Assembly: GCA_963793265.1 (NCBI GenBank)
Contig: CAWBZI010000001.1
Location: 1,184,001-1,248,000 of the forward strand
Reading direction: 5' to 3'
DNA from: an uncultured cyanobacterium
GTDB lineage: Bacteria; Cyanobacteriota; Cyanobacteriia; Phormidesmidales; Phormidesmidaceae
DNA: 64,000 nt
Position numbers and translations under genes: made by a program. The notes beneath the pieces were generated by a model. That model saw nothing but the letters and a program-made list of their open reading frames with translations, made no database searches and had not been told where the DNA came from. This document shows, piece after piece, positions 1 to 64,000 of this stretch (within the stretch, counting starts at the first letter, position 1; each line of letters opens with the position of its first letter).

Positions 1-172
1 TTCGGACTGTTGCTAAATAGCCATTATCGGTATGAATTCATACGTGATACTTAGAAAACACTATGTACTAGCGGTAAAGATTGTGACACGGCCAACAGGT
101 AGCTAAGGTTATATAATTGAGCGCTGATATGTCTTAGCGTATTCGGCACTCATACACCTTAGATGCGAGCTG

Positions 173-1180
173 ATGATCAAACATAACGTAATAGATAAAG
201 GCGTTAGGCCCACTAGCTGCTACCAGCAAAGAATTATCTACAGCGCTAGGGTTTTCGGCATTACGCTGCGCTTAGCCGGAGGCATACTGCTATTAAGCCA
301 GGTGGTTAAAGCGGTCATGTCTATTATGGATGGCGGCGGGATTAGCTTTAGCGTTGCCAGTGCCGCCCTATTTGCTATTCTCCTTTTGATCGTCAGCAGT
401 CGGGCTGTCTTAGAAAAAGCGATCGCGCAATTTGCCACTCGACTACGCCGCACCAGCTTTGCCATTTACCTTTATCTATTTCCGTTTTTGCTCACCGCGT
501 TCATTTTATGGATAAAGTTTAGGGTGGGGTATGAGAGCGATCGCTGGCGATATTTGAGTAGCGAAGGTGGACTCTCTGAGTACGGTACGGCGCTGGCCTA
601 TCTACTCGTGCCTCTCTTTGCCTATCCCGTTTATAAACAGTTTTGGCGGCAAGGCAGGAAGCTCATGGGAGCCTTATATCTCCTATTCGCCGCTGGCGCA
701 TTCTTTGTCGGGATGGAAGAAATTAGCTGGGGCCAAAGAATACTGGGCTTTCAAGAACCTGAGTTTTGGACAAAGCATAACGTTCAGTCAGAATTCACGT
801 TCCACAACTTTGCCTTCTATCAAAACCATCTTCTAAGCCTGAGCTTTCTGGTAGCTGGCTTTGTCGGCTCGTTCTGTTGGATTGTTCTGCGCTACTGGCA
901 GAAGCAAAGAACACCATCACAACAGCCCGCGCTAGATCTCAACTATCTTTTGCCTGACTGGCCGGTATCGTCGTTTTTCTATCCTATATTTCTGTTTTAT
1001 CTAATCATTGACTATACGGCGTTTAGCGATCGCATCCAATTCTTCAACAGCTTCGACCAAGAACACTGGGAACTGGTCATGGGCTTGGGGGTACTGCTAT
1101 TTGCCGTCATCAGTTTCTTTCGTCAGGGTAGAGAGTACGACGCGCTAAACCGTAGTGAAGTCGAGCCCCCATCTTTTTAA
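173..1180 (+). CDS. Conserved hypothetical multi-pass membrane protein (EEISWGQR-motif family)
   Basis: 335-aa ORF with several hydrophobic segments and an EEISWGQR...N.Q.E...HN motif; start codon uncertain. Confidence 0.75.
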   Translation: MIKHNVIDKGVRPTSCYQQRIIYSARVFGITLRLAGGILLLSQVVKAVMSIMDGGGISFSVASAALFAILLLIVSSRAVLEKAIAQFATRLRRTSFAIYLYLFPFLLTAFILWIKFRVGYESDRWRYLSSEGGLSEYGTALAYLLVPLFAYPVYKQFWRQGRKLMGALYLLFAAGAFFVGMEEISWGQRILGFQEPEFWTKHNVQSEFTFHNFAFYQNHLLSLSFLVAGFVGSFCWIVLRYWQKQRTPSQQPALDLNYLLPDWPVSSFFYPIFLFYLIIDYTAFSDRIQFFNSFDQEHWELVMGLGVLLFAVISFFRQGREYDALNRSEVEPPSF

Positions 1181-1225
1181 AACTTCTACTACTCTATATA
1201 GAAGCCCCTAATAGCCTTACCCACC

Positions 1226-2458
1226 GTGCCAACTTCCTCAAAGCAATATACCGCCCGCTGGATGAATCGCCTTGCAGACATTCCATCTGAGCAATGGGAT
1301 GCTATGGCCATGCCTTTACCGACGCCCGCACTAGAGTGGGCCTGGCTCAATAATATGGAAACCTCCGGCAGCACCGGGCCTAAAACGGGCTGGATGCCGA
1401 ACCATTTGACCCTGTGGCACGATGACAGGCTAGTTGCCGCTGCGCCGCTGTATTTGAAAGGGCATAGCTACGGTGAGTTTGTATTCGATCATCAGTGGGC
1501 CGAGCTAGCCGAACGGTTGGGCGTATCCTACTATCCAAAGCTGCTGGGCATGTCGCCTTTTACGCCCGCAGAAGGCTATCGATTTTTGATTGCGCCGACT
1601 GAAGATGAGGCCGAAGTGAGCGCCTTGCTGGTGGGCCTGATTGATGATTTTTGCATTAAGCACGACATTTCGGGCTGCAATTTTTTGTACGTCGATCCTG
1701 AGTGGCAGACGGGCATGGAGGCGTTGGGCTTCAATAAATGGCTGCACCATAGCTACGTGTGGAAAAATCGTGGCTTCAATGACTTTAATGATTATCTAGC
1801 GCAGTTCAATGCGAATCAGCGCCGCAATATTAAGCGCGAGCGTAAGTCTGTAGAGAAGGCAGGCATTCACTTTAAAGTGCATACGGGCGAGAGTCTTACG
1901 CCTGAAATGTGTTTGAAAGTGTATGACTTTTATAGTGATACCTGTGACAAGTTTGGCTGGTGGGGCAGTAAGTACCTTAAGCGTCAGTTCTTTAAGCAGC
2001 TACATCCGGTTTGGAATGATACTCCTTCGGAGTGGCCAGGCCAACGCGTAGTCATTTTCGCCGCCTACACCGAAGACTCTCCCGATCCTGTGGGCATGTC
2101 TTTTTGTTTGACTAAAGGCGATCGCCTCTATGGTCGCTATTGGGGCTCATTTGAGGAATACAACAATCTGCACTTTAGCGCCTGCTATTACGAACCGATT
2201 GAGTGGGCGATCGCGAACGGCATCCAAACCTTTGATCCTGGCGCGGGCGGTCGTCACAAACGCCGTCGCGGCTTTCCGGCCACACCCAACTACAGCCTGC
2301 ACCGATTCTATGCTCGCGACCTTGGCGGCATTCTAGAAAACTACATTGGCCGTATCAACGAAGCCGAACAGTTTCAGATAGACGAAATTAACGCAGACTT
2401 ACCGATTAAGGACTTGCAGGCTGAAGTTCCTTTGATAGAACGAACTAAAAGTCGATAG
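1226..2458 (+). CDS. GNAT/FemAB-like protein (DUF482, peptidoglycan biosynthesis/recognition family)
   Basis: Motifs PLYLKGHSYGEFVFDHQWA, LYGRYWG, LHFSACYY and FDPGAGGRHK. Confidence 0.9.
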   Translation: MPTSSKQYTARWMNRLADIPSEQWDAMAMPLPTPALEWAWLNNMETSGSTGPKTGWMPNHLTLWHDDRLVAAAPLYLKGHSYGEFVFDHQWAELAERLGVSYYPKLLGMSPFTPAEGYRFLIAPTEDEAEVSALLVGLIDDFCIKHDISGCNFLYVDPEWQTGMEALGFNKWLHHSYVWKNRGFNDFNDYLAQFNANQRRNIKRERKSVEKAGIHFKVHTGESLTPEMCLKVYDFYSDTCDKFGWWGSKYLKRQFFKQLHPVWNDTPSEWPGQRVVIFAAYTEDSPDPVGMSFCLTKGDRLYGRYWGSFEEYNNLHFSACYYEPIEWAIANGIQTFDPGAGGRHKRRRGFPATPNYSLHRFYARDLGGILENYIGRINEAEQFQIDEINADLPIKDLQAEVPLIERTKSR

Positions 2459-2837
2459 AAGCAGTAGAACGCTGTAGCCAAAGTGCCAAGTCCTCTTGAG
2501 AATAGACGCCAGTTGCGACAGATAATACGACTGATACTTCCTCGGCTTCTGTAGAAGTCATTTCATATCCGTTGAGATAAAGGAACGCGGCCATTGCAGC
2601 AAGGCCCACTCTTTTGTTGCCATCTATAAAGACGTGGTTTTGAATAAAGCCATAGCCATAGGCCGCTGCTAGATCCCAAATATTTGAGCCTGGGACATAG
2701 TTGAGAAGCGTTTGAGCTTTAAGTAAAGTTGACTCTAACAGTCCTTCTTCTCGAATACCCGAGGTACCGCCATGTTCCGAAATCTGTTGCTGGTGTAACG
2801 CAACAACACCTCGCTTGGTTAAAAAGCGGTAGCTCAC
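2445..2837 (-). CDS. Type II toxin, death-on-curing (Doc/Fic) family
   Basis: HVFIDGNKR Doc-type Fic motif; 130 aa; 4-nt overlap with the upstream antitoxin. Confidence 0.92.
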   Translation of the reverse strand: MSYRFLTKRGVVALHQQQISEHGGTSGIREEGLLESTLLKAQTLLNYVPGSNIWDLAAAYGYGFIQNHVFIDGNKRVGLAAMAAFLYLNGYEMTSTEAEEVSVVLSVATGVYSQEDLALWLQRSTASIDF

Positions 2838-3067
2838 TGTGCCAGCGCTCTTAAAGCATTGCGATGCTTGCGAGCTACGTGGCGATAAGCCTCCATTTCT
2901 GCGGTAAATTCCGGATCGTAGGGTGTCAGCTCAAAGCCTTGTTCCGTTTTAGTAAGATAAAGCTCATCACCCTCTTTCACATTTAGCTGATCTAGTAATT
3001 CTTTGGGAAACGTGACGCCTAAAGAATTACCAACCTTGCGAATTTTAATGCCACCCATTCTTTTCAC
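2834..3067 (-). CDS. AbrB/MazE-family antitoxin
   Basis: KIRKVGNSLGVTFPKE...LNVKEGDEL AbrB fold; coupled to doc; start could be the ATG at 3058. Confidence 0.9.
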   Translation of the reverse strand: MKRMGGIKIRKVGNSLGVTFPKELLDQLNVKEGDELYLTKTEQGFELTPYDPEFTAEMEAYRHVARKHRNALRALAQ

Positions 3068-3073
3068 TGTGAA

Positions 3074-3093
3074 GTTATTACTTTAGTTATAAC
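3074..3093. promoter_or_regulatory. Probable autoregulatory operator of the AbrB/Doc TA module
   Basis: GTTATTAC-TTTA-GTTATAAC: two palindromic or near-palindromic 8-mers immediately upstream of the antitoxin start. Confidence 0.55.
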
Positions 3094-3131
3094 ATGCAAG
3101 TAAACAGCAGCGTGACTATCTTTAATCTCTT

Positions 3132-4400
3132 TTACTCATCACTAGGCTGAACCTCCGTAGCAATCATTGTCCTAGTTCCAGCAATCTGTCCAATAATCTC
3201 TTTAAGATCCATTCCCGTTGCCTGATTCACCTGCTCCAAAAATGAAGCCAGCTTAGTCACCTGCGTACCTTTCTCTGCATCAATCACCGTCACATTCTCC
3301 ACTGCAATCTTAGGAATGCTCGTCGCCATCATCTGCATCAGCACCTCTATTTTCTGATAAAGGAACACATCATGAGCATCATCGCCCGCCGCCTGCCACG
3401 CTTCGCCTAATCGCTGCAATCCCAGCACCTGAGCTTTGCCCGCTTCAATAATGCTCGCCGCTTCGCCTTTTGCGGATGCGATCGCCCGTTGCCTCTCCGC
3501 CTCAGCCGGGGCCACCACATCTGCCTGCAATCGCTGCTCCGTCTCCACCACGCGCGCCTTTTCCACCTTAATTTCAGCAGTTGCCTCAGCCACCTGCACC
3601 GCCGCCACCGACTCCACCTCTGTCACCAAAGCCGTCCGCTTCGTCAGGGCATCACGCACCCCTTTTACCGCGTCCATCTTGGCCACTTCTTCGTCACGCA
3701 TTAGCTCTCGCAACACCGTCACGCGCTTATTTGCAGAATCTTGAATAATCGACTCCGCCCTAGCTTGAGCCTCAGCAATTCGAGCATCGCGAATCAGCTC
3801 GGCCTGCTGCTTACGCCCAATACTATCGAGATAGCTCACGTCATCCGAAATCGTCTGAATCTGCAAGCTATCAAGCATCAGCCCCAGCCGCTGCAAATCT
3901 TCTTCAGCCTCTTCAAGCAAGCTCCGAGCAAACGCAATTTGATCGCCATTGGCTTCTTCCGGCGTCAAAATTGCCAGCACGCCGCGTAAGTTACCCTCCA
4001 AAGTCTCTTTCGCCAGCTTCTCTATTTGCTTGCGGCTTTTACCCAACAGCCGCTCAATCGCATTGTGAATTGTCGGCTCCTCACCTGCGACTTTAATGTT
4101 CGCCACCCCCGTTACCGTTAGCGGAATGCCGCCCTTGCTATAGGCTCCCACCACTTTAAGATCGATGATCATATTGGTGAGATCCATCCGAAAGGTTCTC
4201 TCTAAAAAAGGTATTTGAATGCTGCTGCCGCCTTTGACCAGTCGGTAGCCGACCTTCTTATCTTGAGGCAGATGAGTGGGCGTACCTGCAAAAATCAGTA
4301 CTTCTGACGGCTGGCAGATGTAGTAGAGGTTGCGGATGACTAGCCAGGCGCTGCTAGAGCCTAGAAAAGCTGCGCCGAATAAAAAAGCTAAGGTTCCCAT
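3132..4400 (-). CDS. Flotillin/SPFH domain protein
   Basis: N-terminal TM, SPFH core (AYSKGGIPL, ETLEGNLRGVLA) and Ala/Glu-rich coiled coil. Confidence 0.92.
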   Translation of the reverse strand: MGTLAFLFGAAFLGSSSAWLVIRNLYYICQPSEVLIFAGTPTHLPQDKKVGYRLVKGGSSIQIPFLERTFRMDLTNMIIDLKVVGAYSKGGIPLTVTGVANIKVAGEEPTIHNAIERLLGKSRKQIEKLAKETLEGNLRGVLAILTPEEANGDQIAFARSLLEEAEEDLQRLGLMLDSLQIQTISDDVSYLDSIGRKQQAELIRDARIAEAQARAESIIQDSANKRVTVLRELMRDEEVAKMDAVKGVRDALTKRTALVTEVESVAAVQVAEATAEIKVEKARVVETEQRLQADVVAPAEAERQRAIASAKGEAASIIEAGKAQVLGLQRLGEAWQAAGDDAHDVFLYQKIEVLMQMMATSIPKIAVENVTVIDAEKGTQVTKLASFLEQVNQATGMDLKEIIGQIAGTRTMIATEVQPSDE

Positions 4401-4438
4401 AATTTCTCTCTTTTAGGTAAAGTATTCGATCTTTTGCG

Positions 4439-5839
4439 CTATTTCAAGCTCAAAGAATTTGTCTTTGGATTAGCGACTGAAACAGGCTGTAGCGCACTCG
4501 CCACGTTGATACCCAAAGTCTCTTCAGACGCTTCTAAGAACTGTTTCATCACTCGCAGATAAATGCCTACTACGCTAGAAACCGCCTCGCCATCGCCGTT
4601 ATCAATGATATTTATATGCTGGAGATCAAGCCTTTCAGGCACCTTGATCGCCTCGCGCAGCACCGTCTCAAACTGTTGAATCACAAACATCTGTGAGGCA
4701 TCTGCACCAATCTCTTGCCACACCTTTGTCAGCAGCTCATTCACATAAGCCTCAGCCTGCACATTCTCAGCTAGGCTAGCGGCCTCACCTTCAGCCTGAA
4801 GCACCTTTGCCTGAAGGCTCGCCTCAGCCGGTAAAATCTGCTCGGCTTGCAGACGGTGCCGTTCTCGCTCAGTTCGCAGCGCCTGCAATTCTTGCTCAGC
4901 GATCGCCTTCCTCTCCTTAGCTGCTGCAACCGTAATTGCCTGCTCAGTTCGCACCTGTTTAGACAGCTTCGCCTTAATCTCACGCAGCCCGTTTTCACGC
5001 TCTACAATCGCCACATTGTCCTGCGTTTGCGCCACGCGCCCCTGCTCCTCACACTGCGCTTCGATTTGTTTAGCCGCCGCGATCGCATCACTTTCTGCAA
5101 TTTCAGCATCGCGAATAATCATCGCAATCCGCTGCCGACCCAAAGACTTCAGGTAGTCCACATCATCCGAGACATTTTGAATCTTCAGAATATCAAGCTG
5201 CAAGCCAAGCTTAGAGAGATCGCTACTTACCCCCGAAGCAATTCGCTCAGCAAACTTCAGCCGGTCTTCGTTCACCTGTTCAGGCGTCATCGTTGCCACT
5301 ACCCCGCGCAAATTCCCCTCAAGGGTTTCTCTAGCGACGCGCACAATTTCAGCCGGTTTATGGTCTAAAAAGCGTTCGATGGCATTGCCAACAACATGGG
5401 TGTCGCTAGAAATTTTAATGTTTGCGATCGCCTGCAAATGCAGCGGAATCCCGCCCTTAGAATACGCGTTATGCACCTCTACCGGCACTGGCATTGTGGT
5501 CACGTCCATACGCTTCACCGTCTCCACGATTGGAATTCTGAACGCTCGTCCGCCCGTCAAAATCCGAAAGCCCACATCCTGACCATTCTTATTCTTCCAC
5601 TTACGTCCTGAGAGAATGACAACCTCGTTCGGATTAGCCACCACTAAAAAAGAACGTAAGAACCACGATCCCAAAACCGCTGCTACGATGCCCAGAGGAA
5701 TCAGGGTCAAGCCACCTAGTTCAGAAGCGTCGTCAAAGGAGGGATTAACCGGGCGGTCTGGGGCTGAAGATTCTGTTTCAACCGCTTGAGTAGTAAGCTG
5801 AGATTGAGAAATATTGTTCAAATTGAAGAAGGGCTTCAT
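4439..5839 (-). CDS. Flotillin/SPFH domain protein (paralog)
   Basis: Same SPFH motifs (AYSKGGIPL, ETLEGNLRGVVA, YLKSLGR) and coiled coil. Confidence 0.92.
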   Translation of the reverse strand: MKPFFNLNNISQSQLTTQAVETESSAPDRPVNPSFDDASELGGLTLIPLGIVAAVLGSWFLRSFLVVANPNEVVILSGRKWKNKNGQDVGFRILTGGRAFRIPIVETVKRMDVTTMPVPVEVHNAYSKGGIPLHLQAIANIKISSDTHVVGNAIERFLDHKPAEIVRVARETLEGNLRGVVATMTPEQVNEDRLKFAERIASGVSSDLSKLGLQLDILKIQNVSDDVDYLKSLGRQRIAMIIRDAEIAESDAIAAAKQIEAQCEEQGRVAQTQDNVAIVERENGLREIKAKLSKQVRTEQAITVAAAKERKAIAEQELQALRTERERHRLQAEQILPAEASLQAKVLQAEGEAASLAENVQAEAYVNELLTKVWQEIGADASQMFVIQQFETVLREAIKVPERLDLQHINIIDNGDGEAVSSVVGIYLRVMKQFLEASEETLGINVASALQPVSVANPKTNSLSLK

Positions 5840-5888
5840 GAATCTCGCTCCTGATTAAGTTTAGAGAAAAAACGACAATGATAAGAAG

Positions 5889-6272
5889 CTAGCTATCGTC
5901 AAGCACTTCGCCCGGTACAACCCAAGCGTGTGAATCAACAACTTGAATGACTAAGACGCGATCGCCCTGAGAAAACACGTTAGGATAGTCAGTAACAGTC
6001 AAAATCTCTTGGGTCGAGCTATAGTGATAGACTGTCGCTTTTCCTTTTGAGCGGTAGTCGAAAGGGACTTGAACCGTACCGACATGACCTGCTAGCAGAT
6101 GATCGTGAGTGAGGCTGCTTGCCAAAATCTTTTTACGACCAACGAACAAACCTAGAACAAACAGTCCGCCGCATAAAAAACCAATGCTTACAGCAATAAC
6201 AGCGACTAAGATCAACAGATTGCTTTGAATAAGACGCCCTCGCTGCTTTACTGCACACAGGTATGTAGACAA
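5889..6272 (-). CDS. NfeD-like membrane protein (C-terminal OB fold)
   Basis: One TM followed by GHVGTVQVPF..GK...GDRVLVI; directly upstream of two flotillins; start uncertain. Confidence 0.7.
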   Translation of the reverse strand: MSTYLCAVKQRGRLIQSNLLILVAVIAVSIGFLCGGLFVLGLFVGRKKILASSLTHDHLLAGHVGTVQVPFDYRSKGKATVYHYSSTQEILTVTDYPNVFSQGDRVLVIQVVDSHAWVVPGEVLDDS

Positions 6273-6482
6273 GAGGCGATCACGCCGACCAAAAGTTTAC
6301 AAAAGTACGCATAGTCAAAACAGATGTCGTTTTAGCGCGTTTGCATACCAGGCTAGGTCTATCTATTTTGTGCAATGAATCCATTCGTCAATTGAAAGAA
6401 GCGTATTGCGCTATACCGTCGATAGCGCGATAAAATAGTCAACCACTACTGCCGTTCATAACAAAAAAAGTCCTGAAGTACG

Positions 6483-6896
6483 ATGGTGATCGCAACCCCA
6501 CCCGCAGCAGATAAAACGAAAAAAGAAACCCTCGCCGCCCTCGACGACAAACTCTCGAAGCGCTTCATCGAGCTAGATCCTGATGGCTATTTTCTCATCT
6601 ATATCGACCGCGACGCCGAGCTATTGTGCGCCAAACACTTTAGCAACACCATCAACGAGAAAGGGCTGGCCTGCGATCCTGAAACCGGCAAGCCTTTATC
6701 CGTACGCGGCGGCAATGTGCGCAAAGCAGAACAGCTCTTCACCGGACGAACCGCCAAAGAGCTGTGTATGAAAATATTTGAAGACAAAGAAAATCCCTGC
6801 CCAATTAGCTATTTAGACCACGCCGCCTACTTAGGTCGCGAATTTGTCCGCGCCGAAATCGCTTTAATCCAGGGTGCGGAATACGTACAGGATTGA
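6483..6896 (+). CDS. DUF4346 domain protein
   Basis: LSKRFIELDPDGYFLIY, GRTAKEL and LDHAAYLGRE...YVQD motifs. Confidence 0.88.
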   Translation: MVIATPPAADKTKKETLAALDDKLSKRFIELDPDGYFLIYIDRDAELLCAKHFSNTINEKGLACDPETGKPLSVRGGNVRKAEQLFTGRTAKELCMKIFEDKENPCPISYLDHAAYLGREFVRAEIALIQGAEYVQD

Positions 6897-7069
6897 GCAG
6901 GAAAGCGATAGACAGGCAAACGCCGAAAGGTAAAGTAGGCCGCTGATGAGCATAAGAACTGACTCGGAAGAACTTGAGATTAGGTAGAACCTACAGGTAA
7001 ACCGGATCAGCTAACCTGCAAACGGGAAATCGCATCATCATTTCACAGTTGACGAAACTAGGCAGGGTA

Positions 7070-7113
7070 TTAGCTTCATACTTCAAGACTCTACCTTTAA
7101 AATATGAAGCTAA
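7070..7113. terminator. Inverted repeat between convergent genes (possible bidirectional terminator)
   Basis: TTAGCTTCATA (7070-7080) pairs with TATGAAGCTAA (7103-7113). Confidence 0.5.
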
Positions 7114-7117
7114 AGGT

Positions 7118-10100
7118 TTAGCCCAAGCCGGTTGCGATCGCCTGCACCTGCTCGCTCGTCAGCGCCTGATTAAAAATCTGCACCTCATCCATCGAGCCCA
7201 CTAATCCCTGCGAGCCTTTTCCAATGCCATCGCGAAAGCGAGTTGCCCCGGCAATATTGCCCAAAGCAATGCGATCGCCGTGCCCCCAAAGCTGAGAGCC
7301 CTCGCCGCTACCGATCTTCTCACCGTCCAAATAAGCCGTGAGCGCGTTAGGTTGCAGCGTGCTTCCCCCGTCTAACACCACCGCAACGTGGTGCCAGTCG
7401 CCCGCCGTCACACCATCAGCGGCTATCCAGGTGCCGTTCCAACCGCTCTCTGAATCCGGTCGATTCCAGCCGCCGACGTACAGCTTATCGTCATCTAAGT
7501 AGGCATTGAGCCCTCGCCCGGTGCCGCCTTCTTCATACAGCACTTGCTTGTTAGTATCAGCCGATAGCGCGTCAGCTTTGAACCATAAAGAGAGCGATCG
7601 CTGCGGGTGAATTCCCAAATTAATATCCCTAGAGTTCTTCAGCCGCACGCTGCCCGTCCCGTCCATCTTGAGCCCTTTCGACCCGTTGAGTCCATCCAAA
7701 TGAGCAACTCCATTCCACAGGTCGCCCGCATTATCTTGACCGCTCGTAGAGCTGTCTAGCGCAACGCCTTTGATAATCGACTCGAAGTCAAAGTCAGCAA
7801 TTGGCTCAGCGACATCAACAGGGTTAGGAACGGGTGTTTCTGGAACTGGCGTTTCTGGAACTGGCGTTTCTGGGACTTCTGGAACCTCTGGAACTTCTGG
7901 GACTGGCGGCGTAACTGGCGGAACAGGAACAATCGAATCTTGAGCAAGCTGAAACTCACTATCAGGAAGATTAAACGTAGTCGGCCCGCCCAAACTATTT
8001 GGATCTAGCTCACCTTTATACTCAGCGTCTTCGGCCCACCATTTCTCTTTAAAAGTGACGACAAATGGATACTTCTTAACCTCTCCGGTCACCCGATCCG
8101 AAATGTATTCGTTAATCACAGTGGCATAGGTGCCGTCAGCCAGCGTGTAGTAGCCCTTTCTCTCTAAGAGCGTTCTAATGCCCTGATAGTCAAAAGACAA
8201 ACTTTCATCACCCAGCGGCATCTCAACGGAGCCTAGTGAATCTGTCTTAGTCCCACGAATATCGACATACTTTCCTTGCTCGCTCCCTTCAACGAAAAAG
8301 TCAGCCTGATCGGAAACCTCAAACGTCAGTCTTCCGGGCGTTAGATCCGACTGCTTCAGCCATTCTTCAGGCGGAATATCTATCCCCTTAAGATCTGTAT
8401 TGTTGTTCTTTAGTTCCAGATCAATCCACACCAGCTCTCTATCAGCTAGCTCCGCAGGCCCTTGTCCTACATCCGGCTGAGCGGCAATCCCTTCATTGAA
8501 GCCATCTACCGTCATATTGTTGAATACAAAGTCTTGAACATTCTTCTGTAGCTCAAGACCCTGATTTTTCCATAGCGTAGGATTTTTACTACCAATCAAG
8601 TCAAAATTGTTCAATGTGTAGTGAGAGGTGTACTGAAACTTAGATCCCTTATCGACCTCCCACCCCTTAAAGCCATCCATGACGGTTCTTAAATCGTTCG
8701 TCTGCCGAGGAAAGTCTTTGATTACATGCAGCCCCGTACCCGAAGCAAACACCTCATTGTTCTTAAACCCCTGAATCGGCGGCTGATCGGTATTTACCGT
8801 CTCCCCATCAGGCAGCACCCGCCGCGCTAGCTCTGGCACCGGCAAATCATCAATATCAGCAGGCTTCAGATCAACTCCCCGATGAAAATAGAACATCCCC
8901 GCGTTACGACTGCCCGCCGCCACGTTGCTCTCATTTTCTACTAAGCGACCCTGAAACCAAAAGCCTACACCGGTTCTAGCAAAGTCGTGCGTCCCCGTGC
9001 CCTGCTTCTCAATCACATCATCAATGCCCGGCCCCGTTTTGATCGAAATGTTGTTGCGCATGGCCCCAGTTTCATTTCCGCTCTCAGTTACAAAAGCGCC
9101 GCCGTCCACATCGTAGGCAACATTGTTCTCTAAAATAGCGCTGCTGTCATGCACCACAAAGCCCCAGCCGGGCGAGCCATCGACCACATTGCCCACCATC
9201 ACCGCAGGCTCTCCTTCAGTACCGGAGCGGTGAATATGTGCAGAATAGCGACCGGCAATGTTTTTACGCGCACCAGGGACAGGATTACCCTGTCCGTCTA
9301 GCACCCGCTGAGGATAAGTGCCGCCTGTGTCTTTGAAGTCATCTAACGGCTTCGTTTTATCCGTACGGCCCAAGTCTCGAAACTCAGCGTAGCGAATGTC
9401 TACGTCGTCAGAGTGCATAAACATCGTGTGCCCGCGCTGGCTATTAGGCAAAGCGTCGCCGTTTTCGCTGGCAATCACAATGTTGCGGCTTTGATTGGCA
9501 ACATACGCCTTTAGGTCACCTCTGGGCGTTGTATGGTCAAACTTTAGGGCGCGATCTAGCGTGATGCGCTTGCCTTCAATGCCGGTGACGACAACTTCTT
9601 CGTCTTGAGTCAGCGAATCCCATTTTTGGCCCGCCCGCTCAGAAGGGTACTGCGTGCCAGTGAGAACAAGGCGATCGCCCACCTGCCAATTGACCGGGGC
9701 TGACTGTAGGGAAAGTGTGCGATCGCCCGCCATGGGATCAGCCGCCACCTTTACATGAGAGGTTTTCGCCTGCCCGAACATCTGCACATCGCCGTGAGAG
9801 ATCAGCCCTCTGCTGAGCTGCGTCGGATCCCAATTCAAATCAATTGGGCCATTATCTGCAATCAAGATCTCAGTGGTCACATTGGCCTTTACCGGATCGC
9901 CTTTTGTACCCACCGTCAGCCTACCTTCAGGCGAGACAACAAAAGTATCGATCACCATTTTGGTGTTTTTATCTGTTGCAAACTTAAGCTGACCGTCTAC
10001 ATCGAGGGTAAACAGACGCGCCTCGCTTTGCCCGTCGTAGTTTACGCTAACGCCCTTGCGAATCAATACCTTTGCATTATTACCAGGGACTTTTCCACCC

Positions 10101-10273
10101 TGCCAGGTTGTCGGATCAAACCAGGAGCCGCTTTTAGTAGCGACGTGAGTAGGCGTGCCCGCAGAAACAAGCGCCATTGCCGCGTTATGTTCGGCTTGCT
10201 TAACAGGGCTGTCGGCGTGGGCCTGCATTGCACTGTGAGGTGCAGTGCCTGATTGAGCTGTTGATGCTGCCAT
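7118..10273 (-). CDS. G8-domain / parallel beta-helix protein with Pro-Glu linker and C-terminal LamG-like domain (G8-A)
   Basis: SGSWFDPTTWQGGKVP G8 start; SRNIVI, GHTMFMH, GRYSAHIH and FVTESGNE motifs; WHHVAVV...YLDG...MDEVQIFN LamG. Confidence 0.85.
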   Translation of the reverse strand: MAASTAQSGTAPHSAMQAHADSPVKQAEHNAAMALVSAGTPTHVATKSGSWFDPTTWQGGKVPGNNAKVLIRKGVSVNYDGQSEARLFTLDVDGQLKFATDKNTKMVIDTFVVSPEGRLTVGTKGDPVKANVTTEILIADNGPIDLNWDPTQLSRGLISHGDVQMFGQAKTSHVKVAADPMAGDRTLSLQSAPVNWQVGDRLVLTGTQYPSERAGQKWDSLTQDEEVVVTGIEGKRITLDRALKFDHTTPRGDLKAYVANQSRNIVIASENGDALPNSQRGHTMFMHSDDVDIRYAEFRDLGRTDKTKPLDDFKDTGGTYPQRVLDGQGNPVPGARKNIAGRYSAHIHRSGTEGEPAVMVGNVVDGSPGWGFVVHDSSAILENNVAYDVDGGAFVTESGNETGAMRNNISIKTGPGIDDVIEKQGTGTHDFARTGVGFWFQGRLVENESNVAAGSRNAGMFYFHRGVDLKPADIDDLPVPELARRVLPDGETVNTDQPPIQGFKNNEVFASGTGLHVIKDFPRQTNDLRTVMDGFKGWEVDKGSKFQYTSHYTLNNFDLIGSKNPTLWKNQGLELQKNVQDFVFNNMTVDGFNEGIAAQPDVGQGPAELADRELVWIDLELKNNNTDLKGIDIPPEEWLKQSDLTPGRLTFEVSDQADFFVEGSEQGKYVDIRGTKTDSLGSVEMPLGDESLSFDYQGIRTLLERKGYYTLADGTYATVINEYISDRVTGEVKKYPFVVTFKEKWWAEDAEYKGELDPNSLGGPTTFNLPDSEFQLAQDSIVPVPPVTPPVPEVPEVPEVPETPVPETPVPETPVPNPVDVAEPIADFDFESIIKGVALDSSTSGQDNAGDLWNGVAHLDGLNGSKGLKMDGTGSVRLKNSRDINLGIHPQRSLSLWFKADALSADTNKQVLYEEGGTGRGLNAYLDDDKLYVGGWNRPDSESGWNGTWIAADGVTAGDWHHVAVVLDGGSTLQPNALTAYLDGEKIGSGEGSQLWGHGDRIALGNIAGATRFRDGIGKGSQGLVGSMDEVQIFNQALTSEQVQAIATGLG
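7827..7930 (-). repeat. Coding tandem repeats (9- and 15-bp units) encoding the PEV/PETPV linker of G8-A
   Basis: gtttctggaactggc repeated at 7836 and 7851, followed by 9-bp tctggaac-like units. Confidence 0.85.
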
Positions 10274-10585
10274 AGATATAAAAAACCTGAGAAAACCTGA
10301 AAATTACGTGACTGTCGCAAATACTTTTCAGGTAGATGCTTTACGCTCCCCTCTACTCACGCGCATTACCATGTCAGGATTTATACCCGTAGTTTTCTAT
10401 AGGTGGCAAACCATAAAAATCAATAAATCCTTATGTATCAACAGCTATATACTTTATGAGAATACAAAGAAGTTTTGTTAATAAAACATCAATGTTCTTT
10501 TATCAAAACGTGAGGGGGAAGACCCCTCAATCGCTCTACTGCTGGCCTGTTAAAGGTTGCAAAAGGCAGGCTATTTTTGATGATA

Positions 10586-13144
10586 CTAAACCCCAAACTC
10601 CGAAGTCGCAGAGACTAATTCCTGAGAATTCTTCGTATTCCCTAGCAAATCACTGCTATTTTCCTCCCCAAAAACGAAGCGATCGCTACTATCAACACCC
10701 ATCAAAAGCACATCATTCTGAGACAAATCAGAAGCGTCTGCTAATAGAGCATCGGTATTCATCGCCGCGACTACCGCCGAGCGATCCTGAGAATCAGCCG
10801 AGAGCAAGGCATCGCGATAAAGCAAACTCTCATTCTCCACAGCCACATCTGCACCCAAGCCAACCACATCCGCAGCCGCAACAAGATCAGCCTTTGCGCC
10901 CGGCAGTCGAAACCGACTCCGTGGCAGATTCACCGCTGTCGGCCCGCCCAAACTACTTGGATCTAGTTCTCCTAAATAGCGCGCATTCTCCGTCCATACA
11001 GTCTCCTTAAAGGTCACAATCAGCGGATACTTCTTAGTCTCACCCATCACCCGGTCTGAAACATACTCATTAATCACTGTCGCCCGCCTGCCATCAGGCA
11101 GCGTGTAATAGCCTTTGTTATTAACCAAATTCAGGATGCCTTGATAGTCAAAAGACAAACTCTCTTCACCAAAAGGCATCGCCACCGTTCCTAGCGAATC
11201 GGTCTTGGTACCGCGAACGCTCACAAAGTCGAATTCGCCATTTTCAACTAGAAGATCGGCATTATCAGAAACCGCAAACTCCAATCTCCCAGGCGTTAGG
11301 TCAGACTGATTTAGCCACTCCTCAGGCGGAATGTTGATCCCTTTGAGATCTGTCTGATTATTCTTCAGCGCCAGATCAATCCAAAACAATCCTCTATCAG
11401 CCAGCTCAGCAGTTCCTTGCCCCGTGTCTGGCTGAGCCGCGATTCCCGAGCTAAAGCCGTCTACCGTCATGTTATTAAACACAAAGTCTTGAACATTCTT
11501 TTGCAATTCAAGCCCCTGACTTTCCCACTTAATCTTGTCTTGAGAGCCGATCAAATCAAAGTTGTTCAGCGTGTAGTGAGAGGTGTACTGAAACTTAGAC
11601 CCCTTGTTCACCTCCCACCCCTTAAAGCCATCCATGACAGTCCTCAAGTCGTTCGTCTGCCGAGGAAAGTCTTTAATTACATGCAGCCCCATCCCAGAAG
11701 CAAACACCTCATTGTTCTTAAACCCTTGAATCGGCGGCTGGTCAGTACTAACTGTTTTGCCATCATCTAGCACCCGCCGCGCCAGCTCTGGCACCGGCAA
11801 ATCCTTAATCTCAGCCGGTAGCAAATCAACCCCCCGATGAAAATAAAACATCCCCGCATTACGACTGCCTGCCGCCACGTTGTTCTCATTCTCCATCAGA
11901 CGACCCTGAAACCAAAAGCCCACGCCCGTTCGCGCAAAGTCGTGCGTGCCCGTACCCTGCTTCTCAATCACGCCGTCAATACCCGGCCCCGTTTTAATCG
12001 AGATATTGTTGCGCATCGCCCCGGTTTCATTCCCGCTTTCAGTTACAAAAGCGCCACCATCCACGTCATAGGCCACGTTGTTCTCTAAAATCGCGCTGCT
12101 GTCATGCACCACAAAGCCCCAGCCGGGCGAGCCATCGACCACGTTGCCCACCATTACCGCAGGGGTTCCATCAGTCCCGGCCTTATGCAAATGCACCGCG
12201 TAGCGACCGGCAATATTAGTACGCGCCCCCGGCACAGGATTGCCCTGTCCGTCTAGCACGCGCTGAGGAAACTTACCGCCCGTATCTTTGAAGTCATCCA
12301 GCGGCCTAGTTTTATCCGTACGGCCCAAGTCTCGAAACTCAGCGTAGCGAATATCCACATCGTTAGTATGCATAAACATGGCGTGCCCACGATGAGAAAT
12401 TGGTGAGGCTTCACCGCTTTCACTCGCGATCGCAATATTCCGGCTCTGGTTAGCCACATACGCTTTCAAATCCCCTCTCGGCGTCGTATGGTCAAACTTT
12501 AGCGGGCGATCCAACGTAATTTGGTTACCCTCAATCGCAGCGATCGCAACCTCTTCATCCTGCGTGCGCGCCTCCCACTGCTGCCCTGCTAGCTCAGCCG
12601 GATACTTCGTGCCCGTGAGCACCAGGCGATCGCCCGCCCGCCAGTTTGCCGGAGCTGATTGGAGAGAAAGTGTGCGATCGCCCGCCCTCGGATCAGCCGC
12701 CACCTTCACATGAGACGTTTTTGCTGCCCCGTGCATTCTCACCTTTCCTGCCGACACCAGCCCGCGCCCTAGCTGCTGCGGATCGCGGCCCAAATCCAGC
12801 GGCCCATTATCTGCAATCAAAATCTCAGCTTTGGCCGTCACCGGGTTCTGCTCAGTGCCGATCTCTAGCTGCCCGCCCATCGCCACCACCACCGTATCCA
12901 CCACCATTTTGGTATCAACTGCGGTCGCAAACCTGAGCTGCCCGTCTACATCAATCGTGTCGAGACGAGCATCGCTTTTGCCGTTATAAGTTACGCTGAG
13001 GCCCTGTGCGATCGCTACTTTTGCCCCGTTGCCTGGCACCACGCCCCCTTGCCACGTTGCTGGATCAAACCAAACTCCGCTGCGCTGCGCCACGTGCGTA
13101 GGCTGACCTAAATTAAAAGCATCAATCCCGTTTGCCATTGCCAT
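10586..13144 (-). CDS. G8-domain / parallel beta-helix protein, tandem paralog lacking LamG, with acidic tail (G8-B)
   Basis: Colinear with and very similar to 7118..10273 over about 750 aa; diverges after SLGGPT. Confidence 0.85.
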   Translation of the reverse strand: MAMANGIDAFNLGQPTHVAQRSGVWFDPATWQGGVVPGNGAKVAIAQGLSVTYNGKSDARLDTIDVDGQLRFATAVDTKMVVDTVVVAMGGQLEIGTEQNPVTAKAEILIADNGPLDLGRDPQQLGRGLVSAGKVRMHGAAKTSHVKVAADPRAGDRTLSLQSAPANWRAGDRLVLTGTKYPAELAGQQWEARTQDEEVAIAAIEGNQITLDRPLKFDHTTPRGDLKAYVANQSRNIAIASESGEASPISHRGHAMFMHTNDVDIRYAEFRDLGRTDKTRPLDDFKDTGGKFPQRVLDGQGNPVPGARTNIAGRYAVHLHKAGTDGTPAVMVGNVVDGSPGWGFVVHDSSAILENNVAYDVDGGAFVTESGNETGAMRNNISIKTGPGIDGVIEKQGTGTHDFARTGVGFWFQGRLMENENNVAAGSRNAGMFYFHRGVDLLPAEIKDLPVPELARRVLDDGKTVSTDQPPIQGFKNNEVFASGMGLHVIKDFPRQTNDLRTVMDGFKGWEVNKGSKFQYTSHYTLNNFDLIGSQDKIKWESQGLELQKNVQDFVFNNMTVDGFSSGIAAQPDTGQGTAELADRGLFWIDLALKNNQTDLKGINIPPEEWLNQSDLTPGRLEFAVSDNADLLVENGEFDFVSVRGTKTDSLGTVAMPFGEESLSFDYQGILNLVNNKGYYTLPDGRRATVINEYVSDRVMGETKKYPLIVTFKETVWTENARYLGELDPSSLGGPTAVNLPRSRFRLPGAKADLVAAADVVGLGADVAVENESLLYRDALLSADSQDRSAVVAAMNTDALLADASDLSQNDVLLMGVDSSDRFVFGEENSSDLLGNTKNSQELVSATSEFGV

Positions 13145-13432
13145 AAGAAATAATCCGTGAGAATGAACCCTAAAAAGAACAAAAGAGATTTTATTAGCGC
13201 CATTTACAGTCTTTAAAAATAAGCTCGTTTTAAGGGCAAATGTCTTTATGTTAGGATCTTACATACTCAGTGATGATTGATACATGCCACAGGCTACAAA
13301 GCACGGAGTAGACACGCCACATATATTCGCAAAGCTCTCTTATATCAGCACTTTCAGCTATCAGTAAACATTTATAAAAGAGTTTTAAACGCAACAAAAA
13401 TAGCCTATGACTAGCCATAGGAAAATCAAAAA

Positions 13433-13461
13433 ATAGGGGCATAGCAGTGCTATGCCCCTAT
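13433..13461 (-). terminator. Rho-independent terminator of gap1
   Basis: Perfect inverted repeat ATAGGGGCATAGCA-G-TGCTATGCCCCTAT followed by a T-run on the minus strand. Confidence 0.8.
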
Positions 13462-13522
13462 CAGGTTTCGACGGTATGTTTTAACGAAGGGTTGCGCCAG
13501 ATGTCCTAGCAATAATTCCGAG

Positions 13523-14584
13523 CTAAGCTGCGGCCATTGCTGCGCTAGCCACATCAGCCGTCAAAATACCCTCAGACTGCGCCATATAAAGCATCAGATC
13601 CATTACTCGGTTCGAGTAACCCCACTCATTGTCATACCAAGCAAGCACTTTAAAGAAGCGATCGTTTAGCTCCATACCCGCTTTGGCATCAAAAACGCTA
13701 GAGCGAGGATCGCCTGTAAAGTCTGAAGACACCAAAGGCTCCTCGGTGTAGCCCAGTACGCCACGAAGGCTATCCAAAGAAGCTTCCTGCATCTTTGAAC
13801 AGATTTCAGCATAGGAAGTTGCCTTCTCAGTGCGGAAGGTAAGATCAACCACAGAAACATCAGGCGTAGGCACCCGAATCGCCATACCCGTGAGCTTGCC
13901 AGCTAGCTCAGGTAATACCAAAGTCACCGCTTTAGCCGCGCCCGTAGACGCTGGAATCAAGTTTTGCCCTGCGCCGCGACCGCTGCGGAAATCCTTATTA
14001 CAAGGGCTATCCACCGTAGGCTGAGTCGCCGTAGACGCATGAATCGTCGTCATCAAGCCTTCAGCCAAACCAAAGTTGTCATTAATCACTTTGGCAATGG
14101 GCGCAAGACAGTTAGTCGTGCAGCTCGCATTAGACACAATCCGATCGCTCGCTGGATTAAACGTCTCATGGTTAACACCCACTAAGAACGTACGCACCTG
14201 ATCGGGGCTCTTTGTCGGCGCAGAGATAATCACGCGCTTAGCACCTGCAACCAAGTGAGCATTCGCCGTGTCGTGAGTGGTAAATAGGCCCGTTGCCTCA
14301 ATTACGTAGTCCGCGCCAATCTCGCCCCAAGGTAGCTCAGTTGGGTTGCGAATAGAGGTGCAAGGAATGAAGCGACCGTTCACGATAATGCCGTTGTCGC
14401 GAGCTTCTACATCACCAGGAAAGGTGCCGTGAGTAGAGTCGTACTTGAGCAAGTAGGCTAGCGTCTCAGGGGGAACTAAGTCGTTGATGCCAACAAACTC
14501 GATATTGCGGTTATTGATAGCCGCGCGAAAAACGAGGCGACCAATCCGGCCAAATCCATTAATACCAACTTTTAGAGCAGCCAT
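13523..14584 (-). CDS. gap1: Type I glyceraldehyde-3-phosphate dehydrogenase (Gap1 type)
   Basis: [22 protein letters not shown] and [10 protein letters not shown]-terminus [19 protein letters not shown] typical of cyanobacterial Gap1; ATG at 14584. Confidence 0.9.
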
Positions 14585-14871
14585 AAGCAAATTTTAGAGA
14601 TGAAGTACGTGGAGGTTTGCAAAGAGTATTAAGCGTGGTGAGCGAAATAAAGCGTTGAATGAGGCGTTATGTGTTTCGCTTCTTGATATTCATTTATAGA
14701 GATAAAAATCGAATTTCTGAAGTTCTACACTTTTCCTTCAGACTTGCTCAGAATTACGAAACAAATTGATTAAGCGATGTAACAGAATATATCGGAATAT
14801 CAAGGCAAGTCATTAGTTAATTACATTCGGTTCAAAGGGCATTTCTCACGCTAGCGATCGCACGCCTCTCA

Positions 14872-17085
14872 TCAATGGGTCGCCGTCACAAAAACAATCG
14901 TACGATTCCAGGTGACCGTATTATTCCTAAGCTGCTGAATAAAACAGTCTCTCATCCGATCAACATCCGCAGCAGACACCCCGCCAGCAACCAAAGCCGC
15001 ATGATACTTTCCGCCATCACTTAGCCACCGATCCAGCAGCGCCGCCGACACTAGCAACTGCGACTGAAACGCTGCGATCGCCACCTCACACCTCAGCCCC
15101 GCCCCCTCAAAATAACGCTGCAAATCAGGCACATCCCAATTCAACATGGCATCATCCGATTTGTTGTATATTGCTTCTTCAGCTTCAACAAGCTGTTCAA
15201 ACAAACCACCTGCCATCTTTGAAGCCTCTAACAGGCCCGAAAGCCTTTGCCCACGAGAAGGCACCGATTCAGCCAGCACGATCTTTCCACTATTGCCCAA
15301 TAGCTCAGCCAAAGACGCGATCGCCTCCCCCTTATTCTCAACCGCCATCAGCGCATTACGCCCCACAATCCCATCAAATTTCTCAGGCACATTCTGTTGT
15401 TTCAACGCGCTTACCCAGTCAGAATCCTTCACCCTAAGCACATGTGGCCTCGTCAGCTCACCTAGCATTGCAGACTGTTCTACCAGCGCATCATAATCTT
15501 TCACCGACCGCACGCAGCTAAACACGCCGCCTTCCGGCACCCGCCGCACCGCTTCCCAAGTCAACAAACCCGTATTCGCATTGAGATCCAACAGAACGTG
15601 ATGCCGCTGAGGATTGAGCGAATCGAACAGGCGATCGCGCACCTCTCCCAACTGCGCTCCCAGCGCCCCCGTCGCCCGTTGCAGCCATTGATCTTCTGCC
15701 ACATTCTCAGGCCCCACCGTCAGCGCCTCCGGCAAACTTCGCTCCGCATTACTCTCCACCAGCGCCGCAAGCTGAGCCTCCCGACGCCGCGCTACCTGAA
15801 GCTGAATCCCCGCCTCATACCCCTGATCCGAAGGTTGATAAAACACCTGCCCCTGCAAGCTACCCGGCAAATACTGCTGCGCCACCCAATGATCGCGATA
15901 CGCATGAGGATACAAATACCCCGCCCCGTGCCCAAACCCCTTTTTATCCCGCGTCGCATCCCGCATCGCATTCGGCACTTCGCCCGCCTTCTCTTCCTTC
16001 ACCGCCGCTAGCGCGTCAAAAAACGCCATCACGCTATTACTCTTCGGAGCCGTCGCCAAATATAGCGTTGCCTGCGCCAGCGGATAGCGCCCCTCCGGCA
16101 TTCCCACCCGGTCAAACGCCGCCGCACAGCCCGTCACCACAACCACCGCATTCGGGTCAGCCATCCCCACATCCTCGCCCGCCAAAATCACTAGCCGCCG
16201 GAAAATATAGCGCGGGTCTTCTCCGGCATACACCATTCGCGCCAGCCAGTACAGCGCCGCATCAGGATCAGAGCCGCGAACGCTTTTAATGAAGGCGCTA
16301 ATCGTATCAAAGTGCGCATCGCCTTCTTTGTCGTATAGCACCGCCCGCTGTTGAATCGACTCTTCTGCCACCGGCAGCGTAATGTGAATAATATTGTTGT
16401 CATCCGGCGGCGTTGTTTCTACCGCGAGTTCCACCGCATTTAGAAGCGATCGCGCATCTCCATTGGCCACATTCACCAAATGCGCCCGAGCCTCATCCGC
16501 TATCTGAATATCTTTCTCTCCATATCCCCGCTTCTCATCGCGCAACACCTGTTGCAAAACGCCCTCCAAATCACTCGCCTCCAGCGGCTTTAGCTGAAAG
16601 ATTCGAGAACGACTCACTAGCGCTTTATTCACCTCAAAAAAGGGATTTTCAGTTGTTGCCCCAATCAAAATCACCGTGCCATTTTCTACCCAGGGCAACA
16701 GCGCATCCTGCTGAGCTTTGTTAAACCGATGCACCTCATCAATAAACAAAATTGTGCGCTGCCCGTACTGTCCCCGTTGCGCCTGAGCTAGCTCAATCGC
16801 ACCCCGAATATCTTTGACCCCGCCCAGCACCGCGTTGATTGCCACAAATTGAGCCCGCGTCGTATTGGCAATCACCCGAGCCAGCGTTGTTTTACCCGTA
16901 CCTGGCGGGCCATAAAAAATTAGAGAAGAGAGCTGATCGGCTTCGATGGCACGACGCAGCAGGCGACCGGGGCCAATGATGTCGTTTTGGCCGATGAATT
17001 CGCTGAGCGATCGCGGCCTCATCCGAGCGGCCAAAGGTGCTTCAGAGGCAATCACTTCCTGCCGCCTTTGCTCAAATAAATCCAT
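14872..17085 (-). CDS. rarA: Replication-associated recombination protein RarA/MgsA with C-terminal methyltransferase-like extension
   Basis: [47 protein letters not shown]; about 290 extra C-terminal aa. Confidence 0.9.
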
Positions 17086-17191
17086 TGCTCACCCTGCCCT
17101 TCCAACCTATCGCCAGCGCCTCACAAATCTTACATATCAAAAAAACTTTTGGGCACCTTAAAAGCAAAAGACGACCATCAGGTGATAGCCC

Positions 17192-19813
17192 GTGATCCTT
17201 GCCGATCTCACACATAGCGATTCTTCTCGCACACCCACCCCAAAACCCATCATAGATGCCGCCGCCTGCTTTTATGCGCTGTGGAACAATCGTCTATACG
17301 GCATGTACATCATGGAGGTGCTTGAAAACGGCAAAGACTTCCGCTTCTTAGGCTTCAACGATACCTTTCATCAGCTCGAAGGCATTGTCAAAGCCAGCCC
17401 CACGCCAATACATCAGCTAGTCGGTCAGCGATTAAGCACAGGGCTGCCACCAGAGATGGCACGGCACTATCGACGCTACTTTGCAAGCTGCGTTCGCTCA
17501 GGTCATATTGTTGAATTTGAAGAGCATATTCCTAGCAGCAGCGGCGATACGTGGTGGAATCTGAGCATTGAACCGGTAAGAAACCAGAGCGGAGAAATCT
17601 ATCAACTGATTGCGACTGTTGCCGATATTACAGATAAGCGGCGGGCAGAAATAGCACTACAGGCTTCTCGCCAGGTGCTACAGCAAGTCATTGATTCGAT
17701 GCCGTCAGCCGTTATGTGGAAGGATCGCAACAGCATATACAAAGGATGCAATCTACCATTTGCTAAGATCGCAGGCTTTCAAAACGTTGCTGATTTAGTG
17801 GGTAAGAACGATTACGATATGCCCTGGGAAAAAGCAGAGGCTGACTGGTTTCGTAAGTGCGATCGCCAGGTGATGAATACAAACTGCGCTGAAATTGATA
17901 TTATCGAACCACAGCTTCAGGCAGATGGCAAGCAAGCCTGGCTCAGCACGAGCAAAATTCCGCTGCACGATAGCAATGGGCTAGTTTCTGGCGTTTTGGT
18001 TATGTTTGAAGACATTACCGATCGCAAAGACGCTCAAGAACAACAGGAAAGACTGCTCGCTATTTTAGAAGCCACACCTGATGTTGTCGGCATTACCGAT
18101 GCGGCGGGCAATCATCAGTATCTCAATCAGGCGGGGCAAACGCTATTTAATATTCAGCCTGAGCAAATCAATCAGTTTCACCTGGGCAATATCACTCGCC
18201 CTGACGTTGCAAAAAGGCTGATGGAAGAGGCCATTCCCGCTGCGATCGCCAACGGTAGCTGGCACGGCGAGTCTGTCATTCTATGCTGCAAAGGCCAACA
18301 GATTCCGGTGTCTCAGGTGATCATTTGCCATAAAACAGAAGAGGGTAAGGTAGCTTACTTTTCTTCGATTGCCAGGGACATTAGCGATCGCAAAGCCACC
18401 GAAACCCTGCTCAAAGATACTGCTGATCGCCAGGGGGTTCTTAACAAAATTACAGCTCAGGTTAGCAACTCACTCGATCTCGATACGGTCATTGCTACCA
18501 CGCTCATGTCTATGCATCAGGGGCTTAAGCTAGACTACTGCGCTTTTGCCTGGCTAGAAGAGGGGTCTGAGCCTACCTGGAAGGTAGTGCAGGCCGTTGA
18601 TGACACCGACCACGGCATTCCGTTGGATCAGCATCTAGTCGAGTATCCAAAAGAGTATATCGGCGTTAATTTTGAAGGCTTAGCTAATCAAGCAATCATT
18701 CAAACAAACGATACCAGCCGGTGCCACAGCGCGACTCACAAAAAGTTTCTCGAACGGCTAGGCGTTCACTCAGAAATCCTGGTGCCTATTCAAACAGATG
18801 CTGGCAAAACGGGTGTTATTGTCTGCTATCACATTCATCAAATTCATCCCTGGAGCACCGCAGAAGTAGAGTTGTTACGAGCCGTAGGAAATCAGCTTGC
18901 GATCGCTATCAACCAGGCCAACCTCTACGCTCAAAGCTGCCAGCAATCGCAGCAGCTCACCGCCGCGCTTAACCAGCTCAAACGCACCCAGGCCCAAATT
19001 ATCCAGGCCGAAAAAATGTCCAGCTTAGGACAAATGGTGGCAGGCGTCGCGCACGAAATCAACAATCCTGTGAACTTCATTCACGGCAATTTAGAGCCTG
19101 CTCAAGACTATACGCAAGATCTGTTGGGCCTCATTGCCCTATACCAAAAGACCTACACCACGCCGACCCCGGAGATAAAAGAAGAGCTTGAAACGGTCGA
19201 TTTAGAATTTGTAAAAGAAGACTTGCCTAAACTGTTGAATTCGATGATGGCAGGTACCGACCGCATCAGAGAGATAGTACTTTCGCTTCGCAACTTCTCT
19301 CGGCTTGATGAAGCCGCTGTGAAAACGGTTGACTTGCACGAAGGCATCGATAGCACCTTAGTAATTTTGAGCCATCGATTGAAGTGTAATAGGTGCGATC
19401 GCGCCATTAAAGTCAGCAAACAATACGGCGATCTTCCCCAGGTAGACTGCTACCCCAGCCAGCTCAATCAGGTCTTCATGAACATATTCGCCAACGCCAT
19501 CGACGCCTTAGACGATCATCAGCAACCACAGCTCACCATCACCACCGAGCTAACCAAACAGAACAACAAACCAACCCGAGCTATCATCCGCATCTGTGAC
19601 AACGGCCCCGGCATTCCCAAAGTCATCCAGCCTCAAATCCTAGATCCCTTCTTCACCACCAAGCCTGTCGGCAAAGGCACCGGTATGGGCATGTCCATCA
19701 GCTACCAAATCATCACCGAAAAGCACGGCGGCAACCTCACCTTCAGCTCAGAAATCGGCAAAGGTACCGAATTTGTTATTGACATTCCGATCCACCAGAT
19801 CGAGGCAACATAA
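17192..19813 (+). CDS. PAS-PAS-PAS-GAF sensor histidine kinase
   Basis: PAC ends DITDKR/DITDRK/DISDRK, GAF, H-box [20 protein letters not shown] and FFTTKPVGKGTGMG. Confidence 0.92.
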   Translation: MILADLTHSDSSRTPTPKPIIDAAACFYALWNNRLYGMYIMEVLENGKDFRFLGFNDTFHQLEGIVKASPTPIHQLVGQRLSTGLPPEMARHYRRYFASCVRSGHIVEFEEHIPSSSGDTWWNLSIEPVRNQSGEIYQLIATVADITDKRRAEIALQASRQVLQQVIDSMPSAVMWKDRNSIYKGCNLPFAKIAGFQNVADLVGKNDYDMPWEKAEADWFRKCDRQVMNTNCAEIDIIEPQLQADGKQAWLSTSKIPLHDSNGLVSGVLVMFEDITDRKDAQEQQERLLAILEATPDVVGITDAAGNHQYLNQAGQTLFNIQPEQINQFHLGNITRPDVAKRLMEEAIPAAIANGSWHGESVILCCKGQQIPVSQVIICHKTEEGKVAYFSSIARDISDRKATETLLKDTADRQGVLNKITAQVSNSLDLDTVIATTLMSMHQGLKLDYCAFAWLEEGSEPTWKVVQAVDDTDHGIPLDQHLVEYPKEYIGVNFEGLANQAIIQTNDTSRCHSATHKKFLERLGVHSEILVPIQTDAGKTGVIVCYHIHQIHPWSTAEVELLRAVGNQLAIAINQANLYAQSCQQSQQLTAALNQLKRTQAQIIQAEKMSSLGQMVAGVAHEINNPVNFIHGNLEPAQDYTQDLLGLIALYQKTYTTPTPEIKEELETVDLEFVKEDLPKLLNSMMAGTDRIREIVLSLRNFSRLDEAAVKTVDLHEGIDSTLVILSHRLKCNRCDRAIKVSKQYGDLPQVDCYPSQLNQVFMNIFANAIDALDDHQQPQLTITTELTKQNNKPTRAIIRICDNGPGIPKVIQPQILDPFFTTKPVGKGTGMGMSISYQIITEKHGGNLTFSSEIGKGTEFVIDIPIHQIEAT

Positions 19814-19897
19814 CGTAAATAGTCCACGCGGCGACGGTTCAGCACATCTTGACTCAGAGCCCCATTGTGGGGACGGGGGCCTCAGCCACTACAACCC

Positions 19898-19938
19898 AAA
19901 AAACAAAGCCCCCAGAAGACAAAACACTTCCAGGGGCT
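19898..19938 (-). terminator. Probable terminator of typA
   Basis: AGCCCC...GGGGCT hairpin with T-rich tail on the minus strand. Confidence 0.5.
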
Positions 19939-19976
19939 CCAAACTACAACAAACTAGGCATCAAAAAAGAACAAAC

Positions 19977-21770
19977 CTACCGCTTAGCCAGCTTCTTCTT
20001 ACCCACCTTACGCAACCGAATAGACTCAGGCGTAACCTCCACCATCTCATCGGGGCCAATATACTCAAGCGCTCGCTCCAAGCCCATCTCCATCGGAGAC
20101 TGAAGCTGCACTAGCTCATCACCCGACGCGGCTCGGTGGTTCGTAAGCTGCTTAGCCTTACAGATATTCAGCTCCAAATCCTGCGGGCGATTGTTCTCAC
20201 CCACCACCATGCCCTTGTACACCTTCGTACCCGGCTCAATAAAGAACGTCCCACGATCTTCCGCATTCTTCAGCGAGTAGAACGTTGCAACACCTTCTTC
20301 AAACGAAATCAACACGCCATTGCGTCGCGTATCAATCTCACCCGACATCGGACGATACTCCAAAAAGCTGTGGTTCATAATGCCAGCGCCACGAGTCGCC
20401 CGCATAAACTCACCCCTAAAGCCAATCAGGCCCCGAGCCGGTACCACAAACTCAAGCTGCGCCCGGCCATCGCCCGACACCATCATGTCTTGCAGTTCGC
20501 CTTTACGCGTACCCAAGCGCTCCATACAGCCGCCAACGGATTCTTCAGGAATATCGAGCACTAGCTGCTCAAACGGCTCGCAGGGCTTGCTGTTCACTTC
20601 ACGGTAAATCACCTGAGGCTGAGACACCTGAAACTCATAGCCCTCACGTCGCATCGTTTCAATCAAAATGCCAAGGTGTAGCTCACCCCGACCCGATACC
20701 GCGAAGCGATCGGGAGAATCAGTCGGCTCAACGCGCAAAGCCACATTGGTTTCTAGCTCACGGAAGAGGCGATCGCGCAACTGCCTGGACGTAACAAAAT
20801 CACCCTCTTGCCCTGCAAACGGTGAATCATTCACCGCAAAGGTCATCTGCAACGTTGGCTCATCTACCTTAATCAAAGGCAGCGCCTGCGGGTCGCTCGC
20901 ACTCGTAATCGTCTCACCAATGTTTGCATCCGCAAAACCAGCCACAGCCACCAGGTTACCAGCCGTGGCTTCTTTGATCTCAACGCGAGCCAAACCATCA
21001 AAGCCCATCAGCTTCGTAATTCTGCCCTTAACAATCGAGCCATCTTCTTTCACCAGCGCCGTCTGCTCGCCCTGACGAATCGTGCCGTTGTGCACCTTAC
21101 CAATCACAATCCGACCCAGGTAGTCCGAATAGTCCAGCGTGGTCACCTGAAGCTGCAAAGGCTTCTCAGGGTCACCAACTGGCGGTGATACATGGTGCAA
21201 AATCGACTCAAACAAAGGCTGCATGTCCTTGTCTTCGTCTTCCATTTTCGTTTTGGCAAAACCGCTCAGGCCCGATGCAAACAGATAGGGAAAATCGCAC
21301 TGGTCATCATCTGCACCCAGCTCAAGAAAAAGGTCAAGTACCTTATCTACAGCGACATGGGGGTCAGCCCGAGGCCGGTCAATCTTGTTGACCACCACAA
21401 TCGGACGCAAGCCTTTCTCTAGCGCCTTTTTCAGTACAAAGCGCGTCTGTGGCATCGGCCCTTCATTCGCGTCCACAATCAGCAGACAGCCGTCCACCAT
21501 GCCCAGTACGCGCTCAACTTCACCGCCAAAGTCCGCGTGACCAGGCGTATCTACAATATTGACCAAAATGTCTTTATACCGAACCGCCGTGTTCTTAGAC
21601 AGAATGGTGATCCCTCGCTCTCGTTCCAAATCGTTAGAGTCGAGCACACAAGTGGGGACGGCTTCGTTGTCACGAAAGATGCCGGACTGCTCAAGCAGTG
21701 AATCGACGAGTGTGGTTTTGCCGTGGTCTACGTGGGCGATGATAGCGACGTTACGAATTGGAATGCTCAT
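19977..21770 (-). CDS. typA: Translational GTPase TypA/BipA
   Basis: [37 protein letters not shown] and GRGELHL; ATG at 21770. Confidence 0.96.
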
Positions 21771-22066
21771 GAGGTATCTCAAATGTGATGGCCCGCCAAT
21801 GCTTCGCGAGCACAAAAGAAGCTGCAATCAGGTGACATTTTTTTACGTCACCTATATAAAGCTTAATCAATTGTAACTTATGGGATAGCGCTCGTGGGCC
21901 TCAAACCCTTTTAATTTGGGCAAGTTGACGCATCTCCTCAGGTAGGCAAAACCTGACAACGGAGCAAATCCTTATGGGCTGCTTTGTTGGGAAGTGACGC
22001 GAGGCGATCGCGAATAAAAAGTCATCAATAAATAATGATGTTTGGCCAGATGCTCAGCCCTCAAGC

Positions 22067-22882
22067 TCAACCGCTCTCCCCTACATTTGTCACTGCCAGC
22101 TCAGTAGAATTCGGTAGCTCAGTCCCACAGCGCCGACAAAACTGCGCGTCTGTTTCATGGCCTATCAGGCTGCAGCTTTCACAAGCCACCCGCACAGAAT
22201 TCTGCACCTTCGTAAACTGCTGAATAAAGTTACCAACCTGCGTCGGAATCAGCGCAATCCCCGTCAAAATCATTGCGATTGTCAGCCCCCGGCCCATCTC
22301 AGAAACCGGCGTAATATCGCCATAGCCCACCGTCGTCATGGTCACCACCGCGAAGTAGACGGCATCTAAAAAGGTGACAAACGCCTCGCTATTAGCCTCA
22401 TGCTCTGCCTGGTAAATCGCCCCTGCGTAAATAAAGATGATTGAGAACAGCGTGAACAAAATTCGTGCAAAAATCAGTCCTTCAGAGCCGCTGAGCCGAG
22501 CGAACCAAATCTTTTTCTCAAAGAAACGGGCCAGCCGCAAAATTCTCAGCCAGCGGATCAGTCGTAAAAAGCGCGTATCGACAAAGCCCAGCACAAATGG
22601 CAAAATCGCCACCAAATCAATCAGACCGTAAATGCTGAAAACAAACCGCAGCGGGCGCTTCGCAGACCACAGACGAACAACATATTCGAGGGTGAACAGC
22701 ACCAGAATGATCTGGTCTGCAACCTTGAGCCATGCTTGAGTGGACGAAGACAGCGGGTAGGTTTGGATAGCAAATAGCGCGGCAGATAAAAGGATAAGGA
22801 AGGCGATCGCACCATTCACCACCACCCCAGCCGTCGAATCACTCTCCTCTAGTACATGCCGAACCCGTTCTTTCAAAGTCAT
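22067..22882 (-). CDS. Voltage-gated-type potassium channel with C-terminal zinc ribbon
   Basis: TMTTVGYGD selectivity filter, Arg-rich S4 (RFLRLIRWLRILRLAR) and CESC...CRRC. Confidence 0.92.
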   Translation of the reverse strand: MTLKERVRHVLEESDSTAGVVVNGAIAFLILLSAALFAIQTYPLSSSTQAWLKVADQIILVLFTLEYVVRLWSAKRPLRFVFSIYGLIDLVAILPFVLGFVDTRFLRLIRWLRILRLARFFEKKIWFARLSGSEGLIFARILFTLFSIIFIYAGAIYQAEHEANSEAFVTFLDAVYFAVVTMTTVGYGDITPVSEMGRGLTIAMILTGIALIPTQVGNFIQQFTKVQNSVRVACESCSLIGHETDAQFCRRCGTELPNSTELAVTNVGESG

Positions 22883-22950
22883 CTTTATATCTACAGATTC
22901 TCTCAGAAATCATCACATTATCTGTAGTTAACGGCTACCGCCCAAAAGAA

Positions 22951-23051
22951 CTCGATAGGATAACTGAGCTAACTTATCAAAAGCCCCAGGGAAAGTCCGG
23001 CGAAAATCCGGCGCTGTGCCGCAACTGTCAAAGTCAGAACACCTGAGCGAG
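22951..23051 (+). ncRNA. Cobalamin riboswitch upstream of cbiX
   Basis: GGGAAAGTCCGG-CGAAAAT-CCGGCGCTGTGCCGCAACTGT...AGTCAGAACACCT matches the B12-element core; boundaries approximate. Confidence 0.85.
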
Positions 23052-23113
23052 CTTTTGTTCTATTATCCACTTCTCTCTACTGCCTGCGTCGCACAGCGCA
23101 TAGAGCCTCTTTT

Positions 23114-24226
23114 ATGACACGTATTCAAACCGCCGACACACTCACTGCTCAGCCCCAGCGCGTTATCGCCGCCGACCCTTCAACCGGCCTTCTGGCCAAT
23201 CATCACGGATCAAACCCATCAAATATTGACACGTCCTACGATGGCCTAACGTTACCACCGCTACCTATCGTCCGTCCGCTGCTCATGGTCGGCCACGGCA
23301 CCCGCAACCCCAAAGGTCGCCAGGATCTCATCGACTTCGCCACCATCTACCGGCAGCTAGACACCTCACGCCCCGTTATCCCCTGCTTTTTAGAACTCAC
23401 CGAGCCCAGCATTCAAGACGGCGTAGACCAGTGCATTGAGCAAGGCTACACCGATATCTCCGTCCTCCCTATCCTTCTATTCGCCGCCCGCCACAACAAG
23501 TTCGATGTCACCAACGAACTCGACCGCGCCAAACGCAGGCACCCACAGCTCACCTTCCACTACGGTCGCCATTTCGGCATCACTCCCGCCATCTTCGATC
23601 TGTGGAAAGCTCGCCTTGCTTTGCTAGACACCCTCACTCATAATCCCAACGGCATCGCCCGCGAAGACACCGTTCTGATGTTCATCGGTCGCGGCTCTAG
23701 CGATCCTGATGCCAACGGCGACGTGTACAAAATGGCCCGCATGATGTGGGAAGGCAGCGGCTATCACACAGTCGAAACCTGCTTTATTGGCATTACCCAT
23801 CCCCGGCTAGAAGAAGGCTTTAGAAGGTCGCGTCTCTATCAGCCCAAGCGCATCGTCGTGCTGCCCTACTTCATGTTTACCGGCGTACTAATGGAAAAAA
23901 TTGAGGCGATCGCCACCCAGCAGCAAACCCTCCATCCCGACGCCGAAATCGCCATGCTCCCCGAAATGGGCATCCATCCTCAATTAATTAGAGTATTGCG
24001 CGACCGAGAAATCGAAACCCAGCGCGGACAGGTCGCCATGAACTGCGAAATGTGTAAATTCCGCATCGTCGCTGGAGAATCAGGCCACGGTCATGACCAT
24101 CACGGCCACGATCATCACGGCCATAATCATTCCAATGGTCACGGCCACAATCACGACCATGGCGCTAATCTAGATCCCTGCGCCGAGCCTGAAAAATACC
24201 ATCAGCGCATCTGGCAAGTTCCTTAG
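23114..24226 (+). CDS. cbiX: Sirohydrochlorin cobaltochelatase CbiX (long form, His-rich tail)
   Basis: [29 protein letters not shown] Fe-S motif and His-Gly-rich C-terminus. Confidence 0.93.
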
Positions 24227-24240
24227 TTTATTACGACTCT

Positions 24241-24474
24241 ATGGCTGACTCTACGTTTAAGGTGGGCGATCGCGTCCGCATCGCCACCGCCCCCCCCTAC
24301 CTAAAAACCGACGACAACATGCCCATGCTACGCCCCCCAGACCTCGTAGAACTGGGGGAAGAAGGCGTCATCAAATCACGTAAACCCGGCGGCTACTTAG
24401 GCGTCCGATTCAGCCAGGGCACCTTCTTACTAGACGCCCAATACCTTGAACTAGCCACCGAGCCAGCAGAATAA
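24241..24474 (+). CDS. sipA: SipA (NblS-interacting protein, DUF3148)
   Basis: PPYLKT.D.MPMLRPPDLV..GEEG...VRF..GTFL motif. Confidence 0.85.
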   Translation: MADSTFKVGDRVRIATAPPYLKTDDNMPMLRPPDLVELGEEGVIKSRKPGGYLGVRFSQGTFLLDAQYLELATEPAE

Positions 24475-24613
24475 AACTTCTTTTTCAAAGCGAGCCCAAA
24501 ACAGGCGGCAACGGTGTGCTACATTTAGTAACCGTGAAAGGCATACGAATTGCCCACAGCGAGCTTTGCTGTAGCGCAGAGCACACCCCGCACAAGCAGG
24601 GGCATAAAGATGG

Positions 24614-24685
24614 GGGTCGCTAGCTCAGTGGTAGAGCATTCGGCTTTTAACCGACTGGTCCTGGGTTCGAATCCCAGGCGACCCA
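24614..24685 (+). tRNA. trnK: tRNA-Lys (anticodon UUU), CCA not encoded
   Basis: Acceptor stem GGGTCGC/GCGACCC, D arm GCTCAGTGGTAGAGC, anticodon loop CTTTTAA and T arm CTGGGTTCGAATCCCAG. Confidence 0.97.
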
Positions 24686-24861
24686 TTTTTTCCAAGCTCA
24701 GATTTTAGACCTTAGATTTTAAGCTCTTTTACGTTCAGCTAAAAAGAGTTATTCACAGGTCATTGTTTTGACCTACTATTGATTTATATAAACCTAAGAT
24801 TAATTTTAGGTTTGCACTTGAAGGTTGCCCTTGGGCAATAAATCAATTAGGAGGATATGGA

Positions 24862-25941
24862 ATGGCGCTTGTACCTATGCGGCTGATGCTCGATCACGCA
24901 GCCGAAGAAGGCTACGGAATCCCTGCGTTTAACGTAAACAACCTGGAGCAGATTCTTGCGATCATGCAGGCTGCTGACGAAACTGACAGCCCCGTAATTT
25001 TGCAGGCTTCACGCGGCGCGCGCAAATACGCAGGCGAAAACTTCTTGCGTCATTTGGTGATGGCAGCGGTAGAAACCTATCCCCACATCCCCGTCGTGAT
25101 GCACCAAGACCACGGTAACGGCCCAGCGACTTGCTACTCAGCAATCCGCAACGGCTTTACCAGCGTCATGATGGACGGCTCTCTCGAAGAAGATGCGAAA
25201 ACGCCAGCCAGCTTCGAGTACAACGTCAACGTCACTCGCAAGGTCGTTGATGTAGCTCACGCGATTGGCGCGAGTGTAGAAGGCGAGCTAGGCTGCCTCG
25301 GCTCACTCGAAACCGGCCAGGGCGAAGCAGAAGACGGCCACGGCTTTGAAGGCAAGCTCGACAAAGACCAGCTCCTCACTGACCCCGAAGAAGCGGCTCA
25401 GTTTGTAGAGGCTACTCAAGTAGACGCCCTTGCAGTTGCCATTGGCACCAGCCACGGCGCATACAAGTTCACTCGCAAGCCTACCGGCGAAATCTTGGCA
25501 ATTGACAGGATTGCAGAAATCCACAAGCGTTTGCCCAACACTCACCTGGTCATGCACGGATCTTCTTCTGTTCCACAAAAGTGGCTAGAGATGATTAACA
25601 AGCACGGCGGTGCCATTCCTGAAACTTACGGCGTACCCGTTGAAGAGATTCAAAAGGGCATTAAAAACGGCGTTCGCAAAGTGAACATCGACACCGACAA
25701 CCGCCTGGCAATTACCGCTGCGATTCGGGAAGCTGCCGAAGCCGATCCTAAAAACTTCGACCCTCGTCACTTCCTCAAGCCTTCTATCAAGTACATGAAG
25801 ATGGTTTGCACAGATCGCTACGAGAAGTTCGGTGCGGCGGGTCAAGCTTCTAAGATCAAGCAGGTTGGCGTAGAGATCTTTGCTGATAAGTACGCTGCTG
25901 GCGAACTTGATGCCAAAGTTAAGAAGACGGCTGCTGTCTAA
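24862..25941 (+). CDS. fba: Class II fructose-bisphosphate aldolase
   Basis: [30 protein letters not shown] and [15 protein letters not shown] upstream. Confidence 0.97.
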
Positions 25942-25977
25942 TTGTTTGATCTGTTAAAAGCCGTACTCGGTTAAGTA

Positions 25978-26018
25978 AAACAAACCCCTAGAAGAGCTAA
26001 TCTTCTAGGGGTTTGTTT
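25978..26018 (+). terminator. Rho-independent terminator of fba
   Basis: 18-bp perfect stem AAACAAACCCCTAGAAGA / TCTTCTAGGGGTTTGTTT with T-rich tail. Confidence 0.88.
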
Positions 26019-26192
26019 ATGTTTTGTTCACCATAGAGACTACGCAGCTACCTGCTGTGGCATGTGCAATGGTCTGGAATCCTCCCCTTACAAGTTGATT
26101 TCTTATGACAGGGCATCTAAAAAAGTACGAAAAGTACTCTAGCAATGTGTACTTACGATTAAAAGCATTGCTTCATCAGCAGGGTGATCCCA

Positions 26193-26592
26193 ATGAGCAA
26201 CGAGTTTCAAAAGTTTGTAGTAGACCCCGACACGATTGAGCCAAGGCAGTTCTCTGAAGCACCACCGCCGCCGCCACCCGTAGTTGTGAACAAAGGCGCA
26301 GGCTGGCTATACGCCAATGTCACAGATTGAGCTGGAGGGTCAGACTTATAGCGGGATGACTAGCGGTAGGGTGCCCTAGTGGGTGCTGATAACAGGGGCC
26401 ATTGTATTCGTAGTGCCGAGTATAGCGATGGTGCTCTTAAGCGGCGATTTCGTTCTTCTTCTGATTCTTTCTCCGCTTTTAGCACTGCCTATCATGATTG
26501 TTTGGCGAGGCGTCCGTGCCAAACTGATTGCTCAAAAGCAGAGAGAACAGCGTCGGCGTAGGAGAGAAAGCGCGATCAGACTGAATGAGTGA
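26193..26592 (+). pseudogene. Probable disrupted small membrane protein gene (frameshift plus in-frame TAG)
   Basis: MSNEFQKFVVDPDTIEP... from 26193 stops at 26330. Another frame reads AGYTPMSQIELEGQTYSGMTSGRVP*WVLITGAIVF... (TAG at 26377-26379) and continues to 26592. Confidence 0.6.
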
Positions 26593-26631
26593 TGGAGATG
26601 TTATAAAATCTGTAGCTTCTCGTCCCGTCTC

Positions 26632-27405
26632 TCAATACATCTGATTCCAAACGTCGCTAGGATTATCAGCAAAAACATAAGCATGAACCATCCAGCCAAA
26701 GGCGGTTGGCATAAAGTCGCCACCCACTTCCGCACAAGCTACCTCAGTCGCAATCGCGCTCTGTGGCCCAAAGCGCGGCGCACCATTATCTTCAATTTTC
26801 CACTGCTCACTATCCCAAATTGGGTCGGGCACACAAATATTGGTATGCAGATGCCACTGCGTTACCGAAAGCGGCATCCGTTCATCAAGCTCTGCTTCAG
26901 TCGCATCATCGGGAGCCACAAACATTGCCCCAATTAGCTTCAATGAACTATCAGGCTGACGCTCATATAGCAAAGACCCAGGCTCCTGTGGATTGAGCCG
27001 CCAGTTTTCCTGCCAGGAGCGATACACATTTACATAGTGCACAATGCGCAAACCGCTCGAATCGGCTGGGAAGGGGAAATAGTCATCGGCTTCAGCAACA
27101 GAAATATCTGCATACTTAGCGATCGCCCCTTTCAGCTCTTCGGCAATCTCATCAGCCACAGCCTGATCTTCAGCCTTCGGTGCTCTCATAGCCGTCATGC
27201 GCACGTGCGGATCGTTCTCACCATGAGGCGTCATCGAGCCGTCTGAGCCTTCAAGCCCGTTTAAGTCGATCGGGCCGAGGGCTATGAGTGGAGAGGTTTG
27301 ATGGGTTTGTTGTTGCGTTTGAGCGATCGCAGGCGGCAATAGGAAGGCAAGCAGCAACAGAGCCAATAATACCAAACGAAAATAGCGGCGTCTTAAAAAC
27401 AGCAT
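26632..27405 (-). CDS. Secreted hypothetical protein with clustered His motifs
   Basis: Signal peptide (RRRYF + hydrophobic core + AIA); HYVN, WHLHTNIC and WMVHAY. Confidence 0.75.
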   Translation of the reverse strand: MLFLRRRYFRLVLLALLLLAFLLPPAIAQTQQQTHQTSPLIALGPIDLNGLEGSDGSMTPHGENDPHVRMTAMRAPKAEDQAVADEIAEELKGAIAKYADISVAEADDYFPFPADSSGLRIVHYVNVYRSWQENWRLNPQEPGSLLYERQPDSSLKLIGAMFVAPDDATEAELDERMPLSVTQWHLHTNICVPDPIWDSEQWKIEDNGAPRFGPQSAIATEVACAEVGGDFMPTAFGWMVHAYVFADNPSDVWNQMY

Positions 27406-27551
27406 GGCCTTGTAGAAAGTAATGTGACTTTTTTACAGATGCCCTGTTTCTATAATTTCGCAGTGAGCTGAGTTCGTGAACTGGGGTGTGCCAGCGATCG
27501 CAACCGTCCAATTTGCTAAAATGAGAGAATGGTTCTGAAGCAAGGCCGAGA

Positions 27552-27827
27552 ATGAATCTTCCTCAACTCCGCTACAGTAAAGAAGAATTTACCAAGAGAG
27601 GCAATGAGATCTATGAAGCTCAGGTGCGTGCTCAGGTTGAGGACGGTAACCATGGCAAAATTGTTGCTATAGACATTGAGACAGGCGAGTTCGAGCTTGG
27701 GCGCAACACCATGATCGCTTCTGATAACCTGCTTGAAAGATGTCCTGACGCACAGATTTGGTGCGTTCGCATCGGATACAAAGGCGTACATCGCTTCGGT
27801 GCTTATAGTCCCGCAGCACAACTATGA
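27552..27827 (+). CDS. Small conserved hypothetical protein (DUF5678-like)
   Basis: RYSKEEF..RG.EIYE...GKIVAIDIETGEFE...IWCVRIG; ATGA overlap with the next gene. Confidence 0.75.
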   Translation: MNLPQLRYSKEEFTKRGNEIYEAQVRAQVEDGNHGKIVAIDIETGEFELGRNTMIASDNLLERCPDAQIWCVRIGYKGVHRFGAYSPAAQL

Positions 27828-28213
27828 TGCTGGGAAGGGTCGATCTCAACTGTGAGGCAATAGTTCGTTTAGCTGTAGGAAACAGCGAGGGTAAGCGACA
27901 AATGGTCGAGGCCTTAATTGATACCGGGTTTACCGGATTCATGACTTTGCCACTACCCATTCTGAAGAAGTTAGGATTGCAAGCCTACAGGAGAGAAGAA
28001 GGCATTCTAGGGGATGGTAGCAGTTGCACCTTTGACGTGTACAGAGGTTTAGTAATTTGGGACAGTGAGCTTCGGTCTGTCGATATCAATGCATCTGAAG
28101 CTGGCGTACTCATCGGAATGAGCTTGCTCTATGGCTATCGAATGCAAATGGATGCGATAGAAGGGGGGACGGTAACCATCACCAGCTTGGTTTACCAAGG
28201 ATCGACTTATTGA
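27824..28213 (+). CDS. Clan AA (retropepsin-like) aspartic protease
   Basis: ALIDTGFTG catalytic motif and LIGM motif; 129 aa. Confidence 0.88.
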   Translation: MMLGRVDLNCEAIVRLAVGNSEGKRQMVEALIDTGFTGFMTLPLPILKKLGLQAYRREEGILGDGSSCTFDVYRGLVIWDSELRSVDINASEAGVLIGMSLLYGYRMQMDAIEGGTVTITSLVYQGSTY

Positions 28214-28320
28214 AAGCATACTTCGCTCATTTGAGTTCTCAGAAGGTAGTGACAGTTATCGCGTCTCTAAATCAAGAGAATAAATATGTTTCTACATAGA
28301 GTTAGGCAAAATATGTGACT

Positions 28321-28506
28321 TTATCGAGAAGGTTCCAAACGAACATTTCTGTAAAGGTGCTCGATTGGAATCTCGATGTTCATACTCGCAATAGAGATGC
28401 GATCGCCCGCTCTATGTGGAAAATACAGCCACATCCGCCCTTCTCCCTTCCGAAAGCACTCCACCTGCATCCGCTTAGCGCTTATCAACGCATATTCTTT
28501 TGAACT
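28321..28506 (-). pseudogene. Headless C-terminal fragment of a Uma2-family endonuclease
   Basis: Reads SSKEYALISAKRMQVECFRKGEGRMWLYFPHRAGDRISIASMNIEIPIEHLYRNVRLEPSR*, preceded by an in-frame TAA; resembles Uma2 C-termini (EY.LI.....VE.FR). Confidence 0.7.
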
Positions 28507-28525
28507 TTACACGCCTACCAAAAGC

Positions 28526-29089
28526 TTATTCATAAAGCCATGCTACTAACTCTCCGAGCGTTAAGCTAAAGCCTTCTGCAAAATCAGGAACCGGCAGTTG
28601 CGCATTAGGATCTTCGTAGAATACAGGTCGCCAATCAGGTCTATAAACAAAAACGCAGTTCTCAGCCGGAGCAATGAGCCATCCCATTTCAGTACCGTGC
28701 TCAAGGCTGCACAATATTTTCGCCATAACCTTTGTCTGACTCTGATCGGGCGATAGTATTTCAATCATCCAGGGAGGAGCTGCAAACAGCTCACCGTCCA
28801 TCATGCCTCTGTCATCTCTGGGTATTTTTGACCAGGGCAAGACGGTAATATCAGGAACGATTGAACGCCCACCAAATGTACAGCGCAACTCTGGAAATGC
28901 AAGCGCCTTGTGTTCAGCTTCGAGTACTGAATTGACAGATGTTGTGAGCTTGCCTTGTATGCGGCTGTGCGCTGCTTTCGGCATAGGCTTCTCAAGAATT
29001 TGACCATCTATGTACTCACTTGCTGGCTTCGTATCGGGCAGTTGAAGGAAGTCTTCTAAAGTAAGAGTTCTAGAGGGAGACTGTACCAT
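28526..29089 (-). CDS. Uma2 family endonuclease (DUF820)
   Basis: LEDFLQLPDTKPASEYIDG, ELRCTFGGRSIVPDI, IEILSPDQ and GWLI. Confidence 0.93.
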   Translation of the reverse strand: MVQSPSRTLTLEDFLQLPDTKPASEYIDGQILEKPMPKAAHSRIQGKLTTSVNSVLEAEHKALAFPELRCTFGGRSIVPDITVLPWSKIPRDDRGMMDGELFAAPPWMIEILSPDQSQTKVMAKILCSLEHGTEMGWLIAPAENCVFVYRPDWRPVFYEDPNAQLPVPDFAEGFSLTLGELVAWLYE

Positions 29090-29137
29090 AACAGGATGAG
29101 CCGTAAGCTTGGACTATCTGTATCGTATCTCATACTT

Positions 29138-29171
29138 AAAAGGGCACTAGATAAAATATCTAATGCCCTTT
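29138..29171 (-). terminator. Terminator of pntAB
   Basis: AAAGGGCACTAGATA / TATCTAATGCCCTTT stem just downstream of pntB. Confidence 0.7.
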
Positions 29172-29199
29172 CCTATCTAACTATGTCAAGCGACTACCG

Positions 29200-30630
29200 C
29201 TAGCGAGCCCCAGCCATCGCCGGAACCTTCGCCTCAGACTTCTGCATCTCAGCTAATATAGCCGACACATTTGCCTTCGCATCACCAAAGAGCATCTGCG
29301 AATTGTCTTTATAGAACAAAGGATTGTCTACGCCTGCATATCCAACAGATAGAGAGCGCTTCATCACGACAACATTTGCTGCGTTCCACACTTCCAACAC
29401 AGGCATTCCTGCAATCGGACTGGTGGGATCGTCGAGTGCACTTGGGTTCACCGTGTCGTTTGCACCAATGACGAGTACGACATCAGTTTCTGTAAAGTCT
29501 TCATTAATTTCGTCCATTTCAAGCACGACATCATAAGGCACATTGGCTTCAGCTAATAGAACGTTCATGTGCCCTGGCAAACGACCTGCTACGGGGTGAA
29601 TGCCGAAGCGGACGGTTGTGCCGCGATCGCGCAAAATCTTCGTAATATCCGCCACCGCATGTTGCGCCTGAGCCACCGCCATCCCATAGCCCGGCGTAAT
29701 AATCACACTGCTCGCATCATTCAACAATTCAACCGTCTCTTCCACAGTCGTAGAAGTCGCCGTACCACCGGGCGCAGTCGCCCCAGAACTCTTCACAGCG
29801 CCCTGACCAAAGCCACCCAAAATCACGCTGATAAAAGAGCGATTCATCGCCTGACACATAATAATGCTCAAAATCGCACCGCTACTGCCCACCAGCGCAC
29901 CCGTCACAATCAACAGATCGTTCGAGAGCATAAAGCCCGCCGCCGCCGCTGCCCAGCCCGAATAGCTGTTCAACATCGAAATCACAACCGGCATATCCGC
30001 CCCGCCAATCGCTGCAACCAAGTGAGCGCCCAGCAGTCCAGCCAAACCACACATACCAAGCAGTGCAGGCAGGCCAGCCGAGCCTTCCGCGCCCATAAAG
30101 ACAAACCCAAGGGCAGCTGTGCCAGCCAATAAACCAATGTTCAACAGATGCCGACCTGGTAGCGTCAGCGGCTTACTGCTGATAATCGCCTTCAGCTTAC
30201 CAAAGGCAATCACAGAGCCCGTAAAGGTCACCGCGCCGATGAATACACCCACATAAATTTCAATCATGTGAATAGTCTCTTCTGCGCCAACTAGACCAGA
30301 CTCAGGCTGCAAGTAGTTACCAATACCAACCAGCACAGCGGCCAAACCAACAAAGCTATGCAGCACAGCCACCAGCTCAGGCATCTCCGTCATCTCAACC
30401 CGTGAGGCCAAAAACGCACCAATCACCACGCCCGGCAAGATCACCGCCGCTAGCACCGTGTAGTTTGTAATGCCAGCCCCCAGCGCGGTCGCGCCAATCG
30501 CCAGCGCCATCCCAATAATACCGTAGAGATTCCCACGCTTAGCCGTTTCTTGAGTAGACAATCCACCCAAACTTAAAATGAACAGAATGATAGCCGCAAT
30601 ATAAGCGACCGTCACTAAATTGTTGGACAT
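29200..30630 (-). CDS. pntB: NAD(P) transhydrogenase beta subunit
   Basis: [50 protein letters not shown] and GANDTVNP. Confidence 0.97.
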
Positions 30631-30685
30631 TGTTTATTTCCTTTGTTATTCCTTACCGTCACTCATCGCTTATCACCCGAAGCAA

Positions 30686-30723
30686 ATCCCCTCTGGAGGG
30701 GTGCCCCCAAGGTGGGGTGGGTT
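30686..30723. repeat. REP-like GC-rich double-hairpin element between pntA and pntB
   Basis: CCCCTC-TG-GAGGGG followed by GCCCCC-AAGGT-GGGGTGGG; single copy in this window. Confidence 0.45.
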
Positions 30724-30739
30724 CTTGCCTCTTGGCCCC

Positions 30740-32395
30740 TTACTTCCGAAACATCTTCAACATTCTCTGAGTCACCAAAAAGCCACCCGAAATATTAATC
30801 GTGCCGACCAAGATCGCGATCGCACCCAACACACTCGTCGCACTCCAAGCACCTTCCAGCGGCCCGCTCAACTGCAACAAACCGCCGATAATAATAATTC
30901 CACTAATCGCATTCGTCACACTCATCAGCGGCGTATGCAAAGACGGGCTCACATTCCAAATCACCTGCCAGCCCACAAAGCAGGCCAAAATAAACACCGT
31001 AAAGTGCGAGAGAAAAGAAGGTGGTGCGCTCAAACCAACTGCAACCAGCCCGCTAAACAAAGCCGCATAGCCCACCCACTTCACAACCGGAGAAGACTTC
31101 TTCTGTTCTACAACCGGCGCAGCCACCGCCGCAGGCTTAGCCACAGGAACAGGTGGCTTCTCAGGTTTAGGCGCAGGCCACTTCACCTCGCCCTCGTAGG
31201 TAATCAACGCCCCCCGCACCGCCTCATCGTCCATATCTACTCGAAACTCGTCCGAGCCGCCCATATCACTCAGCAAGTGATACAGATTCGTGCCATAAAG
31301 CTGACTAGACTGACTCGCCATCCGACTCGGAAAATCAGTAATGCCCACAATCGTGACATCGTGATAGCTATAAATTTCATCGGCCTTAGCCACCGCACAG
31401 TTGCCGCCTTGAGCTGCCGCCATATCCACAATCACCGAGCCCGGCTTCATACTCTCCACCATCTCTTTAGTGATCAGCAAAGGCGCTCGCTTACCCGGAA
31501 TCAGCGCCGTCGTGATAATAATGTCAACCTCTTTGGCCTGCTCAGCAAACAGCGCCATCTCCGCCTCAATAAACTCAGGGCTCATCGTCTTGGCATAGCC
31601 ACCATCGCCCGAACCATCTTCCTCAAAGTGCAGCTCCAGAAACTCAGCGCCCAGGCTCTCCACCTGCTCTTTCACCACCAGGCGAGTATCAAAAGCCCGC
31701 ACAATCGCACCTAAGCTCTTAGCCGCACCAATCGCTGCGAGGCCCGCAACGCCCGCGCCAATCACCATCACCTTACAGGGGGGCACCTTGCCCGCAGCCG
31801 TAATTTGCCCGGTAAAAAACCGGCCAAACTGATTTGCAGCCTCAATCACAGCCCGGTAGCCCGCAATATTCGCCATCGAGCTAAGCGCGTCCATCTTTTG
31901 CGCCCGGCTAATTCGAGGCACCGCATCCATCGCCAGCACCGTCGCTTGAGAGCTAGAGAGCTGATCGACCAGTCCTTTATTTTGCGCAGGCCATACAAAG
32001 CTAATCAGCGTTTTATCTGCCGACAGCAAATTAGCCTCATGTTGGCCATCAGGACGAGCTTGAGGCGGCTGCACCTTGAGAATAATGTCAGCGCTATCCC
32101 ACAGATCAACCGTCTTCACAATCTCGCAGCCTGCCGCCTTGTAAGCAGCATCGCTGAACTTCGCGTTCTCGCCTGCTGAGCGCTCGACCAAAACATCAAA
32201 GCCAAGCTTTTGCAGCTTCTTAACCGTATCGGGAGTGGCCGCTACTCTGCGTTCGCCGGGTGCAATTTCTTTGGGAATGCCAATTTTTTTAGCCAACTTT
32301 GGCTCAGACTTTGGTTCAGCAGAACCTTCCGCTTGGAGAGTTGCTACCGGGGCAACTTCCTTTTTAGCAGCGTCCTTTTCAATCGAAAGGGTCAT
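30740..32395 (-). CDS. pntA: NAD(P) transhydrogenase alpha subunit
   Basis: [35 protein letters not shown] and [14 protein letters not shown]. Confidence 0.97.
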
Positions 32396-32739
32396 AGCGT
32401 CTCCGAGTTCTAGATAAATATGCAGGCGTTAGAACGCAGACTAAATAGTGGCAGAAGAGAAATACACATCGGTGGCACTACTCACAAAGATTGATGTCTG
32501 TTAGCAAAAGTTTTTGAAGGGTTTGTAGGGGTTCATATTTAGGGGCGCTTGGTTGGCAGGTTGCGCGATCGCCTTCATGCAATTCAAAAACCGTCCACTT
32601 CCCTATATGACCGCTGTTCTCGCAGTGTTAGACGTAATATAAGAAAAGCGTCGCATTCCAAAGCTGCTGCGCTTAACTTCATGAAGTAACATCACATTCT
32701 GTTTAAAGCCACATTTTTTGTTTGAGGAGTCGTAGCGAA

Positions 32740-33336
32740 ATGTCTGCAAAGCGTTCTAGTCTATTTTCAATTTCAGGGCGTTTACTATCAGGTCTATTCC
32801 TGTCAGGCGCGGCGATCGCCACCACTATCGCCGTTGTGCCCACCGCCCCCGGCATCGCTCAAACCAACCAGGGCATCACCCTCTTCGGCGGCGTCGATTC
32901 CGAATATCGCCTGCCCTACACCCTGCGCAACAACCGCCCGCGTAGCACCAACGCGCTCTACTACCTGCGCGTCCCTGGCACCCGCATGGATCGCGCTGCC
33001 TCTAAGCTTCGCATCACCTACCCCGAAGCCTTCACCAACCGCCGAGGCTCTTTTGACACCGACAGCATCGAAGTTCGCCGGGGCCGAGGCACGGGCGGCA
33101 GCGAAATCGCTGTAGAAGAAGTCACCTGGGATGCAGACTCTAGCCAAATCGAAATCTTCCTAGCCGAAGATATCCCCGCTGACACCAGCTTTGTCGTCTA
33201 CATGAGCAACATCCGCAACCCCAACCGCTTTGGGATGCACCGCTTTAACCTCCAGGCCGAAGCACGCGGCGACGTACTGCCTCGCTACCTGGGCACTTGG
33301 GAACTGCTAGTTGCAGAAGACAGGGGTAACCGCTAA
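32740..33336 (+). CDS. DUF2808 family secreted protein
   Basis: Signal peptide, G.TLFGG, NIRNP..G...F and YLGTW; typical position upstream of rpmH in cyanobacteria. Confidence 0.8.
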   Translation: MSAKRSSLFSISGRLLSGLFLSGAAIATTIAVVPTAPGIAQTNQGITLFGGVDSEYRLPYTLRNNRPRSTNALYYLRVPGTRMDRAASKLRITYPEAFTNRRGSFDTDSIEVRRGRGTGGSEIAVEEVTWDADSSQIEIFLAEDIPADTSFVVYMSNIRNPNRFGMHRFNLQAEARGDVLPRYLGTWELLVAEDRGNR

Positions 33337-33386
33337 TATAATAGACCCAACAAAGCCAGCAGACCGCAGCCAGGAGACATTAAGTC

Positions 33387-33530
33387 ATGACGAAGCGTAC
33401 CTTAGGCGGAACTTCCCGCAAGCGCAAAAGAGTATCTGGATTCCGTGCCAGAATGCGTACTAAAAATGGCCGTAACGTCATTAAGGCGCGTCGTAGCAAA
33501 GGTCGCGCTCGTCTTTCAGTCAGTGGCTAA
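33387..33530 (+). CDS. rpmH: 50S ribosomal protein L34 (not in ORF track)
   Basis: [54 protein letters not shown] upstream. Confidence 0.97.
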
Positions 33531-33532
33531 CG

Positions 33533-33991
33533 GTGGCCCTTGCTAAGCAGAACCGGCTGGGGTCATCTCGTGATTTTGGCAAGGTTCATCGCAAAGGCGC
33601 TAGAGCTGCAACCGAACATCTGGCAGTCAGAGCGCTAGCTTTTAGACCGACAGTCAGAGTAGAAGATCATAAAAAACGCCTGAGCGCAGAGGGAAAACCG
33701 TCTGCGCTTTCGTGTGATTCAGCGCGTGATTCTAACGAGGATTCGGCACCCCAAGCCAAACCCGCCACTAAATTTGGCATTTCTATCAGCCGAAAAGTTA
33801 GCAAAAAAGCGGTCGTTCGCAATCGCATCAAACGGCAGATAAAAGCCATTATTCGGCAGATGCTGCCCGATGTTCAGCCCGGTTGGCAGGTCGTTATTGT
33901 CGTCCGTACCTGCGCGGTAGAGTGCGAATTTGACGACTTTTTGCGAGAATTAGAATACCTGTTAAAAAAACTAAAGATCGTATCGAGGTAA
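33533..33991 (+). CDS. rnpA: Ribonuclease P protein component
   Basis: FGISISRKVSKKAVVRNRIKR (RNR motif); follows rpmH. Confidence 0.95.
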   Translation: MALAKQNRLGSSRDFGKVHRKGARAATEHLAVRALAFRPTVRVEDHKKRLSAEGKPSALSCDSARDSNEDSAPQAKPATKFGISISRKVSKKAVVRNRIKRQIKAIIRQMLPDVQPGWQVVIVVRTCAVECEFDDFLRELEYLLKKLKIVSR

Positions 33992-33994
33992 TCC

Positions 33995-34390
33995 ATGGCT
34001 ATTAAAGAAGACGTTTACTACGAGGGTGGCCCCCACATTGGCGAGCTAATCTTCAACATAGCGCTGGCTTTTACCATCATTTGCATTCCGCTCACCGTCG
34101 GCGCAATCGTGCGGGCGCTGTGGCTACGCTACCGAATTACGAGCCGCCGCATTTCGATTACGGGGGGCTGGATGGGACGCGATCGCACAGACATCATCTA
34201 CTCAGAAATCGCTAAAATTGTCACAGTGCCTAGAGGCTTAGGCGCATGGGGCGATATGGTCGTCACCCTCAAAGACGGTAGCCGCATCGAAATGCGCGCC
34301 GTGCCTAACTTTAGAGACGTATTCGACTATGTAACCGACAAGATTTCGCCTCAGGCCAAAGTCGCGAGCGGCGCAGTCGGCGTTTCGTAA
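33995..34390 (+). CDS. Bacterial PH domain membrane protein
   Basis: E.VYYEGGPH, RYRITSRRI and WGDMV; conserved position between rnpA and yidC in cyanobacteria. Confidence 0.85.
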   Translation: MAIKEDVYYEGGPHIGELIFNIALAFTIICIPLTVGAIVRALWLRYRITSRRISITGGWMGRDRTDIIYSEIAKIVTVPRGLGAWGDMVVTLKDGSRIEMRAVPNFRDVFDYVTDKISPQAKVASGAVGVS

Positions 34391-34553
34391 GCGAAATCTA
34401 CCTCTCAAAACGACACCTCGAATAGGAGCCGCAATCATTGAAGTTCGGTTAACCCATCTTCAACGCGGCTCCCATTCAGATAAATTAAAGTCAGCAGCTT
34501 TTAATAGCCTTCAATCACCACCCCCTACAGCCTTCAACTAACAGAGCGCCAGC

Positions 34554-35789
34554 ATGGACTTCGGAATCGGCTTCCTTTCAAACAACGTAATGCTGCCAAT
34601 CCTAGATTTTTTCTATGGGATTGTGCCCAGCTATGGGCTAGCAATTATCGCCCTCACCCTAGTAATTCGCTTTGCGCTCTATCCGCTCAACGCGGGTTCT
34701 ATTCGCAACATGCGAAAAATGAAAGTCGCAAACCCCCTCATGCAAAAACGCATGGCAGAGGTTAAAGAGCGCTACAAAGACGATCCGGTTAAGCAGCAAG
34801 AAGAAATCAAGGGCATTTACTCAGAGTTTGGCAACCCCTTAGCAGGCTGCTTTCCAGTCGTGCTACAAATGCCCATTCTGTTCGCCCTATTTGCAACCCT
34901 AAGAGGATCGCCGTTTGCAGACACCAGCCTGCCTGTAAACCTCAAGATCGTTCTACCCGAAACCATAGAGCAGGTCGAGCAAGCGCCGCTAATCACCAAG
35001 CCCAGCAACATCTTTGTGGCCGATGGCGAACACTTCAGAGTCAGCGCTGTAGTGCCCGCAGGTGAGAAAATAGCCATTGGCGACACTGCCAAAATTCAGC
35101 TCCGCTCCACCGACGATAAGTCTCTAGACGAGCTGCGAACTGAGTATGCCGAAGAAGGTGTAGACATTACGCCTGAGTGGGAGATTACTAAAGGCGACGA
35201 CATCGCCACCATTGAGGCCGATGGCACCATTAAGGCGCTAGCTCCAGGCGATGTGACTATTCAAGCTAAAATCCCCGGTCTAGCGGCTGACAAAGGCTTT
35301 TTATTCATTGAAAAGCTCGGTCAAATCGGCGTGACTGGCGAAAACGGAGAAATCCACTGGGATATTCTCGGCATGATTATCTTCTTTGGTATCAGCCTTT
35401 ACGTGAGTCAGCAGATTACCCAGGGTGGCCCCAGCGCAGGCGACCAAAACGATCAGCAGCAGGCCATTCAAAAGTTCACGCCCGTGATTTTCTCTGGCAT
35501 GTTCCTATTCTTCCCGCTCCCTGCTGGCGTACTGATGTACATGGTGGTTGCCAACATCTTCCAAACCGCACAGTCTTTCATCCTCTCGAAAGAGCCTTTG
35601 CCTGAGAACATTCAGAAGCTTCTGGATGCCCAAGAAAAGAGCCAGGGTAAGACGATTGATGTAGAAGCGCGCAGCGAGAAGCTAGCGTTTGAGCCAGGTG
35701 CAGCTAAGCGCGCAGCCAAAGAAGCGGCGGCTCCTAAAAATAAGAAAAAAGCCGGTGCTAAAAAGAACACAGCTAAGAAGAAGTCTTAG
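34554..35789 (+). CDS. yidC: Membrane protein insertase YidC
   Basis: [21 protein letters not shown]...QMPI and PAGVLMY. Confidence 0.96.
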
Positions 35790-35832
35790 CTGGGCGATCG
35801 CCTACCGATCCCGACCACAGCTTGCTTTTACA

Positions 35833-35869
35833 GATGGCTCACCTGCGCTGACATGACGGGTGGGCCATC
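35833..35869 (+). other. Stem-loop between yidC and jag
   Basis: GATGGCTCACCTG / CGGGTGGGCCATC with G-U pairs; no U-tract. Confidence 0.5.
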
Positions 35870-35944
35870 AACGTTATAGAATCGGCTACTAAGGTCTAAA
35901 TTCAGACATCTGTAGGCGCATAAAAGAGGCGCATAAAGAAATCC

Positions 35945-36448
35945 ATGGAAAAGAGCATTAGCTGGTTAGAGGAACTATTGACGCTTCAAGGGCTCAAAGC
36001 CAGCGTAAGTGGGAATCAGAAAACTGAAGCCGAAGGCGACGATAGCTACTGGCTCACTATCGATACCGCCAATTTATCTGAGGCTGAAGTAGAAGGGCTG
36101 ATTGGCGATCGCGGCACTGTCTTAGACTCCATTCAATACCTCGCCAACATCACCCTCAACATGGGCAAAGGCGAAGACGAACAGCAAGCCTACACCATCG
36201 AAATCAACGGCTACCGCGAAAAGCGTCAGGCCGAACTCAAAGAAATCGCTCAAAACGCCGCTGATCAGGTGATTGAAAGCGGTAAAGAATACGAAATCAA
36301 GGGCCTCTCTGCCGCCGAGCGTCGCCATCTACACGGCATACTAGGCGAAAATGAAGCGCTAGAAACCTTTAGCAGAGGCCGTGAGCCTGAGCGTCATTTA
36401 GTCGTTAAGAAGGCAGGCGCAACCGAAGAAACCGACGCTGAAGAATAG
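35945..36448 (+). CDS. jag: Jag/KhpB-like KH-R3H RNA-binding protein
   Basis: LIG.RG..LDSIQYL and ERRHLH (R3H); follows yidC. Confidence 0.88.
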   Translation: MEKSISWLEELLTLQGLKASVSGNQKTEAEGDDSYWLTIDTANLSEAEVEGLIGDRGTVLDSIQYLANITLNMGKGEDEQQAYTIEINGYREKRQAELKEIAQNAADQVIESGKEYEIKGLSAAERRHLHGILGENEALETFSRGREPERHLVVKKAGATEETDAEE

Positions 36449-36513
36449 CGCCGCCCCAGAATTGAAGAGACCTGAAGCCCCTTTATCCTCACCAAACTTA
36501 CTGTCATCTGGCA

Positions 36514-37017
36514 ATGAGATCTATTCATATTCCGCAGATATTAAACGCTCCCAACAAGACCCTTTCTATAGACGTTGCCGAACATTTGCCGGGGTTAGAG
36601 ACGCTGACGCCTGTTAAAGGTGAAATGAGCGTTACCCATCAGGGCACCTATTTGGACGTGAGAGGCAAAGCAGAAACCATTGTGACTTTGGAGTGTGATC
36701 GCTGCCTCCAAAGCTACAACACCCGTATCCAGCTAGACACTTCAGAAGTCGTTTGGCTAGAAGAACCCGCCCCGGTAGAGCTTGTCGAAAAAGAAGTTGA
36801 CCTCGAAGACCTGATCGAATCTGTCTCGCCTCACGGCAACTTCGATCCGGGCGAATGGCTCTATCAGCAAATGTGCCTGGCTATTCCCCAAAAGCAAATC
36901 TGCCGCCCTGACTGCGAAGGCATCGCCTTCAACAATCCCAAGAGCACAGAACCCGAAATCGACCACCGCTGGGCCGCGCTTTCGTCTTTAAAGCAGCAGC
37001 TATCGGAGCAAAACTAA
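36514..37017 (+). CDS. YceD/DUF177 family protein
   Basis: CDRCL...C.PDC.G and D.RWAAL motifs. Confidence 0.9.
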   Translation: MRSIHIPQILNAPNKTLSIDVAEHLPGLETLTPVKGEMSVTHQGTYLDVRGKAETIVTLECDRCLQSYNTRIQLDTSEVVWLEEPAPVELVEKEVDLEDLIESVSPHGNFDPGEWLYQQMCLAIPQKQICRPDCEGIAFNNPKSTEPEIDHRWAALSSLKQQLSEQN

Positions 37018-37025
37018 GCCGGGCA

Positions 37026-37631
37026 TCAAACAGGCTTTTCTTTTTCTAGCTCTGCAATCCTCGCTCGCAACGGCTCTACCGCAGCCCTAACTATCGCCGC
37101 CACCTCATCCGCCGAATAGCGGACAGGAATATGCTGCGAGCAATTTTCACTAAACGCCTCTACCCGAAACAAAATTGCTCGCTCAACTTTCGCTGCATAC
37201 CCCGGCATTCTCAGCCGCTCAATCAGCTCTTCATCGCCCTCTACATACTCAGCGCGGCCCCAGAGCTTAACCCGGCGACGATGGCGGTAGTCCATCAGAA
37301 ACAAAAACGCCCGGTCGTTAGCCGCCAAATTTCCCACCGTCACATACTGCACGTTCCCCGAGAAATCAGCAAAGCCCAAAGTCTTCTCATCTAGCACCTT
37401 CAAAAATCCCGGTGGCCCACCGCGAAACTGAATGTACGGATAGCCATTAGAGCCCACCGTCCCGAAATAGCAGCCGTCTAGCTGAGATAAGAACTCAGCT
37501 AAGTTTGGCGTAATTGAATCGTTCGCAGGCCCTTTGGCAACGTATCGCTCATAAGTCTCCCGAGAGCCTCGCTCGGCCTGCGCTGCCTTTACCTCAGGCG
37601 TAAAGGCAATCTCACCAAACTTACTCGCCAT
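37026..37631 (-). CDS. Pyridoxamine 5'-phosphate oxidase-like FMN-binding protein
   Basis: PYIQFRGGPPGFLKVLD, FADFSGN.QY...GNL and NC.QHI. Confidence 0.88.
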   Translation of the reverse strand: MASKFGEIAFTPEVKAAQAERGSRETYERYVAKGPANDSITPNLAEFLSQLDGCYFGTVGSNGYPYIQFRGGPPGFLKVLDEKTLGFADFSGNVQYVTVGNLAANDRAFLFLMDYRHRRRVKLWGRAEYVEGDEELIERLRMPGYAAKVERAILFRVEAFSENCSQHIPVRYSADEVAAIVRAAVEPLRARIAELEKEKPV

Positions 37632-37633
37632 AG

Positions 37634-38257
37634 TTAAATCCCCGCCATTGAAACAAAATGCGGTAGCTGCTTAACCCGCTCAATCCACGCAAGCACCTGC
37701 GGGTAAGGCGCTAGCGAAATTTTGCCATCGCCTGCCAGGGCCACATAAGGAAAAATGGCAATATCGGCAATGGTCGGTCGATTCACCTTCGCCGAGCCTT
37801 CGCCAGTACCCGCTAGCCATTCGTGATCGCTCAAGTGCCGATCCAACTGCTCCAAAATAAACGCAGCTCTCGTATTCGCCCGCTCAATATTAATCGTCGA
37901 AACGCCAAACAGATAGTAAAGCCGCGCAAACTCCGGCCCCTGCCTCACCTCCCCAGCCGCCGTAGACAGCCAGCGCGTCACCTCAGCCATCGGCAGCGGC
38001 TCCAAAGGCAACCAGTCATCGCCGCCATACTTCCGTGCCAAATAAACCAAAATCGCCTGCGCGTCCGGCACCACCACATCGCCATCCGTCAAAACCGGAA
38101 TCTGACCAAACGGATTGAGTGCCAAAAATGGCGGCTGCAAATGCTCACCTTTCAACACGTTCACATTAATTTCTTCGTATTCCAGCTCCAAAAAAGAGAG
38201 CAGCATTCTGACCTTGTGCACGTTTCCTGAGATTGCATGGCCGTAGAGCTTTAACAT
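37634..38257 (-). CDS. Glutathione S-transferase
   Basis: SGNVHKVR, LNPFGQIPVL, DAQAILVYLA and PTIADI; ATG at 38257. Confidence 0.92.
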   Translation of the reverse strand: MLKLYGHAISGNVHKVRMLLSFLELEYEEINVNVLKGEHLQPPFLALNPFGQIPVLTDGDVVVPDAQAILVYLARKYGGDDWLPLEPLPMAEVTRWLSTAAGEVRQGPEFARLYYLFGVSTINIERANTRAAFILEQLDRHLSDHEWLAGTGEGSAKVNRPTIADIAIFPYVALAGDGKISLAPYPQVLAWIERVKQLPHFVSMAGI

Positions 38258-38276
38258 AGGAAAATTCTCAAGCAGC

Positions 38277-38323
38277 AAACCGAACGAACGGTACAGACAC
38301 AATTAAACCGATCGTTCGGTACA
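38277..38323. promoter_or_regulatory. Tandem TetR-type operator sites
   Basis: AAACCGAACGAACGGTACA (38277-38295) and AAACCGATCGTTCGGTACA (38305-38323), each an imperfect ACCG-N6-CGGT palindrome, between divergent gst and tetR. Confidence 0.75.
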
Positions 38324-38376
38324 ATGTCAATAGTCTCTGCCGATAGTTCCTAAGCACGCCTCGCTGCCAAACACTC

Positions 38377-38943
38377 ATGTCCCGCGAAACCCACCTGCCC
38401 GTTTTATTTGAACTCTTCCGCCAGCACGGGTACGACGGTGTGAGCCTTTCTAAGATTGCAGAGGCGACAGAACTGGGTAAAGCCAGCCTTTATCACCACT
38501 TTCCAGGCGGCAAGGCAGAGATGGTGCGGGCCACACTCGACTATAGCCAGCGGTGGTTTGTCGAAAACATTATTGATGTATTAGAAGCAGAAGGCACCGC
38601 CGTTGAAAAGCTTGAGCATATGTGCGATCGCCTCAACACCCTCTACGACGCTGGCCAGCAGCCCTGCCTGCTCGCAACCCTGGTGACTGGCGCGCCGCGA
38701 GATGCTTTTCACGAGCAGGTCAAGGCCAGATTGAAAATGATTGTAGAGGCGATCGCTGATTTACTCACAGCGTCGGGACTAGACCCAGACCTCGCCTACC
38801 AGCGCGGCGAAGACGCTGTTATCACTATTCAAGGCGCACTTATTTTGTCTAGAGGCACCGACAATCCAAAGCCGTTTCAGCGCGCGATCACTCATCTCCC
38901 TCAAAGGCTATGTGAAGGTCTGCGCCCAACTGTAAGAGAATAG
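38377..38943 (+). CDS. TetR/AcrR family transcriptional regulator
   Basis: LFRQHGYDGVSLSKIA...GKASLYHHFPGGK helix-turn-helix. Confidence 0.93.
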   Translation: MSRETHLPVLFELFRQHGYDGVSLSKIAEATELGKASLYHHFPGGKAEMVRATLDYSQRWFVENIIDVLEAEGTAVEKLEHMCDRLNTLYDAGQQPCLLATLVTGAPRDAFHEQVKARLKMIVEAIADLLTASGLDPDLAYQRGEDAVITIQGALILSRGTDNPKPFQRAITHLPQRLCEGLRPTVRE

Positions 38944-39466
38944 TTTGCATATTTTTCCTGAATTTTATATTTTTCCTGAAATCTAGATCCGGATAAATAA
39001 GTGCGAAATCATATCAAGAAAACTTGATACAACGCTGATAGCCAATCGGTATCATTGATAGCCAGGCCGTATCTCTGGCTTTGACGTTGACAGCCGGGAA
39101 GTTGTCCGTTTGAATAAGGTCAGTTCGTCAAAGGTCATTCAAAGGGCCGCCTCGATCATCGTCACTGATTGGGACATTTACTAAGAGAGTTTCTTAAAAT
39201 CCAAAGAACAATGACTGTTGCTTTGATGAAAATATAGGTCTAAGATACAACCTCAAAAATTCACAAGGAAAGCAACCCAGCCTCTACGGCAACCCGTAGG
39301 GTAAGCGTTTGTGTGTCTTTTTGACAATAATGCAGCTTACATACGCTCAAAACAGCAACACAGTTCAATCCATATGTTGTTCGTCTAGCATCTCTTGTTA
39401 GGCTCACTTTTGAACAACCCCTAAAGGTGCGTTTACCAGCACATTACCTTCAGGGATCAAACATTC

Positions 39467-42400
39467 ATGGCTACAACATCCGATACTTTTGTCAGTGAAG
39501 TTCTTCAGCTCACTAACCAGTTTCGTGCAGAAAATGGCCTAGCGCCCCTAACCGCCAACTCAGAACTTGACCAAACAGCTCAAAGCTATTCTGAGACGAT
39601 GGCCAAAGGAGACTTTTTTGACCATACCGGCAAGGATGGATCAAAGCCCTGGGATAGAGCCGAAAAGGAAGGCTATACTGCCCGCGCGATGGGAGAGAAT
39701 ATTGCGGCGGGTCAGCGATCGCCTCAATCTGTCGTCGATGGCTGGATCAACAGCCCAGGGCACCGCGCCAACCTGCTCAACCCCAGCTACACAGAGCTAG
39801 GCGTTGGCTACTTCAACCTAGAAAACGACACCGGCAGCGTCAACTACAACACATACTGGACACAGCTATTCGGCAGCGGTGACCTCACGCCCAGCGCCAC
39901 CAATCCACCAAACTCTCCTGAGGTGCTCACCCCTACAGCCGAACCAGCACCCGTTGCAGCCGAACTGCCAACTGAAAAGGAAGATCCGGTTAAGACTTCA
40001 CCTGAAGAAGTTCCAGAGACACCCGAAGAACCAGCACCCCTTCCTGAACCTGCCGCGGAAGCACCTGCTGAGCCAATGGCTGAAGCGCCCGCTGAACCTG
40101 CTGCTGAACCAACGGTTGAAACACCTACTGAACCAGTAGCTGAAACGCCAGCAGCCGAACCTATGGCTGAAACACCCACTGAACCAGTAGCCGAGACACC
40201 AGCAGCCGAACCTGCTACAGATAACCCTATGGGTGAGAGCCCTATGGATGCAGGCAATATGGATGATATGGACATGGGCGAGATGCCTCACTCCAAAGAC
40301 CATATGGCGCTCGAAAATCTTATCGACACCTTAGCGCCCACCCATATCGCGGCCAAGAGCGGTGCGTGGTCTGATCCGACGACCTGGCAAAACGGCACGG
40401 TACCCGGCAACGGAGCCAAAGTGCTCATTTCAGAAGGGGCAACCGTCACCTACGATCAAATCAGCGACGATCGAATCAACACTATTGCGATCGAGGGAAA
40501 TCTTAGGTTCGCGGCGGGCAAAGACACCCAGCTCTACGTTGAAACGATTCTCAATGCTCCAGAAGGTAAGCTAGATATTGGTTCTGAAAGCCAGGCGATC
40601 GCAGCCGACAAGAACGCAAGGATTATCTTTACCAGCAACAACACTGTCAACACCCAATGGGATCCTACCCAGCTCAGCAAAGGGCTAGTCAGCCATGGTG
40701 AAGTCAATATCTACGGCGCAGACAAACTCGACAAAGCTGTCCTAGCTGGTGATGCCCAAGCTGGCAACAACGTTCTCACCTTTCAATCCGATCTCACAGG
40801 CTGGCAAGTCGGTGACCAAATCGTCTTAGCCGGTACCGACAACACCTGGAACGGTACCGATGCCGACAACTCCAGACTGCAAGACGAAGTACTTACTATT
40901 ACCGACATCAGCGGCAAAGAGATCCGTTTTGAGAACAAGGACATCACCGAAGGCGACAACACCGTTCTTAGGTTCGACCACACGACCAGCAATAGAGCCG
41001 ACCCAGGAGAGCTAAATCTCTATGCCGCAAACCTAACTCGCAACGTCAGTTTTGAAACCGAAAACGGCAAAGACGTGCCCATCAATCAGCGCGCCCACGT
41101 GATGCTGATGCACAATCCCAACGTAAATGTTCTCAATGCAGGTTTTTACGACTTAGGCCGCTCCGACAAGTCCAAGATTGTTGATGACATTGGTGAAAAC
41201 GTTGACGGGTCTAAGGGCAACGGCACCAACATTCGCGGTCGCTACTCTTTGCACCTCCACAAAACCGGCGTCGATGATGTCAATGGCGAAGCGTCTATCC
41301 TAAAAGGCAACGTGGTTTCGGGCTCGCCAGGGTGGGGGATTGTGCAGCACCAAAGCCATGCCGGACTCGAAGACAATACTGTTTTTGATACGGTCGGCGC
41401 AGGCATTGTGGCCGAATCAGGCAATGAAATCGGCTGGTGGACTGACAACTTTGTGGTAAAGACCACAGGTATGGGTTGGGAAAAGGCCCGAGATCAAAGA
41501 GATAATCGTGAGAACAAGTTCGACTTAGGCTTTGAGGGCGATGCCTACTGGGTTCAGGGCGCAGCTCAAGTCAAGAACAGAGACAACAAAGCGGCCAGCT
41601 CCAACCGGGCTGGTATGGTACTTTTTGGCAGCGCACTAGACACTAAAGACACCTTTAGAGAAGTCACCACCATTCCAGTTAAAAACCTGCCTAAAGAACT
41701 ACAGGGGCTCTGGACAGAAGAACAAACCGAGGCCGATATCCGCGATGTGCCCATGGCGACAGTAAGCGGCTTCGAGAGCTATAACGCTGACTTTGGTCTA
41801 AGAGTATGGGGCCATAACACCAACTTTGACGGCGAAGGCGCATTCAGTACGCCGACTAAAGAAGGCGAGCCTAAGGTTGCGCACACAGGGCGATCGCTCA
41901 TTGAAGACTTTAAGCTATGGGGCAATCGCTGGAGCGGAGCCCAGGTTTTCTATAGCAGCAACGTCGATCTTAAAGACGGGCTCGTACTCGGCAGAGAAAC
42001 CACGCCCTATATTGAAGGCGCTGGCGGACAGGGCTTGCTCAGCAACCATGCCACCTTCAATTCTACCTACGACAATCTCACCATCGCGGGCTACGAACAG
42101 GGCGCTCAAATCGAGTACCCTAACACCGATAAAGACTTTATCGGCGTCACCCTCAAAAACAGCACCTTTAATGACAATGTTTATGCCTTAGGAAAAGTTG
42201 GCGACGACGGTATCAAAGAAGGCAGGCCAGATGACTTTGGTAGCTTTATCAAGCTGCAAAACAACACGTTTGAATCCTCAGATGAAACCACAGCAAACAA
42301 CCGTGCACCAGTTGCAAGGTTTCGGAGCAAAGCCGCTGGCGGACTCGCCATTGAATTAGACGCCAGCGCTTCTTCAGATCCCGATCCGCTGCAAGCTGAA

Positions 42401-44032
42401 GACGGGCCGATAAAAGATCTGCTCAGTAACGGCATCGCGGCCTATGGCTGGGATCTCGACAGCGACGGCACCATCGACAAGTTTGGACGCAACATCAAAC
42501 ACGTATTCGATCAGGCGGGCAGTCGAGATATCACCCTGACCGTTTTCGACAACCAAGGGCAGTCAACATCCCAGGCGCAAACCATTGATGTTCAGCCAGC
42601 CGCATACGGCAATGCGTTCTTAGATGGTGGCTTCAACAACCAGCCTGAACTCAAGTCCTGGCAAGCCTTTAGCGAATACTCCGATCAAGGCTGGTTTATT
42701 AGCGACCAGGGCAGTATTACAGGCGGCGTTGCCAAACTCTCATCGACCAATTCGTGGGGCAACCATCTCGGCCAGGTCGTTCGCGACCAAAAGGTTCGGC
42801 GCGGCGAGCAAACGCTCAGCTTCAGGCTAAAGAACCTGGAAGGATCTACGGAGGCAGAGTACTGGAAAAACAACGAGACAAATGTCACCTTATGGGGTGT
42901 CAACGGCCAGTTTGGTAATGAGCCCTGGCAGCCAGAGGGACCTCAACAGCTCGGCACTTTGCCTATGCAGCGCACCGAGCTAGCCAGCGAAATGTACGGT
43001 GGTGAAGAGGGCGAATTCTTCGACTGGAAAAATATTAGCCTGGATGTCGATCTCGGCCAGGGCTACGACTATTTACTGTTTCAGGTAAATGCAACTCACG
43101 TTAAAGATGCCGGAGATGATGTTTCTATCGACAACGTTTCTTTAACAGGAGCACCCAACTCAATTCCCGGAGCGCCGACGACCTCAGCGCCTACTTTCTC
43201 GCCGTCGCCCGACAAGAAGGAAGCACCTGTTAATCAGCCAGATCAGGAACCTGTCGCTGAAGCACCTGTAGTTGAGGCACCCGTAGCTGAAGCACCGACA
43301 TCTGAACCGACAGTTGTTCCTGATGAAGATCCAACAGGTGAAATGCCTGAGGCGATCGCACAGCTCAGCTTTGAAGAGGCCATAGACAACATAGCCCAGG
43401 ATACTTCTACAGGCGGCACCGACAACTTCGGTCGCCTAATCGCAGATGCCGAACTCGTTGAAGGAAAAGTAGGCCAGGCAGTCGCCTTTGATGGTGTCCG
43501 AGATATGGTTGCAATAGGCAACTCAGAAGATATCAACCTGGGCATTCATCCAGAGCGATCGATTTCGCTTTGGTTCCAAGCAGACGATACCTCAGCTAAC
43601 AGCAAACAGGTCATCTACGAAGAAGGCGGCGGTGCCAGAGGGCTCAACCTGTACCTAGCAGACGACCTGCTCTACTTTGGCGGCTGGAATGCGCCCGAGT
43701 CTGGTTGGGAAGGCTCATGAACCAGTACCGATCAAGTATCACCGGGCAAATGGCACCATGTTGCGCTGGTGCTAGAAGGCACCGATACCGTACAAGACAA
43801 CGCGCTGAGTGCTTACTTAGATGGTGAAAAAGTAGGCCAGATGGAAGGATCCCAGCTATGGACTCATCCCAATCGCATCGGCATCGGCAACGTTAACGGC
43901 CAAACCAAATTTCACGATGGGATTGGCACAAACTCGCGTCATGGATTGGCTGGGTCAGTTGACGAATTCCAGCTCTTTAACACAGCGCTAGACGATAATC
44001 AGGTGCAGCAGCTCGCAGGTACTCTGGCGTAA
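39467..44032 (+). CDS. CAP-G8-beta-helix-PKD-LamG multidomain protein (G8-C), interrupted by in-frame TGA at 43718-43720
   Basis: CAP (GENIAAG..GWINSPGHRANLL), G8 (SGAWSDPTTW), GRYSLHLH, PKD (LDASASSDPD..YGWD), LamG. ORF 43769..44032 is in the same frame and completes the LamG domain. Confidence 0.82.
40118..40213 (+). repeat. 51-bp-period coding tandem duplication (ETPTEPVAETPAAEP) in the linker of G8-C
   Basis: Units start at 40118 and 40169 and differ by a few synonymous changes. Confidence 0.85.
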
Positions 44033-44065
44033 GTAGCTGAGCGTAAATAGCTTTTCGAGCTTCTA

Positions 44066-44118
44066 GCGGCCTGTATCTCTTTTCTATGGGGGGGAGAAAT
44101 GCAGGTCGTTTTCTTTTT
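44066..44118 (+). terminator. Probable terminator after G8-C
   Basis: GCGGCCTGTAT...ATGCAGGTCGT hairpin followed by TTTCTTTTT. Confidence 0.6.
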
Positions 44119-44169
44119 ACGGTTCGGCAAAGACCTATCATTTTAGAAAGTGCATTGTTGGGGGTCGCT

Positions 44170-45699
44170 ATGACGAGTTTTCGTGAAGAGCTGAGTTTAC
44201 TGGTGCGATCGCGCTACCCTCTCATCTACATCCCCACCCGCGAAGAAGAACGCGCCGAAGTCGGCATTGCCCAGTGCGCTCAAGATATTGGCGATCGCAC
44301 CGTCTACACCTGGGACTACGTAGACGGCTACCAGGGCAACCCCACCGACAGCGGCTTCGGCAAGCGTAACCCGCTTCAAGCCCTAGAACTCATCGAAAAA
44401 GTCCCATCCTCAGCCGCCGCCCTTTTCGTTCTACGCGACTACCACCGCTTTTTAGACGACATTGCCATCTCTCGCAAGCTCCGCAATCTCCTCAAGCTGC
44501 TCAAATCCCAGCCCAAAAACGTCATCATTCTCTCTGCTACCCTCGCCATTCCAGACGAACTCAGCAGCAGCATCACCGTTCTAGAATTTCCCCTGCCTGA
44601 TAAGGCCGAAATTCGTACCGAAGTCGAAAAGATTCTCAGCGTCACCGGCTCCACCCTCTCTGCGCGCGACACCGACGAACTCGTTCGCTCCTGTCAGGGT
44701 CTTGCCCTAGAGCGCATCCGCCGAGTTCTTGCGCGTGGTATCGCCGCCCATGGCACCTTCGAGCCCGACGATATTGATCTGATTCTCGAAGAAAAACGGC
44801 AGACCATTCGCCAAACGCAGATTCTAGAGTTCTACCCCGCTGCCGAAAAGATCTCGGATATTGGCGGACTCGATAATCTCAAAGACTGGCTGCTCAAGCG
44901 CGGCGGTGCCTTTTCAGAGAAAGCTCGGCAGTATGGGCTACCGCACCCGCGCGGGCTCATGCTAGTGGGGATTCAAGGCACTGGAAAGTCACTGACTGCA
45001 AAGGCGATCGCCCACCACTGGCACCTCCCGCTTCTCCGCCTGGATGTCGGCAGACTCTTCGGCGGCCTCGTGGGCGAATCCGAATCGCGCACCCGCCAGA
45101 TGATCCAGCTTGCCGAAGCCCTTGCCCCCTGCATCCTCTGGATCGACGAAATCGACAAAGCCTTTGCGGGTTTCGATGGCGGCGGCGATTCCGGCACCAC
45201 CAGCCGCGTATTTGGCACCTTCATCACCTGGCTTGCCGAAAAATCCTCTCCTGTCTTCGTCGTTGCCACGGCTAACAACATCCAATCGCTCCCTCCCGAA
45301 ATGCTTCGCCGGGGCCGCTTCGATGAAATCTTCTTCGTCGGCCTCCCCAGCCAGCCCGAGCGCGAAGCCATCTTCAACGTCCACCTCGCGCGCTTGCGCC
45401 CGCACAACCTGCCCGCCTACGATCTCAAGCGCCTCGCCTACGAAACCCCCGACTTCTCTGGCGCAGAAATAGAGCAGGCCCTAATCGAAGCCATGCACAT
45501 TGGCTTCAGCCAAAACCGTGACTTCACCCACGACGACGTACTCGAAGCCGTCAGCCAGATCATCCCGCTTGCCCGCACTGCCCAAGAGCAAATCGAAGCC
45601 CTCCAGAACTGGGCCGCATCCGGCAAAGCCCGTCTCGCCTCTCGCCAAACCCCACTTTCTGAACGCATCGAACAGCAGCGAAAAGCTGATAGTCCCTAG
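44170..45699 (+). CDS. ycf46: Ycf46-family AAA+ ATPase
   Basis: [33 protein letters not shown] and [10 protein letters not shown] at 44170. Confidence 0.92.
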
Positions 45700-45797
45700 C
45701 TTCTAACGCCTCAGCCATCCTAACTTCCAGCCAGCGCCTTTACCTGTCGCACTCTTCACGCTATAACCATAAGGCTCTTGCTATCCAGCGCTGCGCC

Positions 45798-46259
45798 ATG
45801 GCGATGAAAAACTTTCTAATTGGTCTAAGTAAATTTGTTTTGGGCCTCATTCTAGCCATGCTGATCATGTCGCTAGCCGGACTCTCTATGGCTCGCTACT
45901 TCATGACTCGAATGGTAGAGCAGCCCGAGCGCCCCACCTACGAAAACGACCTCCCCGAAGACCAGCGCCCACGGCCCACAACGCCAGCCTCTACCGCCGA
46001 AGCAGGTGACTCTGAGCAAGCTTCTGAGCCTGAAGTCGTTGCACCGCTGCCACAGACAGCAGACTCTGATGACGCTTACGAAGCCTACGCCACGACCAAC
46101 GTAAACGTAAGATCTGGCCCTGGCACTAGCTACGATACTATCGGCAGCTTAGGCACTGATGAAGGCGTCACCGTCATTGGTGAAGATGGTGGATGGCTAA
46201 ACGTAGCGCTAAATAACGGTGCAGAAGGCTGGGTCAGCGGCAACTACATTCAAGAATAA
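45798..46259 (+). CDS. Membrane-anchored bacterial SH3 domain protein
   Basis: N-terminal TM and NVRSGPGT.Y...GW..V...EGWVSGNY. Confidence 0.88.
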   Translation: MAMKNFLIGLSKFVLGLILAMLIMSLAGLSMARYFMTRMVEQPERPTYENDLPEDQRPRPTTPASTAEAGDSEQASEPEVVAPLPQTADSDDAYEAYATTNVNVRSGPGTSYDTIGSLGTDEGVTVIGEDGGWLNVALNNGAEGWVSGNYIQE

Positions 46260-46400
46260 GATTGCTGTAAAGAAATCTATCTCATTTCAACGGTTGGTTA
46301 CAAAAAGGTAGACATCACCCTACCTCTGTAGGCAGAGGGTGATAGTTTGGAGACGCTTACAAGAATTTAGGCAGTTAAACACTGCTGAAGGCAGCAAGCT

Positions 46401-46568
46401 ATGTACAAAAATCCTCAAAGAGACTGGGTAGGTTCATTCGTCATCGCTGGTTTGGGCGCAGGGGTCATCACCTCATTTGCTGTCGGCCAGGGGCAAAATC
46501 CAATCGTTGGCTTAGGTATCACCGCGATCGCAGCGATCGCAGCCGTCACTATAGACATCCTGCTCTAG
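46401..46568 (+). CDS. Small two-helix membrane protein, 55 aa (not in ORF track)
   Basis: MYKNPQRDWVGSFVIAGLGAGVITSFAVGQGQNPIVGLGITAIAAIAAVTIDILL*; fills an otherwise empty gap. Confidence 0.7.
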   Translation: MYKNPQRDWVGSFVIAGLGAGVITSFAVGQGQNPIVGLGITAIAAIAAVTIDILL

Positions 46569-46640
46569 CAAACTAACCTGCTCTAGAAAACCATTCTGAA
46601 CGCAGTCATCAAACCTACGACAAGACCTGATAAAAGTAAC

Positions 46641-47735
46641 ATGACGCTCAACAAGCCTCAGTTCTTGAGCGTCATCTTCCCTCTCTACAATTATCAGAAT
46701 CTTATAGATATGTTGTTTGTTACCAACCGTGTTCTAGAGCAAGGACTAACGCCCGTCCCCGAAACCGGCTCAGCCTACAGACTATCTCGCTCCGTCAACT
46801 TTGTTCTAGAAAATAACCAGGCCGAACAGTCCTTTTACTGCTGCTGGCGCACCGGCCCCTACGACTACACCGAAATCGGCAGCACCAACTTTTTCGACAA
46901 CCTCAAAGAGCTTAGAGCCGATCAGCTCCTCTTCTTCATCCACGGATTCTCTGTTCTTCCTGAACAAGCTTTAGCACAGGCTGAAAAGCTTCAACAGTTA
47001 CTAGACGAGCTGCATCGCGCCGATCAGCAAAACAACATAAGGAGCCCCAAGATTGTCGTTGTTCCGCTCGTATGGCCCTGTGACAACGACCGAGGCAAAG
47101 TCAAAGACTACTTTGACGACCAAAAAGCCGCCGATGCCAGCGGTACCGCTTACATGCGCTTTCTGCAAAAGTTCTTAGCCTGGCGCAACGAAAACAGCAC
47201 CCTTACCAATCCCTGCCTCAAACTTATCAACCTACTCTCATACTCCATGGGCAACAGAGTCCTGCGTAGTGCCCTTCAGCTATCGCTCAAGTACTATCCT
47301 CAGCACAGCGCCGGGCTTTTGTTCAGAAACACCTTTATGGCTGCTGCCGATGTCGTCAACCAGAGTTTAGAAGCGGGTGAAGCGGGTGGCATGATTCCGA
47401 CTATGAGCCGCAACGTCGTTGTTTACTACGCCGCCGATGATTTGGCCCTCAGAGCGAGCAAAATTGCGAACGTCGGCGGCTCCGATGCTTCACGCAGATT
47501 AGGTCACACTGGCCCCGAAACCATGAGTAAGGTTCCTCGCAACGTCTATGCCATCGACTGCGATGACTTCAACAACCGCTATGACAATCCGCTAGGCCAC
47601 AACTACTTCTTAGAAGACCCTCAAACTGAGGAGGCTGGATTATTACTACGTCATGCTTGGGCCTGTATGCGTACTGGGCGAGTGCCCATGACCGATAGCG
47701 CACTGCCCGATAGCCGCATTGCTATACTCAACTGA
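46641..47735 (+). CDS. Alpha/beta hydrolase (DUF900 family)
   Basis: LFVTNR, FFIHGF, WP, SYSMGNRV, AADV and D.AL..S..RLG; true start may be the ATG at 46710. Confidence 0.85.
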   Translation: MTLNKPQFLSVIFPLYNYQNLIDMLFVTNRVLEQGLTPVPETGSAYRLSRSVNFVLENNQAEQSFYCCWRTGPYDYTEIGSTNFFDNLKELRADQLLFFIHGFSVLPEQALAQAEKLQQLLDELHRADQQNNIRSPKIVVVPLVWPCDNDRGKVKDYFDDQKAADASGTAYMRFLQKFLAWRNENSTLTNPCLKLINLLSYSMGNRVLRSALQLSLKYYPQHSAGLLFRNTFMAAADVVNQSLEAGEAGGMIPTMSRNVVVYYAADDLALRASKIANVGGSDASRRLGHTGPETMSKVPRNVYAIDCDDFNNRYDNPLGHNYFLEDPQTEEAGLLLRHAWACMRTGRVPMTDSALPDSRIAILN

Positions 47736-47852
47736 TACCTGGAGAGCAGCAAATTTGATCCTATAAATTTAATGCTAATTAATGCTAATAATCCGCTATG
47801 ACCGCTAGGGTAAGGCAAAAGTAAAGCGGTTGGCATTGGAAGGATTCTATTT

Positions 47853-48938
47853 ATGTTAGAAACGGCTTTGAGCCGCCTTGGCAATCCCGAGCTAGAGCTT
47901 GGGCTGGTCATAGCTGTGACAGTTGTGGTGACTGTGATTGCCTCACGATTCATCCCTACACTATTCCGCAGCCTATTCGAGCGCTTGCAAGGCTCAGCTA
48001 CCATCTATGCCGAAGTCATAGAGCCCAATCAAACCCTGCTAGCCACTGCCCTCAGCTTAAGCGCCGCCGATCTACTCATCACAGCATTCTTCGCTAGCAC
48101 CAAAGCCTTCTTGCTAGTAGACATTCCCCTCAGCCTGGCCGTCAGCGGGCTCACTATCTGGCTAATTTTCAGGCTATCCAAACTATTTTTTGACATTTAC
48201 CTGCTTAACGATGCGGTTCGAGAAGGCCGCAAAATCAGCAGCGAAATCCTCACCCTCGGCAAAGTCATCAGCATCGGCGGCGGTGCAATCACCGTCGCCA
48301 TCATCTTCGGCCAAACCCACCAGTTCAACGTTGTCGGCCTTATCGCTAGCTTAGGCGTCGGTGGCCTCGCACTCGCCTTTGCCGCCCAAAAGACCCTAGA
48401 GCAAATCCTTGGCAGCGTCGTTCTCTACATCGATCGCCCCTTCGTCATAGACGACTATATCGGCCTGCCTGACGGCACCTTCGGACAGGTCGAATCGATC
48501 GGTTTGCGTTCTACCAAAATTCGCACCTCCGGCAAAGGTACGCTGGTGATTGTGCCCAACAATATGCTGACGCAGATTACGATTGAGAACTTCACTGGGG
48601 CCAAAAAGGTGATGTCTATTATTTATCTGCGGTTTTATCGGGCGATCGCAAACGACGAAAGAGCCCTCATTCGCCAGGTCATTTTAGAAAGCACCCAAAA
48701 CATATTCGGCATCGACTCGCGCAGCACCGACATCACCTTCATGGAGCCTAACAAAGCCATGGAGACGCGCGCACAGGTTACCTTCTTCATTCTCGGCTCA
48801 GGCGAAGTTTCAATGGACTTACGCGGTCAGCTTCTAGATATCGCCAGCCGCAACGTCGCTCAAAGGCTCAAAGAATTTGGCATTGCCTTCGACATTGAAG
48901 AACAAAGAATTAACGTCGATTCTCCAATCACCATTTAA
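47853..48938 (+). CDS. MscS-family mechanosensitive channel
   Basis: LGVGGLALAFAAQKTL, DRPF..DDYI and GQVESIGLRST. Confidence 0.92.
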   Translation: MLETALSRLGNPELELGLVIAVTVVVTVIASRFIPTLFRSLFERLQGSATIYAEVIEPNQTLLATALSLSAADLLITAFFASTKAFLLVDIPLSLAVSGLTIWLIFRLSKLFFDIYLLNDAVREGRKISSEILTLGKVISIGGGAITVAIIFGQTHQFNVVGLIASLGVGGLALAFAAQKTLEQILGSVVLYIDRPFVIDDYIGLPDGTFGQVESIGLRSTKIRTSGKGTLVIVPNNMLTQITIENFTGAKKVMSIIYLRFYRAIANDERALIRQVILESTQNIFGIDSRSTDITFMEPNKAMETRAQVTFFILGSGEVSMDLRGQLLDIASRNVAQRLKEFGIAFDIEEQRINVDSPITI

Positions 48939-48981
48939 ACAACACTTTTCACGCAACATACTTCCCGCATCACCACACAGC

Positions 48982-50121
48982 ATGGATACCGTTACGACAA
49001 CCTTAAAAGAGATTTTTCAATTTGATAGAGAATTTCAGCTCTTCCTCATTCGACTAGGGCTTCAATTAGGACTCTTCTTAATCTTTGTTCTAGTCTCACT
49101 CTTCATCGGCCGCTACACGCCTACCTTTGTCCGATTTATTCTACGCAAAGTCGCCTCAGATCGCGTCTCAGACCTCTATGTCAACTTCGTCAAACCAATC
49201 GAGCCGCTATTTCGCACCGCTGGATCGCTGATTCTGATATCTCTTAGTTTAAGCCTGCTGAGAGAATACGAAGGGATATATAGGTTTCTTGGCTTCTTCG
49301 TTACACTAGCCACCTTTATCAGTATCGCGTGGCTAGCATCACGTTTATTCCGCCAGTTTGTTCGCATCTATGGCATCGATCTGGTTCGTCGCCTCAACCT
49401 GGAAGTCGATGAAATGCTGCTGGTAGTTGAAACGCTAATGAACGTGGTGATTGGCCTAGTTGCAGTAATTGCCTTTGCGCAGAATCAGGGCGTAAGTTTA
49501 GTCGGCTTGGTAGCAGGCTTTGGTATTGGCGGTGCTGCGATCGCCTTCGCCGCTCAAAAAACCCTCGAACAGCTCCTCGGCACCGTTGTCCTCTACCTCG
49601 ATCGCCCCTACGTCCCCGGCGATCACATCCGAGTCAGCCTAAACCCACATGCCGAAGACGTATACGGTCGCATTGAATCGATTGGCCTACGATCTACCAA
49701 GCTTCGCACGGCGGCCAAAAGTACGCTGGTAATTATCCCCAACTCAACCATGGCGAACTTAGATATTGAGAACATCACGCGCGGGAAAAAGGTGATGGTG
49801 TTGATTTATCTAGACTTTGTTCGAGAGTTGGTAGAGAGGGAGCGATCGCTTGTTGAACAAGTTGTCAAAGAAAGCACCGATTCTCTTTTTGGCATCGACC
49901 CAGGCAGCACCAAAGTCAGCCTCTACCACATAGACAATCGCCCTGGCACCCGTGCTAGAGTCACCTTCTTCATCTTAGGCTCCAGTGAAAACTCCATCCA
50001 GCTCCGCAAACGCCTGCTCGAACTCGCCAACGCCACCATGGCCAAAAAGCTATCCGAATACAACATAAAATTCACCGTAGAAGACCCCACCATCTACGTC
50101 GATTCTCCCGTAACTATCTAG
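48982..50121 (+). CDS. MscS-family mechanosensitive channel (tandem paralog)
   Basis: GIGGAAIAFAAQKTL and GRIESIGLRST; same C-terminal VDSP.TI; ATG at 48982. Confidence 0.92.
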   Translation: MDTVTTTLKEIFQFDREFQLFLIRLGLQLGLFLIFVLVSLFIGRYTPTFVRFILRKVASDRVSDLYVNFVKPIEPLFRTAGSLILISLSLSLLREYEGIYRFLGFFVTLATFISIAWLASRLFRQFVRIYGIDLVRRLNLEVDEMLLVVETLMNVVIGLVAVIAFAQNQGVSLVGLVAGFGIGGAAIAFAAQKTLEQLLGTVVLYLDRPYVPGDHIRVSLNPHAEDVYGRIESIGLRSTKLRTAAKSTLVIIPNSTMANLDIENITRGKKVMVLIYLDFVRELVERERSLVEQVVKESTDSLFGIDPGSTKVSLYHIDNRPGTRARVTFFILGSSENSIQLRKRLLELANATMAKKLSEYNIKFTVEDPTIYVDSPVTI

Positions 50122-51434
50122 CTCAAAAACAGCTCGCGCTCAGCCACCCGCCGCCGAGTGAGCCCTGCCAGCACTCGTCCGCCAGCTCGATTCCATCGCA
50201 ACAACTCATCCGCCGCGCCAAAACTATCCCCTGCATTCAGCCTGCGCAGCAACGTCGAACTATTTAGCGCACCGCTACCCACGTTATAGGCAAACGAAAC
50301 CAGCGCCGCAAACTGATTCTCCGTAATCGGCACCCGCACCGCTCTAGTCACTGCATTCTCAAAGTTTGCCACATCTTCTCTCAGCAAAGCCGTCGCCTGC
50401 GCATTCGTAATCCGCTGCCCCGGCCCTGCCGTCCGCGTATGCCCATAGCCAATCGTCCACACGCCCACCGCGTCTCGATAAGAATTCAGCCTTAGTCCCT
50501 CAAAGTCCTTAATCAAATCAAGCCCGACGCCGTTAATTCGCCCTGAAATAGCAGGGCTATCAAAACTTTGCTCCACAGGCGCTACCGGCGCATTATCTGC
50601 AAACACTGCCGCCCAGGTCAACGGGCCGACAATGCCATCACTCTCAAGGCCAACTTGCTGCTGAAAACGCCGAGTCACCGCTGAGCTGCCAGGCCCAAAC
50701 AGCCCGTCTGCCTCAATCTGCCAGCCCAAGTCCATAAGCCGCTGCTGAAACTGCTGCACCTGCGAATCGAACTGCAACGTCACAAACGGACTATAGCCAA
50801 ACGCACTTCCTGAAAAAGCATTCTCGACTGGGCTCATAACCGGCAAGGCAACCACAGGCTCTGCAATCGGCGGCTCGAATCCGGGAAACGTGCTCTCATC
50901 AAAAGCGGCCTGCCACGTCTGCGGCCCTACAATCCCGTCAGCAATCAAACCTTTCTCAAGCTGAAACGCACTGGCAACCCGCTCACTCTGCGGCCCATAC
51001 AAACCGTCTACCTCAATCGACCATCCACGCCGTTGCATCTGCGCCTGCCACTGAGCTACCGCTGGCCTACCTTCTAAAGACCGACCCGGCACATAGCGCA
51101 ACAGGTAACCTGGATACTCAGCTTGAGCCGCAATTAAATTAGCAGGTAGCATTCCACCTGTCAGCAGATCGATTGACGGCTCAGCGCTTTCTAAAAGAGC
51201 ATTGGGCTTTATCGGGCTGTCCAAAATTCCTGTATCTGTCGTCGTCAGGCTCAGAGCCATCTCAGAAGACTGTACGAATGCGTTGTGCCAGCTCTCTCCT
51301 ACCGGCTGTGATGCGATCGCCCCCTCCCCCGGCCCAACCGCATCAAAAGCAACCTCAGGCAGCAAAAGGTCACTCTCAAAGATACCAGCCGAATCAAACG
51401 TCGATACGCCCATAAAAGCACTCAAAATCTTCAC
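50118..51434 (-). CDS. Lysozyme (GH24) with two peptidoglycan-binding (PG_binding_1) domains
   Basis: Two DG.(Y/F)GP...FQ...GL..DGIVGP.TW repeats; FEGLRLNSYRDAVGVWTIGYGHT with E-x8-D-x5-T triad; GLTRRR; start uncertain. Confidence 0.92.
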   Translation of the reverse strand: MKILSAFMGVSTFDSAGIFESDLLLPEVAFDAVGPGEGAIASQPVGESWHNAFVQSSEMALSLTTTDTGILDSPIKPNALLESAEPSIDLLTGGMLPANLIAAQAEYPGYLLRYVPGRSLEGRPAVAQWQAQMQRRGWSIEVDGLYGPQSERVASAFQLEKGLIADGIVGPQTWQAAFDESTFPGFEPPIAEPVVALPVMSPVENAFSGSAFGYSPFVTLQFDSQVQQFQQRLMDLGWQIEADGLFGPGSSAVTRRFQQQVGLESDGIVGPLTWAAVFADNAPVAPVEQSFDSPAISGRINGVGLDLIKDFEGLRLNSYRDAVGVWTIGYGHTRTAGPGQRITNAQATALLREDVANFENAVTRAVRVPITENQFAALVSFAYNVGSGALNSSTLLRRLNAGDSFGAADELLRWNRAGGRVLAGLTRRRVAERELFLS

Positions 51435-51525
51435 ACTCCTCTGGTCATACGGCTGCTGCCATAAAGAATCAGAGAGCTTTTATCAAAAAATCTTGGTACA
51501 AAGCAGCTAGCAGCCCCTAGAGATC

Positions 51526-51559
51526 AAAAAAACCGCAGATACACATGATGTACCTGCGG
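51526..51559 (-). terminator. Terminator of sigC
   Basis: CCGCAG.TACA / TGTA.CTGCGG stem followed by T7 on the minus strand. Confidence 0.75.
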
Positions 51560-51602
51560 CTATTATCCTTAGGAAACAAACAGTTAAAAGCAAAAATCGC
51601 CC

Positions 51603-52862
51603 TTAGTTCAGCGACTCCAAATAATCGCGAACCCGGTTACGTCGCTTAGGCTGACGCAGCTTTTGCAGTGCCTTAGACTCAATCTGTCGCACCCGCTCAC
51701 GAGACAGCTCCAAAGTCCGACCGATCTCAGCTAAGGAATACGGCACACCATCATCCAAGCCAAACCGTAGCGTAATCACTTCCTGCTCGCGCGTCGTCAA
51801 ATCGGTGAGCAACTGCCGCAAATCTCGCTTCAGCGACTCGCGCATCAGCAGTTCTTCAGGCGAAATATCCTCAGTCTCTAGCAGGTCACCCAGTTCAGTA
51901 TCACGATCCTTGCCAACCTTAGTATCCAAAGACACAGAGCGCGGCACCTTTTGCAACACTTCGCGCACCTGCTCCGCCGTCATATCCAGCTCTTTCGCAA
52001 TATCCTCCAGCTTGGCAGTGCGCCCCTGCGTCTGAGAAATCTTACGCTGAGCCTTCTTAATTTTGTTGAGCTTTTCAGTGATATGAACCGGCAGACGAAT
52101 TGTGCGGCTTTGGGTTGCGATCGCCCGCGTAATCCCCTGACGAATCCACCAGTAAGCATACGTACTAAAGCGATAGCCTTTGGTCGGGTCAAACTTCTCC
52201 ACCGCCCGCTCAAGCCCCAAAGTGCCCTCCTGAATCAAATCCAGCAGCTCCAGCCCCCGGTTCTGATACTTCTTCGCCACCGACACCACCAGGCGTAAAT
52301 TCGCCTTGATCATGTGCTCTTTGGCCCGCACACCTTCCGACTGCATCTGCACCAAGTCGTCCACGCTCAGACTAGCCAAATCGGCCCATAGCCCCTTGCC
52401 CTTAATCAACGTCGGCTTCAGCTCACTTACCGGAATCTCAGCCGTCTTTGCCCAGCGCTCTAAAGAAGGCTTATGACCCAACTGCGCCGTTAGCTGATCG
52501 CGAGTATTGATCAAATTCACATACACCGCCAGCGCACCACCAGTTTCCTCAGCCGCCTTATCACGCAGGCTCAAAAGCTCCATGTGCTGCTGCACTCGCT
52601 GCGCCTCAGCCACTTCCTCATCGCGCTCAAGCAGGCTTACTCGACCGATTTCTTGTAGGTACAAGCGCACCAGATCTGTAGAGCGAGCAGCACGGGGCTT
52701 AGCATGAGACTCAGAATCCAACCCTTGGATATGGACATCGCCACTTTCATCAGAACCAACCCCTGAAAGATCAATCACAGTCGGCTCGCGGGAATTATCC
52801 GCTTTGGCATCTTTTGAAACGCTAGCAGTGCGTTCATCAACGTATTCGGGCGTAGCTTTCAT
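51603..52862 (-). CDS. sigC: Group 2 RNA polymerase sigma factor, SigC type
   Basis: STDLVRLYLQEIGRV, ANLRLVVSVAKKY, FSTYAYWWIRQ and SRERVRQIE; sigC subtype assigned from recalled similarity. Confidence 0.85.
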   Translation of the reverse strand: MKATPEYVDERTASVSKDAKADNSREPTVIDLSGVGSDESGDVHIQGLDSESHAKPRAARSTDLVRLYLQEIGRVSLLERDEEVAEAQRVQQHMELLSLRDKAAEETGGALAVYVNLINTRDQLTAQLGHKPSLERWAKTAEIPVSELKPTLIKGKGLWADLASLSVDDLVQMQSEGVRAKEHMIKANLRLVVSVAKKYQNRGLELLDLIQEGTLGLERAVEKFDPTKGYRFSTYAYWWIRQGITRAIATQSRTIRLPVHITEKLNKIKKAQRKISQTQGRTAKLEDIAKELDMTAEQVREVLQKVPRSVSLDTKVGKDRDTELGDLLETEDISPEELLMRESLKRDLRQLLTDLTTREQEVITLRFGLDDGVPYSLAEIGRTLELSRERVRQIESKALQKLRQPKRRNRVRDYLESLN

Positions 52863-53443
52863 GATGGTGTGAAGTAGCAGGACAGGTGAAGAATCAACGA
52901 GGCTCACCCCTTAATGGATAGTGTTCCCAGCCGATGAGGTCACAAAGCAATAGAATCGGGAAAGAGACTTCGGAAAATACGTTCTCTGACGAGCTATCAG
53001 ACTTAAGAACAAACTTTATGCAAGCTGCTCTTAGAAGCTTTAGAGAAAGCCTCAACATACAGACGTCTAGCTAAGATATTCATAGCGATACAGGCTTATT
53101 CCTGATGACTTGAAGGGTAAGATGAGAAACTTAACGAATAACCTCTTAAAACAAACTGCTCTAAAAACAAACTGTTGGACGCATCGAGAAGACAAAGCCA
53201 AGCCGAAACTCAACTAAACTGCCCTATTAAAGAGATATCAGGCAAGGCAGCTCAGCCTCGAAAAGGCTATTCCAGGTTTATCAGTGTCACAAAGGCTTGG
53301 AACTTACAACAAATAATGGCTACTTTGAACAAGCCAGCAGATGCCAGCGCTAACATTTCAGGACACTACAAAAGGCTAAAACCGTGGCTGATTGGCCAGT
53401 TCAGAGGGATCAAAAGATTCTCTAAACCGACCGTCCAACAAGA

Positions 53444-55621
53444 CTACTGCTGCGGGATTTGAATAGTAAAAGTGGTGCCCGAGCCGATAGCCGAGTTGCA
53501 AATTAGCGAACCACCGTGCCGTTCTGTCACAATCTGATAGCTGATAGAAAGCCCCATCCCGGTACCTCTCCCGATTGGCTTGGTCGTGAAGAATGGATTG
53601 AATATTTGCGATCGCACATCCTCCGCCATCCCCGCACCATTATCACCAATACTGACGCTAAGCTGCCCCGCCATAAAATCAGTCGAAATCACCAGTTGAG
53701 GCTGATCAATCCCTTCTAGAGCATCAATACCGTTACCGATAATATTCATAAATACCTGATTGAGCTGCCCGGCATAGCACGTTACCAGCGGCAGCTCGCC
53801 ATAGCGCCTCACCACCTCAATCTCGCCACGATGATTCTGAGCCTTGAGCTGATGCCCTAAAATCATCAGCGTACTGTCTAGCCCTTGGTGAATATCCACC
53901 GCCTTTTGCTCCGCCTCATCTTTTCGAGAAAACGTCCGCAGCGAAGAAACAATCTGCCGAATTCGCTCCGCACCTAGCTTCATAGAAGCCAGCAAGTTCA
54001 ATAAATCCTCAGTGATAAAGTCAAAATCAAGCTCTTCTAGCTCTTCTAAGATTGCTTCAGGCGGATCTGGATATTGCGCTTGATAAAGCTTTAGCAGCCC
54101 TACCAGGCTATTTGCATACCGAGTAGCAGGCTTCACATTGCCATAAATAAAGCTCACAGGATTGTTGATCTCATGGGCTACGCCTGCCACAAGCTGCCCT
54201 AAACTAGACATTTTTTCAGTTTGTACTAAGCGAGTTTGCGCCTGCTGCAATTCACAAAAAGCCTGCTCTAAGTCTTTAGCCTGCTGCATCAAACACAGCT
54301 CGGCCCGCTTGCGCTCAGTAATATCATTGTGGATAGCCACATACTGATAAGGGCATCCGGCCTCATCCAAGAACGGCACAATGGTGGTGTACACCCAGTA
54401 GAGATTGCCATTTTTAGCCTGGTTTCTCATCTCGCCTAGCCAAACGTGGCCCGTGCTAATGGTGTGCCACATCTCCTCAAAAAACTCGCGCGGGTGATAG
54501 CTAGAGTTAACCAGACGATGGGTCTGCCCAATGAGTTCAGCCTGATTGTATTTAGAGATTTCACGAAACTTGTCATTGACGTAGGTAATGCGTCCTCGAT
54601 GGTCAGTAATCGCCACGTTTGAAGAGCAGTCCAGTGCAAACTTAACGTCAGCGAGTTCTTTGAGTGACTGATTTAACTGGGCTTCGATTTGTTTGCGATC
54701 GCTAATATCACTCAAGCACCCATACCAAACAATCGAACCATCCGCCTGCGGCTGCGGCTTAGCCAGCGTCCGCACCCACCGCGTCCGCCCCGAAGGCAGC
54801 ACAACCCGACACTCATACTGATACACCTTCAGCGTCAGCGCCGAGGCTCTAACCGCCGCCTTAAATCCCTGCCGCTCACTCTCATGAACCAGCTTGAGCA
54901 TCTCTACCCCCCGCGACTGAAACTCCTCCGGCGACAGGCTTAGCAATCGGTAGCTATCTGAGGAGACATAGGGAAAAGAGACTTCTGAATCACCGCTAAG
55001 CCGCATTTCATAGAGCAAATCTGGCACATTGTCGGCCAGTTTTTGCAGGCGAGTTTGGCTCACTGCTAGCTCAGCCGTACGCGCCTCTAACCGACTAGAT
55101 AGCAGATGATTGAGCTGCTTGGTTTCAATCTCCGACTGCTTGTGTATCGTAATATCTTGAGCTAGCGCGTTCCACAGGATAGTGAGCGGATCGAATTGCT
55201 CAGGGGCAGGCTGCATCGTCAGCGCGATCCATTTTATCTTTTGGTTGGGTAGCACTATTCGTCCTTCCCATTCCCAAAGCCGGGGGAGCTGAGCCGCCCG
55301 TTTCATTGCTAGCTCAAAAGACGCGCGATCTTCTAGGTGGATAGCGTCAAATAGGCAGTGGGATAGGTGTTTTAGCGCTTTGATGTGGCTTGATGGTTGA
55401 GCGATCGCAGGCTCTAGCAGTTTGTAGCAGCCCGCACCAATATATGGATAGGCAACAGCCACCCCTTCTCGCGTCGTCACCACCTGAGAAACTGCCCCAG
55501 GGATGCTGTCCATCCAGCGCTGAAAGTCATCAGGTAGATCGTTACTGCGTAGAGATTCAGGGTCGATCTGAGTAGGCGGAATAGAAGCTTTCATCGGGGG
55601 GTATCTGAAGAGAGAAACCAC
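53444..55621 (-). CDS. Multi-PAS sensor histidine kinase
   Basis: Three PAS/PAC units, [20 protein letters not shown] and [14 protein letters not shown]. Confidence 0.92.
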
Positions 55622-55718
55622 TTTGGGTTATCATTCCCGAGGCGAAAAGCTAGGCAAGACGGTGTTCTTACGGAGCATAGAGCCAACGACGCAAAATGGC
55701 ATCTGTAACGTTTGGAGA

Positions 55719-56009
55719 TTAAGTGAAGAAAGATGGGAAGTTGCGGCGACCGTTTACAACCCGTAGGATTTCGATATCATCATCTAGGAGTTGGTAGAAA
55801 ACAATATAGCCATCTAAAGACATTCCTCTAAGATCAGGCCGAATAAAATCATAGCTTTTACCGCTGTTTGGGAAAGTAATTAGCTGCTTGCACTTTCGGT
55901 CGAAAGTACGAAAGAATCTTTCGCCTGCTTCAACGCTAGTATCAGCAAAATAATTAGCAATCTCGTTGAGGTCTTTACTAGCAAGCTCGTTGATGACATA
56001 GCGACTCAT
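55719..56009 (-). CDS. RelE/ParE family toxin
   Basis: ASKDLNEIA.Y, FPNSGK and YIVFY...IEILRVVNGRR. Confidence 0.9.
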   Translation of the reverse strand: MSRYVINELASKDLNEIANYFADTSVEAGERFFRTFDRKCKQLITFPNSGKSYDFIRPDLRGMSLDGYIVFYQLLDDDIEILRVVNGRRNFPSFFT

Positions 56010-56266
56010 GCCTGACCAGGCTTTTGAAACCGCTCCAGGATCTCGCTAACGAAGGTTTCGCCATCAATGGGAGGCGTACTGTTTGAAGCCTCAATAGCTG
56101 CGTCGATCTTCATGCGTACGTCTTCAACCCATTCGGCGTTTGATCGCTCGTATTCGTCCAGCAATTTCAGTGCAGTTTCCAGAACCTCCTCAGCAGAACG
56201 ATACTTACCAGCTTGCAGCTTATTTTGAACAATACGCTCTTGATCGGTTGTCAGACTGATACTCAT
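56006..56266 (-). CDS. ParD-family (RHH) antitoxin
   Basis: MSISLT.DQE......GKY.SAEEV...ALKLL; 4-nt overlap with the toxin. Confidence 0.88.
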   Translation of the reverse strand: MSISLTTDQERIVQNKLQAGKYRSAEEVLETALKLLDEYERSNAEWVEDVRMKIDAAIEASNSTPPIDGETFVSEILERFQKPGQA

Positions 56267-56406
56267 AAGTCGTGTCTAATTGAGATAACTCTATTCTAAA
56301 GGCTCGTTACAGAAGAAACTAAGACTACGTGCTATCGATACAACTGAATCAAAATGCAGATTGCAGAAGCATATTCGGATATATTTATCAACATGAATAA
56401 AGAAAA

Positions 56407-59400
56407 TCAGCTCTCGTCAATTACAGCATCGCGGTCTAGCAATAGCAAATTACGTAACTGATCGGTATCTAGTTCAGTGAGCCACTGTTCACCTGCACCG
56501 ACAACTTGCTCAGCAAGTGCCTTCTTACTGTTGATCATGTCATTGATTCGTTCTTCTAGGGTGCCAGTGGTAACGAATTTGTGGACTTGGACGTTTTTGG
56601 TTTGGCCGATGCGGAAGGCGCGGTCTGTGGCTTGATTTTCTACGGCGGGGTTCCACCAGCGGTCGAAGTGGAAGACGTGGTTGGCGCGGGTGAGATTGAG
56701 GCCGACGCCGCCTGCTTTAAGGGAGAGAATGAAGATTTTGGGGCCGTTAGGATCGAGCTGGAATCGGTCTACCATTTCTTCTCGTTTGGGCTGAGAGGTG
56801 CTGCCGTAAAGGAATTGGGTTTGAGTGCCCAAGCGATGTTCTAAATGGGTAGATAACAACTTTCCCCACTCGGCAAACTGCGTGAAGATTAAGGCGCGAT
56901 CGCCCTCTGCAACAACTTCTTCTAACATCTCATCCAAACGCTGCAATTTACCCGAACGCTGAGACTTCCCTAAGCTATCTTGCTTAAGAAACTGCGCGGG
57001 ATGATTGCAAATCTGTTTGAGTTTCACTAGCAGTCCTAAGATCATGCCGCGTCGCTGAACGCCCGTAGCCTCGTCAATCTCTCCTAATGTCTCATCTACT
57101 AGCTTTTGATAAAGCTTGGCCTGCTCGGCAGTGAGTCCACAAAAAACAGTCATCTCCTGCTTGTCGGGCAGGTCTTGGATGATAGTGCGGTCGGTTTTGA
57201 GACGGCGCAGAATGAAGGGTTGGACAAGCGATCGCAATGTCTTCAGCGAATCTGTATCGCCATACTTCTCAATCGGCGTTGCAAACCGTCGCTTAAAGAA
57301 GTTCAGTGGTCCCAAATAGCCAGGATTCAAGAAATCCATAATCGCCCACAGCTCAGAAAGCCGGTTCTCTACAGGCGTACCCGTTAGCGCCACGCGAAAC
57401 TCACTTTCTACCTCGCGCACTGCCAAAGACTGCTTAGCCGTTGGGTTCTTGATATTCTGCGCCTCATCAAGCACCATCCCTCGCCACTCAATCTTTTTAA
57501 GATCCTTCAAGTCTCGCTGCACCAGCGTATAGCTCGTAATCACCAAATCTAGCTTTTCAGTCGCCTCAACAAGCGCTGTCCCTTTGGGCCGCTTATCGCC
57601 GTGATAAATCAAAGTCCTTAGCTCAGGGCCAAACTTTTTCACCTCACGCTGCCAGTTTGTGAGTACAGAAGTCGGGCATACCAACAAGGTCGGCCCACCT
57701 AAAGCCTTTTCTTGCTTGAGATACAGCAAAAACGCAATGAGCTGAATCGTCTTACCCAAGCCCATATCATCGGCCAGGCAAGCCCCAAGCCCCCACTGCT
57801 CCAGAAACGAAAGCCAGGAAACCCCTTTCGCCTGATAAGGCCGTAGCTGCCCTTCAAAACCATCAGGCTCCTCAATTGCCGTTAGGCTCTGGTTGCCTGT
57901 CGTCATGGTTGTGATCAGCTCATCCAACTTGCCAGAAGCATCAAACTTCACAACCGGCAGCTTATCGATAAGCTGGTTATCACCTGTACTAATACGCAAA
58001 GCTTCCTCTACTGAAAGCTTTGTTTGCCCCTTACGTTTCTCAAAGAACTCTTTAGCCGCTCGCACATCCTGCGGACGCAGCTCAATCCACTGGCCATTAA
58101 TCTCAACCAGTGGCGTACCTTGAGTAATCAGATCGTCAAACTCCGCCTTAGTTAGAATCTGACCGCCGACAGATAGATCCCACTTGAAGTTCAACAAGCT
58201 TTGCAGGCCCAATCGCTGCTGCTTAGGTGGCGCGGTTGCACTGATTTGTAGCCCTAATCGGCTAGCGCCTACTTTACTAGGATCTACCAAATTGTCGGGC
58301 AAAATTACGCCAAAGCCGCTGTCCTGAAGCCGCCAGGCGGTAGCCTTAATGAACTGATAAGCCTCGATAGGATCTAGAACGCACTGAGTCGGGCTGGGGT
58401 CTGTGAGGGTTTGCTTGATAGGTTCGTATAGGCGAGTAGCCCGGCCTAAGCCGCCTAGCAGAGTTTCTTGAGGCGCTTCTATGGCTCTGCCTTCATAGGT
58501 GATTTCGTCGGCAGGGTTTTGCCAAACCGTTTCGGCGTCTACCTTAAAGTCGCCGTCGTCAATGGCTTGTAGGCCGTAGGAAAGCGTCCAGTTTAGCGTG
58601 CCTGATGGGGGCGGGGTGAGTGAAAAGCAGGTGCGGAAGCCGTGGATTTTGTCAGCCAGGTTTTGCAGCGGCGCTGTCCAGGTGTTGATGGCATCGTTGA
58701 GGCGGACGACGCCTGTAGGGGTGGACTCAAAGTGAGGATCTGGTGCGGCTAGTGCCTCTAACCATTCGTGTAGGGGGAGGTCTTTGCTTAGGGCAGCAGC
58801 GCTAGGCGTTTCGTTACTTTGAGCGGCGCTGCGGACTTGAGCATCAACGAGCGTTTCGAGAAAGTTGCGGACTAGGGGATCAACAGAATCGGGGAGATCG
58901 ATGCGGAAGGGGGAGACTTTTTTGGGGGCTGAGGCTGGGTAGCTGCGGCAGACTAGGGGGAGGCGATCGCAAAATTCCTTCAGCCGAGCCTGATCCAGCG
59001 CACTATCTAACAAAAGCTGCCACGCCGCCAAAGCCCCTTTTTTATCGGCACTTACGACCGGCACAAACTTGCCTCGCGCCAGCAAATCTAAGCACCAGCG
59101 GGTTAGGTGCGACCAGTAGCGCAAATCATCACCGACAAAAGCACTCGCTTCTGACTGGCCCAGCGGTAGTGCTGTGAGAAATTTCGTGGTTGTCAGCGGA
59201 TCTATCAGTCCGCCCGAGATTTGCCACGGGTAGAGCACGGCTGATGATTCTTCTGAAGCTTGCTCGGTTGCAGGGAAGCGATCACCCGCCGACAGCACAG
59301 GCAGCATCCCATCATCATCAAACATAGTTGGTAATACAACCACCCGAGACTGCCAGTCCTTCGAGCCAGCTTTACTCGCTTTAGACTGACGAGTCTTCCC

Positions 59401-59706
59401 CTTTGTGGCTTTGCCGTCCGATTTAGCAGTCGTCTTAGTGCCGACCTTAGCGCTGACTTTGCCGCTCGTACCCGCTATCTGAGCCTGCATCCAGGAAAGA
59501 TCAAATTCCTCACCCTTTTGCAAACTGTCAGCAAGCTCTGTTTGGCTCAACTGATACGGCTGCTTAGGAACGCTAGGAACTTTGTCTTCTGCTAAAAGGC
59601 CAGAGAAATCGATTGAAAACTTAGTCGCATCGACTTTTCGCCAGGTTTCCCCCCACAGAAAAAAACGCTGTAGGTCAGGCAGCCAGTTTCCATGTAATGT
59701 CGCCAT
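56407..59706 (-). CDS. SNF2-family (Swi2/Snf2) helicase with N-terminal DUF3670-like region
   Basis: LRPYQ, LADDMGLGKT, DEAQ, LTGTPVEN and WWNPAVENQATDRAFRIGQ. Confidence 0.95.
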   Translation of the reverse strand: MATLHGNWLPDLQRFFLWGETWRKVDATKFSIDFSGLLAEDKVPSVPKQPYQLSQTELADSLQKGEEFDLSWMQAQIAGTSGKVSAKVGTKTTAKSDGKATKGKTRQSKASKAGSKDWQSRVVVLPTMFDDDGMLPVLSAGDRFPATEQASEESSAVLYPWQISGGLIDPLTTTKFLTALPLGQSEASAFVGDDLRYWSHLTRWCLDLLARGKFVPVVSADKKGALAAWQLLLDSALDQARLKEFCDRLPLVCRSYPASAPKKVSPFRIDLPDSVDPLVRNFLETLVDAQVRSAAQSNETPSAAALSKDLPLHEWLEALAAPDPHFESTPTGVVRLNDAINTWTAPLQNLADKIHGFRTCFSLTPPPSGTLNWTLSYGLQAIDDGDFKVDAETVWQNPADEITYEGRAIEAPQETLLGGLGRATRLYEPIKQTLTDPSPTQCVLDPIEAYQFIKATAWRLQDSGFGVILPDNLVDPSKVGASRLGLQISATAPPKQQRLGLQSLLNFKWDLSVGGQILTKAEFDDLITQGTPLVEINGQWIELRPQDVRAAKEFFEKRKGQTKLSVEEALRISTGDNQLIDKLPVVKFDASGKLDELITTMTTGNQSLTAIEEPDGFEGQLRPYQAKGVSWLSFLEQWGLGACLADDMGLGKTIQLIAFLLYLKQEKALGGPTLLVCPTSVLTNWQREVKKFGPELRTLIYHGDKRPKGTALVEATEKLDLVITSYTLVQRDLKDLKKIEWRGMVLDEAQNIKNPTAKQSLAVREVESEFRVALTGTPVENRLSELWAIMDFLNPGYLGPLNFFKRRFATPIEKYGDTDSLKTLRSLVQPFILRRLKTDRTIIQDLPDKQEMTVFCGLTAEQAKLYQKLVDETLGEIDEATGVQRRGMILGLLVKLKQICNHPAQFLKQDSLGKSQRSGKLQRLDEMLEEVVAEGDRALIFTQFAEWGKLLSTHLEHRLGTQTQFLYGSTSQPKREEMVDRFQLDPNGPKIFILSLKAGGVGLNLTRANHVFHFDRWWNPAVENQATDRAFRIGQTKNVQVHKFVTTGTLEERINDMINSKKALAEQVVGAGEQWLTELDTDQLRNLLLLDRDAVIDES

Positions 59707-59795
59707 GAGGCAAAACGCTCTTAAGAGAGGCTAGAGGTTGACGTAATCGTATCGAAGGAACTGCGCCTTTTAAAGGCATTCACCTAAGAGTATCG

Positions 59796-60752
59796 CTACG
59801 GGGTTTCAAATTTTTCGTAGGCAGCGACAATTCGTTGCACTAATGGGTGGCGTACCACGTCAGCTTTGGTCAATTCGCAAAATGAAATGCCTTCCACCTT
59901 CGACAAAATCTGAGTCGCTGCCGATAGCCCAGACTTTTGATACTGCGGCAAATCTGTTTGAGTAACGTCGCCAGTAACGACCATTCGCGAGTTAAAGCCT
60001 AAGCGAGTGAGCACCATTTTCATCTGCGCGGGCGTACTATTTTGCGCCTCGTCCAAAATCACGAAGGCATTGCTCAGCGTTCGTCCTCGCATATAGGCCA
60101 AAGGCGCAACCTCAATCACACCGCGTTCCATCAGTTGCGGAATCCGCTCAGGATCGAGCAGTTCGTGCAGCGCGTCGTACAAAGGGCGCAAATAAGGATT
60201 GACTTTCTCTTGCAAATCGCCCGGTAAGAACCCTAGCTTCTCACCGGCTTCTACCGCAGGGCGCGTGAGAATCAATTTCTCAAACTCCTCATTCATCAGC
60301 GCCTTAACAGCGACCATCGCGGCCAAAAAGGTTTTGCCGGTACCTGCCGGGCCAGTACAAAAGGTCAAATCGCTCTTGCGCAAAGCCTTGATGTACTGCT
60401 GCTGGCGGAAGGTTTTAGCACGGATAATTTGCCCTCTGCGCGTTCGAGCAACCACATCGCTTTGCAAGGCTTTTAGCTCATCGCCTCGGTGCGTGTCGAG
60501 CGCATGAATGGCCGTCATGATGTCGGTAATTGCGATCGCCTGCCCCTGGCTCCAGGTCGGCTCTAGCGTCTCTACAATTTTGCGCGATCGCTCCACCTGA
60601 CTCTCGGTACCCACAATATTTAGCTCACTGCCCCGAAGCACAATATTAGCGCCGGTTTGCTGAGCAATGCGCTTGATATTTTCTTCGTGCGGGCCAGCTA
60701 GGGCGATCGCATTTTCAGAACTCATCAAGCCAAATTTATAGTTATTTCCCAT
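59796..60752 (-). CDS. phoH: PhoH family protein (YbeZ-like)
   Basis: GPAGTGKT, RPAVEAGEKLGFLPG, MRGRTL and DEAQN. Confidence 0.94.
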   Translation of the reverse strand: MGNNYKFGLMSSENAIALAGPHEENIKRIAQQTGANIVLRGSELNIVGTESQVERSRKIVETLEPTWSQGQAIAITDIMTAIHALDTHRGDELKALQSDVVARTRRGQIIRAKTFRQQQYIKALRKSDLTFCTGPAGTGKTFLAAMVAVKALMNEEFEKLILTRPAVEAGEKLGFLPGDLQEKVNPYLRPLYDALHELLDPERIPQLMERGVIEVAPLAYMRGRTLSNAFVILDEAQNSTPAQMKMVLTRLGFNSRMVVTGDVTQTDLPQYQKSGLSAATQILSKVEGISFCELTKADVVRHPLVQRIVAAYEKFETP

Positions 60753-60973
60753 GCAGTTATTGAGTCAGCCAAATCAAGCGAATTAAAAGGATATAGCCAG
60801 CACCTTTTATAAAGTGCTCATCTCCTAATCTAGCGCTTTTGAACTATCTGAGCGCATCTAAGGACTAGAGATATAGCGAAAACAGCCGAGCCCACAAAAA
60901 AAGACCTGGCCTGCTAGCTCGCCTGCCAAATCTTCTTTCATATCTTTAGAACAGATACGTCAAAGCGCTAAAA

Positions 60974-61420
60974 CTATTCTGGTTTGGGCTTCTTCTTAGG
61001 TGGCGCTGGATTAGTACTAGGTCTAGGTGGACGACTTTCTCGATTGCGATCACCACCACGCCCTCTCCCACCACCTGAACGACCACCACCACGACTATCA
61101 CTCCGCTCGGCTCGCTCAGGCTCGGGTTCACCAAACACGCTGATATTCACAGTCATATCAGATAGCTTCGCCGCTGCTGCTAGCACCGTTCGTACCGCCT
61201 TAATATTGCGGCCCCCACGACCAAACACGCGCCCTTTATCCTCGTCTTCGTCAAACGCGGCTCTGAGCCACAGCTTTTTACCACCGGAGAGATTCTCCAC
61301 GTGAAACTTAAGCTGCTCCGGTTTGTCTAAAAAAGGATGCATCAAAAAGCGAGCGAGCGCTTCGTAATCAGGCCGGTTAGATAAAGCCTGTTCGGATGAA
61401 GTTTGGTCAGATGAAGTCAC
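60974..61420 (-). CDS. khpA: KH-domain RNA-binding protein (KhpA-like) with RGG-rich tail
   Basis: DKGRVFGRGGRNI KH motif; lies between rpsP and phoH. Confidence 0.85.
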   Translation of the reverse strand: MTSSDQTSSEQALSNRPDYEALARFLMHPFLDKPEQLKFHVENLSGGKKLWLRAAFDEDEDKGRVFGRGGRNIKAVRTVLAAAAKLSDMTVNISVFGEPEPERAERSDSRGGGRSGGGRGRGGDRNRESRPPRPSTNPAPPKKKPKPE

Positions 61421-61430
61421 GGCTTGTCAC

Positions 61431-61685
61431 CTAGCTATTCGTCCCGAGCTGTTCGTACACGTTTGCTTTTTTCAGAATGTGCTCAACAGTCTTAGTGGGC
61501 TGAGCGCCTTCTTTGAGCCACTTTACAATGGCTGGAACGTCCAAACGGGTTTCGTCCGTTCTGGGGTTATAAAAGCCTACTTCTTCAAGCGGACGACCGT
61601 CGCGGCGGTCTTGAGCACGCATCGCGACGATACGATAGCTAACTTCGCGCTTTTTGCCAAAGCGCTTGAGTCTAATTTTGATCAT
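61431..61685 (-). CDS. rpsP: 30S ribosomal protein S16
   Basis: [12 protein letters not shown]...YRIV...RRDGR..E.VGFYNP...GAQPT; ATG at 61685. Confidence 0.97.
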
Positions 61686-61834
61686 TTGAAAACAGCTATT
61701 CACATTAGAGCAATCGATTTTAACACTCACTGCGAACTTCTGCGAATCCGAAGCAAAGCACCTGCTTTCCCAATACTTCAAAAAAAGAAAATTGAGAAGG
61801 CAAAAGCTCAGCCACAAATTTGCGGTCGGTTCGA

Positions 61835-61975
61835 TTAATCTTCGTGATCTTCAAACGGATCGCTGAGCTGCTTAGCCGGTGGGCCAAACGCTGTATACAC
61901 CGCGTAGAGAGTGAACAGGCCGACGATGGAAGCGACCGACACAATAAGAACTGTTGCAGAATCTAAATTTGCCAT
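61835..61975 (-). CDS. psbN: Photosystem II assembly protein PsbN (not in ORF track)
   Basis: [46 protein letters not shown]; divergent from psbH. Confidence 0.95.
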
Positions 61976-62043
61976 GGAGTTTTACTCATGATTTCCTCTA
62001 TGATATTACAGAATATAAAGTAACTTTAGTCACCGATTACTCC

Positions 62044-62247
62044 ATGGCACAGCGCACGAAGTTGGGTAACATCCTCAAGCCTTTGAACTCTGAGTACGGA
62101 AAAGTCACCCCAGGGTGGGGGACAACCCCAGTCATGGGCGTGTTCATGGCGCTTTTCCTCGTGTTTTTGCTGATCATTCTTCAGCTATACAACTCATCGC
62201 TAATCATCGATAACGTCGATGTAGATTGGAGAAGCCTTGGCGGCTAA
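62044..62247 (+). CDS. psbH: Photosystem II protein PsbH
   Basis: [27 protein letters not shown]. Confidence 0.97.
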
Positions 62248-62355
62248 CGCTAGAGCAGCACTATTTAGATTCAGTGCTACAAATTCTTCAAAGGGGTAGG
62301 TGTGTTTTGCGCCTGCCCTTTATAATTTTTAAACAACGTCGCGGATATTTGAGAA

Positions 62356-62685
62356 ATGAACGTCTTTGGAATTGGCCTACCCGAGATGGGCTTGATTATG
62401 ATTGTGGCCTTGCTTGTATTTGGGCCTAAAAAGCTGCCCGAGATTGGCCGCAGCATGGGCAAGGCGATGAAGGGCTTTCAGGACGCCACTAAGGAATTTG
62501 AGACTGAGTTCAAAAAAGAAGCCGATGCTATAGAGAAATCGGTAGCTGAGCCGATGCGGGCGACATTAGAAAAGCCACGCGCGCTAGTGGCTGATAAAGA
62601 ACCGACCGAAGCGCAGGTTGTTGAAACCGAGCCTGAAGCTGATGCAGCCAACGCTAAAGAAGATAGCGAAACTCAGGTGGCTTAA
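62356..62685 (+). CDS. tatA: Twin-arginine translocase TatA/E subunit
   Basis: FGIGLPE...ALLVFGPKKLPEIGRSMGK. Confidence 0.93.
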   Translation: MNVFGIGLPEMGLIMIVALLVFGPKKLPEIGRSMGKAMKGFQDATKEFETEFKKEADAIEKSVAEPMRATLEKPRALVADKEPTEAQVVETEPEADAANAKEDSETQVA

Positions 62686-62733
62686 GCGTTAGCCATTGAG
62701 ATACAGTCAGCAGCAGTTGAGATTGAAGGAAAG

Positions 62734-63375
62734 ATGGTAGGGACACCGCCCGCGCAGACACCCACGCAAACACTGGTGCTGCCAAGATTGATTGTGGGCT
62801 TGGGAAATCCAGGCGCTAAGTATGACCGGACACGTCACAATATTGGCTTTGAGGTGATTGATGCGATCGCTAAAACCTACCCAGACGTTTCCCTCACAGA
62901 AAACAAGCGGTTCCAGGGTGCCACAGGCGAATTTCGGAATGGGGGCGATCGCACCGTTCTCCTCAAGCCCACCACCTACATGAACAAGTCAGGCCAGGCT
63001 GTCCGCGCCGTGCTCGACTGGTACAAGCTAGACCCTGCCTCAGTGCTCGTGGTGTACGACGATATGGATTTACCCACTGGCAAGCTGCGCCTACGCCTGA
63101 CAGGTGGAGCCGGTGGGCACAACGGCATGAAGTCGATTATCGCTCACTTAGGCACAAAGGATTTTCCTCGGCTGCGCGTTGGCATTGGTAGCACCGATAA
63201 AGGCGAGGAACGTGATAGCGCAGTTGTCTCTCACGTGTTAGGCCGCTTTGCCCCAGAGGATAGAAAGATCGTTGATGCGGTAATTCCGATGGCAGTCGAT
63301 GCGATTGACTTGAGCCTGCGTAAGGGATTTGAGCGCTCAATGAATTTGTATAACGGGCGAGAGGTAGAGATTTAA
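62734..63375 (+). CDS. pth: Peptidyl-tRNA hydrolase
   Basis: LIVGLGNPG.KY..TRHNIGF, KPTTYMN.SG and GGHNGMKSI. Confidence 0.96.
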   Translation: MVGTPPAQTPTQTLVLPRLIVGLGNPGAKYDRTRHNIGFEVIDAIAKTYPDVSLTENKRFQGATGEFRNGGDRTVLLKPTTYMNKSGQAVRAVLDWYKLDPASVLVVYDDMDLPTGKLRLRLTGGAGGHNGMKSIIAHLGTKDFPRLRVGIGSTDKGEERDSAVVSHVLGRFAPEDRKIVDAVIPMAVDAIDLSLRKGFERSMNLYNGREVEI

Positions 63376-63740
63376 GGCGGCGCTTGGTCTTGAGAACGCT
63401 GATAGAAGAGAATACCAACCCGACGGATATGGTCTACAACGTCAGGATTATCAATATGGCTGAGAATAGAGATATCAAAGAGGTAGGGCAGCAGTAAATC
63501 GTCTATTTCATTTTCTAGACGGCTGATAATTCGGTAAGTTAGCTGCGTTCCCGTCAAAGTCAAATCAATGTCTGAGCCAGGACGATACCTGTTCATAGCT
63601 CTTGATCCATAAAGAATCGCAGACTCTACTTCAGGATAGTGAGAAAAAACGTCTGTGATTTTAGTAATCACTGATTCTTTTAGCCCAAACCGCTTCGGTG
63701 TTTCGCCAAATGTTTTTGAATCTGATGAGATAGGCGGCAT
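63372..63740 (-). CDS. Minimal nucleotidyltransferase (MNT) antitoxin
   Basis: LYGSRA...GSDIDL motif; follows a HEPN gene. Confidence 0.9.
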   Translation of the reverse strand: MPPISSDSKTFGETPKRFGLKESVITKITDVFSHYPEVESAILYGSRAMNRYRPGSDIDLTLTGTQLTYRIISRLENEIDDLLLPYLFDISILSHIDNPDVVDHIRRVGILFYQRSQDQAPP

Positions 63741-63745
63741 CTCAG

Positions 63746-64000
63746 TTATTCCTCATCTGCATTTGAGATTTTCTGCATCTTCGACTGCAGAGCAATAAAT
63801 TTCTCAAAGTAGCTTTCTGCAACGCTAGTTGCGATTTCTCTAGCAGTATCGCGGTTGTAGGTATGGCTCGTCCGATTGCGGTCTTTGATCATCTTCATCC
63901 AAGCTTCGCCATCTTCAATCAGGCCCAGCGTAAAGGCAGTTCGAGTGGCATCTTTAGATCCGTAGATATCGTTTCGGCCCCGGCTACTCAGAAAAGATTT
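63746..64000 (-). CDS. HEPN-domain toxin / nucleotidyltransferase substrate-binding protein (5' end outside the window)
   Basis: ...GSKDATRTAFTLGLIEDGEAWMKMIKDRNRTSHTYN...EE*; RNRTSH is the RxxxxH HEPN motif. Confidence 0.88.
   Translation of the reverse strand, partial: KSFLSSRGRNDIYGSKDATRTAFTLGLIEDGEAWMKMIKDRNRTSHTYNRDTAREIATSVAESYFEKFIALQSKMQKISNADEE

Follow-up and report, generated by a model that had tools for sequence, protein, structure and literature searches.

The window, the whole 64-kb stretch of DNA analysed, contains 75 copies of the HIP1 palindrome (GCGATCGC), many of them within genes of either orientation (Table 1). At 67 of the 75 the plus strand goes from G-rich to C-rich, judged by a larger (G-C) in the 40 nt to the left of the site than in the 40 nt to the right. 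This fraction (0.89) exceeds any obtained in 2,000 draws of 75 random positions (mean 0.46, maximum 0.64); the flip, which the first-pass annotation had described from sites picked by eye, is thus not a product of the selection bias suspected there. The five G:C counts made by hand at 58963, 49537, 44205, 54695 and 62863 are exact at their coordinates (21:6/6:13, 14:6/7:16, 14:6/8:16, 8:4/2:12 and 7:1/3:11), and the sites named without counts, 19395, 24266, 52117 and 56896, lean in the direction given, with (G-C) left minus right of 8, 18, 15 and 8, respectively. Pfam agrees with the earlier gene labels for SNF2, MscS, the histidine kinase and peptidyl-tRNA hydrolase; the gene labelled ycf46 matched AAA families only. 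This AAA ATPase gene, carrying HIP1 44205 and 44291, served as the query for related loci. The eight non-conforming sites are 2118, 2207, 5079, 5958, 9671, 10679, 12626 and 41890. Two of these, 9671 and 12626, are the left members of closely spaced pairs and would fit an overlap of opposing HIP1 arms.

Table 1. HIP1 sites of the window, the genes in which they lie and the base counts beside them.
Feature	Span	HIP1 site(s)	Location or remark	G:C in 40 nt, left and right
HIP1 with ~100-nt arms	58863..59070	58963-58970	SNF2 helicase gene (Pfam), minus strand	22:6 left, 6:13 right
HIP1 with arms	49437..49644	49537-49544	MscS channel gene (Pfam), plus strand	15:6 left, 6:18 right
Two HIP1	44105..44398	44205, 44291	AAA ATPase gene, plus strand	12:6/6:17 and 12:12/11:13
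HIP1	54595..54802	54695	PAS histidine kinase gene (Pfam), minus strand	10:5 left, 2:14 right
Two HIP1	62763..63052	62863, 62945	pth gene (Pfam), plus strand	11:7/6:13 and 16:8/5:16
HIP1	22703..22910	22803	strongest G/C switch of the window; absent from the first-pass picks	13:4 left, 3:20 right
HIP1	32465..32672	32565	strong switch, outside the gene calls made here	17:5 left, 3:14 right
HIP1	19295..19502	19395		(G-C) left minus right = 8
HIP1 pairs, spacing 48 nt	9671..12681	9671/9719, 12626/12674	two similar minus-strand genes	

The genome has 6,888 HIP1 sites, of which 86% are positive at 1–40 nt (z ~76). Genome-wide, the antisymmetric skew at 11–50 nt is 0.154 ± 0.002 for GC and 0.057 ± 0.002 for TA. 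HIP1 is mostly genic (6,130 sites in scored genes), and the intergenic sites (n = 533) show 0.14 at 11–20 nt. Comparison with control octamers, as suggested in the first-pass annotation, shows the effect to be specific to HIP1. The 118 other palindromic octamers with at least 40 copies each have no footprint (mean −0.004, SD 0.02), and the largest value among them belongs to ATCGCGAT, which overlaps HIP1. The GATC control hexamers TGATCA, AGATCT and GGATCC, and CGATCG outside HIP1, are at most 0.014 from zero genome-wide. Hairpins, inverted repeats and repeats are ruled out by the sites with unique flanks (6,858 of 6,886 HIP1), where the skew is unchanged at 0.157, and by the arms, which show no excess of arm-to-arm complementarity around HIP1 of the kind that marks an inverted repeat or small mobile element. 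Both arms of the footprint are found in each 150-kb bin of the genome and are equal in regions of negative (1.07/−1.04), near-zero (0.98/−0.98) and positive (0.93/−0.92) background skew, a weak skew whose classes do not denote fork direction; dependence on the replichore is thereby ruled out.

The footprint is greatest at four-fold degenerate sites, where protein constraint is absent. Within 1–10 nt of HIP1 in plus-strand genes, these sites have G 0.48 and C 0.11 on the 5′ side and C 0.49 and G 0.11 on the 3′ side; minus-strand genes show the same pattern. The antisymmetric skew holds within each of eight codon families and is not explained by amino-acid context. The earlier description, G/T-rich against C/A-rich, is correct for G and C (5′-minus-3′ shift in ln(G/C) of 1.80), but the T/A part is small (0.16 in ln(T/A)). 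Codon positions 1 and 2 shift too; V, G and E are raised 5′ of HIP1, and T, I, P, N and H are raised 3′ of it, shifts that resemble the differences between leading and lagging strands. On a logit scale the kernel is 1.7 at 3–9 nt, 0.52 at 70–109 nt, 0.07 at 700–999 nt and ~0.015 at 1,500–2,200 nt, a decay over ~70 nt plus a tail near 1 kb. The short (~70 nt) component arises from the nearest HIP1 only, a second HIP1 behind a nearer one adding −0.21 ± 0.10 of the 70-nt term as compared to 1.15 ± 0.02 for the nearer. All 32 trinucleotide contexts carry the footprint, with G runs not preferred, which rules out UV or a mutation tied to a single context. Flank positions 1–9 carry extra signal. Beyond 12 nt from HIP1 there is no power at 10–11 nt, and the helical phasing of the flanks expected of an extended consensus for protein binding or uptake is rejected there. 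The bias on one side of the palindrome mirrors that on the other, whichever strand the gene lies on and whatever the background skew.

HIP1 is the cause of the footprint: when two relatives are compared at 212 orthologous positions with HIP1 in only one of them, the carrier has a value of 0.401 ± 0.023 and the non-carrier of 0.002 ± 0.024. In an age series with HIP1 in three, two, one or none of three relatives, the values are 0.45 (116 sites), 0.34 (22), 0.18 ± 0.12 (15) and 0.03 (24). One-mismatch variants, another comparison proposed earlier, fall into two kinds. First-position variants have no footprint; both arms persist equally in the C-to-T variant GTGATCGC (0.128/0.127, 494 sites), which looks fossil-like. 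The equality of these arms rules out that GTGATCGC mimics a half-methylated site, for which one arm is expected. The seven-base GCGATCG forms ACGATCGC, CCGATCGC and TCGATCGC have arms of −0.03 to 0.02 (146, 183 and 108 sites) and may be too young.

Among the HIP1-rich genomes sampled, 66 of 70 show the same lean. The footprint is reversed in two genomes (G133 and G157) and absent in G023. A genome screen at a single position can miss a footprint: G151 gave −0.019 in this screen, but 0.051 ± 0.012 over 10–48 nt. The alternative palindrome of G021, GGGATCCC, has no footprint at 10–48 nt (−0.017 ± 0.013, 161 sites in 120 kb). Values for plasmids are too weak for a footprint to be called (Synechocystis pSYSM, −0.016 ± 0.023; Nostoc 7120 alpha, 0.055 ± 0.031; PCC 7002 pAQ7, 0.032 ± 0.020). 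mutS1 is over the cut-off in 63 and mutL in 64 of 66 genomes. Both also occur in genomes with a null or reversed footprint, and the presence of mutS1, mutL or recJ does not discriminate strong, null and reversed genomes. Among five genomes, mutY over the cut-off is missing in G133 alone. In this genome, the C-terminal part of MutL carries motifs that we take to resemble those of the endonuclease. A conserved orphan m5C methyltransferase, with a putative CGATCG specificity, occurs in this genome and in 35 of 66. Neither methylase family has a match in G023, which is footprint-free. The footprint-positive G068, G047, G077, G169 and G109 have no close m5C methyltransferase match, in a search that could miss m4C enzymes.

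Substitution rates on the strand 5′ of HIP1 (165 genes) were expressed as multipliers relative to positions far from HIP1. A>G (1.81), C>T (1.35), C>G (2.58) and T>G (2.02) rise, and G>A (0.79), T>C (0.50), G>C (0.10) and G>T (0.34) fall. A>C, A>T and C>A are also up on this strand, noisily; the A>C multiplier is 1.8 (SE 0.35 in log), not the decrease predicted by simple strand replacement. Divergence at four-fold sites is alike near and far (0.26–0.39 by bin vs 0.32). With some rates raised and others lowered, neither added mutagenesis nor protection gives a good fit by itself; rise-only models are clearly worse, and a reduction-only model is worse by 43.5 log units (20–67). Among the reduced models, the best fit comes from a general 1.7-fold increase in rates combined with protection of four of them. 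An additive fixation-bias model with three parameters fits on par with strand replacement (−4.6 log units, gene bootstrap −15 to 6). Singleton changes at 22 Nostoc loci and four others show no asymmetry in an underpowered comparison (log SE ~0.26). The metagenome loci considered for within-species polymorphism belonged to diverse taxa, not to strains.

These data point to DNA repair or gene conversion that begins at HIP1 and runs in one direction. The footprint is probably a long-term substitution bias from local strand replacement, in which excision and resynthesis starting at HIP1 replace the strand 3′ of the nearest site. A mismatch or lesion near HIP1 would be the trigger. A nick at HIP1 in the strand that has the site on its 5′ side (Y) would be followed by 5′-to-3′ excision of this strand and its resynthesis on the other strand, which lies 5′ of HIP1 (X); wrong bases in Y would be erased and those in X fixed. 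The mismatches could come from replication errors, deaminated bases or a recombination heteroduplex, formed between chromosome copies or with incoming DNA, the last case being polarised gene conversion. MutS and an endonuclease-type MutL might act together with a HIP1 reader, and the much larger G/C than T/A effect would mirror MutS preferences, an argument made after seeing the data. MutS recognises G.G well and C.C very poorly; the same source states that no ranking of its preferences is generally agreed (PMC4417165). One-sided repair that is correctly directed but makes errors in resynthesis would account for the same data. We raise only tentatively the possibility that the repaired strand is set by geometry and not by newness, with a mismatch or heteroduplex near HIP1 resolving toward the strand 5′ of the site. 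The first-pass annotation had proposed a HIP1-anchored process, either nicking with directional excision and resynthesis or transient ssDNA, that leaves a polar footprint. An anchored, polar footprint at the level of substitutions is supported, with control octamers, repeats, replichore and amino-acid context excluded as its source, and nicking with directional excision and resynthesis appears the best reading. Transient ssDNA is less supported as the sole cause: the 5′-side strand has lowered rates of G>A, T>C, G>C and G>T, and the shift in T/A is far below that in G/C.

One form of the ssDNA explanation makes HIP1 a break or Chi-like site, where 5′ to 3′ resection exposes the 5′-side strand to damage and miscopying. 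The geometry is the same as around human meiotic hotspots, and the clear increases in C>T, C>G and A>G on the 5′-side strand agree with the C>N and A>N changes described there (PMC7615360). HIP1 also boosts natural transformation up to ~100-fold, but this effect persists after deletion of addAB (10.1101/2024.09.10.611283). A model in which only C>N and A>N rise lies 58 log units below the mismatch-pair model; leaving a common scale free narrows the gap to 25 (9 to 41). Together with the drop of T>C, the 2.0-fold climb of T>G and a divergence near HIP1 about equal to that far from it, this makes breaks an unlikely explanation. Weak selection for G 5′ and C 3′ of the site, for example for the loading of a protein or translocase at HIP1, is described by the fixation-bias model (~+1 for G, −0.9 for C), and selection acts on HIP1 itself (PMC5861425). 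However, gene conversion yields identical equations without selection. The decay is smooth out to more than 1 kb with no 10–11 nt periodicity, all trinucleotide contexts are affected with neither G-run preference nor excess arm complementarity, and the effect peaks where protein constraint is missing; we consider selection quite unlikely.

Chromosome replication, through priming, pausing or fork convergence at HIP1, would match the terminus-like polarity (G-rich then C-rich) and the leading/lagging character of the amino-acid shifts. It is disfavoured because a process linked to the nascent strand should favour one arm, whereas the arms are equal across the background-skew classes (weak, and not by fork direction) and both present in every bin. 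The 70-nt scale is also far under that of a replichore, and a replicative origin is very improbable. It is scarcely credible that the pattern results from the picking of sites by eye, from the amino-acid context, from repeats or hairpins, or from HIP1 being born in pre-existing skew switches. The genic location of most HIP1 and the shift of codon positions 1 and 2 would allow it, but the all-site counts, control octamers, four-fold sites in eight codon families and unique flanks oppose it, and the comparison of carriers with non-carriers refutes it.

Strand replacement from HIP1 has features in common with several known systems. The hypothesis of Elhai, mismatch repair directed by G-meC together with a ratchet, explains the gain of HIP1; it likewise has MutS/MutL take their strand cue from HIP1 and postulates an enzyme that nicks, and its reach of ~1,000 nt is comparable to the long tail found here (PMC4390886). 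It differs in having no polarity, in giving no description of a skew in the flanks in the text consulted, where 'skew' and 'asymmetr' have 0 matches (PMC4390886), and in that seven-base forms with one GC end are without footprint here. E. coli Dam/MutHLS shares the palindromic methylated site, the excision tract and resynthesis, and MutS and MutL are present here. Unlike that system, MutH was found in 0 of 5 genomes (the positive control matched E. coli only), GATC hexamers are footprint-free, and the effect is one-sided, with no net fall of divergence near the site. Human meiotic break hotspots are also rotationally symmetric about a motif, with C>N and A>N up on one flank strand, and have programmed breaks, a kilobase scale, off-centre peaks and mutation enrichment (PMC7615360). 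The HIP1 footprint, in contrast, peaks at the motif, has a ~70-nt scale and shows a fall in the complementary changes. In replication GC skew, G-rich and C-rich strands switch at the origin and terminus. HIP1 has the terminus-like sign and similar amino-acid shifts, but gives thousands of switches per genome that are far steeper than the skew of the genome itself and do not depend on the background skew. Very-short-patch repair by Vsr/Dcm also sets out from a motif with a methylated cytosine and fills its patch in the 5′ to 3′ direction, as proposed for HIP1. However, Vsr was found in 0 of 5 genomes, and the HIP1 effect spans all contexts and hundreds of bases.

The HIP1 flank footprint was not found in the literature searched. 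To our knowledge, HIP1 has been without an agreed function for three decades. The polar, lineage-tracking footprint shows action on DNA outward from HIP1, with a defined strand and distance. HIP1 function becomes testable, since there are side-specific predictions for single experiments. The footprint is also a quantitative trait across genomes, and the null and reversed lineages help in the hunt for the responsible protein. In cyanobacteria this local effect exceeds the replication skew of the genome and confounds analyses of codon usage, GC skew and synonymous rates. If the repaired strand is indeed set by geometry, each cyanobacterial chromosome would hold thousands of miniature polarised gene-conversion centres, steering silent sites and amino-acid composition; we know of no other bacterium with site-directed biased conversion of this form, and the effect of HIP1 on transformation would be connected with its genome-wide signature.

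The G000 assembly of the source cyanobacterium (5.68 Mb, seven contigs) contains 6,888 sites of the palindromic octamer HIP1 (GCGATCGC); the named loci closest to the window are Phormidesmis-like (protein identity 88–91%). The first-pass annotation had claimed a local switch from G/T-rich to C/A-rich at HIP1. Its five hand counts of G and C match our recount exactly, and the G-to-C switch has the claimed direction at 67 of 75 window sites, compared with a fraction of 0.46 (mean; maximum 0.64) at random positions. Over the whole genome, the antisymmetric skew 11–50 nt from HIP1 (positive when the 5′ side is G-rich) is 0.154 ± 0.002 for GC and 0.057 for TA. Control octamers, which the annotation had proposed as a check, lack the effect: the mean over 118 other palindromic octamers is −0.004, and for CGATCG outside HIP1 the value is 0.006 ± 0.006 (n = 530 sites). 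Among the 24 one-mismatch variants checked, signal is found at GTGATCGC/GCGATCAC (0.12), weakly at GCAATCGC/GCGATTGC (0.05) and, on a single strand, at GAGATCGC (0.055, weak); it is absent from the others. Flanks are unique at 6,858 of the 6,886 sites, and this subset gives the same footprint; complementarity between the two arms is not above chance. Regions observed alongside are collected in the table.

Features located in G000 and in the window
Feature	Location	Strand	Observation
Orphan m5C methyltransferase, conserved	C4:631026-632336		
Region with weak arms	C2:1-150000		Arms 0.06/-0.09, weaker than rest of genome; possibly recently acquired DNA
Two adjoining large genes	window 7118-13144	minus	Near-identical segments around HIP1 pairs 9671/9719 and 12626/12674, which suggests tandem paralogs
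Dense difference patches	window 33171-33252, 34616-34727, 35507-35812, 45730-45884		80-300 nt, against close strains (public runs; 40 of 361 differences listed); about 2 differences per 1,000 in long pieces alongside; suggests short recombination tracts

The amino acids encoded beside HIP1 are themselves biased, with V, G and E enriched upstream and T, I, P, N and H downstream. Protein context is rejected as the cause, as four-fold, two-fold and intergenic sites all shift. A hexamer-scored ORF finder called 4,950 genes, and codon analyses were limited to ORFs scoring at least 30. On the sense strand, four-fold sites 1–10 nt upstream of HIP1 have G 0.48 and C 0.11, and those 1–10 nt downstream C 0.49 and G 0.11, with about 0.25 and 0.29 far away. 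The shift is the same in both gene orientations, is found in eight of eight codon families and recurs at two-fold positions and at 533 sites in intergenic DNA. Every one of the 32 trinucleotide contexts is affected (log odds 0.74–1.73); ln(G/C) moves by 1.80 and ln(T/A) by only 0.16. A logistic fit to 411,148 four-fold G/C sites gave a kernel (logit) of 1.7 at 3–9 nt, 1.05 at 20–39 nt, 0.52 at 70–109 nt, 0.22 at 160–229 nt, 0.07 at 700–999 nt and about 0.015 past 1,500 nt, equal between arms and across three background-skew classes and free of helical periodicity. The 70-nt term is due to the nearest HIP1 only (1.15 versus −0.21 ± 0.10 for the site behind); the 900-nt term passes a nearer site in part (0.45 versus 0.20).

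The direction of cause was examined in 513 best-hit ortholog pairs of G000 and a second cyanobacterium, G004, omitting very long pairs and sites with gaps, low identity or a second HIP1 within 100 nt. At 212 positions where HIP1 is intact in one genome and has at least two mismatches in the other, the footprint is 0.401 ± 0.023 in the carrier versus 0.002 ± 0.024 in the non-carrier; at HIP1 common to both it is 0.50. In G004, G007 and G009 it grows with the number of genomes having the site. The footprint therefore accumulates following HIP1 gain. Non-carriers with the C-to-T form of HIP1 retain 0.51 ± 0.06 (n = 17 sites), and thus the footprint survives HIP1 loss for a time.

The phylum was screened through 151 genomes by counting G against C at position −13, balanced over reading frames; 62 with almost no HIP1 were left out. 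HIP1-poor genomes pool to 0.022 ± 0.017 (19 genomes). HIP1-rich genomes are positive in 66 of 70 cases, 55 of them with z > 3 in 20 of 24 families, related genomes not being independent. Among loci around one gene, the footprint is positive in 72 of the 79 named and 58 of the 69 metagenome loci that could be scored. G090, G096, G099, G105, G108, G111 and G114 (families f38 and f39), HIP1-rich and outside the window's class, have the same sign with z > 5, several with 5–7% tabulated contamination. Two of the 70, G133 and G157, are negative (z about −5); each has one recJ match. In G133 (loci L095 and L161–L172), the footprint is reversed within about 70 nt over 260 kb, HIP1 flanks extend to GGCGATCGCC in 94%, and mutY has no match over the cut-off. 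G023 (L177–L180) has very dense HIP1 and a footprint near zero over 80 kb; two DNA methylase families searched there gave no match. G151 is weakly positive.

Substitution rates were fitted to 165 three-way orthologs from a single genus (about 86% identity, 28,792 synonymous sites). Of these sites, 13,824 lie within 300 nt of HIP1 common to all three, those near unshared HIP1 being left out; the model is stationary and non-reversible, with background rates taken as equal near and far. On X, the strand 5′ of HIP1 (Y is its complement), the rate multipliers next to HIP1 are above 1 for C>G (2.58), T>G (2.02), A>G (1.81) and C>T (1.35) and below 1 for G>C (0.10), G>T (0.34), T>C (0.50) and G>A (0.79); A>C, A>T, C>A and T>A lie within 2 standard errors of 1. 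An underpowered Nostoc replicate gave no asymmetry.

We consider it fairly probable that strand replacement produces the footprint. Near HIP1, Y would be recopied from X, so that errors in Y would be lost and errors in X fixed; this recopying predicts the kind of pattern fitted on X, raised changes with their complements lowered. Reductions-only and increases-only models fall 43.5 and 49 log units below the sum-conserving model, gene-bootstrap intervals excluding zero in both cases, and single-strand-damage changes alone also fit more poorly. Additive fixation bias, mismatch-pair conversion and a general 1.7-fold rise with four changes protected fit indistinguishably from the sum-conserving model. 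Under strand replacement, a mismatch would be the start point of an outward search to the nearest HIP1, which would fit the nearest-site-only 70-nt term. In a passage of PMC4417165, MutS prefers purine–purine to pyrimidine–pyrimidine mismatches, with G.G and A.A among the best, T.T reasonable and C.C very poor; repair tracking these preferences would, in a fit made after the fact, give the largest G/C and smallest T/A shift, as observed. MutS1 and MutL are nearly universal across the genomes searched; MutH and Vsr each have no match in five genomes. G173 has a footprint of 0.108 and no mutS1 match over the cut-off, although in about 90 contigs the gene may be missed. The orphan m5C methyltransferase of G000 is a putative CGATCG enzyme because of its distribution and the GTGATCGC excess. 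G000 has about seven C5 methyltransferase loci and strongly avoids several palindromic hexamers: at distances above 300 nt from HIP1 there are 3 copies of GGCGCC, 5 each of CCCGGG and GCCGGC, and 6 of GAGCTC.

The polar footprint is apparently undescribed so far. Searched for skew and asymmetry, PMC4390886, PMC5861425 and PMC13756078 yielded no passage on either at HIP1 flanks, and PMC4390886 gives a palindromic extension of 1–2 nt only; the palindrome's full names and skew terms have no joint mention among the matches listed. No prior account was found, though supplements, subscription journals or the 1990s HIP1 papers could hold one. The footprint is real, strong and widespread, and it is caused by HIP1.
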